This document shows, in pieces, positions 1-64,000 of a stretch of 64,000 bases of DNA. Positions within the stretch are counted from its first letter, which is position 1. Each line of letters starts with the position of its first letter. The DNA comes from Mustelus asterias (taxonomy: Eukaryota). The position numbers and the translations under genes were made by a program. The DNA lies in assembly GCF_964213995.1 (NCBI RefSeq), contig NC_135804.1:68262001-68326000 (forward strand), in the 5' to 3' direction. The notes under the pieces were generated by a model, which saw only the letters and a program-made list of their open reading frames with translations, did no database searches and was not told where the DNA came from.

Positions 1-149
1 AGCAAATCGAAATGACAGAAGGAAAGATATGAAACATCGGTACAGATCAGGTGTAAATGATAGAGTAATGAAAAATTGCCGAATGACACGAGCGAAAAAC
101 ACGAGCGGAAGAACGTTGACATCGATACGTGCAAGGAAAAGGTTACAAA

Positions 150-830
150 ATGTGGGGGATGTGAGAAAGAGTGGAAAGATTAGTGCATGACATTCGTGAA
201 CGTAATAATGAATCCAGAAGAATGTACAGTGCCTAATTCAAAGGTGAGATTCTGTTCTTTGACCTTGAGAAGCCCTTCACTGAGGGCACAGATATCGAAG
301 TGAGAGAAATCTAAAGAATTAAAATGGCAGGCAACACGGTGAGCAGGGTAATGGTTGCAGACCGATATAGGTGTTTGGCAAAGTGTTTGGCCAGCCAATG
401 TCAAGGAAATGGCATTGTGAACAGCGAATACAGTATATTAAATTATAAGAGGTACAAATAAATCATCGCTCTCCCTGAAAGTTGTAACTGAGTCAGTCTT
501 GAGAAAAGAGAAGTTAAAATGGAGTCTTAATACCTTCTGCATTTGCGTGGAAGAAACAATGGGAAGGGGGCAGTGTAATGAGGATGATAGAGTTGCGAAT
601 AAGGTATTTCAGAATGAAATATTCTTTCGAAAGGCCGAAAGGGGAAGGGGTAGGAAGATCTGTTTGATGGTGCCATCGTGCTTCAGCAGTAGAAAATATT
701 GGAGAATGGTGGGTGCAAGTTAAGCACGATGTGAGCAGTGGTAATGTATGGCAGTGATAATTAGGAGAAGGCTTAAGGGAAAAGTTTGGTATCAATGTCA
801 GAAATGATCAAGCGCCCTGTGAAGAAAGAC
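150..830 (-). mobile_element. Degraded Penelope-like element fragment (GIY-YIG C-terminal region)
   Basis: ORF 180-404 (SVCNHYPAHRVACHFNS...KEQNLTFELGTVHSSGF) resembles the 'PVACHFNS...LEEQHLIFRLGTLQPSGLN' tail of fish Penelope/Poseidon GIY-YIG domains; boundaries approximate. Confidence 0.6.
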
Positions 831-949
831 ATTCCTGTTTGTGCATCATGGGAATAAAGAAGAAAAGGTTATTTATTTTCATTGTTGTTGTTTTTTCCAA
901 GGCTCCCTTGACTTCATCTCATGTGGAGATTTTCCCAGCATGGCTTCAC

Positions 950-1215
950 AACTCATCATCCTTCAGCTCTGAATACATTGCTTCTCTTCCTTTCCAAAGG
1001 TGTACCAGCATGACTGCCCTGTAAGGCATGTCATTTCGGGCCATTCCTACCAAATGATCTAATTTCGTCTGATCCTAATTATACTTTTTCTGCCTGCATC
1101 CGTTTTCCTCCATGTTCCATCTGTAACTTTTCTGATGCACCCTGTCACTTTAAAATACTACAAATTCCTAGGCCTAATGGTCCCATCTTCACCATGGACA
1201 TCTGATCTTTGCACA
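950..1215 (+). mobile_element. Degraded Penelope-like RT fragment
   Basis: ...ttcctaggcctaatggtcccatcttcaccatggacatctgatctttgcac resembles the 'FPGPN..LFTMDVQSLY' RT motif; many stops. Confidence 0.4.
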
Positions 1216-1437
1216 TTTTAATCACCTTATTCACGCCTGAAAAGTGACAAAGTAATTTGTCGTCAAATAAATTTTAAGTCCAAATCAATTTGTGTTAAGC
1301 TAATGTAATGTCAAGAATAACAAGGAAAAAGCTGACTGCAAAGGAGAAGCACAAAAATGCCGTATTCTCATTTTAATGAAGAATATAGGTTTATTGAATA
1401 TTAAGCTGTTGGGTACAAGAGGAAGGTTTCAAACTAA

Positions 1438-1740
1438 TTATGGATTTTTCCAAAAAGTAATCTGTGTCGCTATTATGGCTAGAAAACGATTCATAAGACA
1501 AAGCAATACCAATTTCTGCATTTGTCTGCTCATGCACATTGTCATGTAAAATTTTGGCGACAGAATCACAATGAAGTTGTATTGGCTCACATGAGTTTTG
1601 ACACATTGATCCCTATATTTAGAAATGTTAGATGATGTTTCCTCTCGTCGTAGATGGTCTCTGCCGTTAGCTTTTAGATTATTCTCTGGTAACTGAACAT
1701 ATCCTGATCTCTGGTTCTTCAATTTAGCCGTTTCTTTTTC
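1438..1740 (-). CDS. Gene A candidate terminal cytoplasmic exon (EKETAKLKNQRSGYVQL...)
   Basis: Acceptor tctcttgcag| at 1741, phase 0, open to stop at 1438; SxYxxL (SGYVQL) and SxYxxI (SQYNFI) motifs; AATAAA on minus strand at 1390-1395. Confidence 0.4.
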   Translation of the reverse strand, partial: EKETAKLKNQRSGYVQLPENNLKANGRDHLRREETSSNISKYRDQCVKTHVSQYNFIVILSPKFYMTMCMSRQMQKLVLLCLMNRFLAIIATQITFWKNP

Positions 1741-4700
1741 CTGCAAGAGACGAACAATTCTAATGCGGCATATGTGAGATCGGTGTCTACTGTGGCGTGT
1801 TTTATCTACAAAGCAAGTGGTGGGAAATCCAATTAGCCCGTTTGCGTCTTCTATTCTCTTGCTAATCAAAGAGTCAATTACAATTCAGAATGTTGACATG
1901 TAAAGCGAAATTTCTCCTGCCCCAATGATGAGCGTTTTATTATTGTTTCTTCTCTACTTACATGGGCATACACTGTCACATCCTCTTGGCACTTTAGTCC
2001 CTCAGTTTTCATTGACCTGGTCAAAGGTTAATGCAACGTAAGGAGCCATCTCATTTTCTGATCTCTGAATTAATTGTAAAATGATTAATGTTATCTGGTG
2101 TCTTCATTAGCGGATTCATACTGTTGGCTGTGCATTGTACAACGAACGGAACAAACTGTAATACTAAATCCCGAGGAGCAAACTGAAATGCTACCAGTTA
2201 AAATTGGTTTCCTTACGTCTCTCAAATTTAACTGCATGTAATTCGTTCATTATATGTTATACTTCCTTTCCAATACACGTCGTACATAGGTAAAATACAT
2301 TATCGTCATGTAAGTTATCTCTTCGTGCTGTTTGGAGGGGCATAACAAAAACTTGCATTTATCAGGTAATTTGAATGCAATTATATATTCTTAAGCACTT
2401 TACAGAAGTATTATATTAGTAAACAAAATATGAAACTGATCACAAGTAATTATTGGGACTAAGTTAGATTGAGGCACCATCCTTAAGGACGACATCCAGA
2501 CTTGGTTGGCAGTTGGCAAGTAGGGAAAGCAGTAGCGTGGTGGTATTGTTGTTTTACTAGTAATCTAAGAACCCTCTTAATGGGCTGGGAACCCAAGTTC
2601 GAATCTCAACACGATGGTGAAATTTGAATTCAATAATAATCAGCAATTAAAAGTATTATGATGAACATGAAGCCCTGGTCAATTGTCATAAATACCGTCA
2701 CTGATGTCCTTTAGAGCAGGAAATCTATTGTCATTGTTTGGTTTGGTCTGCATCAGAGTCCAGACCCACAGCAGTGTGATTCACTCTTAAATAGCACGAG
2801 GGATGGGCCATAAATGCTGGCCCGGCCAGCAACGTCCAAATGCCATGAAGGAATTTTTAAAAATCGGGACACGTGCCAAATAATGACGATCTCTAACAAG
2901 GGAGCATTTAAGCATCATACCTTGACATTCAATGGCATTACCATTGTTGAATCCCCCCACTATCAGCAACCTGGGGATTAGCATTGCCCAGAAATTGAGC
3001 TGCAGTAGACAAATAAATACTGTGACTACGAGAGTGGATCAGAGGCTAGGAATCCTGCTTGGAGGAAATCACACCCTGACTCCCAAAAGCCTGTCCAACA
3101 CCTCCATAGCACCAGTCAGGACTGTCATGGAATGTTCTCCACTTATCCGGATGAGAGCACAACAATGCTTAAATATCTCCATGCTATCTGGGAAAAAACA
3201 GCCCGCTTGATTGGCACCCCATTCACAAACAACCATCAACCATTTACACTGGCAGCAGTATGCACCATCTACAAGGTGTACTGCAGGAACTTAGCAAAGA
3301 TGTTTAGGCATCACCATCAAAACCCATGACCACAATAAGTAAGAAGGAAAATATCAGCAGCTACCTGGGAACACCACCTGGATATACCCCACCAAGTCAA
3401 TCAACATAATCTTGGAAATGTATCACATTCCTTTCTATCACTGCACGAAATCCTAGAACCTGAAGAATCCTGAAGAGCACTGTGGATGTATGTACACTGC
3501 ATGCACTGCAGCGGTTCAAGAAGCAGATCACTTTTGAATGACAATTATGAAAGGGCAATAAATGCTGGCTTGACCAGGTATGCCCTCATAACATTAGAGA
3601 ATAAAAGACAGAAATATGTTTGGAAAATTGTGGACGTTTAGGGAAGGAATTCAAGAGCACATAATCTTAGCTGCTGAAGAATGATCAATAATGATGAAGA
3701 GATTAAAATCAGTGATACTCAACGGACCAGACTGGGAAGAGAGCAAATAGTTCAGAGCACTTCTGTGAAACAGGAAAAGATTACCAATACATCCGGCCGA
3801 TGGTCTTGGAGGCATTTGCAAACATAAATGAGAATTTTAAAATCGAAGTATTGCTTAACTGAGAGGTATCATAGATACGTTTCCAAACGTTGATGGTTGA
3901 ATGAGGCTCAGTGAGAATAAGGCCAAAAGAGCCAGATACTTGTATGGTTTCAAATTTATGAAGGTTGGAAAGTGGGAGGCTAGTTACAGATGTATTGGAA
4001 GTCTCCTGTTCATAAAGAAAGTGGTGTGTTTCAGAAGCAGATGGGCTGAGGCAGGTATGGAATCAATTGGTTTTGCGAAGGTCCAAACAGGCACTGTTAG
4101 TGATGGTGTTGATATGTGGCTGGAAGTTCATCCTGGAGAGAAGTGTGACAGCAAATGTGAAAACAGTCTGGTTCGACCACAGACAGTGGGCAGGCAGACA
4201 GATCAATTCGGCTGCTATGGACCAAAGCCTGCAGTTCAGCATGAAATCATTGACTTCATAGAATTATAGAATCAAGTCTGCACCACCAAAAATCCTACCC
4301 AGGCCGTATCTCCGTAATCCCATATATTGACCCTGCTAAACCCCTGACACTAAGGGCCAATTTAGCATGACCAAACAGCCTAACTCGCACATCTTGGGAC
4401 TTTGTTTTTTTCCCAATATTTAATGTGATTCATTGAATCCTGTATTGGAATTCGGAAAGGCAGCGTAACAATTTAGACCAAATAGCGAAGCCGAGAATAA
4501 GAAACGATTGCCGGGTACCCCCAGTGTACTTATTCGAGCTGACGTTATATTTCTGTTGTTTGCACCAACATGCTGGTGAGAGACGGGTACGGATGTGGGG
4601 ACGAGGCGAGATCCTTGAGGTCAACGGAGATAATGATGCAGTAGTGCCAAGAGAAGACACTTCAATTGAGTCTATAGTTATGTTTCAATCGAAACAAATT

Positions 4701-7700
4701 GTACCAGAGTATGTAGTGTGAAAAAGCCAGACGACGGTGAATGACCGGCATACACGTCGAGAAAGATGGACGAAGACAGCTTAACTTTGTGACAGTCATG
4801 TCGGACGTCATGTATCACTTTGCGAAGAATATTTTCATATGATGCTGGAGAAGAAAGCTGATTGAACAGATTTAAATGGAAAGATATGCACAGTAGGTCC
4901 TTAGCACAAAGGCCAAACAATGCCTGAATGTGTTTTGCCGGTGCATATGTCGGCATGTCTGTACATTAAACTTTACGTTATTGTTACTGCCTGCATTAGA
5001 ATTGTTCTACGTGCATCTGAGGGAAACATCCAGAACGATATGTGGAGACAACAATACATTTTGGAAAGAAAAACATAGAATTTTCTTGCCCATGTTTGAA
5101 AATGTATTTTGAAACAGTTTTCCCTTCTGAAGTAATGTGAGACATTTCAGTATCATAGATAGTTATATCTACCAAAGCATATCATATTTAATCTAATCGC
5201 CAATTTTATGTTAATACGGAATGAATAATAACACTTACCTGATTGGTTGGGTGTTCTGTTCTCTCCATGGAATTCACTTCTCCTGGTCATTGATAAAATT
5301 AAATTGTTCCCATTATCTATTTGTTAATATGCTTGCCCAATATTCCAAACCCATCCCAGGTTAGGTTTAATCGACAGTATAATGTAATGCCCTTCTTAAG
5401 GGCAACTAGAGATAGGCAATAAATGCTGGCCAGCCAGCGACGTCCATGTCCCCCGAATGAATTTTTAAAAATGTAATGTTCTGTTACACAAGCAAAAACT
5501 TATTAGGTAGTACCATTACCCAAATTGCCATCTCAGGCCTTGGTCAACGTTTTGATTTCAATTCCTGTGAAGTTCCATGTGGTGAAGCGACTTTTACCAG
5601 TAATAAACTTAAAGCCTGAAGTTAGGTAATAAATCTTATCTGATCTCCTAATGGGCATGCACTTTGTATTAGATAGAACCATCAAATTACTCCAAATAAA
5701 TATGAACTTTTAAAATTCAAAACGAGAAACTAGTTCCCACGAAGTGAAGGAAATCTCTGCCCCTCGCTGCAGCGGAACAAACTCGGAGGCAAAATTTCCA
5801 GAGTGGCTTGGTGTCATTAGCCAAACTAAATCGCATCCATTTACAAGGGAGCAGAAATAAACTAAAATTTAAATTTTGGTTCTCATGGTGCTAAGGCGCC
5901 CTGACATGCATCACTGCCGAATAAATACTTTAGAAATTTAATTTGCATTTTGATACAAGGAAATGTTGCCGCTATTTGAGCACGGAAAGCTCTCACATGC
6001 AGTGATGTGATAAATAAGCAATTAAATTGACCTGTCCTTGTCAGGTTGGAGATACACGTTTGAAAGGCGGCCGAGAGACTTTTCTGGCTCTCTCTCAAAC
6101 AGCGCCATGGAATATTTTACATGCACTTCATCCAGTAGATGAAATCTTAGTTCAGGGTATTATCTGAAATCAATCCCTCAGTTCTGCACTCGTTTATGTG
6201 TTTCGTGCTCCAAATTATTAATATGAGTTTGGAGGGCAGCCAATTGGACAAGCATATTAGCTTACTTCAATGCTTCCCGATATGCCCTCATCTTATCAAC
6301 GAAGTATAAGGAGGTTCCATTGGAAATGAAATCAATTGCACTATTTCCTACCTTTACATTTTGTTACTGGATGTATCTTCCTCAAAATTATCACGAGCAA
6401 TAGAATCATGATTCCACCTCCTGTGGATCCATAGACTTGTGTGTACCACAGTACATTGTCATCTCCTGTAAAATGAATATTAGAAATAAAACTTGAGGTT
6501 CTACCAGTGTTGTACATTCCCACCCTTCTGTCTCGCCTACCATCGTTTCAAAATTTCACTGTCATTGAGTTCCATTAAAAATAAAACGACTGCTAAGCAT
6601 GGCATGAGCCTTTAATCTTTCTTTTCAATTTCAATTCCTAGTTCAATATACATAAGGCAATTTTAATACTGCAATTTTGAAAGGCCGATTTCTTCACTGC
6701 CCATGAACAATACTCAAAGAGATCATGTTAGCAATTTAGCATTGGACGAATGATACATTGCACCTAACCAAGAATGAAGTACAAAATATGTTTCCCAGAT
6801 TAATTCCCAATTTTGGTTAGCCTGTTATGCTGGTTCGACAATACAACATGGTGACTTTTACTGCAGCCCGAATTTTATTTACAGCATTTTGTAACTTAAG
6901 TTAGATTTTGAACCCATCATTGTCAGATCAGTATTCCTGCCTACTGGTTTCTACTCCCGACCAGAGCAAATGCATTAACGTAGCCCAGATTTTAAGGAAG
7001 AAACTTTTAACATAAAATTGATTTGCTGACAGCTTTAGATCTGGTTAGTTAATAAATCCACATTATTAAATATTGAAATGTCACTGATGTATTTTGAAAA
7101 GAATGTGGAAAAATGGCGAGGATTGTCCATGATATTAGAGATCAAGTCCGCCTCAATGATAACACTCTCGCCTCATGGGACGAAGGAAGCGACTTGAAGT
7201 CCTTCTTCTGTTGCCCATCAAAATTTGAAAATACATCAATATCCCTTCACTGGAGTTTGGTCAAAAACCTGAAAGTTTCTATCAGTACAGCATTGTGGAT
7301 GTACGTTGGCTAGCTAAATTGCAACACTTCAAAAGTATGTGCACAAAATCTTTGGAGAGAAACAGGGATAGGAAATAATTGTTGGTCTTGTCAATGACTT
7401 GCAGAAGTTAAAGCAAAATCTAAGTACGAATATTATCTTGTTATTTTTTAGCCCGAAGATGAATTCTTATCCAATGAAAATATGTATTCATCAACTGCCC
7501 TTTTTCATTCGTCTGAACTTTTTTTGTACCTCCAGTGTTATTTAAAATAAATCGGTAGGCGACGGCCATTCGAACGTTGAGATGAGATGATTCGCAGGTA
7601 TACGTAGTCGCGTTTTTAACAGGATGTGCTTCTTCCAGAGTGCTGGAAAATTCGTATGGACCCCTAATATTGAGTTGTAGGACTGTGCTTATCCCGATCC

Positions 7701-10700
7701 CAACATTCACGTCATTGTTATACCAAGTAATAGATATATTCCCAGGGTAAAATTCAGCAGATTTACACAGAAGAATCAGAAAAGCCGACGCATTACGTTC
7801 AATCTCACGCCAGTGAATCCGGAGTGGAGTTGGGGGAACTGTGGAACAAGTTACAAAAGAGAGGAAAACTCGATGATGAAAACTCAATGGTGGATCAGCA
7901 TCGATGCGAAATGAATACTTTGTACGGAGCAAATGGGAGGTTCATTTAGATAAGCATTTGACTTTTTTGGACTGTGTGACTAACAGACCATGCTGATCTT
8001 ACATACCACAACAAATTAAAGATTACCGGATAGAAATTTACAGTGAGACACTAGATGAGCTAAAGAATAATATCGTCAGTAGTGATGGAACATCTATAAA
8101 TGCAAGATAAAACAGGATGGAAGAATTTGAAATTATTTTATCAAATAAAAAATTTCAACATGATACACGAAACATATAAAACATTCAATCTCAAATGTGG
8201 TGTGAAATTCTTCATATATTACAGGGCTACATTTTTTTGAATGAAATAAAGATTGAATCATGATGAATTTGCTGAAATGCTGTTCACAACAGCACACCGC
8301 ACACCAGACATCTGAATTTGATATTTTTAAGAAATGTGCAGGGAGAAGATGTAACAAACTCAAATTCAGATACAGCTCTGAAGTAAGGGTAAACGGGAGG
8401 CTAATTTGAAAATGCAGTGAAGAATCGTTACTTCTATAGGTCACATGGAATGCATCTAATCAGCATCGTGATTGAAGTTCTTGCGGGACGATTTGCTCGT
8501 GCTATTGGGAAATGTTAAAATTAACTTACTGAAGTTGTAGGAACAAGGAGGAATTTTCGCAGTTGAATGCTGAGGTGATAGAGAGAAGTAGAGAAGAAAT
8601 GATGAGTAAGAGAGAAAATATGAGTCTAAATACTGATTAATGTGCATGAATCTAAATATGCTGTGCATAGTTCATAAAATTAGTAAATTGCCGGTGCAGG
8701 TTGCTGTTGCGGCCATAACGGAGACCTGACACAAAGGGAAGGGTTTGGTGTTACGTATTTGTAGTATAATTGTTCGGGGATAATATGGAAGAAAGAGGAA
8801 GCGTGATGGTATTGATTAAGCAAAGTATTGTAATCCTGGAGGATATCATAAAATGGTTAAGTGAATAACTTATTTTGCTGGAGCTAAAGGCGGTGCAAGT
8901 ACATTTTTCGATGTAATCCAGAGGACACCAACGAGTTGACGGTATGTAGAGGTACAAAATTGTGAAGAAATCAAAGGTATGTGCAAGAATTAAAGAGCAG
9001 TTTATAATGAGGGAGTTCAATTATCGGAATATAAACTGGAATAGAGGTAGTGCAAAGGGGCAAGAGGGGCAACAATCCATAGAGTGCGTTGAGGGCAATT
9101 TTCTGCAACAGTATGTTTCCATCCCTATGATAGTAGCGGGATGTGGGAACTGCCTTTGTGAATGAGGTGGACAAGTGGATCAAATATCAGTCGAAGAACA
9201 TGTTGCGGAAAGTTTTTGTTTTATCATTAGTGTAACCCCCTGCTGACAACTATATGCTCTGACCAGCTGAGTTAAGTAAAGCAATACCTGGGATGTGCTT
9301 GATGTTATAAGGGGCTACTATGTAAATGTTCAATTAACAGGATCCTGAGTTCTTAGCGGTTGGTGTTGAGCTAGGCTAAATTTCCTATTTACCAATAAAT
9401 GTCAGTACAGGCGTCAATCAAAAGGATTAGTGTATGCAGTTGCAAGCTAGAGTAATAACCTATTAATAATAGCATGGTGCCTCCTAAACTGGTAAGTATG
9501 TAACCCTTATAATAAGAAAAGGTTCAGGACAACCATGCAAAAGGAATAACAAAAGTGAATTTATTTTCTTGCATTGTTGCGTCTCAGAAAACAGGTTAAG
9601 AGTCCCAAACTAAAGATTTTTCAATTAAACAGTTTCAACCCTGAGAAATGTTCAAAATATTACCAAGCACTTGGATTTATAAACGTTGGGGCCCATACGT
9701 TGGTGCACATATGAAGAAAACACACCCTCAACAACACAGTGCTGATACCGTTCAGTGTCTGATAGTATAGTCTCCAGTTACTCATGCAACCACGACACAC
9801 ACAGTCCAGAAGGGTCTGCGAGCAGGAAGATGATGCAGCAGGAATACAAAATGCAGCAAGCTGTCAGCGTAGTGGTGCAGGTCCAGTGCACTGAAGTCTG
9901 TCCTCCGAGGCAGTGCTACTTAGCAAGTTAGCTTCAGCTAATCCTCATTCTCTCCGTCTTCTCAGTGAAAATTACGCCCGGCGTTTATAGCTGACTGTCC
10001 CTCACCGGCAGTTTCTAGCATAAACGTCGACGCTTGAGAGTACAAGCTTTACACTTTTACTCAACAGTAATGAAAATAACAAACAGGACTAAACCTTGCT
10101 GCCTTTCACTTCAAACTGGAAAAAACGAGTTACTAAACTGTGATAAACACGAGCTTTAACTCCACTGTAACATATGTGCCATACTGTGAAGTATGTTAGT
10201 GTACAAATATTATTTGCCTCGGCGTTAAAACTGGGTTTTTATCGCATGGAAACAGATCCTCTTTCCCACGTGTGTCTGCCCACTCCAGCTTCCTCTGTCT
10301 CCCGCCGTTTTTCTTTTTCCCTCCCCCTAAGTAAGCTGATTGGCTTAAAGTGCAGCTCTCTCGAAAACGGATTGGCTCAGCTTACATCACTCAAACAAAC
10401 AGTCTCTGTTCACGGTACTTGGCCCAGTAAACAGGATATTGAAACTCACAAGAAAACAAAGAACAATGGTAAATGTCTTTTTCATTAAATTTACCCATAT
10501 TTCAAGAAAACATACTCTTTTCATTTTTCTTTCATTTATCCTTTTTTCAGGCCCCTACATAAGGTTTAGAGTGGCAATAGAAAAAAGAGAATAACAATTT
10601 AAATTAAGATTAATTAACTGTCAGAAATCCGACGTCAATGGAAAAGAATTAATCTGGACAAAATAAGGTGGATCAAAGCTTGGCAGGAAAGAAAAGCTAA

Positions 10701-13700
10701 GCAAACATTCGAAGCAATGGTAGATCGAGCAGTGTCATCCAATATCCCCTCGAAATGGAAATATATGTTAAAGCTGCTCTCTGGATGACAACAGAGGCAG
10801 AGGTTAAGATGAAGATTGAAAAGAATTATACGCGTATGACAGATGTCAGGTGGATAATATAATGGAGAACCAGATTGAATATAAAAAGTTCAGACGTGGA
10901 GTGACAAAGCAAATCAACAGAAGCAATGAAGAAGTGTGAAAAGAGACTGGCAGATCAAATAGAAGGAATACAAATATATTGTGTAGGCATATAAATAAGA
11001 TAAGTTTGGTAAAAGAGGAGTTGCACTGATTGCAGGCCAAAATGGGAATTTGTGCTTGGAGACCAGAGAGGGAGGGGCTGAGGAATTAAAGAGAGGAAAT
11101 GATTTAAGATTGATAAAGAAGGTGGATTAGGTAGACTGTCATACTTAAATGCACCAGGGCAGTATGAGATGTATGGAAGGATACTGAGATAGGTGTGAGG
11201 GTAAATGGCAGATGCACTGGTTATAATTTTCCAATCTTTCGCAAATCAGGGATGGTGGCAGAAGGCTAGAAATTTGCCAATTGAACATTTGTTCAAAAAC
11301 GAGTTGAAAGATCATTCCAACAACTCTTGACCTTGCAGTTGAACTTCCGTGGAGGGAAAACTTCCAAACGCAATAACGCTGTTCAACTGTGGTAAATTTA
11401 GAAAAAAAATCAGGACGGATTTTTTCAGGGAAAATCGTGTGTCACGAACTTCCTGGATTTTTTAAAGAATTAAGAGAGGGTTGATGAGTGAAATTTTGTT
11501 GAAGTGGTCCACATGGATATTCAAAAAAAATTGTAATACTTTTGCATAACAGAACTGTGAACAAACTCAGAACTATTGTAATAAAAGGGAAAGTAACAAC
11601 ATGGATACAGAATTGACTGAGTAACAAGAAATACGGAACACCAGTTGATTTTTTTTGTTTTTTTTAAGGCAGGAGAAACATTTGTATTGGAGTTCCCCGC
11701 GTGTCAGTGTTGGGACACTATATGCATTAATAACACAGGTTTTGGTGTACAAGGCACTATTTCACCATTTGCGGATCAAACACAAACATGAAGCAATGTG
11801 AAGTTTCAGAAGGATAATTAGGAACCTTAAACGGGGCATATAGAAGTTTGTGGAAAGGGTAGGCGCCTGCCAGATGAGCGTCAATGAAGAGAAATATTTA
11901 TTCATATTGGTAGTAGAACATAAAGGGTACAACTCTGATGCAGACACCGGAGCAGGGAAGATCGATATATAAATGCCTAAGTCATTGACGATGGCGGAAT
12001 GAGAGATGTGTAAATAAAATATACAGTATCCAAGGCATTCTTAATAAGGACATAGAATAGAAGAAAAAGTTGTATACGTTGAACATGTCTCAGGCATCGT
12101 TGCGACCTCAGATGGATATTATATTGAGTTCTGGGTACCATAATTTAGGAAAAATATGAAGACATTGGAGAGAGTGCGGAAAAGATTCACGAGAACGATT
12201 CTTGGGTTGAGGAATTTCATTTAAGATGATACAAATGTCTGGACTATTTTCCGTGGCAAAAAAGAATACTGCGATGAGATTTGATCGAGGTATTTAAAAT
12301 TATCAATGGTCTGAACAGAGTATTTCAAGAAAAAGCCTTAAATTAATGAAAGGTTGGAAAAGGAGGCGGGATAAATTTAAAGTAATTCGTAAAATAAGCA
12401 AAACCGACACGACGAAATTTTTTTTCACGCAGGGGATGATTCAATTCTTTCACGCAGGAAAACTTTTGACGCCAGGAGGTTCAATCACAGCATTCAAAAT
12501 AGAGTCAGATTGCTATTTGAAACAGAAGGGTGTAGGGACAAGGAGGGAAAATGGCAATCGTGTGTTGCTCATCAAAGAGCTGGTGATAGCACGACGAGTC
12601 ATATCGCCTCATTCTGCGCTGTAACAAATCTGTCATGTCTGTCATTCTGAGTGAGTGCCCCTATGGGCGGCACGGTGGTAAGTGGTTAGCACTGTTGCCT
12701 CACAGCACGGAGGGCCCGAGTGCGATTCCGGCCCTGGCTATTGTGCGAACGTCCGCTGAATTGCCGATAAGTGTCCCAAGATGTGCGAATTAGCAGGGTA
12801 AATACAGGAGGTTGCGGAAATAGGGTGGGCTGCTCTGCCGAAGAGTTGGTGCAAATTCGAATTGCTTCCTTCTGCACTGTCGGGAATCTAGGAATTATCT
12901 GCATTAATTTGTCATAAGAGTGAAATGATTAAATTTTACCATTGAAAGTCGAACAGTCACCCTCGCTAAAATATATTTAATTATTTTATTCGTATCACAA
13001 GTAGGCTTACATTAACACTACAATTAAGTTACTATGAAAATCCCCAAGCCGACACACTCTGACACCTGTTCAGATACATTGCGGGAAATTCAGCAGGGCC
13101 AATGCACTTAAACAGCACATCTTTCGGACTGTGGGATGAAAGTGGAACACCCAGAGGAAACCTACGCAGACACGTGAGAACGTGCAGACTCCGCATAGAC
13201 AGTGACCCAAGCCGGGAATGAACCGTAGACCTCTGAAACTGTGAGGCAGCAGTGCCAAGCACTGTGCCACTGTGTTTAACTAAATCCAGAAAACAATATG
13301 ATACACTTCTCGTTCATTTAGTGCATAGAATATATCTACGTAAATATAGGTATTGAAAATGATTTTAGCCTTGATTCCAAGTAATATAGTATATGAGTCC
13401 TCAAAGTATATTCAGAAAAAAAATCTTACCCAGCATGTTGTTGGCTTTTGTGTGTGTATGTGTATGTCTCTGTCTGGTGAATATGTTTATGTAGCCATTC
13501 CACTTGCCATTGACAACTAGCTTTGATCCAGTCCCATTTGCAATCACACTGTCAGAATGTTTCACTCCGCAGTAGTAAACTCCTGAGTCACCACTGCTAA
13601 TATTCAGCAGCTGTAAAGTGGCCTCTCCTTTTTTCAAGTTTCGTGTTCTGTTGTCTTCACATGACGGCAAAAATTGCTCTTCTCCTAATTTCCACCAATG

Positions 13701-15111
13701 GATACTCAAGTCGGTATTATCACGGTTAAAAGGGAAAGCACAGTAGAACGTAATGTTTCCGCCTTCTATCACATTGGCACTTTCAGGGACTTGGGACACT
13801 TTCTTCTGTGCATCTGTAACATCCATGAGCAAATACACGCTGCAGCAATTAGATACACGACAAACATAAAACGTGCTGACAATAATCATGGATGTGCGAA
13901 TTGGGGATTATTTCCTTTGAACAGACAGTATGACATACTGCAAGCAGTAACTGCACCGCTTATAACAGGTTCATGTCTCCTGCTGAGATCTGACTGCCCT
14001 GTTTTGCAATTGCTCTGCCATGCTACCTCACTTCTCTTGAAATTCATCTGATGTGAAGAGCAGATTACAGGAGAACATTCTGAATTGCATGTGTCTTCAC
14101 GGATAGAAATTGAAGGTTTATTAGATCAGGCAAGGAGCATTTCACATGATATGTGGGTGGTACGACGCCTGCCCTTTGGAATCAGTTCGGGACGAAAGGA
14201 CATCGTCCGAAATGTACTGTTGCCTCACTTATTTGATCAGTTGATATATCCTAGCACAATTTCAAATTCGCGTCATTTATTTTTTATGGTCATGATCAGA
14301 TAACCAAAAGCTCACACGCCTTTCAGCAGCTGACGGTCCTTGGTCACACACCTCGGCAACGCAGGCATATGCTGTTATTCTTACCCAAGTCTATCACGCT
14401 GTGCTTGTCTATGTTAAGTGATATTTAGCAGATACGGTTAATTTCTACATTGAATACGAAATTGCCTGTTATCTTGTTTTGCTTTATCTATGCGGCTTAT
14501 ATCTACTAACAAGGTCGCACAGAATATACAATTGACGATACTTCCCGTGTGCAATTAACAGGTTGTTGATAAATAATGCTATAGTCATGTTCCAACATCG
14601 ATGTTCAGGCCTTTGTTAGGAATATTAATTGTAACCAGTATTACATGCATAAAGTATACAACAGGCTTAATTTTAACATCAAACTTTTATAGTAGTATTG
14701 GTAACCGAATGTTTTGGAACGTAGTGCAGAGAAATGCCAAGTTCACCTAAATCAAGTTTAGAAGCTCCAAAATGCCCTGGGACTTATCCTGAATCGGTCC
14801 AAGAGACTGATCAATTGGCCATTGCAATCCTTAGTTGAAAACGGCGTTGTTATTTCTATCATCCGATTGTGCAATTGTCCTTGACGTTAATAAGACATAA
14901 TCGTGACGTTAATCCAACTAACTTCGGAACGCGCATAGCAATGCGTCGCGGGAAGCGAAAAAAAATCAATGATATCCAAAAATAATATATACATATTCAA
15001 ACGAAAAATGTAGATTTCCAGCGTTCTAAGCATTTTGCACAAGTTGAAAAGTCAAGTGGAAATACCTGAATAAATAATCGCCAACGCCAGTAACCAGGGA
15101 AGCAAACACAT
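1438..15111 (-). CDS. Gene A: non-rearranging VJ-C1 type I transmembrane IgSF receptor (multi-exon span; 3' end uncertain)
   Basis: Leader, V, C1, TM and cytoplasmic exons join in consistent phase with no stop through exon 5239-5282; similar architecture to B7-H6/NCR3LG1, SIRP, tapasin and VJ-C1/PRARP-type genes; no ortholog assignable. Confidence 0.8.
2530..2862 (+). mobile_element. tRNA-derived SINE / non-autonomous LINE derivative
   Basis: B-box-like gttcgaatc; body ...ccagacccacagca...; tail gggatgggccataaatgctggcccggccagc shared with LINE 3' ends at ~3550, 5400 and 63300. Confidence 0.65.
2870..3610 (+). mobile_element. Degraded LINE (CR1/L2 group) 3' fragment
   Basis: ccttgacattcaatggcattaccat... 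RT C-terminus, homologous to 62690-63355; ends gggcaataaatgctggc. Confidence 0.65.
4705..4857 (-). CDS. Gene A candidate cytoplasmic exon (LSSPASYENILRK...)
   Basis: Acceptor ctgttcaatcag| phase 0 matches the preceding phase-0 donor; YENI motif; either splices at CTG|GTACAA (4705) or reads on to stop at 4678. Confidence 0.5.
5239..5282 (-). CDS. Gene A short cytoplasmic exon (G-EVNSMERTEHPTNQ)
   Basis: atgaccag| acceptor and perfect CAG|GTAAGT donor; 44 nt, phase 1 to 0, in frame with the TM exon. Confidence 0.7.
5885..6192 (-). mobile_element. Degraded DeuSINE-type SINE
   Basis: ctctcaaacagcgccatggaatattttacatgcac...ccctcagttctgcact resembles the Deu core domain. Confidence 0.5.
6352..6465 (-). 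CDS. Gene A transmembrane exon (GDDNVLWYTQVYGSTGGGIMILLLVIILRKIHPVTKCK-G)
   Basis: ttttacag| acceptor, AAG|GTAGGA donor, 114 nt phase 1-1; hydrophobic stretch followed by basic stop-transfer residues. Confidence 0.8.
7150..7345 (+). mobile_element. Degraded DeuSINE-like fragment
   Basis: cactctcgcctc... head; atatccct, cattgtgg and caacacttcaaaagta motifs. Confidence 0.35.
7530..7838 (-). CDS. Gene A Ig C1-set exon
   Basis: ttccacag| acceptor, GAG|GTACAA donor, 309 nt phase 1-1; LLCKSAEFYPGNISITWY...YTCESSH C1 signature. Confidence 0.9.
8560..12640 (+). mobile_element. Old degraded CR1 LINE in gene A intron (interrupted by 9231-10559)
   Basis: Remnants of the EN domain (IMREFNYRNINW...CVEGNFLQQYV), RT and C-terminus (FFFTQ); many stops and indels. 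Confidence 0.75.
9231..10559. mobile_element. LTR-like insertion (probable solo LTR)
   Basis: TGTAA...CTACA termini; flanks ttag/taag (4-bp TSD with 1 mismatch); CR1 sequence resumes in register; minus strand has CCAAT boxes (~10340, ~10372), TATAAA (~9985) and AATAAA (~9560). Confidence 0.5.
12665..12895 (+). mobile_element. tRNA-derived SINE (HE1/V-SINE-like)
   Basis: gggcggcacggtgg...gttagcactgttgcctcacagc head; CR1-like tail cttctgcactgt. Confidence 0.75.
12985..13272 (-). mobile_element. tRNA-derived SINE
   Basis: ggactgtggga..acccagaggaaacc..cagacagtgacccaagccgggaat..gaggcagcagtgc core in reverse. Confidence 0.8.
13508..13813 (-). CDS. Gene A Ig V-set (VJ-type) exon
   Basis: gttacag| acceptor phase 1; 306 nt; NITFYC...HWWK...ATLQLLNISSGDSGVYYC...ANGTGSKLVV; donor is G|GCAAGT (GC-AG). 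Confidence 0.9.
15066..15111 (-). CDS. Gene A leader exon (MCLLPWLLALAIIYS-D)
   Basis: aaaATG, hydrophobic signal peptide, TCAG|GTATTT donor phase 1 matching the V exon. Confidence 0.8.
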
Positions 15112-16199
15112 TTTTAGAGTTGGAATTAACGACATGTTACACATCTGACCCACCCCCTTATGGTTTGGAAATATTAACTTAGAACATGTCTGAAACAGAA
15201 GGAAGCTGACGCATGAAGAGAGAAATGCTACCAGACGGAATTTGTTTTGAGATAAGATCTATGCCTATGTTTGTGTGTGATAAGTAGAGAGTCCTTCAAT
15301 AAAGCAGTGATGAAGAAGAAAGGTTGTAATAAAATATATATATGTATATTTGAGGGGATAGACTAGACCACGCTTCTGAAGAGAATCGTTTCCCCAAAGG
15401 TAATTATTGTGTTAAGTTATGGATTTCAACAAAGTCAACACGATTGATCAATCTCAAGCACAATCACAATTTCACCTCATGAACAAGACACAATTGTAGT
15501 AAGGCATAACCGCTATAAAGCATGCTGGCCTCCGACATTAAAACAGTTGCAATTGCCAACAGAGTCAAAGTTTTTGCAGCTTTTGTGGATGAAGTAGGAA
15601 GCTATAAGGTGAATGACGAAAATGACCATATGATTAAGACGCCATTCAAACTGGCGAAGTTAATAAGAATATAACGGGTGTGTGACACAGTGTAATCAGG
15701 GTGATAGACACAGTCTTTATCTGAGAACATGAATGCAAACGGTTGTGTTGCCTGGCTTTTTACCAGCGTTCGGGACATTTGCTTAATACTGGACAGGAAC
15801 ATCCATTGGGAGATCCATGAAGGTACTAAAAACAAGTAATAGCGAATAGTTACTGCTACGGATTCTGAGCAGATAGAATTTAGATTCAAATGCGAATTAC
15901 AAAAGTAATTATCTCTGGAGCATGGCTCGAGTCACCAGCAACTTTTTGCACGATAAACAAAAGTAGAGAATTGAATACGTAGCTCAGAATCTGGAAATGA
16001 TGTGTTTAGATCTAGGAGGCATTGACACCAGTACTAGGGAAAGTGGGATCTTAACTATTGGGACGGCATTCACCAGAACCGTGTTAGCAAGAATGCTCTA
16101 GGGAGTGGATGAACCAGGGTGGTGAAGACAGTTTAACATGGAATAGCAGATGGAACGAATCACGTGTGGGGAAAGAACGAGGTGATAGAGTCGAGGTTA

Positions 16200-16388
16200 A
16201 AGGTGAAGTCACCATTGTCCCAGTTGACCACAAACTTCATTCAAAGGGAAGAGTAGTGGTGAATTAATCTGAGGATTATTACACCTCAGACGAGAGTCAA
16301 GCTTGAGAAGATGGGCCTCAGCCGGTGCGGGAATGGAACACGTGCTCTTGGCATCACGATCCAGCTGTACAGTCAACCGAGCTAACGG
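16200..16388 (-). mobile_element. tRNA-derived SINE fragment within old CR1 remnants
   Basis: gccggtgcgggaatggaacacgtgct...gtcaaccgagctaac = reverse tRNA-like A/B boxes. Confidence 0.5.
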
Positions 16389-16700
16389 TGTATTATCAGT
16401 TCGGATAGGGATCAGGATTAAAAAGTGATCGAGGTAACATGGGGGGAGGTGGGGGGGGGCGAGGGGGGGGGAGTAATTTACAGTCCCCTACCGGTGGCTA
16501 AACAGTACGATAGAATATACAAGAAATAATAAATGGGGTGTGTCAGAAAGCTACCACAATCATCATGGGTGAATTTAATCCACACAGAGGTTAGGCGAAT
16601 CAAATTCGCACAGGTAACTTGGAATATAACTTCATAGAATGCATTCTGGACAATTTATTTAACGCAGCAGTTTCCAGAGGTAACCAGGCAACATTGTAGT

Positions 16701-17474
16701 GTAGTGATCCATTTTGGCAGATCCAATGGGATGGAGCAGCAGTATAAAATGAAGGGTACCATTCTTAGCAGTGTAGAGGATCAGAAGGACCTTGGGGTCC
16801 GGGTCCATAGGACTCTTAAATCGGCCTCGCAGGTGGAGGATGCGGTCAAGAAGGCGTATGGCGTACTAGCCTTCATTAATCGAGGGATTGAGTTTAGGAG
16901 TCGGGAGATAATGCTGCAGCTTTATAGGACCCTGGTTAGACCCCACTTGGAGTACTGCGCGCAGTTCTGGTCACCTCATTACAGGAAAGATGTTGAAGCC
17001 ATTGAAAGGGTGCAGAGGAGATTTACAAGGATGTTGCCTGGATTGGGGGGCATGCCTTATGAGGATAGGTTGAGGGAGCTTGGTCTGTTCTCCCTGGAGA
17101 GACGAAGGATGAGAGGTGACCTGATAGAGGTTTACAAGATGTTGAGGGGTCTGGATAGGGTGGACTCTCAGAGGCTATTTCCAAGGGCTGAAATGGTTGC
17201 TACGAGAGGACACAGGTTTAAGGTGCTGGGGGGTAGGTACAGGGGGGATGTCAGGGGTAAGTTTTTCACTCAGAGGGTGGTGGGTGAGTGGAATCGGCTG
17301 ACGTCGGTGGTGGTGGAGGCAAACTCGTTGGGGTCTTTTAAGAGACTTCTGGATGAGTACATGGGATTTAATGGGATTGAGGGCTATAGATAGGCCTAGA
17401 GGTGGGGATGTGATCGGCGCAACTTGTGGGCCGAAGGGCCTGTTTGTGCTGTGACTTTCTATGTTCTATGTTCT
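16701..17474 (+). mobile_element. Young 5'-truncated CR1 LINE
   Basis: Intact 229-aa ORF2 C-terminus, GGGCCGAAGGGCC stem, (TTCTATG)n tail, ATTGTAGT target duplication (16693-16700 / 17475-17482). Confidence 0.95.
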
Positions 17475-17799
17475 ATTGTAGTTTCAAAGACTTGTAATTG
17501 GACAAGAGTCATCAAATATTTATTTGTAATGGAACCTCTGGGCTCCATTACAATCATGTTATTTTTTCATCTCCAGCTTGAAGGAGAGAAGTGTGAATCC
17601 AAGACCTGAGTTTAAAATCTGACCAATGAGGCGAGGAAAGCAGATGCAGCCAAATTTAATTGGGAGACGAGGCTAAATGCTAAGATTCTGGAGACGAAAT
17701 GGCAGATTTTAAGGAAACTTACATAACTCAAAGAAGTAATTTATTGCAGTGAGAAAGAACGACTCAGTAAGAAGAATGCACCCTCCATGGTTGAATAAT

Positions 17800-18600
17800 G
17801 AACATGAGAACATAAGATCACAGGAAAATATGAAGAGGAGAAGGCCATTCGGCCCATCAAGCCTGCCCAGTCAATTAATATGATCATGGCCGATCTGCCA
17901 CTTCAATGTTTCTTTCCCCACATTATCCACGTTTCATTTTATCTCTTGCCATTTATAGATCTTTCAGTCTCTGAGTTCAATACGACATGGTTGAGCTCCC
18001 ATAGCCGTCTGCGGCGGAGAATTCCAAAAATTCACAGCCCTCTTACATTTCCCCTTATCTCGGCTCTAAATGTTTTTTTTCCTCCTTTTTTGAAATTGTG
18101 TTCCCTTGTTCCTAAACATCACACAATCAGGAGAAAATACGTTACCTGCATCTCCTCTGCCCATCCATTCGTATTTTGTCGGCTTCACTGGCATCACCAG
18201 TCTTTCTACGCAAATCAAGAGAGTACAGGCCCAATTTCCCCCGTATCTCTTCACGGGACTGTCCTGCCATGTGGGAACCCTTCTGATGAACTTTTGTTGC
18301 ACTTCCACTATATCAATTAAAATTTTCCGGAGGCAAAGGGGCTACACCTACACTCTCATCAAGGTTCTATACAGTAGACTTCAATAGAGTACTCACATTC
18401 CCCTACGATAAAGGTTGGTATACCATCAGTCTTCCTATTTGCCTGCAGCACCTGCATATAAACTCAGTGCCTTATTGACGAGGATATCCAAATCCTTTCG
18501 TGCAATTTCATGACATTTAGGAAATACTCTGAGCATCTGTTCCTCTTAACAATGTATGTATCTTGACATTTTCCACATTATATTCTATCTGCCAAGTTCT
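17800..18600 (-). mobile_element. Old CR1 3' fragment
   Basis: gaacataaga...ggccattcggccc tail in reverse; degraded ORF2 C-terminus. Confidence 0.65.
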
Positions 18601-18959
18601 GATTGGTTCTTGAACATACCTCTTTAGAAATCCATTCTTAACACTCCAGGAAAGCATTTTCTACAGGAGCGGTACTCATTTGTCTAGTCCCTAGTCTATA
18701 TGCAGATGAAAGTCATCCATGATTGTTGTGCTATACGTGTCTCTAATGATCTGATTAACACGCTGCCGCATACTACCACTATCGTTCTCTGGCCTATAAA
18801 CAAATTGTGACAATGTTTGTTTCGCCTTGCTCTTTCTTAGCTCCAATCAAACAGATTCCAGATTCTGTTCTTCAAATCTAAGATCATCCCTCCTGGCTGA
18901 TATTAGTGTTGTGTGACTGTCCTATGAGGAGGGATTGTTTTCACTGGGCTGTATTCAGT

Positions 18960-21100
18960 TTAATTTACAAGGACGAAAGGGGATCTGATTGAAGCATATG
19001 AAGTTCTAAAAGGAGTAGACAGATTAGATGCAGAGAGAATGTATTCCCTGGTCTGGAAATCTAAGAACCAGGGGATTCATTCTCAGATATGGAGTAGACC
19101 ATTTAGACTGAGATGAGGAAAAGTTAGATTTTGTGTCTGTTATCACTGTCTTAGAAAATTTCCCAGGATACTTGAAAGTCCCCAGATGAATGGGAGGGTT
19201 GATGCTAAAACAATTCAAGCCCTAGAGGAATGCTGCTGTAAGAACTATTAGTCCGAAAGGCTTGCAAGTCTCCAGGGCCAGATGGCCTGCAATCTACTGT
19301 CATTATCATGTGGCTGCAGAAGACTAGATGCATTGTTTACAATCTCACTAAATTGCTTAGAAGTTGGAAAGCTCCCAGATGATTGGAAAATAGCCAATGT
19401 AACACCTATATTCAAGAAATTAGCCAAAGGGAAAGTGGGAAACTACAGACCAATTAGCCTAGCATCCTTTATGTGGTAATTTATAGAATCATAGAATCAT
19501 CATAGAATCCATACAGTGCAGAAGGAGGCCATTCGGTGCATAGAGTCTGCACCGATGACAATCCCATCCATGCCTTGTTCCTGTAACCCTACGTATTTAT
19601 CCTGCCAATGCCCCTGACATTAGGGTCAATTTAACATAGCCAATCCACCTAGCCCGCACTTCTTTGGACTGTGGGAGGAAACCGGAGCACCCAGAGGAAA
19701 CCCACACAGAAACGAGGAGAATGTGCAAACTCCACACAGACAGTCACCCAAGGCTAGAATTGAACCCAGTACCTGGCACTGTGAGACAGCGGTTCCAACC
19801 ATTGTGCCACACTGCCAATTGTTGTAATCCATTAGGTAGAACCAACATTGGGTTGTTAAAGAGCAGCGAAGTTCAAATGATTCGAGTTTCTGGGGATGCA
19901 GTAGGCATGGTGAATAAAGGGGAACCCGTAGATGTGGTGTAGTTGAATTTCCAGAAAGTCATTTGATATAGTGGCACCTCAAATGTTACTCCAGGTTATA
20001 TGATTACAATGTTTATGGGGTAAGATATTAGCAAGGCTAAATGATTGTTAAGCTCGCAGGAAGGAGAGACTCACGAGAAATGGGCCTTCTTCAGGTTAGC
20101 ACGAATTGGAGTGCCAGAGAGATTAGTACTGTGAATCACCTACATCAGTGGTTTGGATGAGGGGACCGAATGCATGATATATAAATTTGCAAATGGTACG
20201 AACACAGGCATTAAGTTGTCAAAAGGAGGCAGAGAGTCTGTGTAGGTATTTAGAGAGGCTATGCAACTGAACAAAATATTGGCAGATGGAGTATAGTGCG
20301 CGAACATATGAACCTGTCTGACATGACAGGAAGAAGGAGCATGTGATTTTAATGGACAGAGATTGCACAGCTGGATGGCACAGAGGGATCTGTGTGTTCT
20401 GGTACATACATTACAAAAAGATAGTGCTCAGGTTCAACAAGTACTTCGGAAGGCAGATGGAACATTGGTAGTTATTGCACAAGACATTGAATATAAATGA
20501 AGGGGTGTCTTAGTTGAGCTGTACAGGACATTGGTGAGACATCGGAAATACTGTATACATTTCTGATCTGCTTTTTGGAATATAAGATATGATTGTTTTA
20601 GATGCAGCTCACAGAAGGTTCACTCGACTCATTCCTGTTATTGTATGAAGAAAGGGTGAACAGGTTGGACCTATACATATTAGAGTTTCGAAGAATGAAA
20701 CGTGACCTGATTAAAACACATAATATCCTGGGGCGATTTGTCATGGGTAATACCTAGAGTGTGTCTCCACTCATGGAGAGACTAGACCCAGGGTGTTCAA
20801 TTTTTCACCATTTAAGTTGGAGATGAGGAAAACGTTTGTTCTCATAGTTTCATAACTACATGTAACTCTCTTTGCCAGAAAGCAATGGAAGCTGGGTTAC
20901 TGGATTTATTCAAGGCAGAGTTAGAACGATTTTTGATACGCAAGGAAATCAAAGGCTATTGTGGTGGGTGAGGGAGGGGAGTCATAGGCGGCAAAGTGCA
21001 GTCGAGACCAAAAGCATATCAGCCATGATCTTGTGAGATGGCATAGTGGGTTCGCCGAGTTGCATAGCCTATTCTTGCTATGTGCTATGTTCCATAAGTC
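18960..21100 (+). mobile_element. Old degraded CR1 fragments
   Basis: PDDWKIANVTPIFKK..GNYRPISL and downstream RT remnants; interrupted by SINE 19485-19816. Confidence 0.75.
19485..19816 (-). mobile_element. tRNA-derived SINE (HE1/V-SINE-like)
   Basis: atagaatc tail; ggactgtgggaggaaaccggagcacccagaggaaacccac core. Confidence 0.85.
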
Positions 21101-21881
21101 CTATGTTCCAATGTTCCAGTGTGATTAAAAAAAGCAACACAATATGTTTCTCTGACTTTGTCCGTCAGTGTGCAAAATTGACATGAACAATTGAGCTTAT
21201 GTTTGCCATTGCCTATCAACCTGCTTAACAGGTGAGAAGTCAATTGTGGGCAATCGCTCATGGTGTTAAGAATATGTAAGTAATTGTATTTGATGATAAA
21301 ACCACTGAGGTAATTCAATGCACAAATCAGGACCAGAAATGTATCAATAAGATCCAATGAACTTTCAGCGAATAGAGTATTAAATTTAGGATGCATTTTA
21401 AATGAAACCGTAGACCTGATTTCGGAATTGTATTCAGGGATTATGTTTTAGAATTCCAGCCAATAACCTTACGTGTGTTTGCGGATCAGTATGTAACAAT
21501 CGAAGTGCTTGTGTTTAATTTTTACTTGCCTCCACAGAAAGCTGTTTTTTTCCTTCTTCACATAGAGATGGCAAGCCGATTGTGATCAAACCAACATTCA
21601 AAAAGACTGTCAAATGCAGAAGAAAGCTATTTTCCGTTGGTGTCACAAAGATCAGCTATTTTGCCAATGTAAATTACAATATGCTACAGGAATTTTAATA
21701 CGATACATGTAAACAGAAACCGTAGTTTGACCCTAAGATTGCTGCAGTTGAATAGTTTCACAAACTTAGTCAATTAACTTGTTAGTCTGCATCGCTATTT
21801 GTAATATCCGGTCGTTGTTCCTCAGAGTCTAAATGTAAAAGTGCCTCAAACTCCAACAGACAATCAGTTACTGCATTCGAG

Positions 21882-23082
21882 AGAAACACAAAAACATAGA
21901 AAAACTACAGCACAAAACAGGCCCTTCGGCCCCACAAGTTGTGCTGAACATATCCTAGGCCTTCTAGGCCTGCCTATAACCCTCCATCCTATTAAGTCCC
22001 ACGGACTCATCCAGAAGTCTCTTAAAATACCCTATTGAGTTTGCCTCCACCACCACTGACGGCAGCCGAATCCACTCGCCTACCACCCTCTGTGTGAAAC
22101 ACTTCCCCCTAACATTTCCCCTGTACCTACCCCCCAGCACCTTCAACCTGTGTCCTCTCATAGCAGCCATTTCCACCCTGGGAAAAAGCCTCTGAGAGTC
22201 CACCCGATCAATGCCTCTCAACATCTTATATACCTCTATTAGATCTCCTCTCATCCTACGTCTCTCCAAGGATAAAAAAAACCGAGCTCCCTCAGCCTTT
22301 CCTCATAAGGCATGCCACTCAATCCAGGCAACATCCTTGTAAATCTCCTCTGCACCCTTTCAATCTTTTCCACATCCTTCCTGTAATGAGGCGAACAGAA
22401 CTGAGCACAGTCCTCCAAGTGGGGTCTGATGAGGGTCTTATATAGCTGCATCATTATCCCCGGACTCATAAACTCAATCCCTCGATTGATAAAGGCCAGC
22501 ACACCATACGCCTTCTTAACCACCTCCTCCACCCCGCGGGGCCAATTTTAAAGTCCTATGGACCCGGACCCCAAGGTCCTTCTGATCCTCTACAGTACTA
22601 AGAGTCTTTCCCTTTACATTGTACTCCTTCATCCCATTTGACCTGCCAAAATGGACCACTACGCATTTATCTGGGTTGAAGTCCATCTGCCACTTCTCCG
22701 CCCAGTCTTGCATCCTATCTATGTCCCTCTGTAACTTCTGACATCCCTTCAGACTATCCACAACCCCACCAACCTTCGTGTCGACGGCAAACTTACCAAC
22801 CCATCCCTCCACTTCCTCTTCCAGGTCATTTATGAAAATGACAAACAGCAAGGGTCCCAGAGCATATCCCTGGGGCACACCACTGGTGATCAACCTCCAT
22901 TTAGAAAAAGGCCCACCGACACCCACTCTCTGTCTCCTTTGGGCAAGCCAGTTCTGGATCCACAGGGCAGCAGCCCCTTGGATCCCATGCCCTCTCACTT
23001 TTTCTAGAAGCCTTGCATGGGGGCCTTATCGAACGCCTTGCTAAAATCCATATAAACCACATCTACCGCTTTCCCTTCGTCA
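21882..23082 (-). mobile_element. Young 5'-truncated CR1 (frameshifted ORF2 3' part)
   Basis: ORFs 22516-22998, 22251-22532 and 21964-22269 are consecutive RT/C-terminal pieces; same subfamily as 53197-56196. Confidence 0.95.
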
Positions 23083-24198
23083 CTGATGTTGAGTAATCTT
23101 TTTTTTTCCAAAAACTTTAGAAGCTGATGATAGGAAGTTCCCATGATATAGACCAAAAGGTACAAAACGAGATGAACGTGCACCGTTCGTATCTCTAGGA
23201 TGCATTTTTAATGATTTGCTGCCCTCGTACGTGATTCTCATCGACAGAAAGAAAGCTAATGTTGCCCTCATTTTTTTATATGCAAAAGGTAATAATTTCG
23301 ATTTGATCAGCTACAAACCCATTAGTTTGACATTAGTACGAGCTAACATGCTGGAAGGAATCAATAGAGATATCACCTATGATTTTGTTTTTGGAAGAGA
23401 CCATAATTTTAATGTTGCAAAACATGAATTTTAAACGGAAGGACAGAGTATGTATTACAAATGTAATTGTATGTTTGAAGAAAGTCTGAAATCCGTGCAT
23501 GATCCAAGCCCAGCATTGCTTTCATTGTCATGTAAAAAGCTTTAGATCTGGCACTGCACAACAGAGAGCGAATGTTGATAGGATTTAAAGCTCTAGTATT
23601 AGTGATAATGTTATGAATTGGATGAAGAACTGGCTGAAAGTCGCACACAAACATGGTTATAGATTTTGATCTCTTTGGGGACCAATGATGCAAGTAATGG
23701 TCAACTATTTGGTTGGTCTTAATTATTTAGATCGATCGTTTGGACATTGGTGCTGTTGGCACATGCATCAAATTTTCAAAACTTATCAAGATGTATATGA
23801 GCCTGAGAGCTGCAGACGATGTTCTCCCGTTTCAATAGGTCTTAATGTTGTGCTGAGAGACTCTGGTCACGAATGACAAATAATACCAAATTAGTAGAAT
23901 TCCATGGTTATGCATCTGTGAATTGTAACCATTTCACCAAGTCTTCGGGGCAAAGTACCAACCAAAATGCAAACATAATGCATTCATCGCTGATGGCATA
24001 TTTTCAATGCAATAAATTTATGTCTGAAACAAGTTTGGATTGGCGGATATTCAAACAAAAAGTCATTATAAGACGATGTGTACTGTCTTGTTCATTTTAT
24101 CAGGCATTCATCTTACTTTCAGACCTTCGGTAACCTCGCAAGACTAAGATATCAAGGTGTTAAATGATTGCGAACAGAGAGCATCGTAGTTATCTTAA

Positions 24199-24323
24199 GG
24201 GCGGCACAGTTGCACAGTGATTATCATTCCTGCCTCACAGCTCCAGGGACCTGGGTTCAATTCCCAGCTTGGGTCACTGTCTGTGTGGAGTTTGCACATT
24301 CTCCCTGTGTCTGTGTGGGTTTC
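24199..24323 (+). mobile_element. SINE 5' half (split by CR1 insertion)
   Basis: gggcggcacag...gggtttc; continues at 28596 tttcctctgggtgctccggtttcctcccacagtcc. Confidence 0.85.
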
Positions 24324-24858
24324 AAAGAACAAAGAACAAAGAACAATACAGCACAGGAACAGGCCCTTCGGCCCCCCAAGCCCGCGCCGCTCCCCGGTCC
24401 AGGATTGAATCCTGAATCCAGGATCCCCGCCCAATTTTCCAGCCTATCTACATACCAATATCGTATCCACCGAGCTGTCCCTCACAGCTACGATGCTTTG
24501 TTCATTACAACCTATTAACTTACCCCCACCCCCCCATTCCAGACCATGTGATCTCCAGGGAGAGGCGAAAACCCAGAGTGAAAAACCCCAGGACCAATAT
24601 GGGGAAAAAAATCTGTGAAATTCCTCTCCGACCCCCTGAGGCGATCGAAACGAGTCCAGGAGATCACAATGGCCCCGATCGGAAAATGCTTCCCAACCCG
24701 AGTCATTTCCACTTCCACGAACACCATATGAATTCCCTGCCCCCGAGACAGGTTCCCAACTATCCGCAGTCTGTACTGGCACCAGCAAGATGATCATAGA
24801 ATGAAGCCTTGAAACGAGAAACCAGGAACAATTAGCCCGCGCCGCTCCCTGGTCCAAA

Positions 24859-27741
24859 CTAGACCACTCTTTTGTATCCCTCCATTCCCACTCCGTTCAT
24901 ATAGCTGTCCAGATAAGTCTTAAACGTTCCCAGTGTGTCCGCCTCCACCACCTTGCCCGGCAACACATTCCAGGCCCCCACGACCCTCTGTGTGAAATAT
25001 GTCCTTCTGATATCTGTGTTAAACCTCCCCCCCTTCACCTTGAACCTATGACCCCTCGTGAACGTCACCACCGACCCGGGGAAAAGCTTCCCACCGTTCA
25101 CCCTATCTATGCCTTTCATAATTTTATACACCTCTATTAAGTCTCCCCTCATCCTCCGTCTTTCCAAGGAGAACAACCCCAGTTTCCCCAATCTCTCCTC
25201 ATAACCAAGCCCCTCCATACCAGGCAACATCCTGGTAAACCTCCTCTGTACTCTCTCCAAAGCCTCCACGTCCTTCTGGTAGTGTGGTGACCAGAACTGG
25301 ACGCAGTATTCCAAATGCGGCCGAACCAACGTTCTATACATCTGCAACATCAGACCCCAACTTTTATACTCTATGCCCCGTCCTATAAAGGCAAGCATGC
25401 CATATGCCTTCTTCACCACCTTCTCCACCTGTGACGTCACCTTCAAAGATCTGTGGACTTGCACACCCAGGTCCCTCTGCGTCTCTACACCCTTTATGGT
25501 TCTTCCATTTATCGTGTAGCTCCTCCCTACATTATTTCCACCAAAATGCATCACTTCGCATTTATCAGGATTGAACTCCATCTGCCATTTCCTTGCCCAA
25601 ATTTCCAGCCTATCTATATCCTTCTGTAGCCTCTGACAATGCTCCTCACTATCTGCAAGTCCTGCCAGTTTTGTGTCGTCCGCAAACTTACTGATCACCC
25701 CAGTTACTCCTTCTTCCAGATCATTTATATAAATCACAAACAGCAGTGGTCCCAATACAGAGCCCTGCGGTACACCACTAGTCACAGGCCTCCAGCCGGA
25801 AAAAGACCCTTCCACTACCACCCTCTGTCTTCTATGACCAAGCCAGTTCTCCACCCATCTAGCCACCTCCCCCTTTATCCCATGGGATCCAACCTTTTTC
25901 ACTAGCCTACCATGAGGGACTTTGTCAAATGCTTTACTAAAGTCCATATAGACAACATCCACGGCCCTTCCTTCGTCAACCATTTTGGTCACTTCTTCAA
26001 AAAACACCACCAGGTTCGTGAGGCATGACCTCCCTCTCACAAAACCATGTTGACTATCGTTAATGAGTTTATTCCTTTCTAAATGCGCATACATCCTATC
26101 TTTAAGAATCTTCTCCAACAACTTCCCCACCACGGACGTCAAGCTCACCGGCCTATAATTACCCGGGTTACCCTTCCTACCCTTCTTAAATAACGGGACC
26201 ACATTGGCTATCCTCCAATCCTCTGGGACCTCACCTGTGTCCAGTGACGAGACAAAGATTTGCGTCAGAGGCCCAACGATTTCACCTCTCGTTTCCCTGA
26301 GCAGCCTTGGATAGATTCCATCAGGCCCTGGGGATTTGTCAGTCTTTATATTCTCTAACAAACCTAACACTTCCTCCTTTGTAATGGAGATTTTCTCCAA
26401 CGGTTCAACACTCCCCTCTGAGACACTCCCAGTCAACACATCCCTCTCCTTAGTGAATACCGACGCAAAGTATTCATTTAGGATCTCCCCTACCTCTTTG
26501 GGCTCCAAGCATAAGTCCCCACTTTTGTCCCTGAGAGGTCCGATTTTTTCCCTAACAACCCTTTTGTTCCTAACGTTTGAAAAAAATGCCTTGGGATTCT
26601 CCTTAATCCTGTCTGCCAAGAACATTTCGTGACCCCTTTTTGCTCTTCTAATTCCCCGTTTGAGTATTTTCCTACTTTCATTATACTCCTCCAGAGCTCC
26701 CTCCGTTTTTAGCTGCTTGGACCTAACATACGCCTCTCTTTTCCTTTTGACCAGTCCCTCAATTTCCCTGGTTATCCACGGTTCTCTAATCCTACCCTTC
26801 CTATCCTTCTTTTTTACAGGCACATGCTTGTCCTGTAGCCCTAACAACCGTTCCTTAAAAGACTGCCACATACCAGATGTGGATTTACCCTCAAACAGCC
26901 TCTCCCAATCAAGAGCTGCCAATTTCTGCCTGATCCCAATAAAGTTAGCCTTCCCCCAATCCAACACCTTACCCTTGGGACACCACTCATCCTTTTCCAT
27001 CACTATCCTAAAGCTAACAGAATTGTGGTCACTATTTGCCACATGTTCCCCAACCAAAACTTTGAAGACCTGTCCGGGCTCATTCCCCAGCACCAGGTCC
27101 AGTATAGCCCCCTCTCTAGTTGGGCTGTCCACATATTGTTCCAACGAACCCTCCTGTACACATTTTACAAATGCCTCACCATCCAGAGTCCCTGCCCTCA
27201 GCGATTTCCAGTCTATACCAGGGAAATTGAAGTCTCCCACTACAACAACCCTATATTTCCTGCACCTATCCAGTATCTCCTGACATATCCATTCTTCCAC
27301 TTCCCTTGGGCTGTTGGGGGGCCTGTAGTACACCCCCAACATAGTGACTGCGCCTTTCCTGTTTCTAAGCTCCACCCAGAGTGACTCGCTACACGACTCC
27401 TCCGAATTGTCCTCCCTCTGCACCGCTGTAATATGCTCTCCAACCAATACCGCTACTCCCCCACCTCTTTTGGCCCCTCCTCTGTCTCGCCTAAAACACT
27501 TGTACCCTGGAATATTCAGCTGCCAGTCCTGTCCCTCTTTCAACCAAGTCTCTGTCACCGCAACCACATCCAAATTCCTCGTGCGCATTAAGGCCCCAAG
27601 TTCGTCTGTTTTACCTGCTACGCTCCTTGCATTGAAGTATAAGCACTCCAGACCCCCAGGCTCAGTGAGGTCGTCCTCCCCCAGAGTGCTCTTCTTCTTT
27701 GCCAGCCTTGTCCCAGCCCCAAGCTCGTCCCCAGCCACCAC
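24859..27741 (-). CDS. CR1 ORF2: APE endonuclease + reverse transcriptase
   Basis: YFNARS, VTETWL, GDFN, SDH (APE); [18 protein letters not shown] (RT); 960 aa without stop; the listed start is GTG, first in-frame ATG is at 27588. Confidence 0.95.
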   Translation of the reverse strand: MVAGDELGAGTRLAKKKSTLGEDDLTEPGGLECLYFNARSVAGKTDELGALMRTRNLDVVAVTETWLKEGQDWQLNIPGYKCFRRDRGGAKRGGGVAVLVGEHITAVQREDNSEESCSESLWVELRNRKGAVTMLGVYYRPPNSPREVEEWICQEILDRCRKYRVVVVGDFNFPGIDWKSLRAGTLDGEAFVKCVQEGSLEQYVDSPTREGAILDLVLGNEPGQVFKVLVGEHVANSDHNSVSFRIVMEKDEWCPKGKVLDWGKANFIGIRQKLAALDWERLFEGKSTSGMWQSFKERLLGLQDKHVPVKKKDRKGRIREPWITREIEGLVKRKREAYVRSKQLKTEGALEEYNESRKILKRGIRRAKRGHEMFLADRIKENPKAFFSNVRNKRVVREKIGPLRDKSGDLCLEPKEVGEILNEYFASVFTKERDVLTGSVSEGSVEPLEKISITKEEVLGLLENIKTDKSPGPDGIYPRLLRETRGEIVGPLTQIFVSSLDTGEVPEDWRIANVVPLFKKGRKGNPGNYRPVSLTSVVGKLLEKILKDRMYAHLERNKLINDSQHGFVRGRSCLTNLVVFFEEVTKMVDEGRAVDVVYMDFSKAFDKVPHGRLVKKVGSHGIKGEVARWVENWLGHRRQRVVVEGSFSGWRPVTSGVPQGSVLGPLLFVIYINDLEEGVTGVISKFADDTKLAGLADSEEHCQRLQKDIDRLEIWARKWQMEFNPDKCEVMHFGGNNVGRSYTINGRTIKGVETQRDLGVQVHRSLKVTSQVEKVVKKAYGMLAFIGRGIEYKSWGLMLQMYRTLVRPHLEYCVQFWSPHYQKDVEALERVQRRFTRMLPGMEGLGYEERLGKLGLFSLERRRMRGDLIEVYKIMKGIDRVNGGKLFPGSVVTFTRGHRFKVKGGRFNTDIRRTYFTQRVVGAWNVLPGKVVEADTLGTFKTYLDSYMNGVGMEGYKRVV

Positions 27742-27782
27742 ACTTATAGACCTAATATTTTGATCCCCACCCCCCTGCCATA

Positions 27783-28595
27783 CTAGTTTAAACCCCCCCG
27801 AACTGCATTAGCAAAGCTCCCAGCCAGGATATTTGTGCCCTTCCAACTTAGTTGTGACCCCTCCCTCTTGTACAGGTGCCATCCTCTCCTGAAAACCTCC
27901 CATTGGTCTATGAAAATAAAGCCCTCCCTCCTGGACCAGTCCTTTAGCCAGGCATTCATTTGAACCAACTCCCTATTCTTATCCTCACTGGCACGAGGCA
28001 TTGGGAGCAGCCCAGAGATGGCCACCCTAGTGACCCTACTTTTTAACCTATTTCCCAACTCCCTGAATTGCTCTCTTAGGACCCCCCTACTCTTCCTATC
28101 TACGTCATTTCCACCAATGTGTATAATGACATCCGTTTCTTTATCTTCCCCTTTTAAAATGCCTCCTATCCGCTCGGAGACATCCGTGACCCCAGCACCA
28201 GGTAGGCAGACTACCATCCTGGAGTCCCGTTCGCCCCCACAGAATCGCCTGTCTGTCCCTCTAACTGACGCATCCCCCACCACTATCGCTCTCCTAACCC
28301 CTCTCTTCCCTTTCCGGGCCACAGAGCCTGACTGTGTGCCAGTGACCTGGTCACTGTGTCTTACCCCTGGAGAGGCACACTCCTCCACACTATCTAAAAC
28401 AATGTACCTGTTTTGGAGTGGGACAACCACAGGTGGCCCTTCTTCTAACTGTCCACTCCCCTCCCCTCTTACACCTGTCACCAAGCCCTTCCTATTTTGA
28501 GACACCTCTGGAGACCTCCCTTGTACTTTACCCTTCAGCCCTTTACTCCTCCTAACTGTGACCCACGTGTCATTCTCCCGATGCCCCGGTGTAAC
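27783..28595 (-). CDS. CR1 ORF1 (SGNH/GDSL esterase-like), N-terminally truncated
   Basis: PLQNRY, IVVGDASVRGTDRRFC, VCLPGA and HIGGND blocks; the first ~10 aa of the ORF-track call come from the flanking SINE. Confidence 0.85.
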   Translation of the reverse strand, partial: VTPGHRENDTWVTVRRSKGLKGKVQGRSPEVSQNRKGLVTGVRGEGSGQLEEGPPVVVPLQNRYIVLDSVEECASPGVRHSDQVTGTQSGSVARKGKRGVRRAIVVGDASVRGTDRRFCGGERDSRMVVCLPGAGVTDVSERIGGILKGEDKETDVIIHIGGNDVDRKSRGVLREQFRELGNRLKSRVTRVAISGLLPMPRASEDKNRELVQMNAWLKDWSRREGFIFIDQWEVFRRGWHLYKREGSQLSWKGTNILAGSFANAVRGGLN

Positions 28596-28820
28596 TTTCC
28601 TCTGGGTGCTCCGGTTTCCTCCCACAGTCCACAGGGGGTATGCGGGTTAGGTACATTGGCCATGCTAAATTGCCCTTTAGTGTCCCGGGATGTGCAAATT
28701 AGACAGATTAGCGGGGTAGAAATGTGGGATTACGAGAATAGGGCTTGGCTGGGTTGTTGTCGGAGCAGGCTCAATGGGCCGAATGGCCTCCTTCTACACT
28801 GTAGCTATTCTATGACTCTA
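28596..28820 (+). mobile_element. SINE 3' half
   Basis: Continuation of 24199-24323; ends gggccgaatggcctccttctacactgtag...ctatgactcta. Confidence 0.85.
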
Positions 28821-29139
28821 TCAAGAGGAATGATTAAAAGTAGTCATCTACGTTTTGAAGAGTATTGACTGAAGGGAATCCGATTGAGGTGTTGAGGTTA
28901 ATAAAGGAATCGATTATGTTCCAGTTCCGATTTTTGTTCTAATTAAATCGGTTCGGTGAAACGCATGGCCATCATTTAAAATCTACGTTGAAAGAAGTCC
29001 TGCGAAGGCTTGATTGAATACATGTGAAGCGGCTTATTCGGCAAGCCGTAAAATCCACAACAGTGGCCATAGTTCCAGATAAGAGATGAATGAGCATTTA
29101 GGGGTACGATGAGGGTAGGATTTGTTCACTCACATAGGA

Positions 29140-29770
29140 GCAACTATTTGAATTTTTTATGCAAAACGTAGTCGATACTCATTTTTTGAGCATCTTCAAG
29201 ATTGAGATCGACACGATTTTGTAATCTATGGGAATCAAATTGTATCAAAGTGGAGACTTGATTAATGATCGGCATGATCAAACCGAATGATCGAGCCTGG
29301 CTGACGTCCCATACTCTTGCAGACATTCCTTACAAGATCATAAGAATCACAATATCCTATGAAAGAGGGGCAAAATTCTGCCATTCGATCCATCGAGTCT
29401 GTTCTACTCTTCAATGAAATAATTGAGGATCCGATTGTCACAATAATCCACATTTGGACCGGTTCACAATAACCGTCCATTCACTTGGAAATCAGAAAAA
29501 AACTATCTGAAGCCCTGAATTAATTTAATGAGAGAATTCTAAGCACAAGCGGTCTTAAAGGAGAAATCCCTCCTCATTACCGCCTTAAATGAAGTATTCA
29601 TTATTTGTAAACGTTGTGCCATAGTTGTGGCATCCCCCATGAGGAATATTATTTCGGAAGAATCTATCCCTTCACCTTTCATTAGAAACATGTATGTTTC
29701 AAGAAGATAATCTCTCATTCTTGTAAACCCTAATGATTATAGTCTCGACTTATAAATACTGCATCCTTGA
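29140..29770 (-). mobile_element. Old CR1 3' fragment
   Basis: cataagaatcac...gccattcgatccatcgagtctg tail remnant; degraded. Confidence 0.55.
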
Positions 29771-30959
29771 AGGTGGTATTGTGTGATAGATGTTGATGCA
29801 CTGAGTTCCTTCAAAGGTGATTGAAACCTGTTTTTGATTGAAGAGTCCATTTACACTTAGAAAATATAGCGATTTCGGGTATTTATGCAAGAGCGATTTC
29901 CAAGGTTTCTTTTGATCATCAAGTTGGCCAATGGATCACCTCGCCCACATTTGAACTGGCATTCTATCTGTTTGCTCACTAGCACCAGAAGAGCACGTAC
30001 TTTCCTTTCGGCGTTAAGTGTATATATTGTAACAAACAATGTTTTACAACTGCCTAGGACAGGATGAATGGCCCACACGTTTTTAATTGTCTGATTTTAT
30101 TGGCAGGTTCGTATAAAAATGTTTAAATTCAGCAATCTGAACTTCATCCAAAAACCTTTTTGATTAAACAGTGTTTTCCCAGCACTGAGCAACTTGTTTC
30201 AAAGGCAGGACTTTAACTGACCGATCATTGATATTAATTCTCTTGAATATATGGCCACAGGTTTTGAAACAATACGGTGCGAGAGTACTTATGACGTTTG
30301 GACGATAGACAAATCAAATCATGTTTAAACTTGTATCCTAAAGATAGATTAGAGAATTTAAATTGCATTGGATGCACTGAAAATGATTATGTACTCTGCA
30401 CCAAAAGTGATATTTGCATTTTTGTCAACCTTGCTCATTTCGAAATAACTTCCATCGATTGTGAAATACTTTAGGGATAAGAATTTTAGGGTTAACTAAT
30501 AAAAATGGTTTTGAACAGAAAACTTAGATAAATAATATTGAAACTCATATGATTCCGTTTTGGAGCATGGCAAAGGAATGTTACAAAAAAATCTGTCAAG
30601 CATTATAGGAGTACAAAATAATAGCAAATGCATCCACTCCAATACTTTTCCTCACATGGGTCCAACAGAAATATGCATCTACACGTCATTTAAACTACAC
30701 TATTGCTGGTGATTTGAGTTGTACTATTGAGTCTACTTATAACATCATTTCAGTCTCCAGATAATTCAATTCTAGATCATAATAAATCGCAGAATTCCTA
30801 AAACGTAGAGCAGTGAAGGTGGGCATTATGTTCAACTATTCGACACTGAAATATATTTTCCGTTGGTAACTCGTCCCATCCTTGCTCATCCAACTCTTTC
30901 AGTGTAACCACATATACCCTTCTACTCTGCAATTAGGCAAATTCAAAGTTGTTTTGTGA

Positions 30960-32065
30960 ACGGAACCATATCTGATGACTTTTTGAGTTTTTGGAGGAAG
31001 TAGAAGCGACATGGACAAAGAGGAACTTGTAGATGTGTTCTACTGAAATTTCCAGAAGACATTCGACTCGGTGCCACATCAAAGGTTACTACAAAAAACA
31101 AAGAGATCATAGTGTAAGGGGTATTATGTTAACATCTATCAATGATTGACCAATAATCGGAAGCAGAGAGTAGGCATAAATGGCTCATTGTCCGCCCTGC
31201 AAAATGTGGCAAGTAGAGTGTAAAGGGATCAATGTTGGTGTCTCACCAATTCGCAGCTTATTGCAGTGACTTGACTGAAGTGATGGTTCCTAGATTTGTT
31301 GAAAATGAAAAGAGTGGTAGGAACGTAAGTTCTGAACAGACGTTAGGAATCTGCTAAGGGATATAAGTAGGTTAAGTAAGTGGGTAAAAAAAAACTGGCA
31401 AATGGTGTATAATGTGAGAAAATGTGAAATTGTCCACTTTGGCAGAAACTATGAAAAAAAACAGAGATTAAGGAGGTAAGTAAATTTTTCACCTTTATTG
31501 CAACTGGAACACAATATAAATGTAGCGATGAATTCCTGCAGCTCTCTACAGTGTTGTTGAGCCTACACCTGGGCTTTTGTGTAGAGTTTTCGTCTCCATA
31601 ATTTAGAAACCATTAAATAGCTTATAAGTAGCTCAGGCAAGATTCACTCAACTGACATCTGAGGTGGGAGAAGTGGGTATCTTATGAGAAATAGTTGACC
31701 AAGCTGATCCTTCATTCATTGGAGTTTACACGATTGAGAGATGATCTCATTTAAGCATACAAGATCCTGCGTGCAGATTCCAGGGTGAAGATTCAAAAGC
31801 TGCTTTCCCTTGTGAGAGAAAATGCAACTCGTGGACAGAAATTTGCAAAACTAATTCTTCCATTTCAGATGGAGATGACAAGTTTCATTTTTCTCTCTTG
31901 AAGTGTTGTGAGTCTTTTCCAGAGAGAGGTAGATAAAAGGTCTTTGAACATTTTAAGGCAGAAGTAGATATGGAACTGAGGCCCCAGTCACATCATCCTA
32001 TTCAGTGGCCGAACAGCGAGTGGGAACGAATTTGTGAACCTGCTCCCAATTCGTATATTCGTATC
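30960..32065 (+). mobile_element. Old degraded CR1 RT/C-terminal fragment
   Basis: gtagatgtgttctactgaaatttccagaagacattcgac..gtgccacat and aatgtgaaattgtccactttggcag remnants. Confidence 0.7.
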
Positions 32066-32454
32066 AACGAGTGGGAAGAGCTTAGCCTTCTTCCGTTGGC
32101 GAAGGAACAGAAAATACATTTCTGAAACTTTGGCTAAAGAGCAGAAGACCGTCATTCCGTGTTAGAGAGATCAATGTTCGACTCGGGTCAGCTACCTCAT
32201 CACACTGCTGGACCGGCAAACCATTCCCAATTGTTAAGAGTCGCAGGGACTTCCTGTCCATTTGGCTTATGCGACATATCTATCTGCTGCTCTTAAACCA
32301 ACCCGCGTTGTGGGTAATTATATCAACCTGAGGAGGAACGTTCTTCTGAGGAAAGATGGTCGCAAACATGTTGAAATAATACCAGCAGTTACAGATTAAG
32401 GCAGAATAATAAGGCGGTTGCTGTGGAGGCCAAACAACGTCTCGTGGGTGCCTA

Positions 32455-32765
32455 GTTTACAGAATCCCTACAGCGCAGAAGGGGGCCAGTCAGTCAATCG
32501 AGTCTGCGCTTCGAAAGAGATTTTTTACGCAGAACCCCGTCCTATTCCCGTAACACCCGCGCATTTGCCATGTCTGATCCACCTAACCTTCACGTCTTTG
32601 GACAATAAGGGGCAATTTGCCATGGCAATCCACCTAACCTGTGGGAGGAAACCAGAGAAGCCGGAAGAAACCTGCGCAGACACCACGAAAACGTGCAAAC
32701 TCCACACCGGCAATTACCGAAGGGAAGAATCGATCCTATCCGCAGTGCTAACCATTATGCCACAG
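32455..32765 (-). mobile_element. tRNA-derived SINE
   Basis: agaatccctacagcgcagaag tail; gtgggaggaaaccagag core. Confidence 0.75.
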
Positions 32766-35008
32766 TGAAGCTGCGTTCGCAATTTCTGACGTTTATAACG
32801 TCGTAGAACCACAGAGAGCAATGGAACATCTAATCAGAAAGAAGGTTGTACTTCATAACCACAAGGACAATGTGGTTGTCTCTCCCACCGATACTGTCAT
32901 GAGGAAACGCATTTCTGACATGGAGAATGATGACTATGCGGCCCATTGGGCTTTGCCTTCGGGCAAATTTTCCAACAATTTGTTCTAGACTCATTCTGAT
33001 CGAAATGTCCCTGCAACGGACCTTAGGCCAGTTGTTCTACCATTTTATAGTTCCACACGTCCTTTAATATCGAAGGAACGTGGCATTTTCCAAGTCATGC
33101 CAACTGAACCACAAAAACTTTAAACGATCATGTTGAGGGCATAGCAATGTTCTTAACTGCTCAATTTAAATAACTGGAACAAAAATTAGCTCATCCTGGC
33201 AATTAATAATTCAATCGTGTCATGATGCTCTTCAGTATTGTAAATTTGATTTTAAAAAATGATCGTAATACGATGCCTTTCCTTGGCATGGTATAATTTT
33301 CTTAAACTGTGAATGCGGACGCAAGATACATGTTTAGTTTCTGTGCGATTTCCTTACTTTCATTTGCAATTTCACAGTCATCAGTTAGCATGCAAAAAAA
33401 ACCAAATTAGTCATTCGCATCCACTACCCTCTAATATATTTGCACAAGTTCGTTTATGTTGACTTTATAAACTCTTGCATTTTTTAACATGCCTACCTTA
33501 TCACCGTTTGAGATTCTTAATTAACCCTATTCCAACATTTTGAAATTAGTTTTTTTCCCTTTAATGCCGGCAGCAATTTTTAAGTTGAGAATAGCTATCT
33601 TCATGTATCGATTTGTTTTGCACGAGCTATCAAATGTCCTATTCCTGCTCCAAATTGTATTCATGCTTTTATGGTCAATGGATTCAACCAGATGAATTCG
33701 GAAACAGTCTTTCGATAGGCTTAAGATATTCGCAACATTTTTAATTGATCATAGGATTTTCGACATACACTTGACAAAGTCGATATCTTGTACCATTGTT
33801 TCTTTCCAAAAATGCAAGCACCTCTTTACCGATTCATAATTTCTTAACCTCAGCTGATGACCTTGGGAAACCAGCGGTATATTGACAGGATATTTGCCTA
33901 CGCAACATTCTTTTTCAAAATTCAGTCAAATCAAGCCACAGAGTAAATCATGTGGCATAAATAAGGTTGAGACAAATGTCGCTCACCATTTGTGAAAATC
34001 GGACCGCCGTTTCCGCCGAAGCACAGTTAAAGTCACGAATTTGCCGTCCAACAGACCATACTTTCAAAATTTACGCAAATATGTATCATTGTTGGTCTTT
34101 CGACTCATATACCATTAGCAACATTACGTTGCTGAGTTTACTTGATATATTGAAATTGAATTCAGCACGAAAGAAATAGGATTTATCTATTTTAGTGCTC
34201 GTGCTATTTAAGTGGCGTCGTAAATCTCAAACTACCAACCGAATGCTGCAAATGATTTTTGTATGTGTCAAAGATTGATTTTCAGATTCGAATTACTGTC
34301 ATCCACACTATTCACAATATCCGGTGTCCAATGTAACGCTTCATTCAAGCTTGTTTTGTAGCACATCATAAAATCCCCGTTACCGTCCGCAACACCTATA
34401 ACAGTACTGATCACAGACATTGACGAAGTGGAAATTGTGCAGCTTTCTGCCCTCTGCAACACATGTTCTAATTGAAATGCAGCGGAAAAGTTGCTGCACC
34501 AGTTTTCCATTGCGTTAATGCAGGCAAAGCGGGACTGTTGCAAAGGATTTCCAATGTGTGCAGTAGCCTATCAGGACAAAGTTGTTTTATTGTCTGACTC
34601 TTTAACCTGTTTGACATTAGGTTGAAATCTCCTGTCAACGTTAAAAACATTATGGGCCACCTTCGTCACCTAAGCGCTTTCCCATGGATTTTCAACAGAA
34701 ATTTGCAAAAAAAACCTATTGCAATTTACAGCGCAAATGAAGTGCAGGGGTCTATATTCTATACCTTGAGACCTATGTAAGCAATTAACAGTCGTATGTC
34801 CTTAAACAAAAAATGTTCGAATATTTTATATCTCCAACAATAACTAAAACTTCAAAGAATTAGCCTCCCCAAACTACAAATTCAGTGCCAGAGAGTTTGT
34901 TTATCAGTAAGATTTAACAAAACGCGTTTACGGTGTATTTTTATCGGTATTGACAAGATCCATTTTTTCCTGGTGAGATTATTTAGTATAAATGAGATAG
35001 TAGAACAC

Positions 35009-35919
35009 AAAGAACAAAGAACAAAGAACAATACAGCACAGGAACAGGCCCTTCGGCCCTCCAAGCCCGCGCCGCTCCCCGGTCCAGGATTGAATCCTGA
35101 ATCCAGGATCCCCGCCCAATTTTCCAGCCTATCTACATCCTAATATCCTATCCACCGAGCTGTCCCTCACAGCTACGATGCTTTGTTCATCACAACCTAT
35201 TAACTCACCCCCATCCCCCCCATTCCAGACCATGTGATCTCCAGGGAGAGGCGAAAACCCAGAGTGAAAACCCCAGGGCCAATATGGGGAAAAAAAATCT
35301 GGGAAATACCTCTCCGACCCCCTGAGGCGATCGAAACGAGTCCAGGAGATCACACTGGCCCTGATCGGAAAATGCTTCCCAACCCTATTCATTTCCACTT
35401 CCATGAACACCATATGAATTCCCTGCCCCCGAGACAGGTTCCCAACTATCCGCAGTCTCGCTCTGTACTGGCACCAGCAAGATGATCATAGAATGAAGCC
35501 TTGAAACGAGAAACAAAGAACAATTAGCCCGCGCCGCTCCCTGGTCCAAACTAGACCACTCTTTTGTATCCCTCCATTCCCACCCCGTTCATATAGCTGT
35601 CTAGATAAGTCTTAAACGTTCCCAGTGTGTCCGCCTCCACCACCTTGCCCGGCAACACATTCCAGGTCCCCACGATCCTCTGTGTAAAATATGTCCTTCT
35701 GATATCTGTGTTAAACCTCCCCCCCTTCACCTTGAACCTATGACCCCTCGTGAACGTCACCACCGACCCGGGGAAAAGCTTCCCACCGTTCACCCTATCT
35801 ATGCCTTTCATAATTTTATACACCTCTATTAAGTCTCCCCTCATCCTCCGTCTTTCCAAGGAGAACAACCCCAGTTTCCCCAATCTCTCCTCATAACCAA
35901 GCCCCTCCATACCAGGCAA
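35009..35919 (-). mobile_element. Young CR1 3' fragment, same long-3'UTR subfamily as 24324-28595
   Basis: Near-identical ORF2 C-terminus and 3' UTR module. Confidence 0.95.
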
Positions 35920-36830
35920 AAAAACACCCATCACACAATGTTATATACTCGAATAGAATGAGTCAGCCGCCAAGATTCTATCGTCAAGTAACGTTTGGAG
36001 GAGCAATGCAACCCGGAGAGCAACTACTTGTGAACGAGACGTAATGGATGGTGTACCAGAGGGATCTATGCTGGAAGCTCAACTGTTTACAATTCATATA
36101 AATGATTATAAGGAGTGACTGAAAGGATTTTTCAAATTTGCTGGTGATCAACCATGATTTTATGAAATGGCCGAAAGGCTCTAAGGGACTGAATGATCTG
36201 CTCCTACTCCTTGTTCACATGTTATTCATTTGCGAAATTAGCCCTGAGGTGTGTTCGGCGAAAGTTTATGGCTATTTTGAGGTATATGATTGTGGGATAA
36301 AAGCCTTACTGATATGTACATTGCAGAACTTCAGCCCATTAGCACACTAAGTAATATAGCATCATAATTCTCTGGCATATTATCTGTTTGTTGACCCTGT
36401 CTTTACAAGAAGTAGCGATGCAACAATGAGGTACAACTGACCCAATGTTGCCCACAGAGATTTGCAGAGCGACTCAGTGTATATTTCCACCAATTAAGTT
36501 CATTTTGCAGCGTTGCCCACTTACCCGGGAATCTGTGGAGTTTGCGAAAGGGCAAGTAACAATGAAGTTCAGCAATGTTTGCAACATTGCTTTCATCAGT
36601 TAAAAATGCGCCGGCTATTTTTTAAATTTAGTGTGTTGTCAATTTCTGCAGCAAATCAAGTTATTTGTTTTTGTCTTCCGATCGGTACATATGTATTACG
36701 AACTATTCGATGTTGCAAGTACCTTGAAGCAAAATATCTCATTTCCGAAAACAGAATGACCGGATGATAAACGTCACTGTGACGGCTTCCATATTAAAGG
36801 AAATTAAACGTGCATTTGTTTGACGAAGCT

Positions 36831-36840
36831 GGGAAATTCC
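36831..36840 (+). promoter_or_regulatory. NF-kB consensus site upstream of gene B
   Basis: GGGAAATTCC, ending 40 nt before the leader ATG; CRE-like cgtca/tgacg and ETS-like cttcc/ggaa motifs at 36770-36803. Confidence 0.5.
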
Positions 36841-36880
36841 GTCGCATTCAGCAAGTGAATGGTAGAACAGCTTGATCACA

Positions 36881-36935
36881 ATGTTGAATAATAAGTTGGT
36901 CCTGTGTTTCACTATCGTGGGGATAATTCATGGAG
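36881..36935 (+). CDS. Gene B leader exon (MLNNKLVLCFTIVGIIHG-A)
   Basis: acaATG, hydrophobic core, GGAG|GTACCT donor phase 1. Confidence 0.75.
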
Positions 36936-39630
36936 GTACCTGCTTCTTTTCTGTCTTGTGTCTCTCAACATAAACTTAAATATTGTTTCTTTCACAGATA
37001 TGAACATATATCTACATTGAACTTTCGTAATCATTCTCCATCCTCTATACCCCCTCCCCCTACCCCTACCCTACCACGAAACATTCCGCAAACCCCTTGA
37101 GATTTATAAAGTCAATTTTACAGTATTTATAATTAATTGTTTCAGCAGGTACTTCAATTCGAGTAATTCAACTTCCTGAAAGTCTGACAAAAATCCAAGG
37201 CACAACTGTCACTTTTCATTGTTCTGTACCGTACCCTCCAGACGACTCGAATGTGACCTTCAACTGGTTGAAAGAAGGCGAAAGTCAATATCTGAGTACA
37301 GCCGCCGATCACCGAAAGGTTTTCGGCTCCAAAACCACATTCAGTGGCTTTCTTCGCATCACCAATGTAAGCTTTCAGGATGCTGGAGTATATTACTGCT
37401 CGGTGCAACAACGTGGCTACATAACTGGAAACACGATTGGATCTAATTTAACTGTATGGGGTGAGTATCGAGATTTTGCAGAATGCATTATGTGATTGCG
37501 ACTTATAAAACAGACCAAACATCAGATAATAATTGCAATTATTAGATCAAATCATTATATCCACGGGACATTGGAAGATTTAAGAATTAACAATAGAAAG
37601 CACGAGCCATTTCATTTAGACATTCAATTGCCTGAAAGGGTAAACAAAAACGTCGTCCAGGATTTTGGAAAAATGAAGAAATTACAGAAAATGCTGCAAT
37701 TGGTTATCAGAACTGGCAGCATCTGTCGAGGGATGATCAGAGCTTCGAGTTTGTCAGAACTGCCAAAATAGCCATTAGATTATCATCTGAAATCGCGTGC
37801 AAGATTTCCTATCGTAGTGAGATATCCCAGCAACGTCCAGCGAACCGACAACAAGGCCGGTAATACAATACCTGAAGCTAGCAATAACACATTCAATTTT
37901 TCAGTTAAATATTAACTACTGAGATTGCTACAAATATCGATCGCGACCATTTTCTCTACAATGTAACTTGCAGAACTGTGATATTCGTGACTGTTGCTCT
38001 GTTTGTAACAGTCAGAAACGTGTGCAGAAAGAAATTCCATTCCAACAGTCTCGAAAACTGAAAATGTCCTCGTTTGCAATATCGCCAGAAATTAAATCAG
38101 TTCTTCTCGTCCGATCCACACATAGGTTCTATTTTTAATTTCTTTAGAATCATTAAGATTCGTAGGAATATGACATGTTCCATACATCATGTGTGATCAC
38201 AAGCACTCGGTAATAATCGTTTGTAAACTTTTTTAAAAATAAGCTCTGATGTGACATCAGAGTGTCATAGATTTTATTTTATGTTCTGTTTTATAGCACC
38301 TCCAAGCCAAGTGCAAATTCTCCCCAGTGATCCTCGAAGCGATTCATCCGTATCCCTTGTGTGTCAGGCGACCGCATTTTACCCTGAAATTATTGCACTC
38401 GAATGGTATAAAGGTGATATCGAAATTTCAACTGGGGTGTCTGTCTTAAAACAGCAAAACTCAGACGGATTGTACGAAGCTCGCAGCTTTTGGGAAGAGT
38501 CGCAGCCTGCTCCGATTGGAAGTGTTTACAGCTGTCTGGTCTCTCATGTTACATTGGAAACTCCATTAGTTGTTACGCATGTCATTACATATTCTAACGC
38601 AGGTACATATCTAACAAGACAACCGAGATAGTCAACTGTCATTAATACCTTACCGGTCAGAAAGGACAACCACTTAAATCAATACAAAGTACAATACACT
38701 CTCAATCTTAACCAAAAGTTCTGCGCATATATATAGAACAGCAATCCTTGACTCCGTTTTAAACGGTCTTTATTTGCATATTTTTATAAATTTAATATTA
38801 TGTGGCTGGATTTTTAGACACAACGGTGTGGTTGGGATTGGTGCAGGGAATGATTGTCGCATTTATCATAGAACAACAGCGAACTGGCAGCCCACACTTA
38901 ATGTTATTTTTATTTGACTGTAATCTCTTCAATATAAAGAGGGCACCACAATTTAAGGACGGTGTCCATGTCTTAAAGTGGTTGCACAGTGGTAAATAGA
39001 ATGGTGTCAGAACTGAAGATTTCAACGACATACAGAAATTAGATAAACTACGATTTCCCCCAGTTAATCGAGCAGCCTATGTTGAGGCTTCAAATAATTA
39101 AAGAAAAACATGAGAAATTACAATAAGCATTACCCAGTGACAGAATAAATTGTAATCGGAAGATACCGATCTAAGATCATTGATAAATGACCCACAGGCG
39201 TCAGAAGACGGGAGGGGGGGGGGGGTGGTTCGTGGGGGGGGGGGGGGGGAGAGAATGGAGGGGGGGGGGGACGTTGGTGAGAGGAATGGTGATGGTATGC
39301 ATCGAATTGTTATAAAACAGAACACTCCGCCTGAAGAGTCATCGGAGCCGGTGAATATATGGCTCTAACATGAAAGAAAACCAGAGATAATAAGTTCGCT
39401 AAACTTGCCTGTTAAATGTGCAATTATAGAAAGCACGATTGAAGGTGAAAATATGTTTGCTTTGTGAGCGGTCAATGCACTTCATAATATTTGATCTTTT
39501 CTTGAATATTAATTTTGTAGACAGTCAATTCTCCCGTCTTCTGCTGATTTCTGGATGTATTGGATATGGTCTGATATGCCTACTCTTCAGTTTCTTAATT
39601 TGGAAGCGACGCCAATTAAAGGATTTGTAG
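36881..39630 (+). CDS. Gene B: paralogous non-rearranging VJ-C1 transmembrane IgSF receptor with short tail (multi-exon span)
   Basis: Four exons join in frame; exon sizes and motifs parallel gene A. Confidence 0.8.
37146..37460 (+). CDS. Gene B Ig V-set (VJ-type) exon
   Basis: ttcag|cag NAGNAG acceptor, G|GTGAGT donor, 315 nt phase 1-1; VIQLPES..TVTFHC..FNWLKEG..FLRITNVSFQDAGVYYC..GNTIGSNLTV. Confidence 0.9.
38297..38602 (+). CDS. Gene B Ig C1-set exon
   Basis: ttttatag| acceptor, CAG|GTACAT donor, 306 nt; SLVCQATAFYPEIIALEWY...YSCLVSH. Confidence 0.9.
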
Positions 39631-39632
39631 AG
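39521..39632 (+). CDS. Gene B transmembrane exon (DSQFSRLLLISGCIGYGLICLLFSFLIWKRRQLKDL*)
   Basis: ttttgtag| acceptor, AG|GTAAGC donor; 112 nt (one more than phase-preserving); TAG at 39628-39630. Confidence 0.8.
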
Positions 39633-39799
39633 GTAAGCTAAATTAAACGCCATAAGTGATCGTATGAGTTACGTCTGTTGTTGTTATACGTTGACTGGAT
39701 GTAAACGTAGCTGGAAAAGCGAGCATTTTTCATTCCAATGTACACGGTTGATTTCAACACAGTGCCCTTGAAAGGATATAGGCCTCGTTTGAGAAGGAA

Positions 39800-40390
39800 C
39801 CACAAGACCATAAGAAATACGAATAGCAATAGGCCTTATGGCCCATACAGCCTGCCCTACCAGTCAATGGGATCATTGCTGATCCAACATTCCTCACGCC
39901 CACTTTCCTTCCCTATCCACTTAACCTTTGATTCGCTTACTGATCAAAAATCTATCTATCGCAGCCTCAAGTATGCACAAGAACTCTGCCCTGATACCTC
40001 TCTGTGGCAAGGAGTTCCAAAGAATTACAACCCTCGAAAAGAAGAAACTCCTCCTCATCTAAGTCTGAAATTGGCGCCCCTTTATTCTGAGACTATGCCC
40101 CCTGGTCGTAGCCTCTTCCGTGAGGGAAGAAATCTTCCCAGAATTAACCCTGTCAAGCCACGAAAGAATCATATATGTTTCAGTGAGAGCACCTCTCATT
40201 CTTCTAAATTCCAATGAGTAGAGTCCAACATTTTTTTTAAACTTTCCTCTTAAGGCAATCGCTCCATATCGGGGATCATCCTAGTAAACATTCCATGAAT
40301 TGCCTCCAATTAAATAACATATTTCCTTCAAAAAGCAGACCAAAGCTGCTCGCTGTACTTCAGATGCGGTCTCAGCTGTGCAGTTGCAGC
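39800..40390 (-). mobile_element. Old CR1 3' fragment
   Basis: accataagaaat...aggccttatggccc tail; aagaaactcctcctcatct remnants. Confidence 0.7.
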
Positions 40391-41110
40391 AAGGCAGCGA
40401 CATATCTTCGCCTTAAATTGTATAACAAAAATGTACGACATCTTCAGGACAAGAAAAAGTGATAGTATTTCAATTGGTCCCACATAAAATGCAATCACGA
40501 TTCATGCCTCACATCTGCTGGTGAGAATACCTATAATCTCTCTCTCTCTCTTTCTCCCTCCTTTCATGATATATGTTTTATAATCTGAAACAAATATATT
40601 ATCGTTGAGTTCTGAATCAGTGCTGGTTTTTCTTAATTGAATCAAAGAAACTGTGCGATATTTTACAGCTATACAATGGCTAGTTCGAAATGTATAAGAA
40701 GCCACATCTTTTGATTTTGAGGATCTAATTCTAAAGTTTACAAATAAAAAGTTCTTGTGACTCTAAGTATAAGGCAATGGTTCCATCGTCCAATTAGAAC
40801 CACGAACACGTAATTCCTACAAAGATATAATTGGCTAAAATACATCATTCAGTCGCTGTTGAAAAAAATACAGAATGAATGGGAAGTTGTTTCTGGTGGA
40901 ACAAGAATAATCCTGAATAATTGCACTCCGTCTGAAAGATGCTATACCTTGTGGATCAAGCGTGTTTGAGTCTATCAAACTTTCACATTGATGATATAAC
41001 TTCGCATTTGTGCATTGTGAGCTCAACTAATAAATATGAGTTAGTGCCCTTGCACAGAACAGGTTGTATTATACGTTACCCTATGTGTTTTCTTTTCAAA
41101 CAGATACGTG

Positions 41111-41506
41111 CAGCGTAGGAGGCTGAGGGGTGATCTTATAGAGTTCTATAAAATAAGGAGGGGCACAGAACAAGTAGATAGTCAATATATTTTCCCAAAG
41201 GCAGGGGAGTCTAAAACTAGAGGGCATAGGGTTAAGGTGAGAGGGGAGAGATACAAAAGTGTCCAGAGGGGCAATTTTTCACACAGCGGGTGGTGAGTGT
41301 CTGGAACAAGCTGCCAGAGGTAGTAGTAGAGGCGGGTACAATTTTGACTTTTACAAAGCATTTAGATAGTTGCATGGGTATGATGGGTATAGAGGGATAT
41401 GGGCCAAATGCGGGCAATTTGGATTAGCTTAGGGTTTAAAAAAAAGGGCGGCATGGACAAGTTGGGCCGAAGGGCCTGTTTCCCTGCTGTAAACCTCTAT
41501 GACTCT
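41111..41506 (+). mobile_element. CR1 3' fragment
   Basis: RRRLRGDLIE ORF2 end, GGGCCGAAGGGCC stem, ctatgactcta tail; flanked by ATACGTG/ATACATG. Confidence 0.9.
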
Positions 41507-41594
41507 ATACATGGTTGAAGATGTTAACATTGTCATTTGTGCTTCATCTTTTCCTACAATACTACAAATACTAAACAGGTTTCCTTTTTTACAG

Positions 41595-41687
41595 ACTGTA
41601 CAAGGAGCGGGTCTGCCATTTACTAGCTCGGTGAAATCTGTAAATCACAAAAGCAACAGCAAGAATATGGAAAAACACGGACTTTAG
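41595..41687 (+). CDS. Possible (orphaned) gene B cytoplasmic exon TVQGAGLPFTSSVKSVNHKSNSKNMEKHGL*
   Basis: Strong acceptor ttccttttttacag|; open in phase 0; no linking phase 1-0 exon found. Confidence 0.3.
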   Translation, partial: TVQGAGLPFTSSVKSVNHKSNSKNMEKHGL

Positions 41688-42752
41688 AAAATCAGCAGGT
41701 GGTGGCAACAGTTCTTCGAAAGAAAATATTAGCTAAGCCATGTTATAATTACTGAACTAACAATTATCTCCATTATGAATATTGTCGGGAGTCGACTGCT
41801 GTACACATTCAGCATATACAGCCTTAAAAATAATAATATCATTCCGTAGCATCAAATTAAGGAAAGCGCCTTCATTTTGAGGAAGGATAGTCATTTTTAT
41901 CATAGTTATTATCGATATTAGGAGTCTCGCATCGTTGAGCAAATGGGCATAAGAAGGAATATAAGAACTGCACTTAACAGGAATAACGACCTGCTGTGTC
42001 ACTAAATTATACCCCAGTTGATATGTACCTTAGCTCCGTCTGCATATTTTGACTCTCTAACCATAAATCTAATTGATTGACAAAATACAATTTTGGCTTT
42101 CAAAATTTCAAGTAATTTAGCTTTAACGGGATTTGCAGGAAGTGTGTTCAATTACATCGCATCAACACATGTTTTCATGTTCGGTTCTTTCAACAGCACC
42201 CGTTATGAAATTGTGTTAGCTCCAAACCCACAGTGCTGAATCTCCACTGCATCTCATTTAGGACCAATGGTTTATTCATGATGAGCATTGGTCGAATTAT
42301 GTGCCGTGATCCAATTGTTTAACGAGCGTTCGGTGCAATAGTGTTTTAACTTTCACCAGATTAAGCCTCAACCCTCGTGAGGTAGAGGACAAGATTCAAT
42401 TGCATTTTGAATGCCGGCATTCAGCTGCGTGCAGGATTAAAGTGATGTATGCATTCAAACGCCAGATCTAAGAGGTTCAAAGCGGATGACTTCACTTCAA
42501 TCTCCATGTTCCTCAGTTTTGTCCAATCTCTTTTATATGTCGCTTTCAAATTGCCTTCTTGAATTTCTTATTAAGATCTACGTGTGTCTGGCTAGGCTCG
42601 CTTTCATTGTCCATCCCTAACTGCGCTTCAGGAGGGTATGATGAGGTCCCCACTTGAACCTTTGCAGTCCATGTGTAGATACAGTGCCTGCTAACGTGTG
42701 CATGGTTCACGGTTAGCCAATTAGTGTGGCGCAGAAAGTTCCCGATTGCTCT

Positions 42753-43505
42753 ATGTATGTACACACACGCACACACACACACTCACATGCACACGCACAC
42801 ACAGGGACACACAAACAAAACACATGCATGCATGCACACAGACACACACACATACACTCACACACATGCACACATACACATGCACAAGCACACATAGGCA
42901 CACATGTACACATACATATAAACGTTCACATACATACACAAACGCATACACAGACACACTCACATACACATACNNNNNNNNNNNNNNNNNNNNNNNNNNN
43001 NNNNNNNNNNNNNNNNNNNNNNNNNNNNNNNNNNNNNNNNNNNNNNNNNNNNNNNNNNNNNNNNNNNNNNNNNNNNNNNNNNNNNNNNNNNNNNNNNNNN
43101 NNNNNNNNNNNNNNNNNNNNNNNNNNNNNNNNNNNNNNNNNNNNNNNNNNNNNNNNNNNNNNNNNNNNNNNNNNNNNNNNNNNNNNNNNNNNNNNNNNNN
43201 NNNNNNNNNNNNNNNNNNNNNNNNNNNNNNNNNNNNNNNNNNNNNNNNNNNNNNNNNNNNNNNNNNNNNNNNNNNNNNNNNNNNNNNNNNNNNNNNNNNN
43301 NNNNNNNNNNNNNNNNNNNNNNNNNNNNNNNNNNNNNNNNNNNNNNNNNNNNNNCACACACGCGCACAAAGGCACACTCGGACACACAAACACAGGCAAA
43401 CACGCACGCGCACACACACATACATACATGCACAGACATACATACGCACACATACACACAAACAAACACGCTCACGCGTACAGACGGACACACGTAAACG
43501 CACAA
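42753..43505. repeat. Degenerate (CA)n microsatellite spanning an assembly gap
   Basis: CA-rich on both sides of the N run. Confidence 0.95.
42974..43354. other. Assembly gap (381 N)
   Basis: Run of n. Confidence 1.
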
Positions 43506-43509
43506 TACA

Positions 43510-45432
43510 AGTGGATCCCTTGAAGAGTATAGAGGTTGTAGGAATAGAGTTAGAGAGAAATCTGGACGGTAAAAAGAGGACATGAGGTTGGTTTGGCAGA
43601 TAAGGCAAAGGACAATCCAAAGAGCGTCTGCAAATACATAAAGGGCAAAAGAGTAACTCGAGAGAGTTAGTAAGGCCTCTTAAGGATCAACAAGGTCATC
43701 TATGTGCAAATCCACAAAAGGTAGTTGAGAACCTAAATGAAAGTTTAGCATCGGTATATACTGTTGAGAAAGGCATGGATGTAATGGAACTTGGGAAAAT
43801 AAATTGTGATGTCTTGACGGGTGTACATAGTACAGAGAAGGAGGTGCTGGAAGTTCTAAAGCGCATCAAGGTAGATAAATGCTGGGGACCTGATGAAATG
43901 TATCACAGGACATTGTGGGAGGCTAGGGAGGTAATTGTGTGTCCCCTAGCAGAGATATTTAAATCATCGACAGCGACAGGTGGAGTGAAGATTGGAGAGG
44001 AGCAAATGTTGTGCCTTTGTTTAAGAAAGGTTGCAGGAAAAAGTCTGGGAACTATAGACCGGTGAGCATAACGTCTGCAGTGGTTAAGATGTTAGAAAGT
44101 ATTCTGGGAGACAGTATCTACAGGCATTTAGAGAGGCAAGCACTGTTTAGGTTGTCAGCATGGCTTTGTGAGTGGAGAATCTTGTCTCACAAATTTGATT
44201 GAGTTTTTTGAAGGGATAACCAAGAAGGTATGAGGGCAGTGCAGTTCAAGTTGTATATATGGACTTCAGACTTTGACAAGGTACCGTGTGTTCATTTGTT
44301 GCATAAGGTTAAATCTCACAGGATCCAGGATGAGGTAACCAATTGGATAGAAAATTGGCTTGACAACGGGAGATAGAGTGTGGTTGTAAAGGGTTGTTTT
44401 TCAAACTGGAGGCCTGTGGCCAGCGGTGTGCCTCAGGGATCAGTGCTGGGTCCACTGTTAATTCTTATTTATATTAATGATTTTGATGAGAGTTTAGGAG
44501 GCATGGTTAACAAGTTTGCAGATAACACCATGATTGGTGGCATGGTGGACAGTGAAGAAGGTTATCTAGGATTGTAAAGGGATCTTGATCAATTGGGCAA
44601 GTGGGCGGATGAATGGCAGATGGAGTTTGATTTGGATAAATGTGAGGTGATGCATTTTGGTTGCTCGAATCGTCGTACCACTGATTCAGTTCGTGGTAGG
44701 GCGTTGGGGAGAGTTATAGAACAAATGAATCTAGGAATGCAGGTTCATAGCTCCTTGAAAGTGGAGTCACAGGTGGACAGGGTGGTGAAGACGTCATTCA
44801 GCATGCTTGCTTTCATTGGTCACAATATTGAACATAGGGATTGGGACGTCTGGTTGAAGTTGTACAATACATTGGTAAGGCCACCCTTGAAATACTGAGT
44901 GCAGCTCTGGTCACCCTATTGTTGAAAGGATATTAAATTAAAAAGAGTGCTGAAAAGATTTACTAGGATGCTACCGGGACTTGATGGTTTGACTTATAAG
45001 GAGAGGTTGGATAAACTGGGACTTTTTCCCTGGGACATAGGAGACTTAGGAGTGATCTTATTGAGGTCTATAAAATAATGAGGGGCATTGATAAGGTAGA
45101 TAGTCAACATCTTTTCCCAAAAGTAGGGGAGCATCAAACTAGAGAGAATAGGTTTAAGCTGAGAGGAGTCCGGAGGAGCATTTTTTTCAGTCAGAGAATG
45201 GTGAGTGTCTGGAATGAGCTGCCAGAGGCAGTAGTAGAGGCGGGTACAATTTTGTCTTTTAAAAAGTATTTAGACAGTTACATGGGTAAGATGGGTATAG
45301 AGGAGGGGTGTGGGCCAAGTGCGAGCAATTGTGCAAGCTTAGTGATAAAAACTGGGCGGCATGGACAAGTTGGGCCGAAGAGCCTGTTTCCAATGCTCTA
45401 AACATCTTTGATTCTCAGACTCTATGACTCTA
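43510..45432 (+). mobile_element. Moderately degraded CR1 ORF2 3' part
   Basis: Fragmented RT ORFs ([17 protein letters not shown]); tail gactctatgactctatg. Confidence 0.9.
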
Positions 45433-45880
45433 TGTCCTAATTCATAAAAATAGCAAAATATTCGCGTTTGTACAGATTCGCAAGGGGCACACACCACTGG
45501 TCACAACACGGTGCCTAAATTGTCTTGCCTAAACTTTGTTTCCTACATTGAAAGGAATTCTCTCTCCAGGGCAGTTTGTTGCCTTACTGCTTTGTTTGAA
45601 ACGATATCTTATTTGAAAGCGTGTCGAATGTCTTCTGGGAATCCATATAAAACACATTCACAAACATGCCATTCTCTAATAATTCACATAATATAAAGTA
45701 TAATCGTCAGTTGCTGCTACTACTGCAAAAAATAATTACATTTCGATCATCACCGATTCATGTCAGTCTAAATATTCTATAAGTTTGACTTACTATTTGC
45801 ACTTCTGTTTCTAAATTAATGTGAATTAGTGAGAATCATTAATTGAGTTGCATTGTGTTAAATCTGCACAATAACAAATG

Positions 45881-46283
45881 CTAAACTGGGGTTGTTCTCC
45901 CTGGAAAGACGGAGAATGAGGGGAGATCTAATAGAGGTGTACACGATTATGAAGTGGATAGATAGCGTGAACTGTGGGAAGCTTTTCCCAGATCAGAAGT
46001 GACGATCACGAGGAGTCACGGGCTCAAGGTGAGAGGGGCGAAGTATAATTCAGATATTAGAGGGATGTTTTTTACACAGAGGGTGGTGGGGGCCTGGAAT
46101 GCGCTGCCAAGTAGGGTGGTGGAGGCAGACACGCTGACATCGTTTAAGACTTACCTGGATAGTCACATGAGCAGCCTGGGAATGGAGGGATACAAACGAT
46201 TGGTCTAGTTGGACCAAGGAGCGGCACAGGCTTGGAGGGCCGAAGAGCCTGTTTCCTGTGCTGTACTGTTCTTTGTTCTTTGT
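45881..46283 (+). mobile_element. CR1 3' fragment (short-UTR TTCTTTG subfamily)
   Basis: ORF2 end MEGYKRLV*; tail ttctttgttctttg. Confidence 0.9.
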
Positions 46284-46482
46284 ACTTTCCACGCTTAAAA
46301 TAATATTTAGTAATCCTTCGTAAAATAAGCTTTGACAAAATGTGATATTACTTTGTTTTACTGATCTTTGCAATCAGTTCACAATATCATTTTAATTTCT
46401 GCCACTGTTGAAAAGCGTTTCACAATTAAGTAAAAGAAGCTTCCAAAATAACTTAATCGCAGTTACATATCGAACTTGGATC

Positions 46483-48811
46483 TATATTGGATCTGGTGCT
46501 GGGAAATGAGCCAGACCAGGTGCTAGACTTGGAAGTTGGTGTGCATTTTGGTGATAGTGACCACAATTCGGTTACGTTCACCTTAGTGATGGAAAGGGAT
46601 AGGCATGAACCTCGGGCCAGTGGTTTTAGCTGGGGGAAGGGTAATTATGAGGCTATTAGGAGAGAATTAGGAAACATAGGTTGGACTAGGAGATTACAGG
46701 GACTGGGAACGTCCGACATGTGGAGTTTTTTCAAGGAGCAGCTACTGCGAGTCTGTGATAGGTATGTCCCTGTCAGGCAAGGAGGAATTGGTAGGGCTAG
46801 GGAACCGTGGTGCACCAAAAAAGTTTCTTTGTTGGTTAAAAAGAAAAAGGAGGCTTATGTTCGGATGAGACGTGAGCACTCGGGTAGTGCACTAGAAAGC
46901 TTTAGATTGGCTAAGAGGGAGTTGAAGAGCGAGCTTAGAAGGGCTAAAAGGGGACATGAGAAGACTTTGGCGGATAGGGTTAAAGAGAATCCTAAGGCGT
47001 TCTATAGGTATGTCAAGAACAGAAGGTTGGTTAGGGCAAGTTTAGGGCCAGTTATAGATGGCAGAGGGAAGTTATGTGTGGAACCGGAGGAGATTGGTGA
47101 AGCATTGAACCAATATTTCTCTTCGGTGTTCACGCAAGGGGACATGAATATAGCTGAGGAGGACACTGGGTTGCAAGGGAGTAGAATAGACAGTATTACA
47201 GTTGATAAGGAGGATGTGCAGGATATTCTGGAGGGTCTGAAAATAGATAAATCCCCTGGTCCGGATGGGATTTATCCAAGGATTCTCTGGGAGGCAAGAG
47301 AAGTGATTGCAGAGCCTCTGGCTCTGATCTTCAGGTCGTCGTTGGCCTCTGGTATAGTACCAGAAGATTGGAGGTTAGCGAATGTTGTCCCATTGTTTAA
47401 GAAGGGGAACAGAGACTTCCCCGGGAATTATAGACCGGTGAGTCTCACTTCTGTTGTCGGCAAGATGTTGGAAAAAATTATAAGGGATAGGATTTATAGT
47501 TATTTGGAGAGTAATGAATTGATAGGTGATAGTCAGCATGGTTTTGTGGCAGGTAGGTCGTGCCTTACTAACCTTATTGAGTTTTTTGAGAAAGTGACCA
47601 AGGAGGTGGATGGGGGCAAGGCAGTGGACGTGGTATATATGGATTTTAGTAAGGCGTTTGATAAGGTTCACCATGGTAGGCTTCTGCAGAAAATGCAGAT
47701 GTATGGGATTGGGGGTGATCTAGGAAATTGGATCAGGAATTGGCTAGCGGATAGGAAACAGAGGGTGGTGGTTGATAGTAAATATTCATCATGGAGTGCG
47801 GTTACAAGTGGTGTACCTCAGGGATCTGTTTTGGGGCCACTGCTGTTTGTAATATTTATTAATGATCTGGATGAGGGTATAGTTGGGTGGATTAGCAAAT
47901 TTGCTGATGACACCAAAGTCGGTGGTGTGGTAGACAGTGAGGAAGGGTGTCGTAGTCTGCAGGAAGACTTAGACAGGTTGCAAAGTTGGGCCGAGAGGTG
48001 GCGGATGGAGTTTAATGCGGAGAAGTGTGAGGTAATTCACTTTGGTAGGAATAACAGATGTGTTGAGTATAGGGCTAACGGGAGGACTTTGAATAGTGTG
48101 GAGGAGCAGAGGGATCTAGGTGTATGTGTGCATAGATCCCTGAAAGTTGGGAATCAAGTAGATAAGGTTGTTAAGAAGGCATATGGTGTCTTGGCGTTTA
48201 TTGGTAGGGGGATTGAATTTAGGAGTCGTAGCGTTATGTTGCAACTGTACACAACTCTGGTGCGGCCGCACTTGGAGTACTGTGTGCAGTTCTGGTCCCC
48301 ACATTACAGGAAGGATGTGGAGGCTTTGGAGAGGGTGCAGAGGAGGTTTACCAGGATGTTGCCTGGTATGGAGGGGAGATCCTATGAGGAGAGGCTGAGG
48401 GATTTGGGATTGTTTTCGCTGGAAAGGCGGCGGCTAAGAGGGGATCTTATTGAAACATATAAGATGATTAGAGGTTTAGATAGGGTGGATAGTGATAGCC
48501 TTTTTCCTCTGATGGAGAAATCCAGCACGAGGGGGCATGGCTTTAAATTGAGGGGGGGTAGTTATAGAACCGATGTCAGGGGTAGGTTCTTTACCCAGAG
48601 GGTGGTGAGGGATTGGAATGCCCTGCCAGCATCAGTAGTAAATGCGCCTAGTTTGGGGGCGTTTAAGAGATCCGTAGATAGGTTCATGGACGAAAAGAAA
48701 TTGGTTTAGGTTGGAGGGTCACAGTTTTTTTTTTTAACTGGTCGGTGCAACATCGTGGGCCGAAGGGCCTGTTCTGCGCTGTAATGTTCTATGTTCTATG
48801 TTCTATGTTCT
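46483..48811 (+). mobile_element. Young 5'-truncated CR1 with uninterrupted 740-aa ORF2 part
   Basis: SDH end of APE, full RT (KFADD), (TTCTATG)n tail. Confidence 0.95.
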
Positions 48812-49519
48812 AACTTGTTGTATCTTTACCGTAATACTGATTGACTCGTCATTGTAATACAATTAGATGATTATTCCCATATTCCCGATTCGAACCAGCA
48901 CAGTGGTCAGTGTTGATAACATCAGCAGGACATTTGATGATTCACAACAACATGCACAATCTCGCTACTCGCATACAAAATATATCCAATCAGTTATACT
49001 CAAGTCATTACTGAACTTATGTGACATACTTACAAACCCACGCGATGTTATTTACGAAAGCTAAAAAAAAGACAAGATTAGTATCAATATCTATGCAAAC
49101 AGAACGTTTAACTTCCACAATATTGTATGAAATTTCCCTGTTTTCGCTTTTACGCTCATGATCTGTCTGCTATGAACGGTTTTACCTGACGGTCAGAGCA
49201 TATATGGAGGTTTGCTCTAACAAGACTAGACCCGACGCGACATTACCTATCGCTCACCGGGCTTTGAATATTGATATGGCTGATTAATGTTTGGTAGCTT
49301 CCGCCGCTCACACGTATACCTCCAAGTAACTGGTTATGAACACCAGTGGGAATACCCTGGTATCTCGCCAAGGCTGACGGGCTAACAAAAGTGAGTCTTT
49401 CATCAGCTTCTCTTGGTGAACAACATATGGAGATGCTGGCGTTGGACTGGGGTGGGCTGAGTAAGAAGTCTCACAATACCAGGTTAAAGTCCAACAGATT
49501 TATTTGGAATCACAAGCTT

Positions 49520-49735
49520 TCGGATGACTATTGACCATTATCGGAAAGACCCATGTGGTTCACTAACGTTCTTTAGGGAAGGAAATCTGCCACCCTTACC
49601 TTTTCTGGCCGACATGTGACTCCAGACCCACAGCAATGTGGTTGACTGTCAATTGCCCTCGACCAACTAGGAATGGGCAATAAATGCTGGCCAGCCAGCG
49701 ACGCCCATTTCCCACGAATGAATTTTTAAAAATAA
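49520..49735 (+). mobile_element. SINE/non-autonomous element 3' part (family of 2530-2862)
   Basis: ctttagggaaggaaatctgcc..ccagacccacagcaatgtggttgact..gggcaataaatgctggccagccagc. Confidence 0.7.
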
Positions 49736-51402
49736 AAGATCCAAATACTCGTGAGGAACCGGACCGTGGCCATTCACCTCAACAAAGAGTGGGACGTTAG
49801 CAAGTATCATTCCACGATTAATAATCATTCCAGTCTCAGAAACGTGTTGCTTGTAGTCGAGGCAACCGGTGCAACATTGAATCCAACCAGCTGATAGAGG
49901 AAGGAAGTTGAAGCAAAAATAAGCCATTTAATTTTGCTGCAAAATTGCAATCTACAACGCAAAATCAGATATGCGAATGTAAAGCGTTTATTGCTTTGTG
50001 TGTTAAATACAGTATTTTTAGCATTTCTGTGAGGTCATGACGAAACAAAACGCTTGGATACATCAGAACACTAAGATATTGCATCTCGAAAACAACCTGA
50101 TATTTACTGAGGTGATTGCATTGTCAAAAGAGCTAGCAAAAAAATGCGAAATAACAACGGTGCTGCCATCTTAACCTTTGAATAGCTGCATTTTTTTTTT
50201 ACTTTGAGGGGCAGCGTAGAACTTACGATAGTCAACCGGCTGCCAATTTGTTTTCACCTCTTTCGCTACGGTGAAGCTTGAAATGCTCCCATTTTGCATT
50301 TATTAACGTCTGAATTGAACTTACCAATTGTAGCTCTTTTCAGTACAAAACGGCATTTAAATCAGTCTAGTCTGATCCCCTGTTACTGCATTTTTAACAG
50401 GCCTAACGTAATACCAGCACCGAGAAGTTCATTTCCAAATAACGGACCAACCCAATTTGGAAATTTAGATGTTTTCTTAATCGCCGCTCGACCCACATTC
50501 TGGAACACCTCCCAACGGATTGTGGGTGTGCCAGCAACACGAGAAAAATAATGGCTTAGGATGTCCGCTCACGAGCACCTTCACAGGGGTTATTAGGGAT
50601 GCATACTAAGTGTTTGTATTGCCAGTGACGTCTAAGCCTCATACAAAAATAAACTGTCTATGAAGCCTGCTTCTTCGCCTTCCATTAGTTCTGCTGCATC
50701 TTCCGCGGAAGAGTAGCGCCTTGGACCTCGCTTCATTCAGTTTTCCTTTCAAAGATGTATTCGGCAATATCTGAGCAAGCTCGGCGGGATGCATCTTAAC
50801 ATCCTTTACAAACGCGACTGTTCTCAATCATGTCGATCTATTTAATTTGAATTTGTTTGTCCAATTAGGTACTGTTGATAACATTGAGTGAAAACTAGGG
50901 ACACTCCTATGCCCAACTTCTCGTCAATTTGCGCTAAATTCACTCGCACAATCATTTATTTTCAAGTAACCCCGAGGATGTCAACTATATTCACTTTGTG
51001 TCTTAGCTTTATTCGAAGGCTTTGTTGAGGTAGCTGTTGGAAATGGCCCCTAATTTGGAAGGCAACATCTTCTCTGTAAAGACTAATTGACCTGAAATAT
51101 ATCGTCGATATTTTCAATGGCTTCTCTGAACTTTGCTTGCATTTGTGGATATTGTCACCCCAGTAAATGTGGAATCACAACTTAGAGAGCCTCTGACTCG
51201 TAAGTTTAATTTCATTTCTGAATATCAAATACACATGTACCTACATCAACTTATCCTGGTGATGAGTTTTAATACTTTACAATTATCGCCCTATGTCTTG
51301 CTTCGTATTATAGATCAAATATGATCCCTGGTAGTTCCTTACATTTCGTGTAATATCGCTATCCCAACATATAGTCAAAGCATTTTAATTCAACGAGCTG
51401 GG

Positions 51403-51735
51403 GACACGATGGTACAGTGGTCATGTCACTGCATTGATAATAAAGAGGCTTATGGCAATCCTCTGGGTATGTGGTTTCAAATGACTTATCTGCATGAAAG
51501 CTGGCGGAATTTAAATGCAACTAAAGAACCAGAAAGGTAAAGCAAATGACCGCATTGTGACCCCTGCCATAACAGTTGTCACCCACTGTTGTAAACACCC
51601 ATCTGGTTTTCTAATGCAGTAGATCTGCATTTCTTCCCTGACCTGGCGTCCAGACACACAGCGACGCCATACTTAACATCCTTCCAAAGGCAATGAATGC
51701 TGATCGAACCTGCTACGCCCGCATCCCATTAAATA
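51403..51735 (+). mobile_element. Degraded SINE (family of 2530-2862)
   Basis: tRNA-like head; acccatctggtt, ccagacacacagc and aatgctg tail motifs. Confidence 0.5.
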
Positions 51736-51829
51736 ATCAACGGTGTGTTCCTAATTCGTTTTCACGGTTGTGCATGTTCAGTTTTAGTCAATCAGAGTAA
51801 CGTGTTGCTGTTTTATGTTATGTTAATTT

Positions 51830-52100
51830 CGAATCATAGAATCCCTGCAGTGCTTTCGGCCTATTAAGCCTGCACCGACAATAATTCCACCCAGGCCCGA
51901 TCCCCACAATAACTCTGTTAGTCCCCCTGACACTGGAGGGCAATTTAGCATGGCCAATCCACTTAACCCGCACATTTCTGGAGTGTGGAACGGAACCGGA
52001 GTACCTACAGGGAATCCACGCAGACACGGGGAGAATGTGCAAAACTCCACACAGTGTCCCGAGGTCGGAATTGAACCCAGGACCCTGGCGCTGTGCCATC
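51830..52100 (-). mobile_element. tRNA-derived SINE
   Basis: atagaatccctgcagtgc tail; gggcaatttagcatggccaatcc core. Confidence 0.8.
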
Positions 52101-53196
52101 GTACCGTTCCAAAACTTAAAATTATGTCTTAATAAGTAAGATTTCTGATTACCATAGATGTCTGTTACATGGAATAGTCCTCTAATATTTGCAGTAATTT
52201 AGCTGTTTCTCAATCATGTGCTGCAGTGATGCAAACAATATATTTAGGCCACTTCATCACGACAGCAGAGAAACACAATATGTCGTTGCAATAGATTCAC
52301 TATTACACGCAGTGCACATTGTTTCAAAATATACACTCAATCCAGTTAGAGACCAAACACCGAGCAAATTATTTACGTATTATGCAACCCACTATTTCTC
52401 AATTTACAGATGGAAACATTCAGCCTTTTAACTCTTGCATTTGATTGCTTTCAAACTTCCTCCATTGTTTCTGTCATACGTCGAAACATAATTCTGAAAA
52501 TTCAGAAGATTAACGTTCCCGCTGCTTTACTTTGTAGAATAACTGTGTATTTTTATTTTATTTCCTTGCCCTAGTGCTCCGTTGCATAGATTGCTTTCAA
52601 AAAACAAATGTCCCTTTACTGTCATGTATTTTGAGAGAAAAGTTCTGAAGTTGTAGCTGTTTCGTGACCAATAGCATGAATTAATGTATGCAAGGCGGGA
52701 AAACTCGTTTGGTCATTTGGCGCAACCCAACACATGAAACATTAATGAGTTAGCCATTACCGTTTAGGAATCACATAGAAACACAGCCTCAATACCAAAG
52801 CTAGGCCAGAATGTGTTGCCCATCCCGAAAAGCCCCTGAGGCAACGGTACTGTGTTGCGTTCTTGTAAAATTCTTGAGATGAGGATGCAGGACTGTTTCA
52901 TGTTGTTTCCGTTTTGTTGTAAGTAAATTCACCGTCCCTTTACGCTAATTGTAGCAGCTTGAGTTCACACATGATATGGAACAATTGAGTCTGAGGAAAC
53001 GGATGTGGTTTAAGCAAAAACAAGAGCTATTTATTTCGCTCCAACAACGAGTACATGTCACCCGTTTGTAGTCGAACCGGCGATGAGCGCGTAATCATAT
53101 GAAACGATTCGACTCTGCTGATGAAAGCATTGCACATTCATATGCCACCTTTATTGAAAAGTACGTCAAGCATTTCAGAATTATTGCGTTCAGAGT

Positions 53197-56196
53197 AGAA
53201 ACATAGAAACATGGAAAAACTACAGCATAAAACAGGCCCTTAGGCCTCACAAGTTGTGCCGAACATATCCCTACCATTTAGGCCGACATATAACCCTCCA
53301 TCCTATTAAGTCCCATGTACTCATCCAGGAGTCTCTGAAAAGACCCTATTGAGTTTGCCTCCACCACCACTGACGGCAGCCTATTCCACTCGCCCACTAC
53401 CTTCTGTGTGAAAAACTTCCCCCTAACATTTCCCCTGTACCTACCCCCCAGCACCTTAAACCTGTATCCTCTCGTAGCAGCCATTTCCACCCTGGGAAAA
53501 AGCCTCTGAGGGTCCACCCAATCTATGCCTCTCAACATCTTATATACCTCTATTAGGTCTCCTCTCATCCAACGTCTCTCCAAGGAGAAAATTCCGAGCT
53601 CCCTCAGCTTATCCTCATAAGGCATGCCACTCAATCCAGGCAACATCCTTGGAAATCTCCTCTGCACCCTTTCGATTATTTCCACATCCTTCCTGTAATG
53701 AGGCGACCAGAACTGAGCACAGTACTCCAAGTGGGGTCTGACGAGGGTCTTATATAGTTGCATCATTATCCCTGGACTCCAAAACGCAATCCCTCGATTG
53801 ATAAAGGTCAGCACACCATATGCCTTCTTAACCGCCTCCTCCACCTGCGGGGCCGATTTTAGAGTCCTATGGACCCGGACCCCAAGGTCCTTCTGATCCT
53901 CTACAGTACTAAGAGTATTTCCCTTTATATTGTATTCCTTGATCCCATTTGACCTGCCCAAATTGACTACGATGCATTTATCTGGGTTGAGGTCCACCGG
54001 CCACTTCTCCGCTCAGTCTTGCATCCTATCTATGTCCCTCTGTAACTCCTGACATTCCTCCAGACTATCCACAACCCCTCCAACCTTCGTGTTGTCGGCA
54101 AACTTACCAACCCATCCCTCCACAAAGAACAAAGAACAAAGAACAGTCCAGCACAGGAAACAGGCCCTTCAGCCCTCCAAGCCTGTGCCGCTCCTTGGTC
54201 CAACTAGACCAATAGTTTGTATCCCTCCATTCCCAGGCTGCTCATGTGACTATCCTGGTAAGTCTTAAACGATGTCAGCGTGCCTGCCTCCACCACCCTA
54301 CTTGGCAGCGCATTCCAGGCCCCCACCACCCTCTGTGTAAAAAACATCCCTCTGATATCTGAATTATACTTCGCCCCTCTCACCTTGAGCCCGTGACCCC
54401 TCGTGATCGTCACCTCCGACCTGGGAAAAAGCTTCCCACTGTTCACGCTATCTATCCCCTTCATAATCTTGTACACCTCTATTAGATCTCCCCTCATTCT
54501 CCGTCTTTCCAGGGAGAACAACCCCAGTTTACCCAATCTCTCCTCATAGCTAAGACCCTCCATACCAGGCAACATCCTGGTAAACCTTCTCTGCACTCTC
54601 GCTAACGCCTCCACGTCCTTCTGGTAGTGCGGCGACCAGAACTGGATGCAGTACTCCAAATGTGGCCTAACCAGCGTTCTATACAGCTGCATCATCAGAC
54701 TCCAGGTTTTCTACTCGATACCCCGTCCTATAAAGGCAAGCATACCATAGGCCTTCTTCACCACCTCCTCCACCTGTGTTGCCACCTTCAAGGATTTGTG
54801 GACTTGCGCACCTAGGTCCCTCTGTGTTTCTATACTCCTGATCACTCTGCCATTTATTGTATAACTCCTCCCTACATTATTTCCACTTCCTCATCCAGGT
54901 CATTTATGAAAATGACAAACAGCAAGGGTCCCAGAACAGATCCCTGGGGCACACCACTGGTGACCGACCTCCATTTAGAAAAAGACCCATCTATACACAC
55001 TCTCTGCAAGCTGGTTCTGGATCCACAAGGCAGCATCACCTTGGATCCCATGCCCTCTCACTTTTTCTAGAAGCCTTGCATGGAGGACCTTATCGAACGC
55101 CTTGCTAAAAGCCATATAAAGCACATCTGCCGCTTTCCCTTTGTCAATTTGTTTCGTCACATTTTTGAAGAACTCCACCAGGCTCGTAAGGCACGATCTG
55201 CCTTTGACAAAGCCGTGCTGCGTATTCTTGAGCATACTAAACCTCTCTAAATGCTCATAAATCCTATTCCTCAGGATCTTCTCCATCAGCTTACCAAACA
55301 CTGAGGTTAGCCTCACCAGTTGGTAATTTCCTGGGCAATCCCTATTCCCCTTCTTGAAAATAGGAACCACATCTGCAATCCTCCAATCCTCTGGCACCTC
55401 TCCCATCTCCATCGACGATGCAGAGATCATCACCAGAGGCTCTGCAATCTCTTCCCTTGCCTCCCACAGTAACCTGGGGTACATCCCATCCGGACCCGGC
55501 GACTTAGCTATCTTGATGCCATTCAAAGATTCCAGCACAACCTCTTTGTTAAAGTCCGCATACTCAATCTTTTCAGTCCACCGCCTGCCCGCAGTACATC
55601 CACCCAGGTCCTTTTCCTCTGTGAAAACCGAGGCAGAATACTCATTAAGCACTTCTGCCATTTCTACTGGTTCCATACAGACTTTCCCACCTTCACCTTT
55701 TATTGGCCCTATTCCTTCACGCCTCATCCTTTTACTTTTCACATATTTGTAGAACGCCTTTGGGTTTTCCTTAATCCTACCTGCCAAGGCCTTCTCGTGA
55801 CCCCTTCTGGCTCTCCTAATTTCCTTCTTTAGTCCCTTCCTACAAGGTGTATACTCATCTAGAACCCTATCTTCTCCAAGCTCTCTGAGCCTTTTGTACA
55901 CTTTCCTTTTCTTCGCGACTAGGTCCCGCACAGCTTTCGTGCACCATGGTTCCTTTAGCCTACCAACTCCTCCCTGTCTACTCGGAACGTTGTCCTGTAG
56001 AACTCTGGACAGACATTCCCTGAAAAACTGCCACCTCTCTTCAGTACGTTTCCCCGAGAATACCTCCTTCCAATTTACTCCTCTAATTTGCTGCCTTTTG
56101 TCTTCATATTTCCCCTTCCTGCATATGAACGCTTTCCCAGCTAGCCTGATCTTCTCTTTTTCCAATGCAAGCATAAAGGAGATAGAGTTATGATCG
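53197..56196 (-). mobile_element. 5'-truncated CR1 (host of a nested CR1)
   Basis: ORFs 54975-56174 and 53278-53997 are contiguous once 54124-54881 is removed. Confidence 0.95.
54124..54881 (-). mobile_element. Nested CR1 3' fragment (short-UTR TTCTTTG subfamily)
   Basis: aaagaac tail at 54124; TCCAC duplicated at both junctions. Confidence 0.9.
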
Positions 56197-56574
56197 AGTT
56201 AAACTGAGGCTGTTAGTGGGATGGGGGCTTCAATGAGGGATACACTCTGCATTTTAATTCTGAGGGCCCGTTGGGGCGTGTCTCAGTCTCTTTGCCTCTA
56301 TCGCTCCCTCTATCTCTGCCTGTTGCAGTCTCTTTGTCTCATTCTCTCTCTGTCGCTGTCTGTAAACATTTACTCAATAATAAAATCTTTGCAAACTATA
56401 TGCCTGTCAATTTCGATATTACAATCATGCAGGAATTGAGAGAGAGAGATCGAGCTCCACTATGAGAAAGCCTGCACTGAATTTTAAAATTCCCACTATT
56501 TTTGGGATCTTCGTATGCACAGGGCGATTGCAGAATTCCAAAATTACAATACTGAGGTCACATTATACGTTTCA

Positions 56575-56704
56575 CCCGGAAGAAACCTCTGCAGACACGG
56601 GGAGCACGTGAAAACTCCACACAGACACAGTGACCAAAGCCGAGAAATGAACGCGATTCGCTGGCGCTGAGAGGCAGCAGCGCGAACCATGTGCCACCAT
56701 GCCC
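56575..56704 (-). mobile_element. SINE 5' fragment
   Basis: acccggaagaaacc..cagacacgggga..gaggcagcagc. Confidence 0.7.
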
Positions 56705-56869
56705 TTGAACAAAATGGCTTGCTAGGTCATTTCGGAGGACAGTTGAGAGTCAGACATGTTGCTGTGGCTCTGGAATGGCATGTGGACCAGACCAGGTAAG
56801 GAGGGCAGATTTCCTTCTCTCTGGACATTACTGAAGCAGGGGGAGGGTGAATGGGTGCAGAGAGAAATT

Positions 56870-56936
56870 GAGAGTGATAGTGAGTGAGAGTGACAGGGAG
56901 AAAGAGAGAGTGAGAGAGAGAGAGAGAGAAAGAGAG
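56870..56936. repeat. (GA)n-rich microsatellite
   Basis: gagagagagtgagagagagagagagag. Confidence 0.85.
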
Positions 56937-57295
56937 CGGTGGGGACAGGAAAGATTGTGAGGGAACACAAGGAATTGACAGCAAAACTGAGGTGGGGTGC
57001 GGATAGAGAGTGAGAAAAGACACACGGTCTCCAGTGTGGGCTCAGTGCTCAGCTCCCAGTCTCTGGAGAAAAGCCACAGTCACAACCCACTGGGATTCAT
57101 GAATCACAGAAATAAATAAACAAATGAATGCTGGGAGGCTGATTTCAAAAATCTTCCAAAGGAAGATTCCTCTCCGGATATGGTCACCTTGCTATCCATG
57201 GGATCCTGCTGTGCATCAATGACCAGAAACATTTCCTCATCTGCAACTTGTAACCAAACAACTTAAAAATCAAACTAGCTCAATGACTGTACATC

Positions 57296-57538
57296 ACTTG
57301 GGCAGAGAGGTGGCAGATGGAGTCCAATCCGGACAAATGCGAGGCAATGCACCCCGGAAGGTCCAATCCAAATCAGAAACACACAGCAAAAAGCAGAACC
57401 CCAAAGAGTATTGACAGGCAGAGGGATCCGAGCCGGCAGGTACACAGGTCACTGAAAGTGGCAACGCAGGTAGATAAGGCAGCCAAGAAGGCACCCAGGA
57501 TGCCCGCCCCCATCGGCCGGGGCACCGAGTTTAAAAAT
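57296..57538 (+). mobile_element. CR1 RT fragment with clustered T>C hypermutation
   Basis: MESNPDKCEAMHPG...KAAKKAPRMPAPIGRGTEF vs MEFNPDKCEVMHFG...KVVKKAYGMLAFIGRGIEF in other copies. Confidence 0.85.
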
Positions 57539-58793
57539 ACTGAATGATTTGCCTGCTGATGGTCATAATGCTTCTTTATCTTCACGAGGAATTATCTACA
57601 AAAAAACACAAGTGATCAAATGCGACATAATGCCGAGCTCCTTAGCCTGATGTGTGATGCAAGCCTGAACTTCCCTAATATCACTAAAAACAGACTATCG
57701 CGTCGCAAGTTTGGAGACATTTTGTAGTAAACAGTCAAGCATTAATTCCCAGTAATGTTCACTTGAACGTTTCAACGTGCTGATAGGCCACAAAGAGGAA
57801 GTAATAATTTTATATGATGAAATATTGTGCCATAATAGGACAAGTGACATACACAAAATATAACCAACCTCATGCAATCGCGTTGGTATGTCCGAAATTG
57901 GGAACTGTGGCAGAAAGTATATTGCAGTGGAATAGTTTGGCAATCGTTCATTGCGCCGTACAACCTGCGATGTGTTTGCATCGTTCGATATAGATTACGT
58001 CCAAATTCTAACGAAATCTTCAATGTCAGATTTAGTTCCAAGGAAAAAGTTGAAAATTTACCGCACTGTTTCTAAAATAAATTCCCCTTCCAGGTTCACA
58101 TTAAGCAGAATTATACTAACATCTCACACAGAAGATTTTAGCCCTGACCCAGATGTCATCTTTATTCAGCTTGCAGCAAACTATTCGATTTCTAACGTAG
58201 ATATGTCGCCTCTGTTTGAAACAGAAAATTCGATTAGTAACACTCTCACTTTTGAGTCATGAAACAAAAGGTCCCATTCCAGAACCTGAGCAGGATAATA
58301 AATCACTAACGGAATACTACACTGTAGGAAGTATTGATTTTCAGAAGGCACGTGCAACACAGGCCCAATCAGCAAGTTATCTCGGATCTAAAATATCCCA
58401 TGACGCTATTTCGCAGTAAAGCAGAGAAGTTATCCCTGCAGTGCTGCATGATGTTTTTGTCGTTGAATCAACTTCCCTGTTACAGTTAACCTGATCATTT
58501 ACATAATACGGGTTGTGGGAGTTTGATGAAGGCAATTTGGCTGCCGAGCATTCCATTTGACTGGTCATGGACTCACAATCCTGAGGCCCAGGCGCATACC
58601 CCTGGGTCAGGGGTTCAAAGCCAACAACGGCAGCTGGTGTAATTTAAAATTCAATTAATAAATCAATAATCAATTGTCTTGTCAATAGCAATTATGTGAC
58701 TTTTGTCCCTTGTGAAAACCGATCTGGTGCACTGTTATCCCTTCCTTTCGGGAGGGATAACGGTCTGGATTTCTTGATCCTGCCGACATGTGA

Positions 58794-59134
58794 ACATTAT
58801 GAAGGGTATAGATAGGGTGAACAGTGGGAAGCTTTTTCCCAGGTCGGAGGTGACGATCACGAGGGGTCACGGGCTCAAGGTGAGAGGGGCGAGGTATAAC
58901 TCAGATATCAGAGGGGACGTTTTTTACACAGAGAGTGGTGGGGGCCTGGAATGCGCTGCCAAGTAGGGTGGTGGAAGCAGACACGCTGGCATAGTTTCAG
59001 ACTTACCTGGATAGTCACATAAGCAGTCTGGGAATGGAGGGATACAAACGAATGGTCTAGTTGGACCAATGAGCGGCACAGGCTTGGAGGGCCGAAGGGC
59101 CTGTTTCCTGTGCTGTCCTGTTCTTCGTTCTTTG
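58794..59134 (+). mobile_element. CR1 3' fragment (short-UTR TTCTTTG subfamily)
   Basis: Near-identical to 45881-46283. Confidence 0.9.
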
Positions 59135-61098
59135 TTTGTTCTTCATTCAGAACAACAGCAGTATGAACGACTCTTAAATGCCCACCGAAACGGCCGAGCA
59201 AGCCGTTCAGTTGTGTTAAACCATTACAAAGTCTAAAGTAAAAAATAGAACTGGACCGGCCACCCACGGAAATGACAATGGCGCAGTCAACCCTCTCAGC
59301 TTTGCAAATTCCTCCTTACTAACACATAGAGGCATGTACCAAAATTGGGAGGGCTGTCTCAGAGTCTAGTCAAGCAACACACTGCCTTGATCAAACTTAC
59401 AGAGTAATACCTGACAATGTTCCAGACATCACCATCATAACCTTCGGTATATCCTGTCCCAACAACAGAACAAACGCAACAAATGTTGTAGAAGACCGGA
59501 ATATCGTCGGGGTGTGTATTTCTGGGAATCCCCAACACTGATCCCATACTTCATTAAGTGTGATGGCATCATACCAACATGGTCAAGGAAGCCTGCTGCT
59601 GATGACGACCCACTGCACCACCTACTCCATCCCCAACGCACCCAGCTGATAATTCAGTGTTCCATATTAAATAGCACTTGGAGGAAGCTTAGATGATATC
59701 CTCAATTGTGTTGTGCAGCACTAACACCGTGCTAAATTGCATAGACTTCGAACAGATCTAGCAATTCAAGACTGCTTATCTATGAGGCGCTGTGGGCCAT
59801 CAGCAGCAACAGAACTGTCCTCAATCACAATCTGCAACCACATGGCCCAGCATATCCCCCACTATCCCATTTCCATCAAGCCAGGGGGACCATCCAGGTT
59901 GAAGGAAGAATGCAGGACTGCATGCCAGGATCAGAACCAGACATACCTATAATCAAGTGCAAACCGGCGTAAGAAGCAAGTAACAGACCGAGCTCAGCCA
60001 TTCCACAACAACGGATCAGAACTAAGCTCTGTAGTCCTGCAATCGAAAAACTCACTGGAGGAGTAGGCTCCACCCTCAATTTCGAACGCACCTAGCAAGT
60101 CAAAACTGAGAGTCCATGAGACACTGCGGGCCATCAAAAGCAGAACTATTGTATACAACCATAATCTGTATGGCACTTCAATTACTATCAAGCCGGAATA
60201 CAATATCTGGTTCAACGAAAATTGCAGGAGGACATGACAGAAACAGCACCAAGAAAATCTAAAGTGTGGTGTCAGCTTCGTGAAGCCACAACACTGGACT
60301 ACGTGCCTGCCAAACAGCGTAAGTAGCATATAACAGACAGAGTTTAGCCATCCTATCACCAGCAGACAACATCGAATTTCTGCAGTCCTGCCACATCTAG
60401 CTGTCAATTGTATTTGACAATGGAATAACTAACAGGGGAAGAGGTTCCACAAATATCCCCATCATCATCGATGGACGAGCCCAGCACATTAATGCAAAAA
60501 ATTAGGTTCAAGCATTTACAACTATAGAAGTGCCTAGTGGGTGATTTATCTCGGATTCTTCACCAGGTTCCCAACATTTTTCGTGCCAGTCTTCGACCAA
60601 TTCAAGTCATTCCACCTGATAGCAAGAAGTGGCTGAAGTCATTGGATAACTAAAGAAACATGGGCCCTGACAATACTTCGACAAAAGCCCTGCCCCTCGC
60701 CAAGCTGTTAAAGTACAACTACAACAATGTCATCTACCCAGCAATGTGGAAATGATTCAGGCACGTCATATCCTCAAAAAGCAGAACAAATGCAGCAGGG
60801 CCAATTACCAACTCAGTCTACTCTTCATCATCACCAATGTTATAGAAGGAGTCGTGGAAGGTGATATCAATTGGATATAACCTGCTGACGCACAGGTTTG
60901 ATTCTTCCAAGACAAACCAGCCGTTGACTTCTGTAAAGCCTTCGTCCAGACATGCATAAAAACAAATATATCAAAATGAGAGATTGGAGTGACTGCGCTT
61001 CATATCAAGGAAGCAATTTACTAAGCCTGCATCATAGAGCCCTAAAAACACTGCAGTCATTGGAAATCAGGGGGGAATAATTTACATTCCTTGGAGTC

Positions 61099-62390
61099 AA
61101 AGGGATAATTGGATTAGGGATAGTCAGCACGGTTTTGTGAAGGGTAGGTCGTGCCTTACAAACCTTATTGAGTTCTTTGAGAAGGTGACCAAAGAGGTGC
61201 ATGAGGATAAAGCGGTTGATGTGGTGCATATGGATTTCAGCAAAGCGTTTGATAAGGTTCCCCACGGTAAGCTATTGCAGAAATTACGGACACATGGGAT
61301 TGAGGGTGATTTAGTGGTTTGGATCAGTAATTGGCTAGCTGTAAGAAAACAGAGGGTGGTGGTTCATGGGAAATATTCATCCTGGAGTTCAGTTACTAGT
61401 GGTGTACCGCAAGGATCTGTTTTGGGGCCACTGCTGTTTGTCATTTTTATTATTGACCTGGATGAGGGCATAGAAGGATGGATTAGTAAATTTGCCGATG
61501 ACACGAAAGTTGGTGAAGTTGTGGACAGTGCGGAGGGAAGTGGCAAGTAACAGAGGGACATAGATAAGCTGCAGAGCTGGGCTGAGAGGTGGCAAATGGA
61601 GTTTAATGCGGAAAAGTGTGAGGTGATTCACTTTGGAAGGAGTAACAGGAATACAGAGAACTGGGCTAATGGTAAGATACTTGGTAGTGTGGATGAACAG
61701 AGAGATCTCGGTGACCATATGCTTAGATCCCTGAAAGTTGGCACCCAGGTTGATAGGGTTGTTAAGAAGGCATATGGTGTGTTAGCTTTTATTGGTAGAG
61801 GGATTGAGTTTCGGAGCCAGGAGGTCATGCTGCAACTGTACAAAACTCTGGTGCAGCCGCACTTGGATTATTGCATACAGTTCTGGTTGCTGCATTATAT
61901 GAAAGATTTGGAAGCATTGGAAAGGGTGCAGAGGAGATTTACCAGGATGTTGCCTGGTATGGTGGGAAGATCGTATGAGGAAAGGCCGAGGGACTTGTGG
62001 TTGTTTTCGTTAGAGAGAAGAAGGTTAAGAGGTGACTTAATAGAGGCATACAAGATGATCAGAGGATTAGATAGGGTGGATAGTGAGAGCCAGTTTCCTC
62101 TGATGGTGATGGCTAACACGAGGGGACATAGCTATAAATTGAGGGGTGAGAGATATAGGACAGATGTTAGAGGTAGGTTCTTTACTCAGAGAGTAGTAAG
62201 GGCGTGGAATGCCCTGCCTGCAGCAGCAGTGGACTCGTCAACATAAAGAGCATTCAAATGGTTATTGGATAAACATATGGATGATATTGGGATAGTGTAG
62301 ATTAGAGGGGCTTTAGATTGGTTTCACTGGTCGGTGCAACATCAAGGGCCGAAGGGCCTGTACTGTGCTGTAATGTTCTATGTTCTATGT
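61099..62390 (+). mobile_element. 5'-truncated CR1
   Basis: RT ORFs 61137-61550 and 61596-62246 separated by one stop; (TTCTATG)n tail. Confidence 0.95.
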
Positions 62391-63769
62391 TCATACGGAG
62401 CACAAACAAGTTGATTGTGTTTTGGGGGACAAGCCTAGTCCCAGAGGATCACTGCAGGGATTTCTCAGGGGAGCACCCGAGGCTAAACAATTTTCAGCTT
62501 CGTTATCAATGACCATTTTTCTACTAAAGGGCCAGAAGTGCAGACGTTGCTGACGATTGCACAATGTTCAACTCTGTTCACAACTCCTCAGATACATAAG
62601 CAATCCGTGTCCAAATGCAACAAGACCTGGGCAAATTTCAGGTTAGGATTGATAGATGATAAATTAGTTTTGTGCCACACCAGTGCCAGGTCATGACCAT
62701 TTCCAACAGGAGAGAAGCAAACCATCTCCCCGTGACATTCAATGGCATTATCATCATTGACTTCCCCACTATTCGCATCCTCAGAATGAGGAAACTGAAC
62801 TGGACTCACCCCCGACTCCCTATAGCCTGCCCACCATCTACAAGATACAAGGCAAGAGTATGATGAAATGCCCTCCAATTCCCAGCATGAGCGAAGTTCC
62901 AACAACACTCAATAAGTTGGGCACCTTCCAGCATAAAACAGCCTGCTTGATTGGACACTCCAGCCACCACCTTTTCACACCCTCCCCCACTGATTCAAAG
63001 TGGCAAGTGCCACTGGAAGCTGCTCAGCAGCAATCAACAAAGCTTATATCTTTGCACCTGCAAATCCCATGAAGTCTACTAGCTGGAAAGACGAGATCGG
63101 CAGATCAATGGGAACACCACCAGATGAAAGTTCTCCCCTTTGTCACACATATTCTGAATTGGAAATGTATTGGCCATGCTTTCACTGTCGCTGGGCAAAA
63201 TCCTTGAACTCCCTTCTGAACAGCAGTATGGGTGCACCTACGTCAGACGGACTGCAGTGGTTCAGGAAGGTGACTCACCATCACTTTCTCAAGAGGCAAG
63301 TAGTGATGGACATTAAAGTCAGCTAGCGACTTCCACATCCTGTGAAAGAACAGAAAAAGATTACAACACCTCAATCGCACTTCATTCGTTAAAAACACTT
63401 TGAAACATCAAGTGCAAAGCCTTATGTGAATGCAAAACTTTATTTTCTTGTTACCTATTATAGCTATGATAACTGAATAGATCAAGTTTGCAGTATTTTG
63501 TGATATCTGTTGTTCAGGACCCATATGAGACATATTACCAGTGAGGTACAAATATTATATAATCTTTGAATTACGAGTTTTTAGGAGCTTTTCGATCCCA
63601 AGCCTCATTTAGGATTAGGTTTTCCTTTCTGTTCCAACCCATATCACTTACTAGAGAATTCCAATGCCAGTATTGAAAACCTATCAAAGTCATTTCCTGT
63701 CACGTTAAGTCTGTAGAAAATCGCACTTGGCAATTATTTCAACATCGCCGATTGAACACATTTTTTCAA

Positions 63770-64000
63770 AACCGGAAGTAGGCCCAGGAGAGGCCTGGGG
63801 AAGTTTTTGGAGGGTTTAAAAGCGCACCAAAGTATACAGCGGGCAGCATCGTAGCGGGCAGCAGAGTGAGTGGGAAGTTGAGTGAGCTGTCAGGGCTTTG
63901 GCTCACAGGGCTTGGACGAGCAGGGGTGAGTTTTTGTTTCCTTACATTCTTATTAACTTTTCACTGTCTTATTTGACATAAAGTGTCCAGTATGAGTGTG
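63770..64000 (+). mobile_element. Probable 5' UTR and ORF1 start of a full-length CR1 running off the window
   Basis: CCGGAAGT ETS-like start, GC-rich leader, ATGAGTGTG at 63992; recognised by resemblance only. Confidence 0.4.

Follow-up and report, generated by a model that had tools for sequence, protein, structure and literature searches.

Predicted paired receptors in a large, apparently undescribed VJ-C1 multigene family of cartilaginous fish, represented by two divergent genes of Mustelus asterias

Two divergent genes of Mustelus asterias, A and B, probably belong to a germline-encoded paired-receptor multigene family of cartilaginous fish, characterised by a rod of one VJ and one C1 domain and by birth-and-death evolution; the probability of this reading can be put at about 0.7. 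The genes lie in a 64,000-nucleotide stretch of contig NC_135804.1 (hereafter, the window). The same chromosome, C4, carries 58 V exons and 58 C1 exons, arranged in two clusters and one outlier and corresponding to about 58 paralogues. An earlier note had proposed a non-rearranging VJ-C1-TM paired-receptor family in chondrichthyans, and this proposal has held, with the number of genes given above and, as far as sequences tell, true inhibitory/activating pairs. The family is apparently undescribed. No description of it was found in the literature covered on VJ-C1 and paired receptors, and term look-up in the available parts of PMC10529500, PMC3964593, PMC8455134, PMC7677710, PMC6795676 and PMC13262535 gave no mention; key papers and supplements beyond this coverage may mention the cluster.

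Both genes consist of leader, V, C1 and TM exons, as suggested earlier, with start codons at 15111 (gene A, minus strand) and 36881 (gene B, plus strand). The leader-to-TM structure of gene A is confirmed; the spliced product of gene B is identical to the 260 aa RefSeq model P0011. The features of the region are as follows.

1638..1805, minus strand: last exon of gene A, with a decayed ITIM pair (tblastn with P0030)
1962..2064, minus strand: second cytoplasmic exon of gene A, 103 nt, with an APYVAL motif (tblastn with P0030)
5239..5282, minus strand: first cytoplasmic exon of gene A, 44 nt long as against 45 nt for the duplicate (P0030 tail register, by eye)
6352..6465, minus strand: TM exon of gene A, uncharged type, phase-1 donor (61% identity to the P0030 TM region)
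7530..7838, minus strand: C1-set exon of gene A (Pfam C1-set)
13508..13813, minus strand: single-exon VJ domain of gene A (Pfam V-set)
15066..15111, minus strand: leader exon of gene A (tblastn to P0030/P0173)
16638..35940, no strand: intergenic, with numerous copies of LINE reverse transcriptase and with SINE-like repeats
36881..36935, plus strand: leader exon of gene B (RefSeq model)
37149..37460, plus strand: single-exon VJ-like domain of gene B (Pfam V-set)
38297..38602, plus strand: C1-set exon of gene B (Pfam C1-set)
39521..39630, plus strand: TM exon of gene B with an 8-residue tail and stop (RefSeq model)

Both V exons pass the Pfam V-set model and both C exons the C1-set model at curated cut-offs; like nearly all their relatives, the two genes have a single C1 domain. 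In gene A, an in-frame ATG further upstream, at 15135, is also possible. Its VJ exon contains an extra Cys and a deletion of two residues and ends with a GC donor, where the duplicate copy has GT, and the donor of the C1 exon is weak and lost in the duplicate. The V exon of gene B has a tandem acceptor (37146/37149), at which the RefSeq isoforms P0011 and P0172 differ by one residue.

The J-like G strand assigned earlier to each V exon does lie inside it, and the exon ends with a phase-1 donor in both genes, but gene B lacks the GxG. In the family, a GxG-T/S strand is present in 79 of 89 cases, Asn usually takes the place of the J-motif F/W (68/79) and CDR3 length is constant in most V exons. 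The absence of an intact RSS is corroborated: RSS-like matches are at chance level across the window (one observed, with expectations of 0.88 and 0.78), the V exon of gene B has none within 400 nt and the best match near gene A sits inside a high-copy repeat. The term ‘germline-joined’, understood as a RAG-joined Ig gene, finds no support, because the single-exon VJ is common to lineages from chimaera to rays and the J-motif F/W is mostly Asn.

Family relatives are present in sharks, rays and chimaera; the search among bony vertebrates found none. The family forms one clade in the V tree (support 97/96), where a single NCR3-like row on a long branch is placed within it, and retains a support of 94 in a reduced V set without this artefact; in the C1 tree it is also one clade (94/85). 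As regards described genes, SIRP, Ig, UrIg and PRARP-like rows fall outside the family, but sister clades with SIRP, the PRARP-like group or B7-H6 were not rejected by the AU test. Automatic names given to members are misleading and of at least six kinds, including NCR3LG1-like, CD276 homolog and Ig lambda-like; an NCBIfam search with three proteins gave no matches. In 14 of 15 recent V pairs, with few changes each, dN is lower than dS, so the strong positive selection that pathogen-driven pairs would be expected to show is not seen.

The cluster at 58.8–60.0 Mb on C4 adjoins AMFR and BBS2, a human 16q13-type block, and is separate from MHC-, B7-H6-, PRARP- and SIRP-type loci; the synteny with MHC or MHC-paralogous regions that had been put forward for checking is thus not seen for this cluster. 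For the cluster containing the window, flank samples yielded no host gene and a MARVEL search yielded no C4 match. At C4:84.6 and 110.1 Mb there are POU-class genes, which suggests that the distal arm belongs to another block; direct anchoring is therefore limited to the 58.8–60.0 Mb cluster.

Three signalling types can be distinguished in the family from the sequences. Type i has an uncharged TM and a multi-exon tail with 2–4 ITIM-like motifs; at least two such motifs occur in 28 of 108 database proteins. Type ii is defined by one ancient TM exon, encoding Arg, 16 uncharged residues and Asp with a stop directly after, which has been joined to several different ectodomain lineages; an Arg-x15-17-acid TM was found in 8 of the 108 proteins, one of them doubtful. 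Type iii has an uncharged TM and a very short tail (10/108). The Arg-type TM exons form one clade (98/97), with A and B excluded, the activating label being taken from the same TM sequences that were the input of the tree. NxxR TMs associate with FcR-gamma, according to the available text of PMC2413239. Among family members, NxxR was found in P0086 and gene 67.63, and most Arg-type TMs lack its Asn; zeta/FcR-gamma TM exons are present in the same genome.

Near-identical ectodomains are combined with opposite predicted signalling modules in two cases, which identifies these genes as true paired receptors at the sequence level. Genes 58.96 and 58.79 have ITIM-like tail exons without stops, and genes 59.87 and 59.56 have an Arg-type TM. 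The pair 58.96/59.87 is 95% identical in V and 96% in C1; for 58.79/59.56, these values are 92% and 97%.

The tail exons of gene A were placed by tblastn with P0030, its closest ITIM-tailed relative. The second cytoplasmic exon contains a frameshift leading to a stop at 2004–2002, 40 nt before the last junction; DNA contigs spanning this exon have no indel at the frameshift; the three runs aligned here behaved as genomic sequence, with no spliced joints among the contigs displayed, and have no bearing on expression. Under the orthologous splicing model, the tail keeps one YxxL and the last exon is untranslated; in that exon LTYAAL and SGYVQL are in different frames, and SGYVQL, homologous to the last motif of P0030, lies past the stop. 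YENI (4844) has no match in P0030 by tblastn and no in-frame donor, and its position reads YGNI in the 97% duplicate of gene A. The long tail with YENI and SxYxxL attributed to gene A is therefore not supported, neither motif being translated under this splicing. Candidate tail exons at about 5020, 4844 and 2330 were discarded, as no relative matched them. Relative to the duplicate, V has three non-synonymous and three synonymous changes and C1 two and five; both look constrained, so gene A may be functional. Gene A appears to be an inhibitory-type (type i) gene whose tail has decayed, leaving either a truncated receptor with one tyrosine or a pseudogene of recent origin; the gene at C4:68.21 Mb, rather than B, is its nearest predicted activating counterpart.

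The short tail of gene B and the Arg in SRLLL are both present as described, and a splice donor is located 2 nt after the stop codon. The tail is the same in the catshark protein P0018, and the boundary Arg and short tail are conserved in catsharks. This Arg precedes a 22-residue uncharged stretch, and relatives with neutral TMs also have Arg or His there. The TM exon is outside the activating clade and scores best with neutral TMs. Prediction of a complex of the gene B TM with a shark FcR-gamma-type TM dimer gave a score of 0.06, which is counted neither for nor against coupling. The ‘stop, then AG|GT’ geometry is common to gene B and three activating genes, a small point in favour of the earlier view. 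On the whole, the proposed activating, adaptor-coupled function of gene B is not supported; by its sequence features it is a type iii gene, a putative tailless, SIRP-gamma-like member. A candidate tail exon at about 41600 matched no relative and was dropped.

If the paired-receptor family reading is correct, the V domain would bind a putative cell-surface ligand on targets of leukocytes. Type i members may recruit SHP-1/2, like SIRP-alpha, type ii members may couple to FcR-gamma or CD3-zeta, like NxxR-type receptors, and type iii members could be adhesion or decoy receptors, like SIRP-gamma. Near-identical i/ii pairs could set a threshold or counter pathogen decoys. By analogy, the family would work like SIRP or LILR pairs, identity with SIRP proper being a separate matter. 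It may represent the polymorphic system of inhibitory and activating receptors on shark leukocytes; A and B themselves are peripheral members of it. The TM sequences also suggest that FcR-gamma-type coupling via an outer-TM Arg dates to the base of jawed vertebrates. Shark non-rearranging VJ genes in the literature covered are single genes or small groups; the present family has about 58, with both predicted signalling polarities.

Human 16q and 20 are paralogous blocks. A broader reading, tentative and on balance unlikely, is that the family is the main germline-encoded NK/myeloid receptor complex of cartilaginous fish and a genome-duplication sister of SIRP, lost in bony vertebrates. If true, it would preserve VJ-C1 receptor signalling via ITIMs and FcR-gamma/zeta from before Ig/TCR adopted the architecture. 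The search for relatives of the RAG-invaded gene is directed at non-rearranging VJ genes (PMC12227049, available part).

It is less likely still that the family is cartilaginous-fish SIRP proper, that is, CD47-binding co-orthologues that moved and lost one C1 domain. In its V + C1 structure, and in having types with ITIMs, with a charged TM and without a tail, the family parallels SIRP alpha, beta and gamma (PMC12975943, available part), the ITIM-bearing inhibitory member being found at family level and decayed in gene A. Among solved non-antibody structures, only UrIg2 matches better than SIRP-alpha (8e-28), SIRP clusters are the top atlas matches, with SIRP-alpha clusters ranked first (0.96) in a feature search with P0030, and a family + SIRP clade has a p-AU of 0.21. 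No SIRP-like match was found on C20 among the 150 of 616 candidates scored. However, SIRP contains one V-set and two C1-set domains (PMC12975943, available part), and tetrapod and lungfish SIRP rows are outside the family in both best trees. A lizard SIRP query favours Ig C1 exons over the C4 genes, and the activating TM is of the Arg/FcR-gamma type, not the DAP12 type. The SIRP locus adjoins NSFL1C; exons of the SEP-domain marker (NSFL1C type) are on C20 and C7 only.

The model of a co-regulated head-to-head pair, comprising a long-tailed inhibitory A and an adaptor-activating B, is improbable. The divergent layout is retained in a duplicated block 1.35 Mb away, A descended from an ITIM gene, and the conserved tail and Arg of B and its stop–donor geometry are in keeping with the model. 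Nevertheless, the V domain of B is only 37% identical to that of A, while an Arg-x16-Asp gene about 60 kb away is 63% identical to A; the tail of A is frameshifted and the TM of B is of the neutral kind. The start sites are about 22 kb apart, separated by repeats, and no further family exon was found in 16638..35940. Head-to-head orientation, pointed out earlier, occurs in 13 of 55 neighbouring gene pairs, the level of chance. A and B are, judging by these comparisons, probably not each other's partners.

The B7-H6 (NCR3LG1) locus is near RPS13 at 11p15. That the members are expanded B7-H6/B7-type ligands and not receptors is very improbable, even though several are auto-named NCR3LG1-like or CD276 homolog, a long-branched B7-H6-like C1 is placed next to the family in the C1 tree, and the AU test did not reject this clade (p-AU 0.57). 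The predicted fold of the relative P0003 best matches B7-H6/PD-L1, both of them ligands (Z 15.4, rmsd 3.3, 187 aligned), but unrelated V-C rods tie for the highest Z score. B7-H6-like C1 exons are at C9:109.2–109.4 Mb, near an RPS13 exon (C9:108.6 Mb), and the prevalent GxG-T/S strand, the ITIMs and the adaptor-type TMs also argue against ligands. The idea that A and B are RAG-joined Ig light-chain/TCR genes, orphons or direct remnants of the gene that RAG invaded is hardly credible and already largely refuted by trees and synteny: VJ is in one exon with C1 following, germline-joined Ig genes exist in the same genome and some members bear Ig lambda-like names, but IgL, NAR and UrIg rows are outside the family in both trees (TCR rows left out), most exons have a constant CDR3 length, TM and ITIM exons are present with no RSS above chance, and the locus is in a 16q13-type block, not an MHC paralogon.

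Several known systems share features with the family. B7-H6 shares the V + C1 rod, as seen in the predicted fold of P0003, and NCR3/NKp30 the J-like strand within a single V exon; NCR3 has no C1 domain, and the V exons resembling NCR3 map to C8 and the exons resembling B7-H6 to C9, while the family is on C4. PRARP/VJC1 has the same order of leader, single-exon VJ, C1 and TM without RSS. On C17 (70.77–70.92 Mb), 2 Mb from a CD3-zeta-type exon, there is another VJ-C1-TM group, which has an EIPPP loop; it falls outside the C4 family in trees, the AU test not rejecting a clade of the two (p-AU 0.37); we take this group to be PRARP-like and a better PRARP candidate than the C4 family. UrIg and UrIg2 are elasmobranch non-rearranging VJ + C1 genes and resemble the family in this respect; unlike it, they are single genes linked to MHC or the antigen-receptor complex, UrIg having three C domains and being secreted and UrIg2 having at least nine C domains (available part of PMC12227049). 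NITRs of ray-finned fish are clustered, with a single-exon VJ and a predicted NK function, but they have an I-type second domain that carries a J of its own, and holostean NITR clusters are flanked by runx1 and donson (bioRxiv 10.1101/2021.06.11.448072, available part). The C1-set second domain and the AMFR and BBS2 flanks of the 58.8–60.0 Mb cluster do not match NITR. NxxR-type receptors (LILR/PIR, NKp46, GPVI, Fc-alpha-R and Xenopus XFL) share the activating TM Arg near the outer end and form expanded, FcR-gamma-coupled paired families (PMC2413239, available part); their ectodomains resemble those of FcR or KIR instead of combining VJ with C1, and only some shark members have the Asn. SIRP, counted among joined-VJ IgSF genes in the available part of PMC11599192, resembles the family in its V + C1-set ectodomain and its ITIM, charged-TM and tailless members; it differs in having two C1 domains, DAP12 coupling and another chromosome block, in contrast to the approximately 58 genes and the Arg-x16-Asp TM of the shark family.

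Both receptor genes of the window, gene A on the minus strand and gene B on the plus strand, have the proposed leader, V, C1 and TM exons, with phase-1 junctions; Pfam places a V-set domain in both V exons and a C1-set domain in both C exons, each above the curated cut-offs. The four-exon splice of B is identical, letter for letter, to RefSeq model P0011 (XP_078066428.1, Mustelus asterias, ‘SIRPA-like’), and a second RefSeq isoform of B gains one residue from a tandem acceptor. Given how the RefSeq pipeline works, such an isoform would imply spliced reads. In keeping with the earlier note, which saw no intact RSS, RSS-like matches in the window occur at chance level. The best scores in 35 V exons of the family have 3–7 mismatches, as in random intron DNA; three of six control V loci gave 1–2 mismatches.

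The window occupies C4:68.262–68.326 Mb of this 3.68 Gb genome. A search with the V exon of A returned 60 rows on C4, representing 58 distinct exons (129 of 129 candidates scored): 28 at 58.8–60.0 Mb, 29 at 67.7–70.0 Mb and one at 54.66 Mb. A search with the C1 exon of B found at least 58 exons on C4 (150 of 363 candidates scored). DNA was examined for 43 gene regions and TM exons were placed in 33. Eight of the 33 are of Arg type, with Arg, 16 uncharged residues (His in two), Asp (Asn in two) and mostly a stop soon after; among the eight genes are one pseudogene and one for which no V was located. ITIM-like tail exons, some broken, follow 13 of the 43 genes within the DNA examined and are stop-free in genes 58.96 and 58.79 (named by Mb position). 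Gene 58.96 is 95/96% identical in V/C1 to Arg-type gene 59.87, and 58.79 is 92/97% identical to Arg-type gene 59.56; at sequence level, both couples bear the standard paired-receptor signature. In trees, a single activating TM lineage is found on several ectodomain lineages, which would imply its spread by exon exchange or gene conversion. Other features of C4 and of the window are:

C4:54.66 Mb, lone gene of the family with PWWIY in its TM and a tyrosine tail of non-ITIM type, sharing 66–86% identity with proteins of catshark, horn shark and basking shark; it looks like a conserved framework gene
C4:67.63–67.65 Mb, pair of C1 exons separated by about 9 kb, the second followed by an Arg-type TM, with no V located; a member with two C1 domains or remnants that lack V
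C4:68.0–68.7 and 69.3–70.0 Mb, duplicated block of about 0.7 Mb (about 95–97% identity, offset 1.35 Mb), several second copies broken
C4:54.62 and 70.06–70.11 Mb, gag, pol and env frames resembling those of endogenous retroviruses, beside the clusters
window 24862–28646, minus, LINE reverse-transcriptase open frame of 982 codons with an ORF1-like frame upstream; young element
window 46457–48706, plus, LINE reverse-transcriptase open frame of 750 codons; young element

The earlier note had proposed an uncharacterised chondrichthyan paired-receptor family with A and B as a head-to-head inhibitory/activating pair. The family, with its 92–97% identical genes of opposite type, stands; the pair is not supported, since the TM of B lies outside the Arg-type clade and the tail of A has decayed. 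Head-to-head orientation is found in 13 of 55 neighbouring pairs, and the V nearest to that of A, its duplicate apart, belongs to Arg-type gene 68.21 (63% identity).

An adaptor-coupled activating role for B is not borne out. Its Arg stands before a 22-residue uncharged stretch, and a boundary Arg or His also occurs in neutral-TM relatives; a tree built from 24 TM exons unites seven Arg-type exons in one clade (98/97) that leaves B outside, and the 13 best protein scores of the B TM are all with neutral TMs. B is read from its sequence as a putative tailless, SIRP-gamma-like receptor. The short tail is common to catshark protein P0018 and is therefore old. The stop-then-donor geometry of B recurs in three activating genes, which counts against a tailless neutral receptor; coupling of B to an adaptor is judged unlikely. 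In the duplicate of B, the V donor is replaced by repeat-like sequence.

The closest relative of A with a full tail is the Heptranchias protein P0030, whose alignment covers the leader, V, C1, TM and last two tail exons of A; the first tail exon was paired with it by eye. The second tail exon of A (103 nt, phase 0 in) encodes APYVAL and then a stop at 2004–2002, 40 nt ahead of the last junction; its remainder matches P0030 in a different frame. The last exon, which this stop precedes, holds LTYAAL and SGYVQL in different frames, and with splicing as in P0030 the SxYxxL motif assigned to the tail would not be translated. The long tail with YENI also lacks support: P0030 has no counterpart, no in-frame donor exists and the duplicate reads YGNI. 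The duplicate of A, 97% identical and at a distance of 1.35 Mb, carries the same frame shifts, and genomic contigs spanning these places in A have no indel, which, as these are probably from the source individual, excludes assembly error only. One donor of A is GC, and its C1 donor is weak; the duplicate has lost the C1 donor and gained one base in the first tail exon. From all this, A is a gene of inhibitory type whose tail has decayed, and which either encodes a truncated receptor with a single tyrosine or has recently become a pseudogene. Between A and its duplicate, per-site replacement changes are fewer than silent ones in both V and C1.

Named matches are chondrichthyan in 22 of 23 cases in one search and 42 of 46 in another, the remainder being CEACAM, MCAM or multi-V proteins. 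Sharks, rays and Callorhinchus all have members, which usually share a single long contig within a species. A full HMMER scan gave 217 proteins at E ≤ 1e-30, with 150 listed; the closest named bony-vertebrate proteins among the matches listed are a lungfish SIRP-gamma-like protein, a lungfish V-C1 protein and a lizard protein, the last two read by us as B7-H6-like and SIRP-like. No family member from a bony vertebrate turned up in the part of the listed 150 that was named or in word-based searches, which are insensitive, so the absence from that group is an apparent one. Among 108 family proteins (predicted models) classed by pattern, 28 have at least two ITIM-like motifs, 10 have one, eight have an Arg-acid TM (one doubtful), 10 a short neutral tail and 22 a long tail without ITIM; no TM was called in 30, some of them misses. 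GxG-T/S is present in 79 of 89 V domains, preceded by Asn in 68 of the 79. This N-glycosylation-type Asn at the V exon end, at the position of the Ig/TCR J Phe/Trp, could block V–V pairing.

In both the V and the C1 tree the family groups as a single clade that leaves out the SIRP, PRARP-like, B7-H6-like, Ig and UrIg-like sequences; the exception is one long-branch NCR3-like V, which the larger V tree places inside. AU tests of the sister group gave p-AU of 0.21–0.57 on about 100 columns, too few to resolve it. The structure model of P0003, a relative (pLDDT 80), is a V-C rod matched about equally by B7-H6, PD-L1 and butyrophilins; a sequence search of solved structures ranked UrIg2 and SIRP-alpha top among non-antibody entries, and in a feature search SIRP clusters were at or near top rank.

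No synteny with the MHC was found for the first cluster (58.8–60.0 Mb), which adjoins AMFR (G2BR exon, C4:58.687 Mb) and BBS2 (exon, 58.649 Mb); class I-like exons, together with NCR3-like V exons, are on C8. C4 also holds five classical cadherin tails, a C/EBP-like pair, a FOX trio, a ZFHX-like gene and an IRX-like trio. This set, with AMFR and BBS2, we take to be the human 16q/19q13.11 block, presumably a paralogue of human chromosome 20, the site of SIRP. Around the second cluster, in which the window lies, flank samples gave no directly identified neighbour gene. SEP-domain genes are on C20 and C7, and B7-H6-like exons on C9 near an RPS13 exon; outgroup names of this kind were assigned by eye from motifs. 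Related loci are:

C4:33.93 Mb, single tapasin-like C1 exon
C8:7.1–7.5 and 20.4–21.1 Mb, several NCR3-like V genes, each a single exon, in the neighbourhood of class I-like exons
C17:70.76–70.92 Mb, separate small VJ-C1-TM group with a CD3-zeta-type exon some 2 Mb away, one gene having an EIPPP loop in V and an Arg in its TM; candidate shark PRARP/VJC1
C71:2.92–2.93 Mb, germline-joined NAR-like V exon, then IgNAR-type constant exons

A literature search of incomplete coverage found no description of this shark family or C4 cluster. The joined-VJ genes named in the parts of PMC12227049, PMC10751288 and PMC11599192 available to us are UrIg, UrIg2, NKp30, PRARP, NITR and SIRP, and those parts do not mention the C4 cluster alongside them. 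The paired-receptor family is real and probably undescribed; that the cluster has already been noted in print seems rather improbable.

The VJ-C1-TM architecture, three tail types and pairing can be read directly from the genes. ITIMs recruit SHP-1/2, SIRP-beta has a charged TM and SIRP-gamma a very short tail (PMC12975943), and FcR-gamma associates with NxxR TMs (PMC2413239). By analogy, the shark ITIM, Arg-type and tailless members would signal as their SIRP and NxxR counterparts do; two zeta/FcR-gamma TM exons are present in this genome. Recent pairs of family genes gave no sign of positive selection by dN/dS comparison, which makes a simple arms race with pathogens less likely. The family differs from SIRP in domain count and in position, but in type it would work like the SIRP and LILR pairs.

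Follow-up and report, generated by a model that had tools for sequence, protein, structure and literature searches.

How LINEs translate ORF2 is an open question (PMC3894237). CR1 elements, for which an esterase-type ORF1 is a clade feature, are described in PMC13343379 as the dominant retrotransposon group of most vertebrates. Among other LINEs, SART1 uses UAAUG coupling and mammalian L1 uses reinitiation, and both resemble CR1 in having a bicistronic RNA and a low output of ORF2 (PMC5972666; PMC3894237). However, these elements start a stand-alone ORF2 protein at an AUG that coincides with or follows the stop, whereas the CR1 family analysed here has no such AUG.

A precedent within LINEs for the alternative considered in this work is provided by TRE5-A and TRE3-A of Dictyostelium, APE-type non-LTR elements in which a -1 frameshift is needed for ORF2, according to the review PMC5911963, although their ORF1 is unrelated to that of CR1, and they represent a different clade in a different host. 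Viral shift signals offer a further comparison: PMC5009743 ranks U_UUA_AAC, the coronavirus site, among the most shift-prone, and gives G_UU(A) for equine arteritis virus (G_UUA_AAC). These sites and retroviral gag-pol share the heptamer class and phase of the CR1 junction, and likewise pair an abundant upstream protein with a polymerase that is encoded downstream in frame -1 and made only rarely (PMC5009743). CR1 differs from them in being a non-LTR retrotransposon that lacks a protease, in having its stop immediately after the heptamer, and in its downstream signal: a search for a stem-loop or duplex 5-9 nt past the heptamer found none, leaving the G tract at 10 nt.

The zebrafish L2-clade element ZfL2-1 shares an esterase ORF1 with CR1 (PMC3905857). 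It differs in having ORF2 in frame 0 and no slippery site, in contrast to the -1 frame and U UUA AAC of CR1. Kajikawa 2012 is said to have proposed that ORF2 of ZfL2-1 is reached through stop suppression, which would likewise yield a fusion. No report of frameshifting in CR1 was found in the literature searched, which did not include the 1997 papers on CR1 of chicken and turtle. The comparisons made here, which are of sequences, indicate that programmed -1 ribosomal frameshifting is the probable source of CR1 ORF2, which would then be fused to ORF1.

The CR1 copy and its ORF1-ORF2 junction

The window, meaning the whole 64,000-nucleotide stretch of DNA that was analysed, contains a young CR1 copy (Table 1), inserted into a repeat that we take to be SINE-like, with a target duplication of 3-4 nt evident when the junction sequences were read directly. 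The copy combines several traits of the CR1 clade, namely an esterase-type ORF1, an ORF2 with APE and RT domains, a short tandem 3' end and 5' truncation, and its ORF1-ORF2 junction matches consensus rows labelled CR1. The same 3' end is present a second time in the window, at 35008-35919. No 5' UTR remains, and ORF1, which is 338 aa at full length in sister copies, is incomplete. Hence this truncated copy keeps the signal of its source element, but is itself unlikely to use it.

Table 1. Features of the CR1 copy and its ORF1-ORF2 junction, in window positions.
Feature	Position	Strand	Remarks
CR1 LINE copy, 5'-truncated, 4.27 kb	24323..28595	-	99.4% identical to copy L001 (2537 nt compared)
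ORF1 remnant, SGNH/GDSL esterase domain	27783..28595	-	PF13472, PF17182; N-terminal ~68 codons gone
Second, overlapping heptamer G GGU UUA	27789..27795	-	in ORF1 phase
Slippery heptamer U UUA AAC, final seven bases of ORF1	27786..27792	-	in ORF1 phase
ORF1 stop TAG	27783..27785	-	adjoins heptamer
G tract, candidate stimulator (putative function)	27764..27775	-	10 nt 3' of heptamer
Linker from slip site to first endonuclease motif	27640..27786	-	-1 frame open, no AUG
First APE motif, YFNARS	27622..27639	-	PF03372 begins here; upstream of first in-frame AUG
First in-frame ORF2 AUG	27586..27588	-	start here would remove first APE motif
ORF2, APE endonuclease and reverse transcriptase	24859..27792	-	uninterrupted, -1 frame; PF03372, PF14529, PF00078
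3' UTR	24323..24858	-	three 7-nt tandem units at end, without poly(A)

Direct reading of the minus strand confirmed the account of this junction given by the sequence-only reading: ORF1 ends GGT TTA AAC TAG; ORF2 lies in the -1 frame relative to ORF1; its first in-frame AUG, at 27588, lies downstream of YFNARS; and the AUG right behind the ORF1 stop (27781) is out of frame, terminating after nine codons. The open frame of ORF2 spans 27807-24859. Counted between its flanking stops it comprises 982 codons; 960 remain if counting begins at the GUG (27741), and 909 if it begins at the AUG (27588). The combination of U UUA AAC, an adjoining stop, and a -1 ORF2 that has no AUG to itself makes it likely that ORF2 is produced by -1 frameshifting. 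Two further details of the earlier account stood in part. Both of the overlapping heptamers it described are present and in phase, but G GGU UUA is carried by only 7 of 19 lineages, ruling it out as the main slip site. Similarly, the readout TTT AAA CTA GTA correctly places ORF2 in the -1 frame, but the Phe-Lys it implies is only a conceptual reading, because under tandem slippage the fusion would retain the Leu-Asn of ORF1 and then continue Leu-Val-Trp.

The junction was identical in 30 of 30 fetched near-identical copies, and is therefore not an artefact of decay. Within ORF1, in-frame X XXY YYZ heptamers were found at 14 of 3114 internal positions, and U UUA AAC at none of them, nor at any of 970 positions in the window's ORF2. 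These observations, together with the conservation across 19 lineages described below, refute the idea that chance or decay gave one broken copy both an end resembling a slippery site and a -1 relation, for which nothing speaks except the 5' truncation. An L1-type arrangement, in which an ORF2 AUG follows a spacer and precedes the endonuclease, was seen in 0 of 30 copies, and the arrangement expected for readthrough, in which ORF2 would follow the stop in frame 0, was not found, ORF2 being in -1.

Conservation of the heptamer and the reading frame

The CR1 junction was compared across 19 lineage representatives, with ORF1 identities of 22-86% (median 36%). In a tree of ORF1 these fall into three deep groups, and lineage counts are not independent because the lineages are related. 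In this comparison, which the sequence-only reading had proposed as a check, the heptamer, the adjoining stop and the -1 relation were kept at synonymous sites, with the spacer varying in both length and sequence. Firstly, the final ORF1 codons were TTA in 19/19 and AAC in 19/19 lineages, while elsewhere in ORF1 TTA represented 12.7% of other Leu codons, and AAC 36% of other Asn codons. Secondly, the base preceding TTA AAC was T in 18/19, though the codon it completes encodes Gly, Ala, Cys, Asp or Ser. Thirdly, a single codon was kept in none of the 41 other conserved ORF1 columns used as a control, in which the mean share of the top codon was 58%. Hence the heptamer is conserved beyond the needs of the protein. 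The stop behind it was TAG in 12 lineages, TAA in six and TGA in one. The exception to the preceding T was the distant lineage L121, which has G UUA AAC, a variant also seen in one G000 copy, and U UUA AAU was found in five copies; as these departures are themselves slippery heptamers, they count in favour of frameshifting.

Such codon-level conservation bears on whether the motif could be kept for another cause, either as a Leu-Asn end or because the RNA needs it for splicing, packaging or transcription, in which case ORF2 would be translated from a shorter or spliced transcript, or initiated at a near-cognate codon, for example GUG 27741. The Leu-Asn end is indeed nearly invariant in close ORF1 homologues, but selection on the protein cannot account for the fixed TTA and AAC codons or for the T before them, and as the end lies anywhere from 25 to 39 residues past the last esterase motif, it is tied to the stop rather than the fold. 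Near-cognate codons are present in most linkers, but the GUG becomes ACT, GTA and ATA in three sister families, and was rejected as the ORF2 start. The motif ends YAG in the TAG lineages, as a splice acceptor might, but this role was also rejected, because the stop in the TAA and TGA lineages offers no AG; a weaker point is that no GT-AG skip across the junction was seen among five joints in four runs of relatives' contigs (three only presumed RNA), data that do not bear on expression or translation. With the frame also maintained from the heptamer onward, we consider this explanation highly improbable.

The -1 relation between ORF1 and ORF2 was the majority state in 16 of the 18 scored lineages, and was found in one of two copies in each of the other two. 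The distance from the stop to the Asn of the APE motif took 14 values in these 18 lineages, ranging from 107 to 245 nt, every one of which was 2 mod 3. Among distinct G000 copies, 125 of 141 were in the -1 relation; 113 of those 125 were open in -1, the other frames being open in two and one. Because the -1 frame is closed 3-15 nt upstream of the heptamer in 11/19 lineages, the overlap shared by ORF1 and ORF2 is the heptamer itself. The third-position excess in the linker was only mild.

An open -1 linker is also predicted by coupled termination-reinitiation, in which ribosomes would restart in -1 at or near the ORF1 stop, with an AUG where available and otherwise without one, the heptamer and G tract acting as a ribosome-retaining signal. 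SART1 and L1 use such routes, the restart without an AUG being the one proposed for L1 (PMC5972666; PMC5009743). An in-frame AUG occurs somewhere before the APE motif in 9/18 lineages: in three bird-type lineages it lies two codons past the ORF1 stop, and a UAAUG overlapping the stop, with its AUG in the ORF2 frame, was found in 2/19 lineages, although it is absent from the window family. Nevertheless, 8/18 lineages lack any in-frame AUG ahead of the APE motif, and a ninth mostly lacks one; at the stop, the overlapping codon is GTA here and takes ten forms across lineages; and reinitiation predicts neither an exact X XXY YYZ with slippery variants, nor the phase of the heptamer. Reinitiation is therefore an unlikely route. 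The gag-pol-style ORF1-ORF2 fusion suggested by the sequence-only reading is instead what we infer, supported by the conserved heptamer, stop and -1 frame.

The G tract and a proposed mechanism of frameshifting

A G-rich tract had been noted about 7 nt downstream of the heptamer. It does begin 6 nt after it, but the conserved core starts only at 10 nt, beyond the usual 5-9 nt. G was found at +10 in 19/19 lineages, at +13 in 17/19 and at +19 in 16/19, against a background of 34%; all are third codon positions. No conserved stem-loop was detected in the 70 or 120 nt downstream across the 19 lineages (local nested folding against shuffles, z -1.8 to +2.2), and no stable stem-loop 5-9 nt past the heptamer in the same lineages, considering nested folds rather than pseudoknots. 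Duplex scans extending as far as 1.5 kb on the downstream and 0.9 kb on the upstream side, and through the entire window copy, identified no distant pairing partner of the G tract that the lineages share, Rfam gave no match at the junction, and a two-tier G-quadruplex was predicted in only 7/19 lineages.

Similar spacing is found in the arterivirus nsp1beta/PCBP and cardiovirus shifts, which have 11-14 nt spacers, near the 10 nt of CR1, as well as trans-acting factors and a 3' signal, linear or distant, that sits where the entry channel begins (PMC5009743). However, the CR1 signal is G-rich and has no known binding factor, and the likeness is one of analogy only.

In the frameshifting mechanism proposed for CR1, most ribosomes would terminate after ORF1, yielding free ORF1p (338 aa). 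In a minority, the stop codon, together with the G tract positioned at the mRNA entry channel, would delay elongation; these ribosomes would slip back one base, and then traverse the variable linker of 35-80 residues into the endonuclease and reverse transcriptase, giving a product of ~1313 aa here. Slippage would thereby set a low ORF2:ORF1 ratio, and leave the enzyme tethered to ORF1p. The weakest step is the action of the G tract, which would most likely be a linear signal, through a bound protein or ribosome contact, and less likely a G-quadruplex.

A broader and more tentative extension is that canonical CR1s from sharks to birds, and in distant animal lineages, could all use a gag-pol-like -1 fusion, driven by the stop codon and a linear G tract at 10 nt rather than an RNA fold, a tract that ORF1 protein or a host protein might recognise. 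Lineages further away might then swap heptamers, with G UUA AAC seen and G GGA AAC predicted from QGN ends, while L2 relatives might reach the fusion by readthrough.

If frameshifting does operate, CR1 ORF2 is annotated with the wrong start, and active ORF2 would bear the esterase and coiled coil of ORF1. The junction would have to be retained in retrotransposition constructs, and host frameshifting factors would become candidates for the control of CR1. The junction may also be viewed as a 40-nt cassette, with a stimulator that may be of an unusual type.

Distribution among ORF1 relatives

A heptamer-compatible terminal dipeptide was found in 54 of 87 distant ORF1-like proteins, against a background of 5%; the named proteins in this survey came from turtles, a snake, lizards, a frog and a swallow. 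By eye, the motif was seen at the same place in CR1 consensus rows from crocodilians, bowfin, bullfrog, chimaera, rays, sharks, coelacanth and bearded dragon. The remaining 33 of the 87 proteins have no compatible dipeptide, and hence esterase LINEs do not all share the mechanism. No relative was found in the viral contigs or the prokaryote genome contigs searched. A metagenome scan produced 38 loci; 12 of them extended through the end of ORF1 and at least 150 nt beyond, most of the others stopping inside ORF1. At three L2-like loci ORF1 ends TGA CTG, and in one of these, L139, ORF2 follows in frame 0.

A young CR1 copy and its ORF1-ORF2 junction

Domain searches placed a GDSL/SGNH esterase in ORF1 of the window's LINE, and an APE endonuclease and reverse transcriptase in ORF2, while its 3' end consists of three 7-nt repeats without poly(A); these features fit a CR1 element, by comparison with passages of PMC13343379. 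The named relatives of ORF1 come from sharks, rays and skates, which makes a cartilaginous fish the most likely host. The family is young, because a 441-nt junction query returned 1434 candidates in the genome, with each of the best 40, which were scored, being approximately 100% identical. The junction was identical in all 30 fetched copies of this family. Full-length sister copies encode an ORF1 of 338 aa, of which the window copy lacks about 68 codons, together with the 5' UTR.

Re-reading this junction bore out the sequence-only reading, in which two overlapping slippery heptamers lie in ORF1 phase ahead of the ORF1 stop and ORF2 follows in the -1 frame. The AUG beyond the ORF1 stop is out of frame, with 9 codons, and ORF2 has its own first AUG only downstream of the first APE motif. 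Away from the junction such heptamers are rare: none occurred among 970 positions in the element's ORF2, and the 14 found at 3114 internal ORF1 positions did not include U UUA AAC.

A SINE-like repeat is interrupted by the copy, and 3-4 nt are duplicated at the insertion. The copy has a long 3' UTR (about 535 nt), in which a short segment occurs both directly past the ORF2 stop and close to the tail. Many further 5'-truncated CR1 pieces in the window are 66-97% identical to the element, and none contains the ORF1-ORF2 motif. The element is flanked by two exon pairs in divergent orientation, coding for Ig V-set and C1-set domains, which form an Ig-superfamily receptor gene cluster.

Features of the window, in window coordinates
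Feature	Position	Strand	Remark
CR1 LINE copy	28595 to 24323	minus	4.27 kb
SINE-like repeat	28596-28810 and 24168-24322		interrupted by the CR1 copy
ORF1 esterase motifs	27783-28300	minus	L001:702-1715 in a near-identical sister copy
ORF1 stop	27785-27783	minus	
GUG	27741	minus	
First in-frame ORF2 AUG	27588	minus	
3' UTR	24323-24858	minus	
5'-truncated CR1 pieces	16638-17393, 22020-23082, 35008-35919, 43987-45097, 46457-48709, 53334-55843, 61099-62211		
Ig V-set/C1-set exons	37136-37495 and 38227-38628	plus	domain search
Ig V-set/C1-set exons	13404-13907 and 7444-7941	minus	domain search

Conservation of the junction

Further CR1 families in the same genome were sought with six divergent ORF1 proteins, giving 190 loci with the junction-query copies included, or 182 best matches, not a random sample, once 8 double fetches were removed. 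The ORF1 stop was at the expected position in 163 of these, preceded by TTTAAAC in 157, TTTAAAT in five and GTTAAAC in one; among the remaining 19, the motif and a stop lay close by after an indel or early stop in 11, the heptamer was intact with an altered stop in six, and two had deletions. The first APE Asn could be placed in 141 of the 163 loci, in the -1 frame in 125, the +1 frame in nine and frame 0 in seven. The stretch from stop to Asn in the 125 was open in the -1 frame in 113, in frame 0 in two and in +1 in one.

A metagenome scan yielded 38 loci, 12 of which were usable, in that they retained the ORF1 end and enough sequence beyond it. Six representatives similar to a named swallow protein, which we label "bird-type" by inference, all have TTTAAAC followed by TAG or TGA, while the distant loci L121 and L122 have G TTA AAC TAG and T TTA AAC TAG, respectively, each with the -1 frame open up to the APE motif. 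Three L2-like loci (L139:5045-5050, L124:2947-2952 and L151:744-749) have TGA CTG at the ORF1 end and lack the heptamer; ORF2 of L139 lies in frame 0 behind ORF1, so that this junction resembles one for readthrough and has no slippery site. A study of ZfL2-1 reportedly found stop suppression. Among the motif-matching rows of the PMC13343379 supplement (first 400 letters per consensus; 22 of 23 matches, judged by eye), the motif ends ORF1 in one Crack row and 17 CR1 rows, the latter from alligator, crocodile, bowfin, bullfrog, chimaera, stingray, coelacanth, bearded dragon, sawfish, catshark and dogfish; four of the 22 matches look incidental.

To separate RNA from protein constraint, 19 of 43 clusters were each given one representative (11 from the window's host genome, eight from metagenomes), open copies being preferred wherever a cluster had one; the clusters left aside held L2-like loci, near duplicates, or copies that were broken or displaced. 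The lineages form three deep groups, therefore their conservation counts should not be multiplied as independent events. ORF1 identity among them was 22-86% (median 36%), and none of 41 conserved ORF1 columns was conserved to a single codon. The last two codons were TTA and AAC in 19 of 19 lineages (backgrounds of 12.7% and 36%), and in 18 of 19 the codon ahead of them ended in T, with five different amino acids encoded there. Mean pairwise identity was 0.98 across the heptamer versus 0.41 in the next 7 nt past the stop, and 0.73 across the G tract versus 0.35 further downstream. The stop-to-Asn distance took 14 values, from 107 to 245 nt, each 2 mod 3, and the chance of an open -1 frame in a shuffled spacer was 0.005-0.24 per lineage. 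The junction comparison proposed by the sequence-only reading thus found the heptamer and the -1 relation kept in divergent lineages.

The junction motif is a real, deeply-conserved RNA signal, best read as the -1 frameshift site of CR1 LINEs; we give very little credence to the motif serving other uses. The -1 frame is shut 3 to 15 nt upstream of the heptamer in 11 of 19 lineages, hence entry is at or after it.

Routes to ORF2

Alternatively, ORF2 could be produced by reinitiation. The main result opposing a frameshift-only reading is that nine of 18 scored lineages have an in-frame AUG before the APE motif, therefore some could reinitiate as well; the positions are scattered, since the AUG overlaps the stop in two lineages and lies two codons on in three, while in four it sits 39 to 84 nt away, counted from the first heptamer base. 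Such an AUG is absent from eight of the 18, including the window's lineage (none in 30 copies) as well as further multi-copy lineages (none in 16, 17 and 20 copies), and is present in 2 of 6 copies of a ninth. The GUG is not conserved in three sister families, and no canonical splice over the junction was seen in assembled contigs from RNA-run data, which do not bear on translation. We consider reinitiation unlikely to be the source of ORF2, and -1 frameshifting at U UUA AAC, generating an ORF1-ORF2 fusion, highly probable. Two junctions, L035 and L167, combine the heptamer with a UAAUG, in which the stop overlaps an AUG that is in frame with ORF2, making them candidates for dual use or a mechanism switch.

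Under -1 frameshifting, ORF1 would be translated cap-dependently as far as U UUA AAC. There, facing the adjoining stop and with the G tract positioned at the entry channel, ribosomes would in a minority of cases slip one base back and synthesise a fusion of about 1313 aa, ordered ORF1-linker-APE-RT. The G tract starts 10 nt 3' of the heptamer, with G at third positions of the -1 frame in 19, 17 and 16 of 19 lineages (background 34%). Local folding found no downstream stem-loop common to the 19 lineages, a duplex scan found no common long-range partner, Rfam gave no match, and a two-tier quadruplex was predicted in only 7 of 19 lineages. Passages of the review PMC5009743 place structural stimulators at 5-9 nt, assign longer spacers to linear signals with trans-acting factors, and describe natural G-quadruplex use as not known at the time. 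Our preferred guess is that the G tract may act as a linear signal, as a candidate stimulator.

Precedents and ORF1 protein ends

As proposed here for CR1, -1 frameshifting is stated for TRE5-A and TRE3-A in part of PMC5911963. We found no literature report of it in CR1, although the 1997 papers first describing the CR1 ORFs may propose it, therefore novelty is not established. CR1 goes unmentioned in the passages of PMC5009743, and "frameshift" occurs 0 times in the passages and supplement of PMC13343379. Excerpts of PMC5972666 cover SART1 and L1 ORF2 translation, those of PMC3894237 term ORF2 initiation open, with frameshifting not among the options, and those of PMC2734521, PMC3905857, PMC5006619, PMC4255032, PMC11203168, PMC4120745 and PMC4176376 contain nothing on CR1 ORF2 translation.

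Of 150 ORF1-like proteins, scoring covered the 87 whose C-terminus lies 15-50 residues beyond the last esterase motif. Ends fitting a terminal heptamer were found in 54 (LN in 45, QGN in eight and KN in one), versus 5% of internal dipeptides, with LN lying 25 to 39 residues past the last esterase motif; the other 33 ends do not fit. QGN ends the distant relatives P0075, P0076, P0083, P0089, P0092, P0110, P0121 and P0142, SKN ends P0098, and FF lies one codon short of the end in P0082 and P0099; these could fit G GGA AAC, A AAA AAC and U UUU UUY, respectively. The window family has GDAS and EGSQL where its relatives' esterases have GDSI and DGLHL, such that the family, despite its recent activity, seems to have lost its catalytic Ser, Asp and His. 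The His is also missing from several bird-type ORF1s.

What the first reader, a model, noticed from the sequence alone, without database searches (positions are those of the whole stretch)
57296..57538. CR1 fragment with an ADAR-type hyper-editing signature fixed in genomic DNA
Seen: against conserved residues of other CR1 copies here, about a dozen replacements in ~75 codons are explained by T>C (F>S, V>A x4, F>P x2, Y>H, L>P x3, I>T; e.g. CATTTTGG>CACCCCGG, CTTGCCTTC>CCCGCCCCC). Most surviving Ts precede C or G, while most changed Ts precede T or A. On the minus strand this is A>G with 5' neighbour U/A preferred over G. Known: that matches ADAR A-to-I preference and is the opposite of CpG decay or APOBEC (C>T/G>A). 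Inference: an antisense-CR1 dsRNA was hyper-edited, then reverse-transcribed and integrated in the germline, leaving a fossil of RNA editing.
Basis: partly seen in the sequence, partly recalled or inferred. Interest (0 to 1): 0.75.

Follow-up and report, generated by a model that had tools for sequence, protein, structure and literature searches.

The report
ADAR-edited RNA fossilised by CR1 retrotransposition
A short piece of a jumping gene has nearly half of its A bases changed to G on one strand only, just where its source RNA is predicted to form a double helix, so it is likely an RNA edited by the enzyme ADAR and then copied back into the inherited genome; similarly scarred copies lie elsewhere in this genome.

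Summary
Observation confirmed and extended. Against seven unedited source loci, 24 of 51 T in 57296-57538 read C, versus 3 of 233 in the adjoining 1.1 kb (p=1e-17); short-read contigs carry the Cs. Contigs of three other runs join 53192 to 57536, so 53193-57538 is one insertion. On the minus strand it reads: 1.34 kb of a multicopy host locus, then a 5'-truncated CR1 with its tail. The changes are thus A>G on the inferred RNA strand. They stop where the predicted duplex with an inverted CR1 of the source loci stops; the carrier CR1 is clean (A>G 6 of 598). Motif searches found five more independent CR1 insertions with sense-strand A>G (285 of 919 A; T>C 15 of 872) and 5' neighbour preference U~A>C>G (p=2e-15). 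Best reading: ADAR-hyper-edited RNA retrotransposed into the germline (0.85). Against: no 3'-G preference; the context bias in the window alone is not significant (p=0.15); source transcription is untested. My paper searches found no report of this for LINEs, but this scan noted similar A>G L1 copies in two earlier findings on other genomes. New here: host RNA captured, with source family, empty site and internal controls.

The parts
57296..57538 (-). Hypermutated stretch: 5' end of the insertion; antisense CR1 ORF2 fragment (CR1 sense is +) with A>G on the minus strand
   Evidence: 24 of 51 sites versus source loci; 25 of 54 versus family; matched by short-read contigs
56198..57295 (-). Unedited piece of a multicopy host locus, copied in one piece with the edited stretch
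   Evidence: 88-93% identical to each of 7 source loci that carry the same flank-CR1 junction; T>C 3 of 233
54883..56196 (-). Carrier CR1, 5' part; 5'-truncated and joined directly to the host piece; unedited
   Evidence: A>G 4 of 379 versus 13 family copies; the paralog's open frame matches Pfam RVT_1, E=8e-22
54123..54882 (-). Later, nested 5'-truncated CR1 with its own tail; not part of the original event
   Evidence: Absent from the paralog at C4:69.66 Mb
53196..54122 (-). Carrier CR1, 3' part, ending in a short tandem-repeat tail; unedited
   Evidence: Sequence; A>G 2 of 219 versus 18 alignments
53192..53197 (.). Left edge of the target site (3' junction of the insertion)
   Evidence: Contigs of X5, X11 and X13 run to 53192 and resume at 57536 with one base between
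57536..57541 (.). Right edge of the target site (5' junction); three bases fit both insert and target; any target duplication is at most about 4 bases
   Evidence: X4 (organism B) holds this junction with 6 differences over 57476-57673

Best explanation
The stretch is likely the DNA copy of an RNA hyper-edited by ADAR: it ends a single 4.3-kb insertion, and its A>G changes are confined to the part predicted to be double-stranded in the source RNA. Steps. (1) Shown: a multicopy host locus holds a CR1 fragment and, in 6 of 8 copies examined, an inverted copy of the same family that covers the stretch wholly or partly, about 2.4 kb away where nothing has inserted between them. (2) Inferred: a minus-strand transcript of one such locus folded into a long duplex, and ADAR turned about half of the adenosines of one arm to inosine. 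(3) Inferred: a CR1 reverse transcriptase, priming at this site on its own RNA, copied about 2.2 kb, then continued on this edited RNA (template switch, or a pre-joined RNA) for 1.34 kb and stopped inside the duplex arm; inosine was fixed as G. (4) Shown: the insertion is absent from three other runs, present in organism B, was later duplicated 1.34 Mb away and then hit by another CR1. The same route, acting on CR1 RNA itself, would explain five sense-strand A>G copies elsewhere. The product is a dead relic with no sign of function.
For: Confinement: T>C 24 of 51 in the CR1 part versus 3 of 233 in the flank (p=1e-17), while other changes do not differ (12 of 225 versus 31 of 1013, p=0.11). Carrier clean: A>G 4 of 379 and 2 of 219. 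Empty site. Inverted partners 80-86% identical, duplex energy -229 to -353 kcal/mol. In the fold of one source locus (C73), 218 of 243 homologous bases pair at long range versus 6 of the next 100. Five more copies, on five contigs, with distinct ends: A>G 92/212, 52/115, 36/211, 52/264, 53/117, versus T>C 3/199, 0/119, 3/196, 7/241, 2/117; their edited sites overlap only partly. Pooled 5' neighbour: U 72/155, A 84/190, C 40/169, G 51/297; odds versus G 5.4, 4.7, 1.6; p=1.6e-15 with the search motif left out for four copies, partly for L139. This is the order in Eggington 2011 (PMC3113232). The 29 control copies show no such bias. At one motif the sense A>G search gave 4 true copies and the mirror T>C search 0.
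Against: No 3'-G preference in the five copies (p=0.53 given the 5' base), although Porath 2014 reports G enrichment downstream (PMC4365171); Eggington finds the 3' effect minor. Context in the window copy alone p=0.15. The exact source locus was not found (best flank identity 92.5%), and 2 of 8 source loci lack a partner over this stretch in the 20 kb fetched. No host gene was identified (0 Pfam families in 12 frames from the shared block), so minus-strand transcription of the source is not shown. No duplex partner is known for the five sense copies, and they were not checked in reads. In cells, ADAR1 restricted L1 without detectable editing (PMC5224506).
Confidence: 0.85

Rival explanations
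1. Copying errors during integration: the CR1 reverse transcriptase or a translesion polymerase (pol eta-like, recalled as favouring A>G after A or T), perhaps with skewed dNTP pools, misincorporated during first- or second-strand synthesis.
For: A 5' U/A preference with no 3' preference is also what is recalled for pol eta; the one-strandedness and the tie to new insertions fit.
Against: The same insertion is clean over about 3.3 kb and turns to 47% exactly at the predicted duplex edge. Only A>G rises. A per-base error rate near one half is far above what is recalled for these enzymes (not checked in a paper; one search found none).
Confidence: 0.06
2. DNA-level adenine deamination or repeat-directed hypermutation after insertion, or at a source locus since lost (for example ADAR on an R-loop, or a TpA-directed process like those in algal notes of this scan).
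For: The exact source locus was not found, so a mutated DNA source cannot be excluded. ADAR can deaminate the DNA strand of model hybrids (PMC12925331, passage).
Against: Changes are on one strand only and not limited to TpA (UA 72/155, AA 84/190). Neighbouring CR1 DNA in the same insertion is untouched. All five other copies are hit on the CR1 RNA strand. None of 8 source loci is hypermutated.
Confidence: 0.05
3. The edited stretch is real ADAR work, but the insertion arose by 5' transduction: one transcript from a lost locus in which the carrier CR1 already sat at 56197, not a template switch. This changes only the capture step and overlaps with the best explanation.
For: The junction has at most one base of homology; Law-type chimeras can arise by several routes (10.1101/2025.02.02.635956, passages).
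Against: None of 17 distinct other left flanks (61 hits, duplicates included) has the carrier at this junction.
Confidence: 0.2
4. Ordinary causes: an old or divergent subfamily, CpG decay, GC-biased gene conversion, or an assembly error.
For: 18 of 43 differences from the family majority are not T>C.
Against: T is the state in 27 family copies, 8 source loci and older window copies; C>T is 0; A>G on + is 2 of 74, so not GC conversion; short-read contigs agree. Chance of 24 or more of 51 at an 8% rate is 1e-13.
Confidence: 0.01

Closest known systems
APOBEC-edited LTR retrotransposons fixed in vertebrate genomes (Knisbacher and Levanon, PMC4866542; passages read)
   Same: Dense, one-type, strand-biased changes acquired in transit and fixed in the germline copy.
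   Different: There G>A on cDNA of LTR elements, other mismatch types being 'very rare'; here A>G on the RNA strand of a non-LTR element and of captured host RNA.
ADAR hyper-edited RNA in inverted repeats (Porath 2014, PMC4365171, passages; Eggington 2011, PMC3113232, first part of Results)
   Same: A>G clusters limited to a long imperfect duplex of nearby inverted repeats; 5' U/A preferred over C/G.
   Different: Those lie in RNA only; here the pattern is in genomic DNA. No 3'-G enrichment was found here.
A-to-G hyper-edited avian retroviruses, nearly 50% of A in U3 and an inverted repeat (as reviewed in PMC12925331; passage read, originals not seen)
   Same: ADAR-type edits of similar density in an RNA that is reverse-transcribed, tied to an inverted repeat.
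   Different: Retroviruses in infection; here a LINE, fixed in the germline, shared by two organisms and seen in several independent copies.
5'-RNA/3'-LINE chimeric retrocopies such as U6/L1 and mRNA/L1 (10.1101/2025.02.02.635956; passages read, supplements closed)
   Same: Foreign RNA joined 5' of a truncated LINE as one insertion.
   Different: CR1-type carrier, unspliced host RNA, edited; that preprint's main text has 0 occurrences of 'editing' or 'ADAR'.

Membership tests
ADAR hyper-editing product | Dense A>G on one strand, other changes at background | tested here: met
   24 of 51 versus 2 of 74 for the mirror change; other changes p=0.11
ADAR hyper-editing product | Confined to a long RNA duplex | tested here: met
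   Predicted, on a stand-in source locus: 218 of 243 paired versus 6 of the next 100; partner in 6 of 8 source loci
ADAR hyper-editing product | 5' neighbour U/A preferred, G disfavoured | tested here: met
   Five other copies p=1.6e-15; window copy alone same direction, p=0.15
ADAR hyper-editing product | 3' neighbour G enriched (minor feature) | tested here: not met
   Odds 1.28 versus U, p=0.53; window 4 of 6
ADAR hyper-editing product | Edited strand is the transcribed strand; edits seen in RNA and dependent on ADAR | not testable with these tools
   Strand inferred from the carrier CR1's orientation only
Chimeric LINE retrocopy | Single insertion at an empty site | tested here: met
   3 of 4 runs laid join 53192 to 57536; the fourth (X4) holds the insertion junction
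Chimeric LINE retrocopy | Foreign sequence 5' of a truncated LINE that keeps its 3' tail | tested here: met
Chimeric LINE retrocopy | Target-site duplication | tested here: inconclusive
   At most about 4 bases with one mismatch, confounded with microhomology
CR1-clade LINE | RT-bearing ORF2, 5' truncation, short tandem-repeat tail | tested here: met
RVT_1 E=8e-22; tails.
CR1-clade LINE | RT groups with named CR1 elements in a tree | not tested
   No named reference sequences were fetched
APOBEC-edited retroelement | G>A clusters on the sense strand | tested here: not met
   C>T 0 of 36, G>A 7 of 76; no G>A or C>T cluster in 433,271 scored positions

The most novel reading that the evidence does not exclude
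ADAR leaves a genome-wide, datable fossil record in vertebrate germlines: roughly one LINE insertion in a thousand to ten thousand was copied from hyper-edited RNA, host transcripts included, so ADAR is a heritable mutagen and a mutational brake on LINEs, the RNA-level counterpart of APOBEC editing of LTR elements.
Probability: 0.6. Interest if true: 0.85.

Novelty: new variant of a known kind. Interest (0 to 1): 0.72.

Why it matters
Whether ADAR editing ever shapes retrotransposon copies by mutation was called undetermined in a 2016 review (PMC4982230), and cell assays found L1 RNA unedited (PMC5224506). Here edited RNA appears fixed in DNA, with a built-in control: one insertion in which only the duplex-forming arm is changed. 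It points to germline RNA editing being written into the genome, records the fold and editing level of a single ancient RNA molecule, and gives a simple strand-aware search that any assembly with young LINEs can take.

Tried and rejected
Exact source locus: not found among 8 junction-bearing loci. More antisense (T>C) copies: one motif gave 3 hits against 10,047 copies bearing it in any state, of which only the window's is hypermutated; L114 and L115 are not; a second motif gave 0. First sense A>G motif: 0 hits. L135 is a simple repeat. The motif was too loose: 492 hits, 30 examined, 1 hypermutated (L139), 1 borderline (L136, 24 of 277). Host gene: nothing in Pfam for 12 frames of the shared block; a nearby 7tm_1 frame lies on the other strand and outside it. 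No RNA holder listed. Paper searches listed no report of germline-fixed ADAR-edited LINE copies; judged from listings, and subscription papers are not covered; Carmi 2011 was not held, and supplements of PMC4866542 were not read and could bear on A>G clusters.

Full report
Check of the observation. A search of the own genome with 57296-57538 returned the window, a 98% paralog 1.34 Mb away and 38 family copies at 82-84% (40 of 3,508 candidates scored). Against the majority of 27 fetched copies (L008 dropped for length), 25 of 54 T are C, A>G is 2 of 77, C>T 0 of 36 and G>A 7 of 76; the paralog shares 24 of the 25. Contigs of public runs match the window with no difference over 57265-57442 (X1, perhaps the assembly's own sample) and 57498-57648 (X3, another sample). 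A contig of organism B spans 57476-57673 with 6 differences, too few for the unedited state. The cluster is real.

Anatomy. The left flank is multicopy. Eight loci carry the same flank joined to the same CR1 fragment, unedited and continuing to its 3' end; others show the site without it. Window 56198-57538 is a 1.34-kb copy of such a locus. Against 7 of these loci, T>C is 24 of 51 in the CR1 part and 3 of 233 in the flank (p=1e-17), while other changes run at 12 of 225 and 31 of 1013 (p=0.11); the sources themselves show 0-3 of 35-50. On the minus strand the segment runs straight into a 5'-truncated CR1 that ends in a tandem-repeat tail near 53196; 54123-54882 is a later nested copy absent from the paralog. 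Of 4 runs laid on 51800-58500, three (X5, X11, X13) have one contig joining 53192 to 57536 with a single base between. So 53193-57538 is one insertion whose template strand, by the CR1's orientation, is minus, and the changes are A>G on it. The carrier is clean: A>G 4 of 379 and 2 of 219. None of 17 distinct other left flanks has the carrier at the 56197 junction.

Substrate. In 6 of the 8 source loci an inverted copy of the same family covers the stretch wholly or partly, at 80-86% identity, with duplex energies of -229 to -353 kcal/mol; a further 52-base piece gave -79.5. Folding 3,851 bases of the C73 locus, 218 of the 243 homologous bases pair at long range, against 6 of the next 100 and 51 of 400 flank bases. 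The predicted duplex edge is the edge of the changes. This is a prediction on a stand-in: the true source was not found (best flank identity 92.5%), no host gene was identified, and transcription could not be tested.

Other copies. Motif searches for hypermutated states gave: antisense T>C, 3 hits at one motif (10,047 copies bear it in any state), only the window's true, and 0 at a second; sense A>G, 0 at one motif, 5 at a second, 4 true (4,317 exact unedited copies), and 492 at a loose third, of which 30 were examined, 1 true and 1 borderline. The five true copies lie on C8, C10, C1, C6 and C23 and are 5'-truncated with different ends: A>G 285 of 919, T>C 15 of 872. Their edited sites overlap only partly, as independent events would; L133 is edited in patches. 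The 5' neighbour ranks U 72/155, A 84/190, C 40/169, G 51/297, absent in 29 control copies; p=1.6e-15. The excluded window covers the search motif of four copies and only part of L139's. The 3' neighbour has no effect (p=0.53). A sliding scan of 433,271 scored positions (of 825,965 held, with overlaps) found clusters only in these five and the window pair, and no G>A or C>T cluster. A rate of one in a thousand to ten thousand copies is a rough inference from these counts. The five copies were not checked in reads.

Mechanism. Shown: the cluster, its strand, its limits, the single insertion, the source family with inverted partners, the other copies and their context. Inferred: minus-strand transcription, duplex formation, ADAR as the enzyme, and capture by the CR1 reverse transcriptase (template switch more likely than 5' transduction). 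Copying error cannot easily switch on at a duplex edge after 3.3 kb of clean synthesis. DNA-level processes would not be expected to spare adjacent CR1 DNA or keep to the RNA strand. The missing 3'-G bias and the weak context in the window alone (p=0.15) count against ADAR but are minor: Eggington 2011 finds the 5' base dominant, U and A over C and G (first part of Results), while Porath 2014 reports both 5'-G depletion and 3'-G enrichment (passages).

Timing. The insertion is absent from organism C (flanks about 5% different) and organism D (about 9%), present in organism B, and older than the 97% duplication. The host is probably a cartilaginous fish, inferred from run labels.

Known work. 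APOBEC-scarred LTR elements are well described, with other mismatch types very rare in that screen (PMC4866542, passages). ADAR-type changes are known in avian retroviruses (review passage). LINE chimeras are known without mention of editing. Goodier 2016 calls ADAR's mutational role undetermined (passage); Orecchini found ectopic L1 RNA unedited but allows a low rate (passages); Zaranek 2010 treats A>G clusters as RNA-trace signals (passages). Nine searches listed no report of germline-fixed ADAR-edited LINE copies, within the library's limits. After my analysis, two unchecked notes of this scan described similar sense-strand A>G L1 copies in other genomes; I did not test them and do not count them as support.

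Verdict. Real, most likely an ADAR fossil (0.85); a new variant of deaminase-scarred retrocopies; interest 0.72.

Noticed in passing
window 54123-54882: Younger 5'-truncated CR1 nested in the carrier CR1; absent from the paralog, so it postdates the duplication.
   Followed up: partly
window about 41690-63762 versus G000:C4:69.652-69.669 Mb: Segmental duplication at 93-97% identity, 1.34 Mb away, at least 17 kb long, with indels.
   Followed up: partly
L052:659-1549 (+); G000:C72 locus of L066-L067: Multicopy rhodopsin-family GPCR frames (7tm_1, E=1.9e-5, below Pfam's cut-off) lie 5-7 kb from the source block in 2 of 10 fetched regions.
   Followed up: partly
L077-L097 (many unplaced contigs): The host block is amplified in near-identical copies on many unplaced contigs, like a large dispersed or tandem repeat unit of unknown nature.
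   Followed up: no
L114 (G000:C4:10.84 Mb): Four T>C within 8 bases at the very 5' end of a truncated CR1, with no cluster beyond.
   Followed up: partly
L136 (G000:C1:149.86 Mb): Mild sense-strand A>G excess, 24 of 277 versus T>C 4 of 259 (p=1.5e-4); possibly a lightly edited copy.
   Followed up: partly
L131-L134, L139, last 80 bases: A>G falls to 7 of 46 at the 3' end of the five edited copies; not corrected for context, but could mean an unedited 3' end is needed for priming.
   Followed up: no
window 57075-57125 and 57241-57295 (minus strand): Two splice-acceptor-like sites (T-rich tract then CAG) on the minus strand of the host piece, read by eye; not tested.
   Followed up: no
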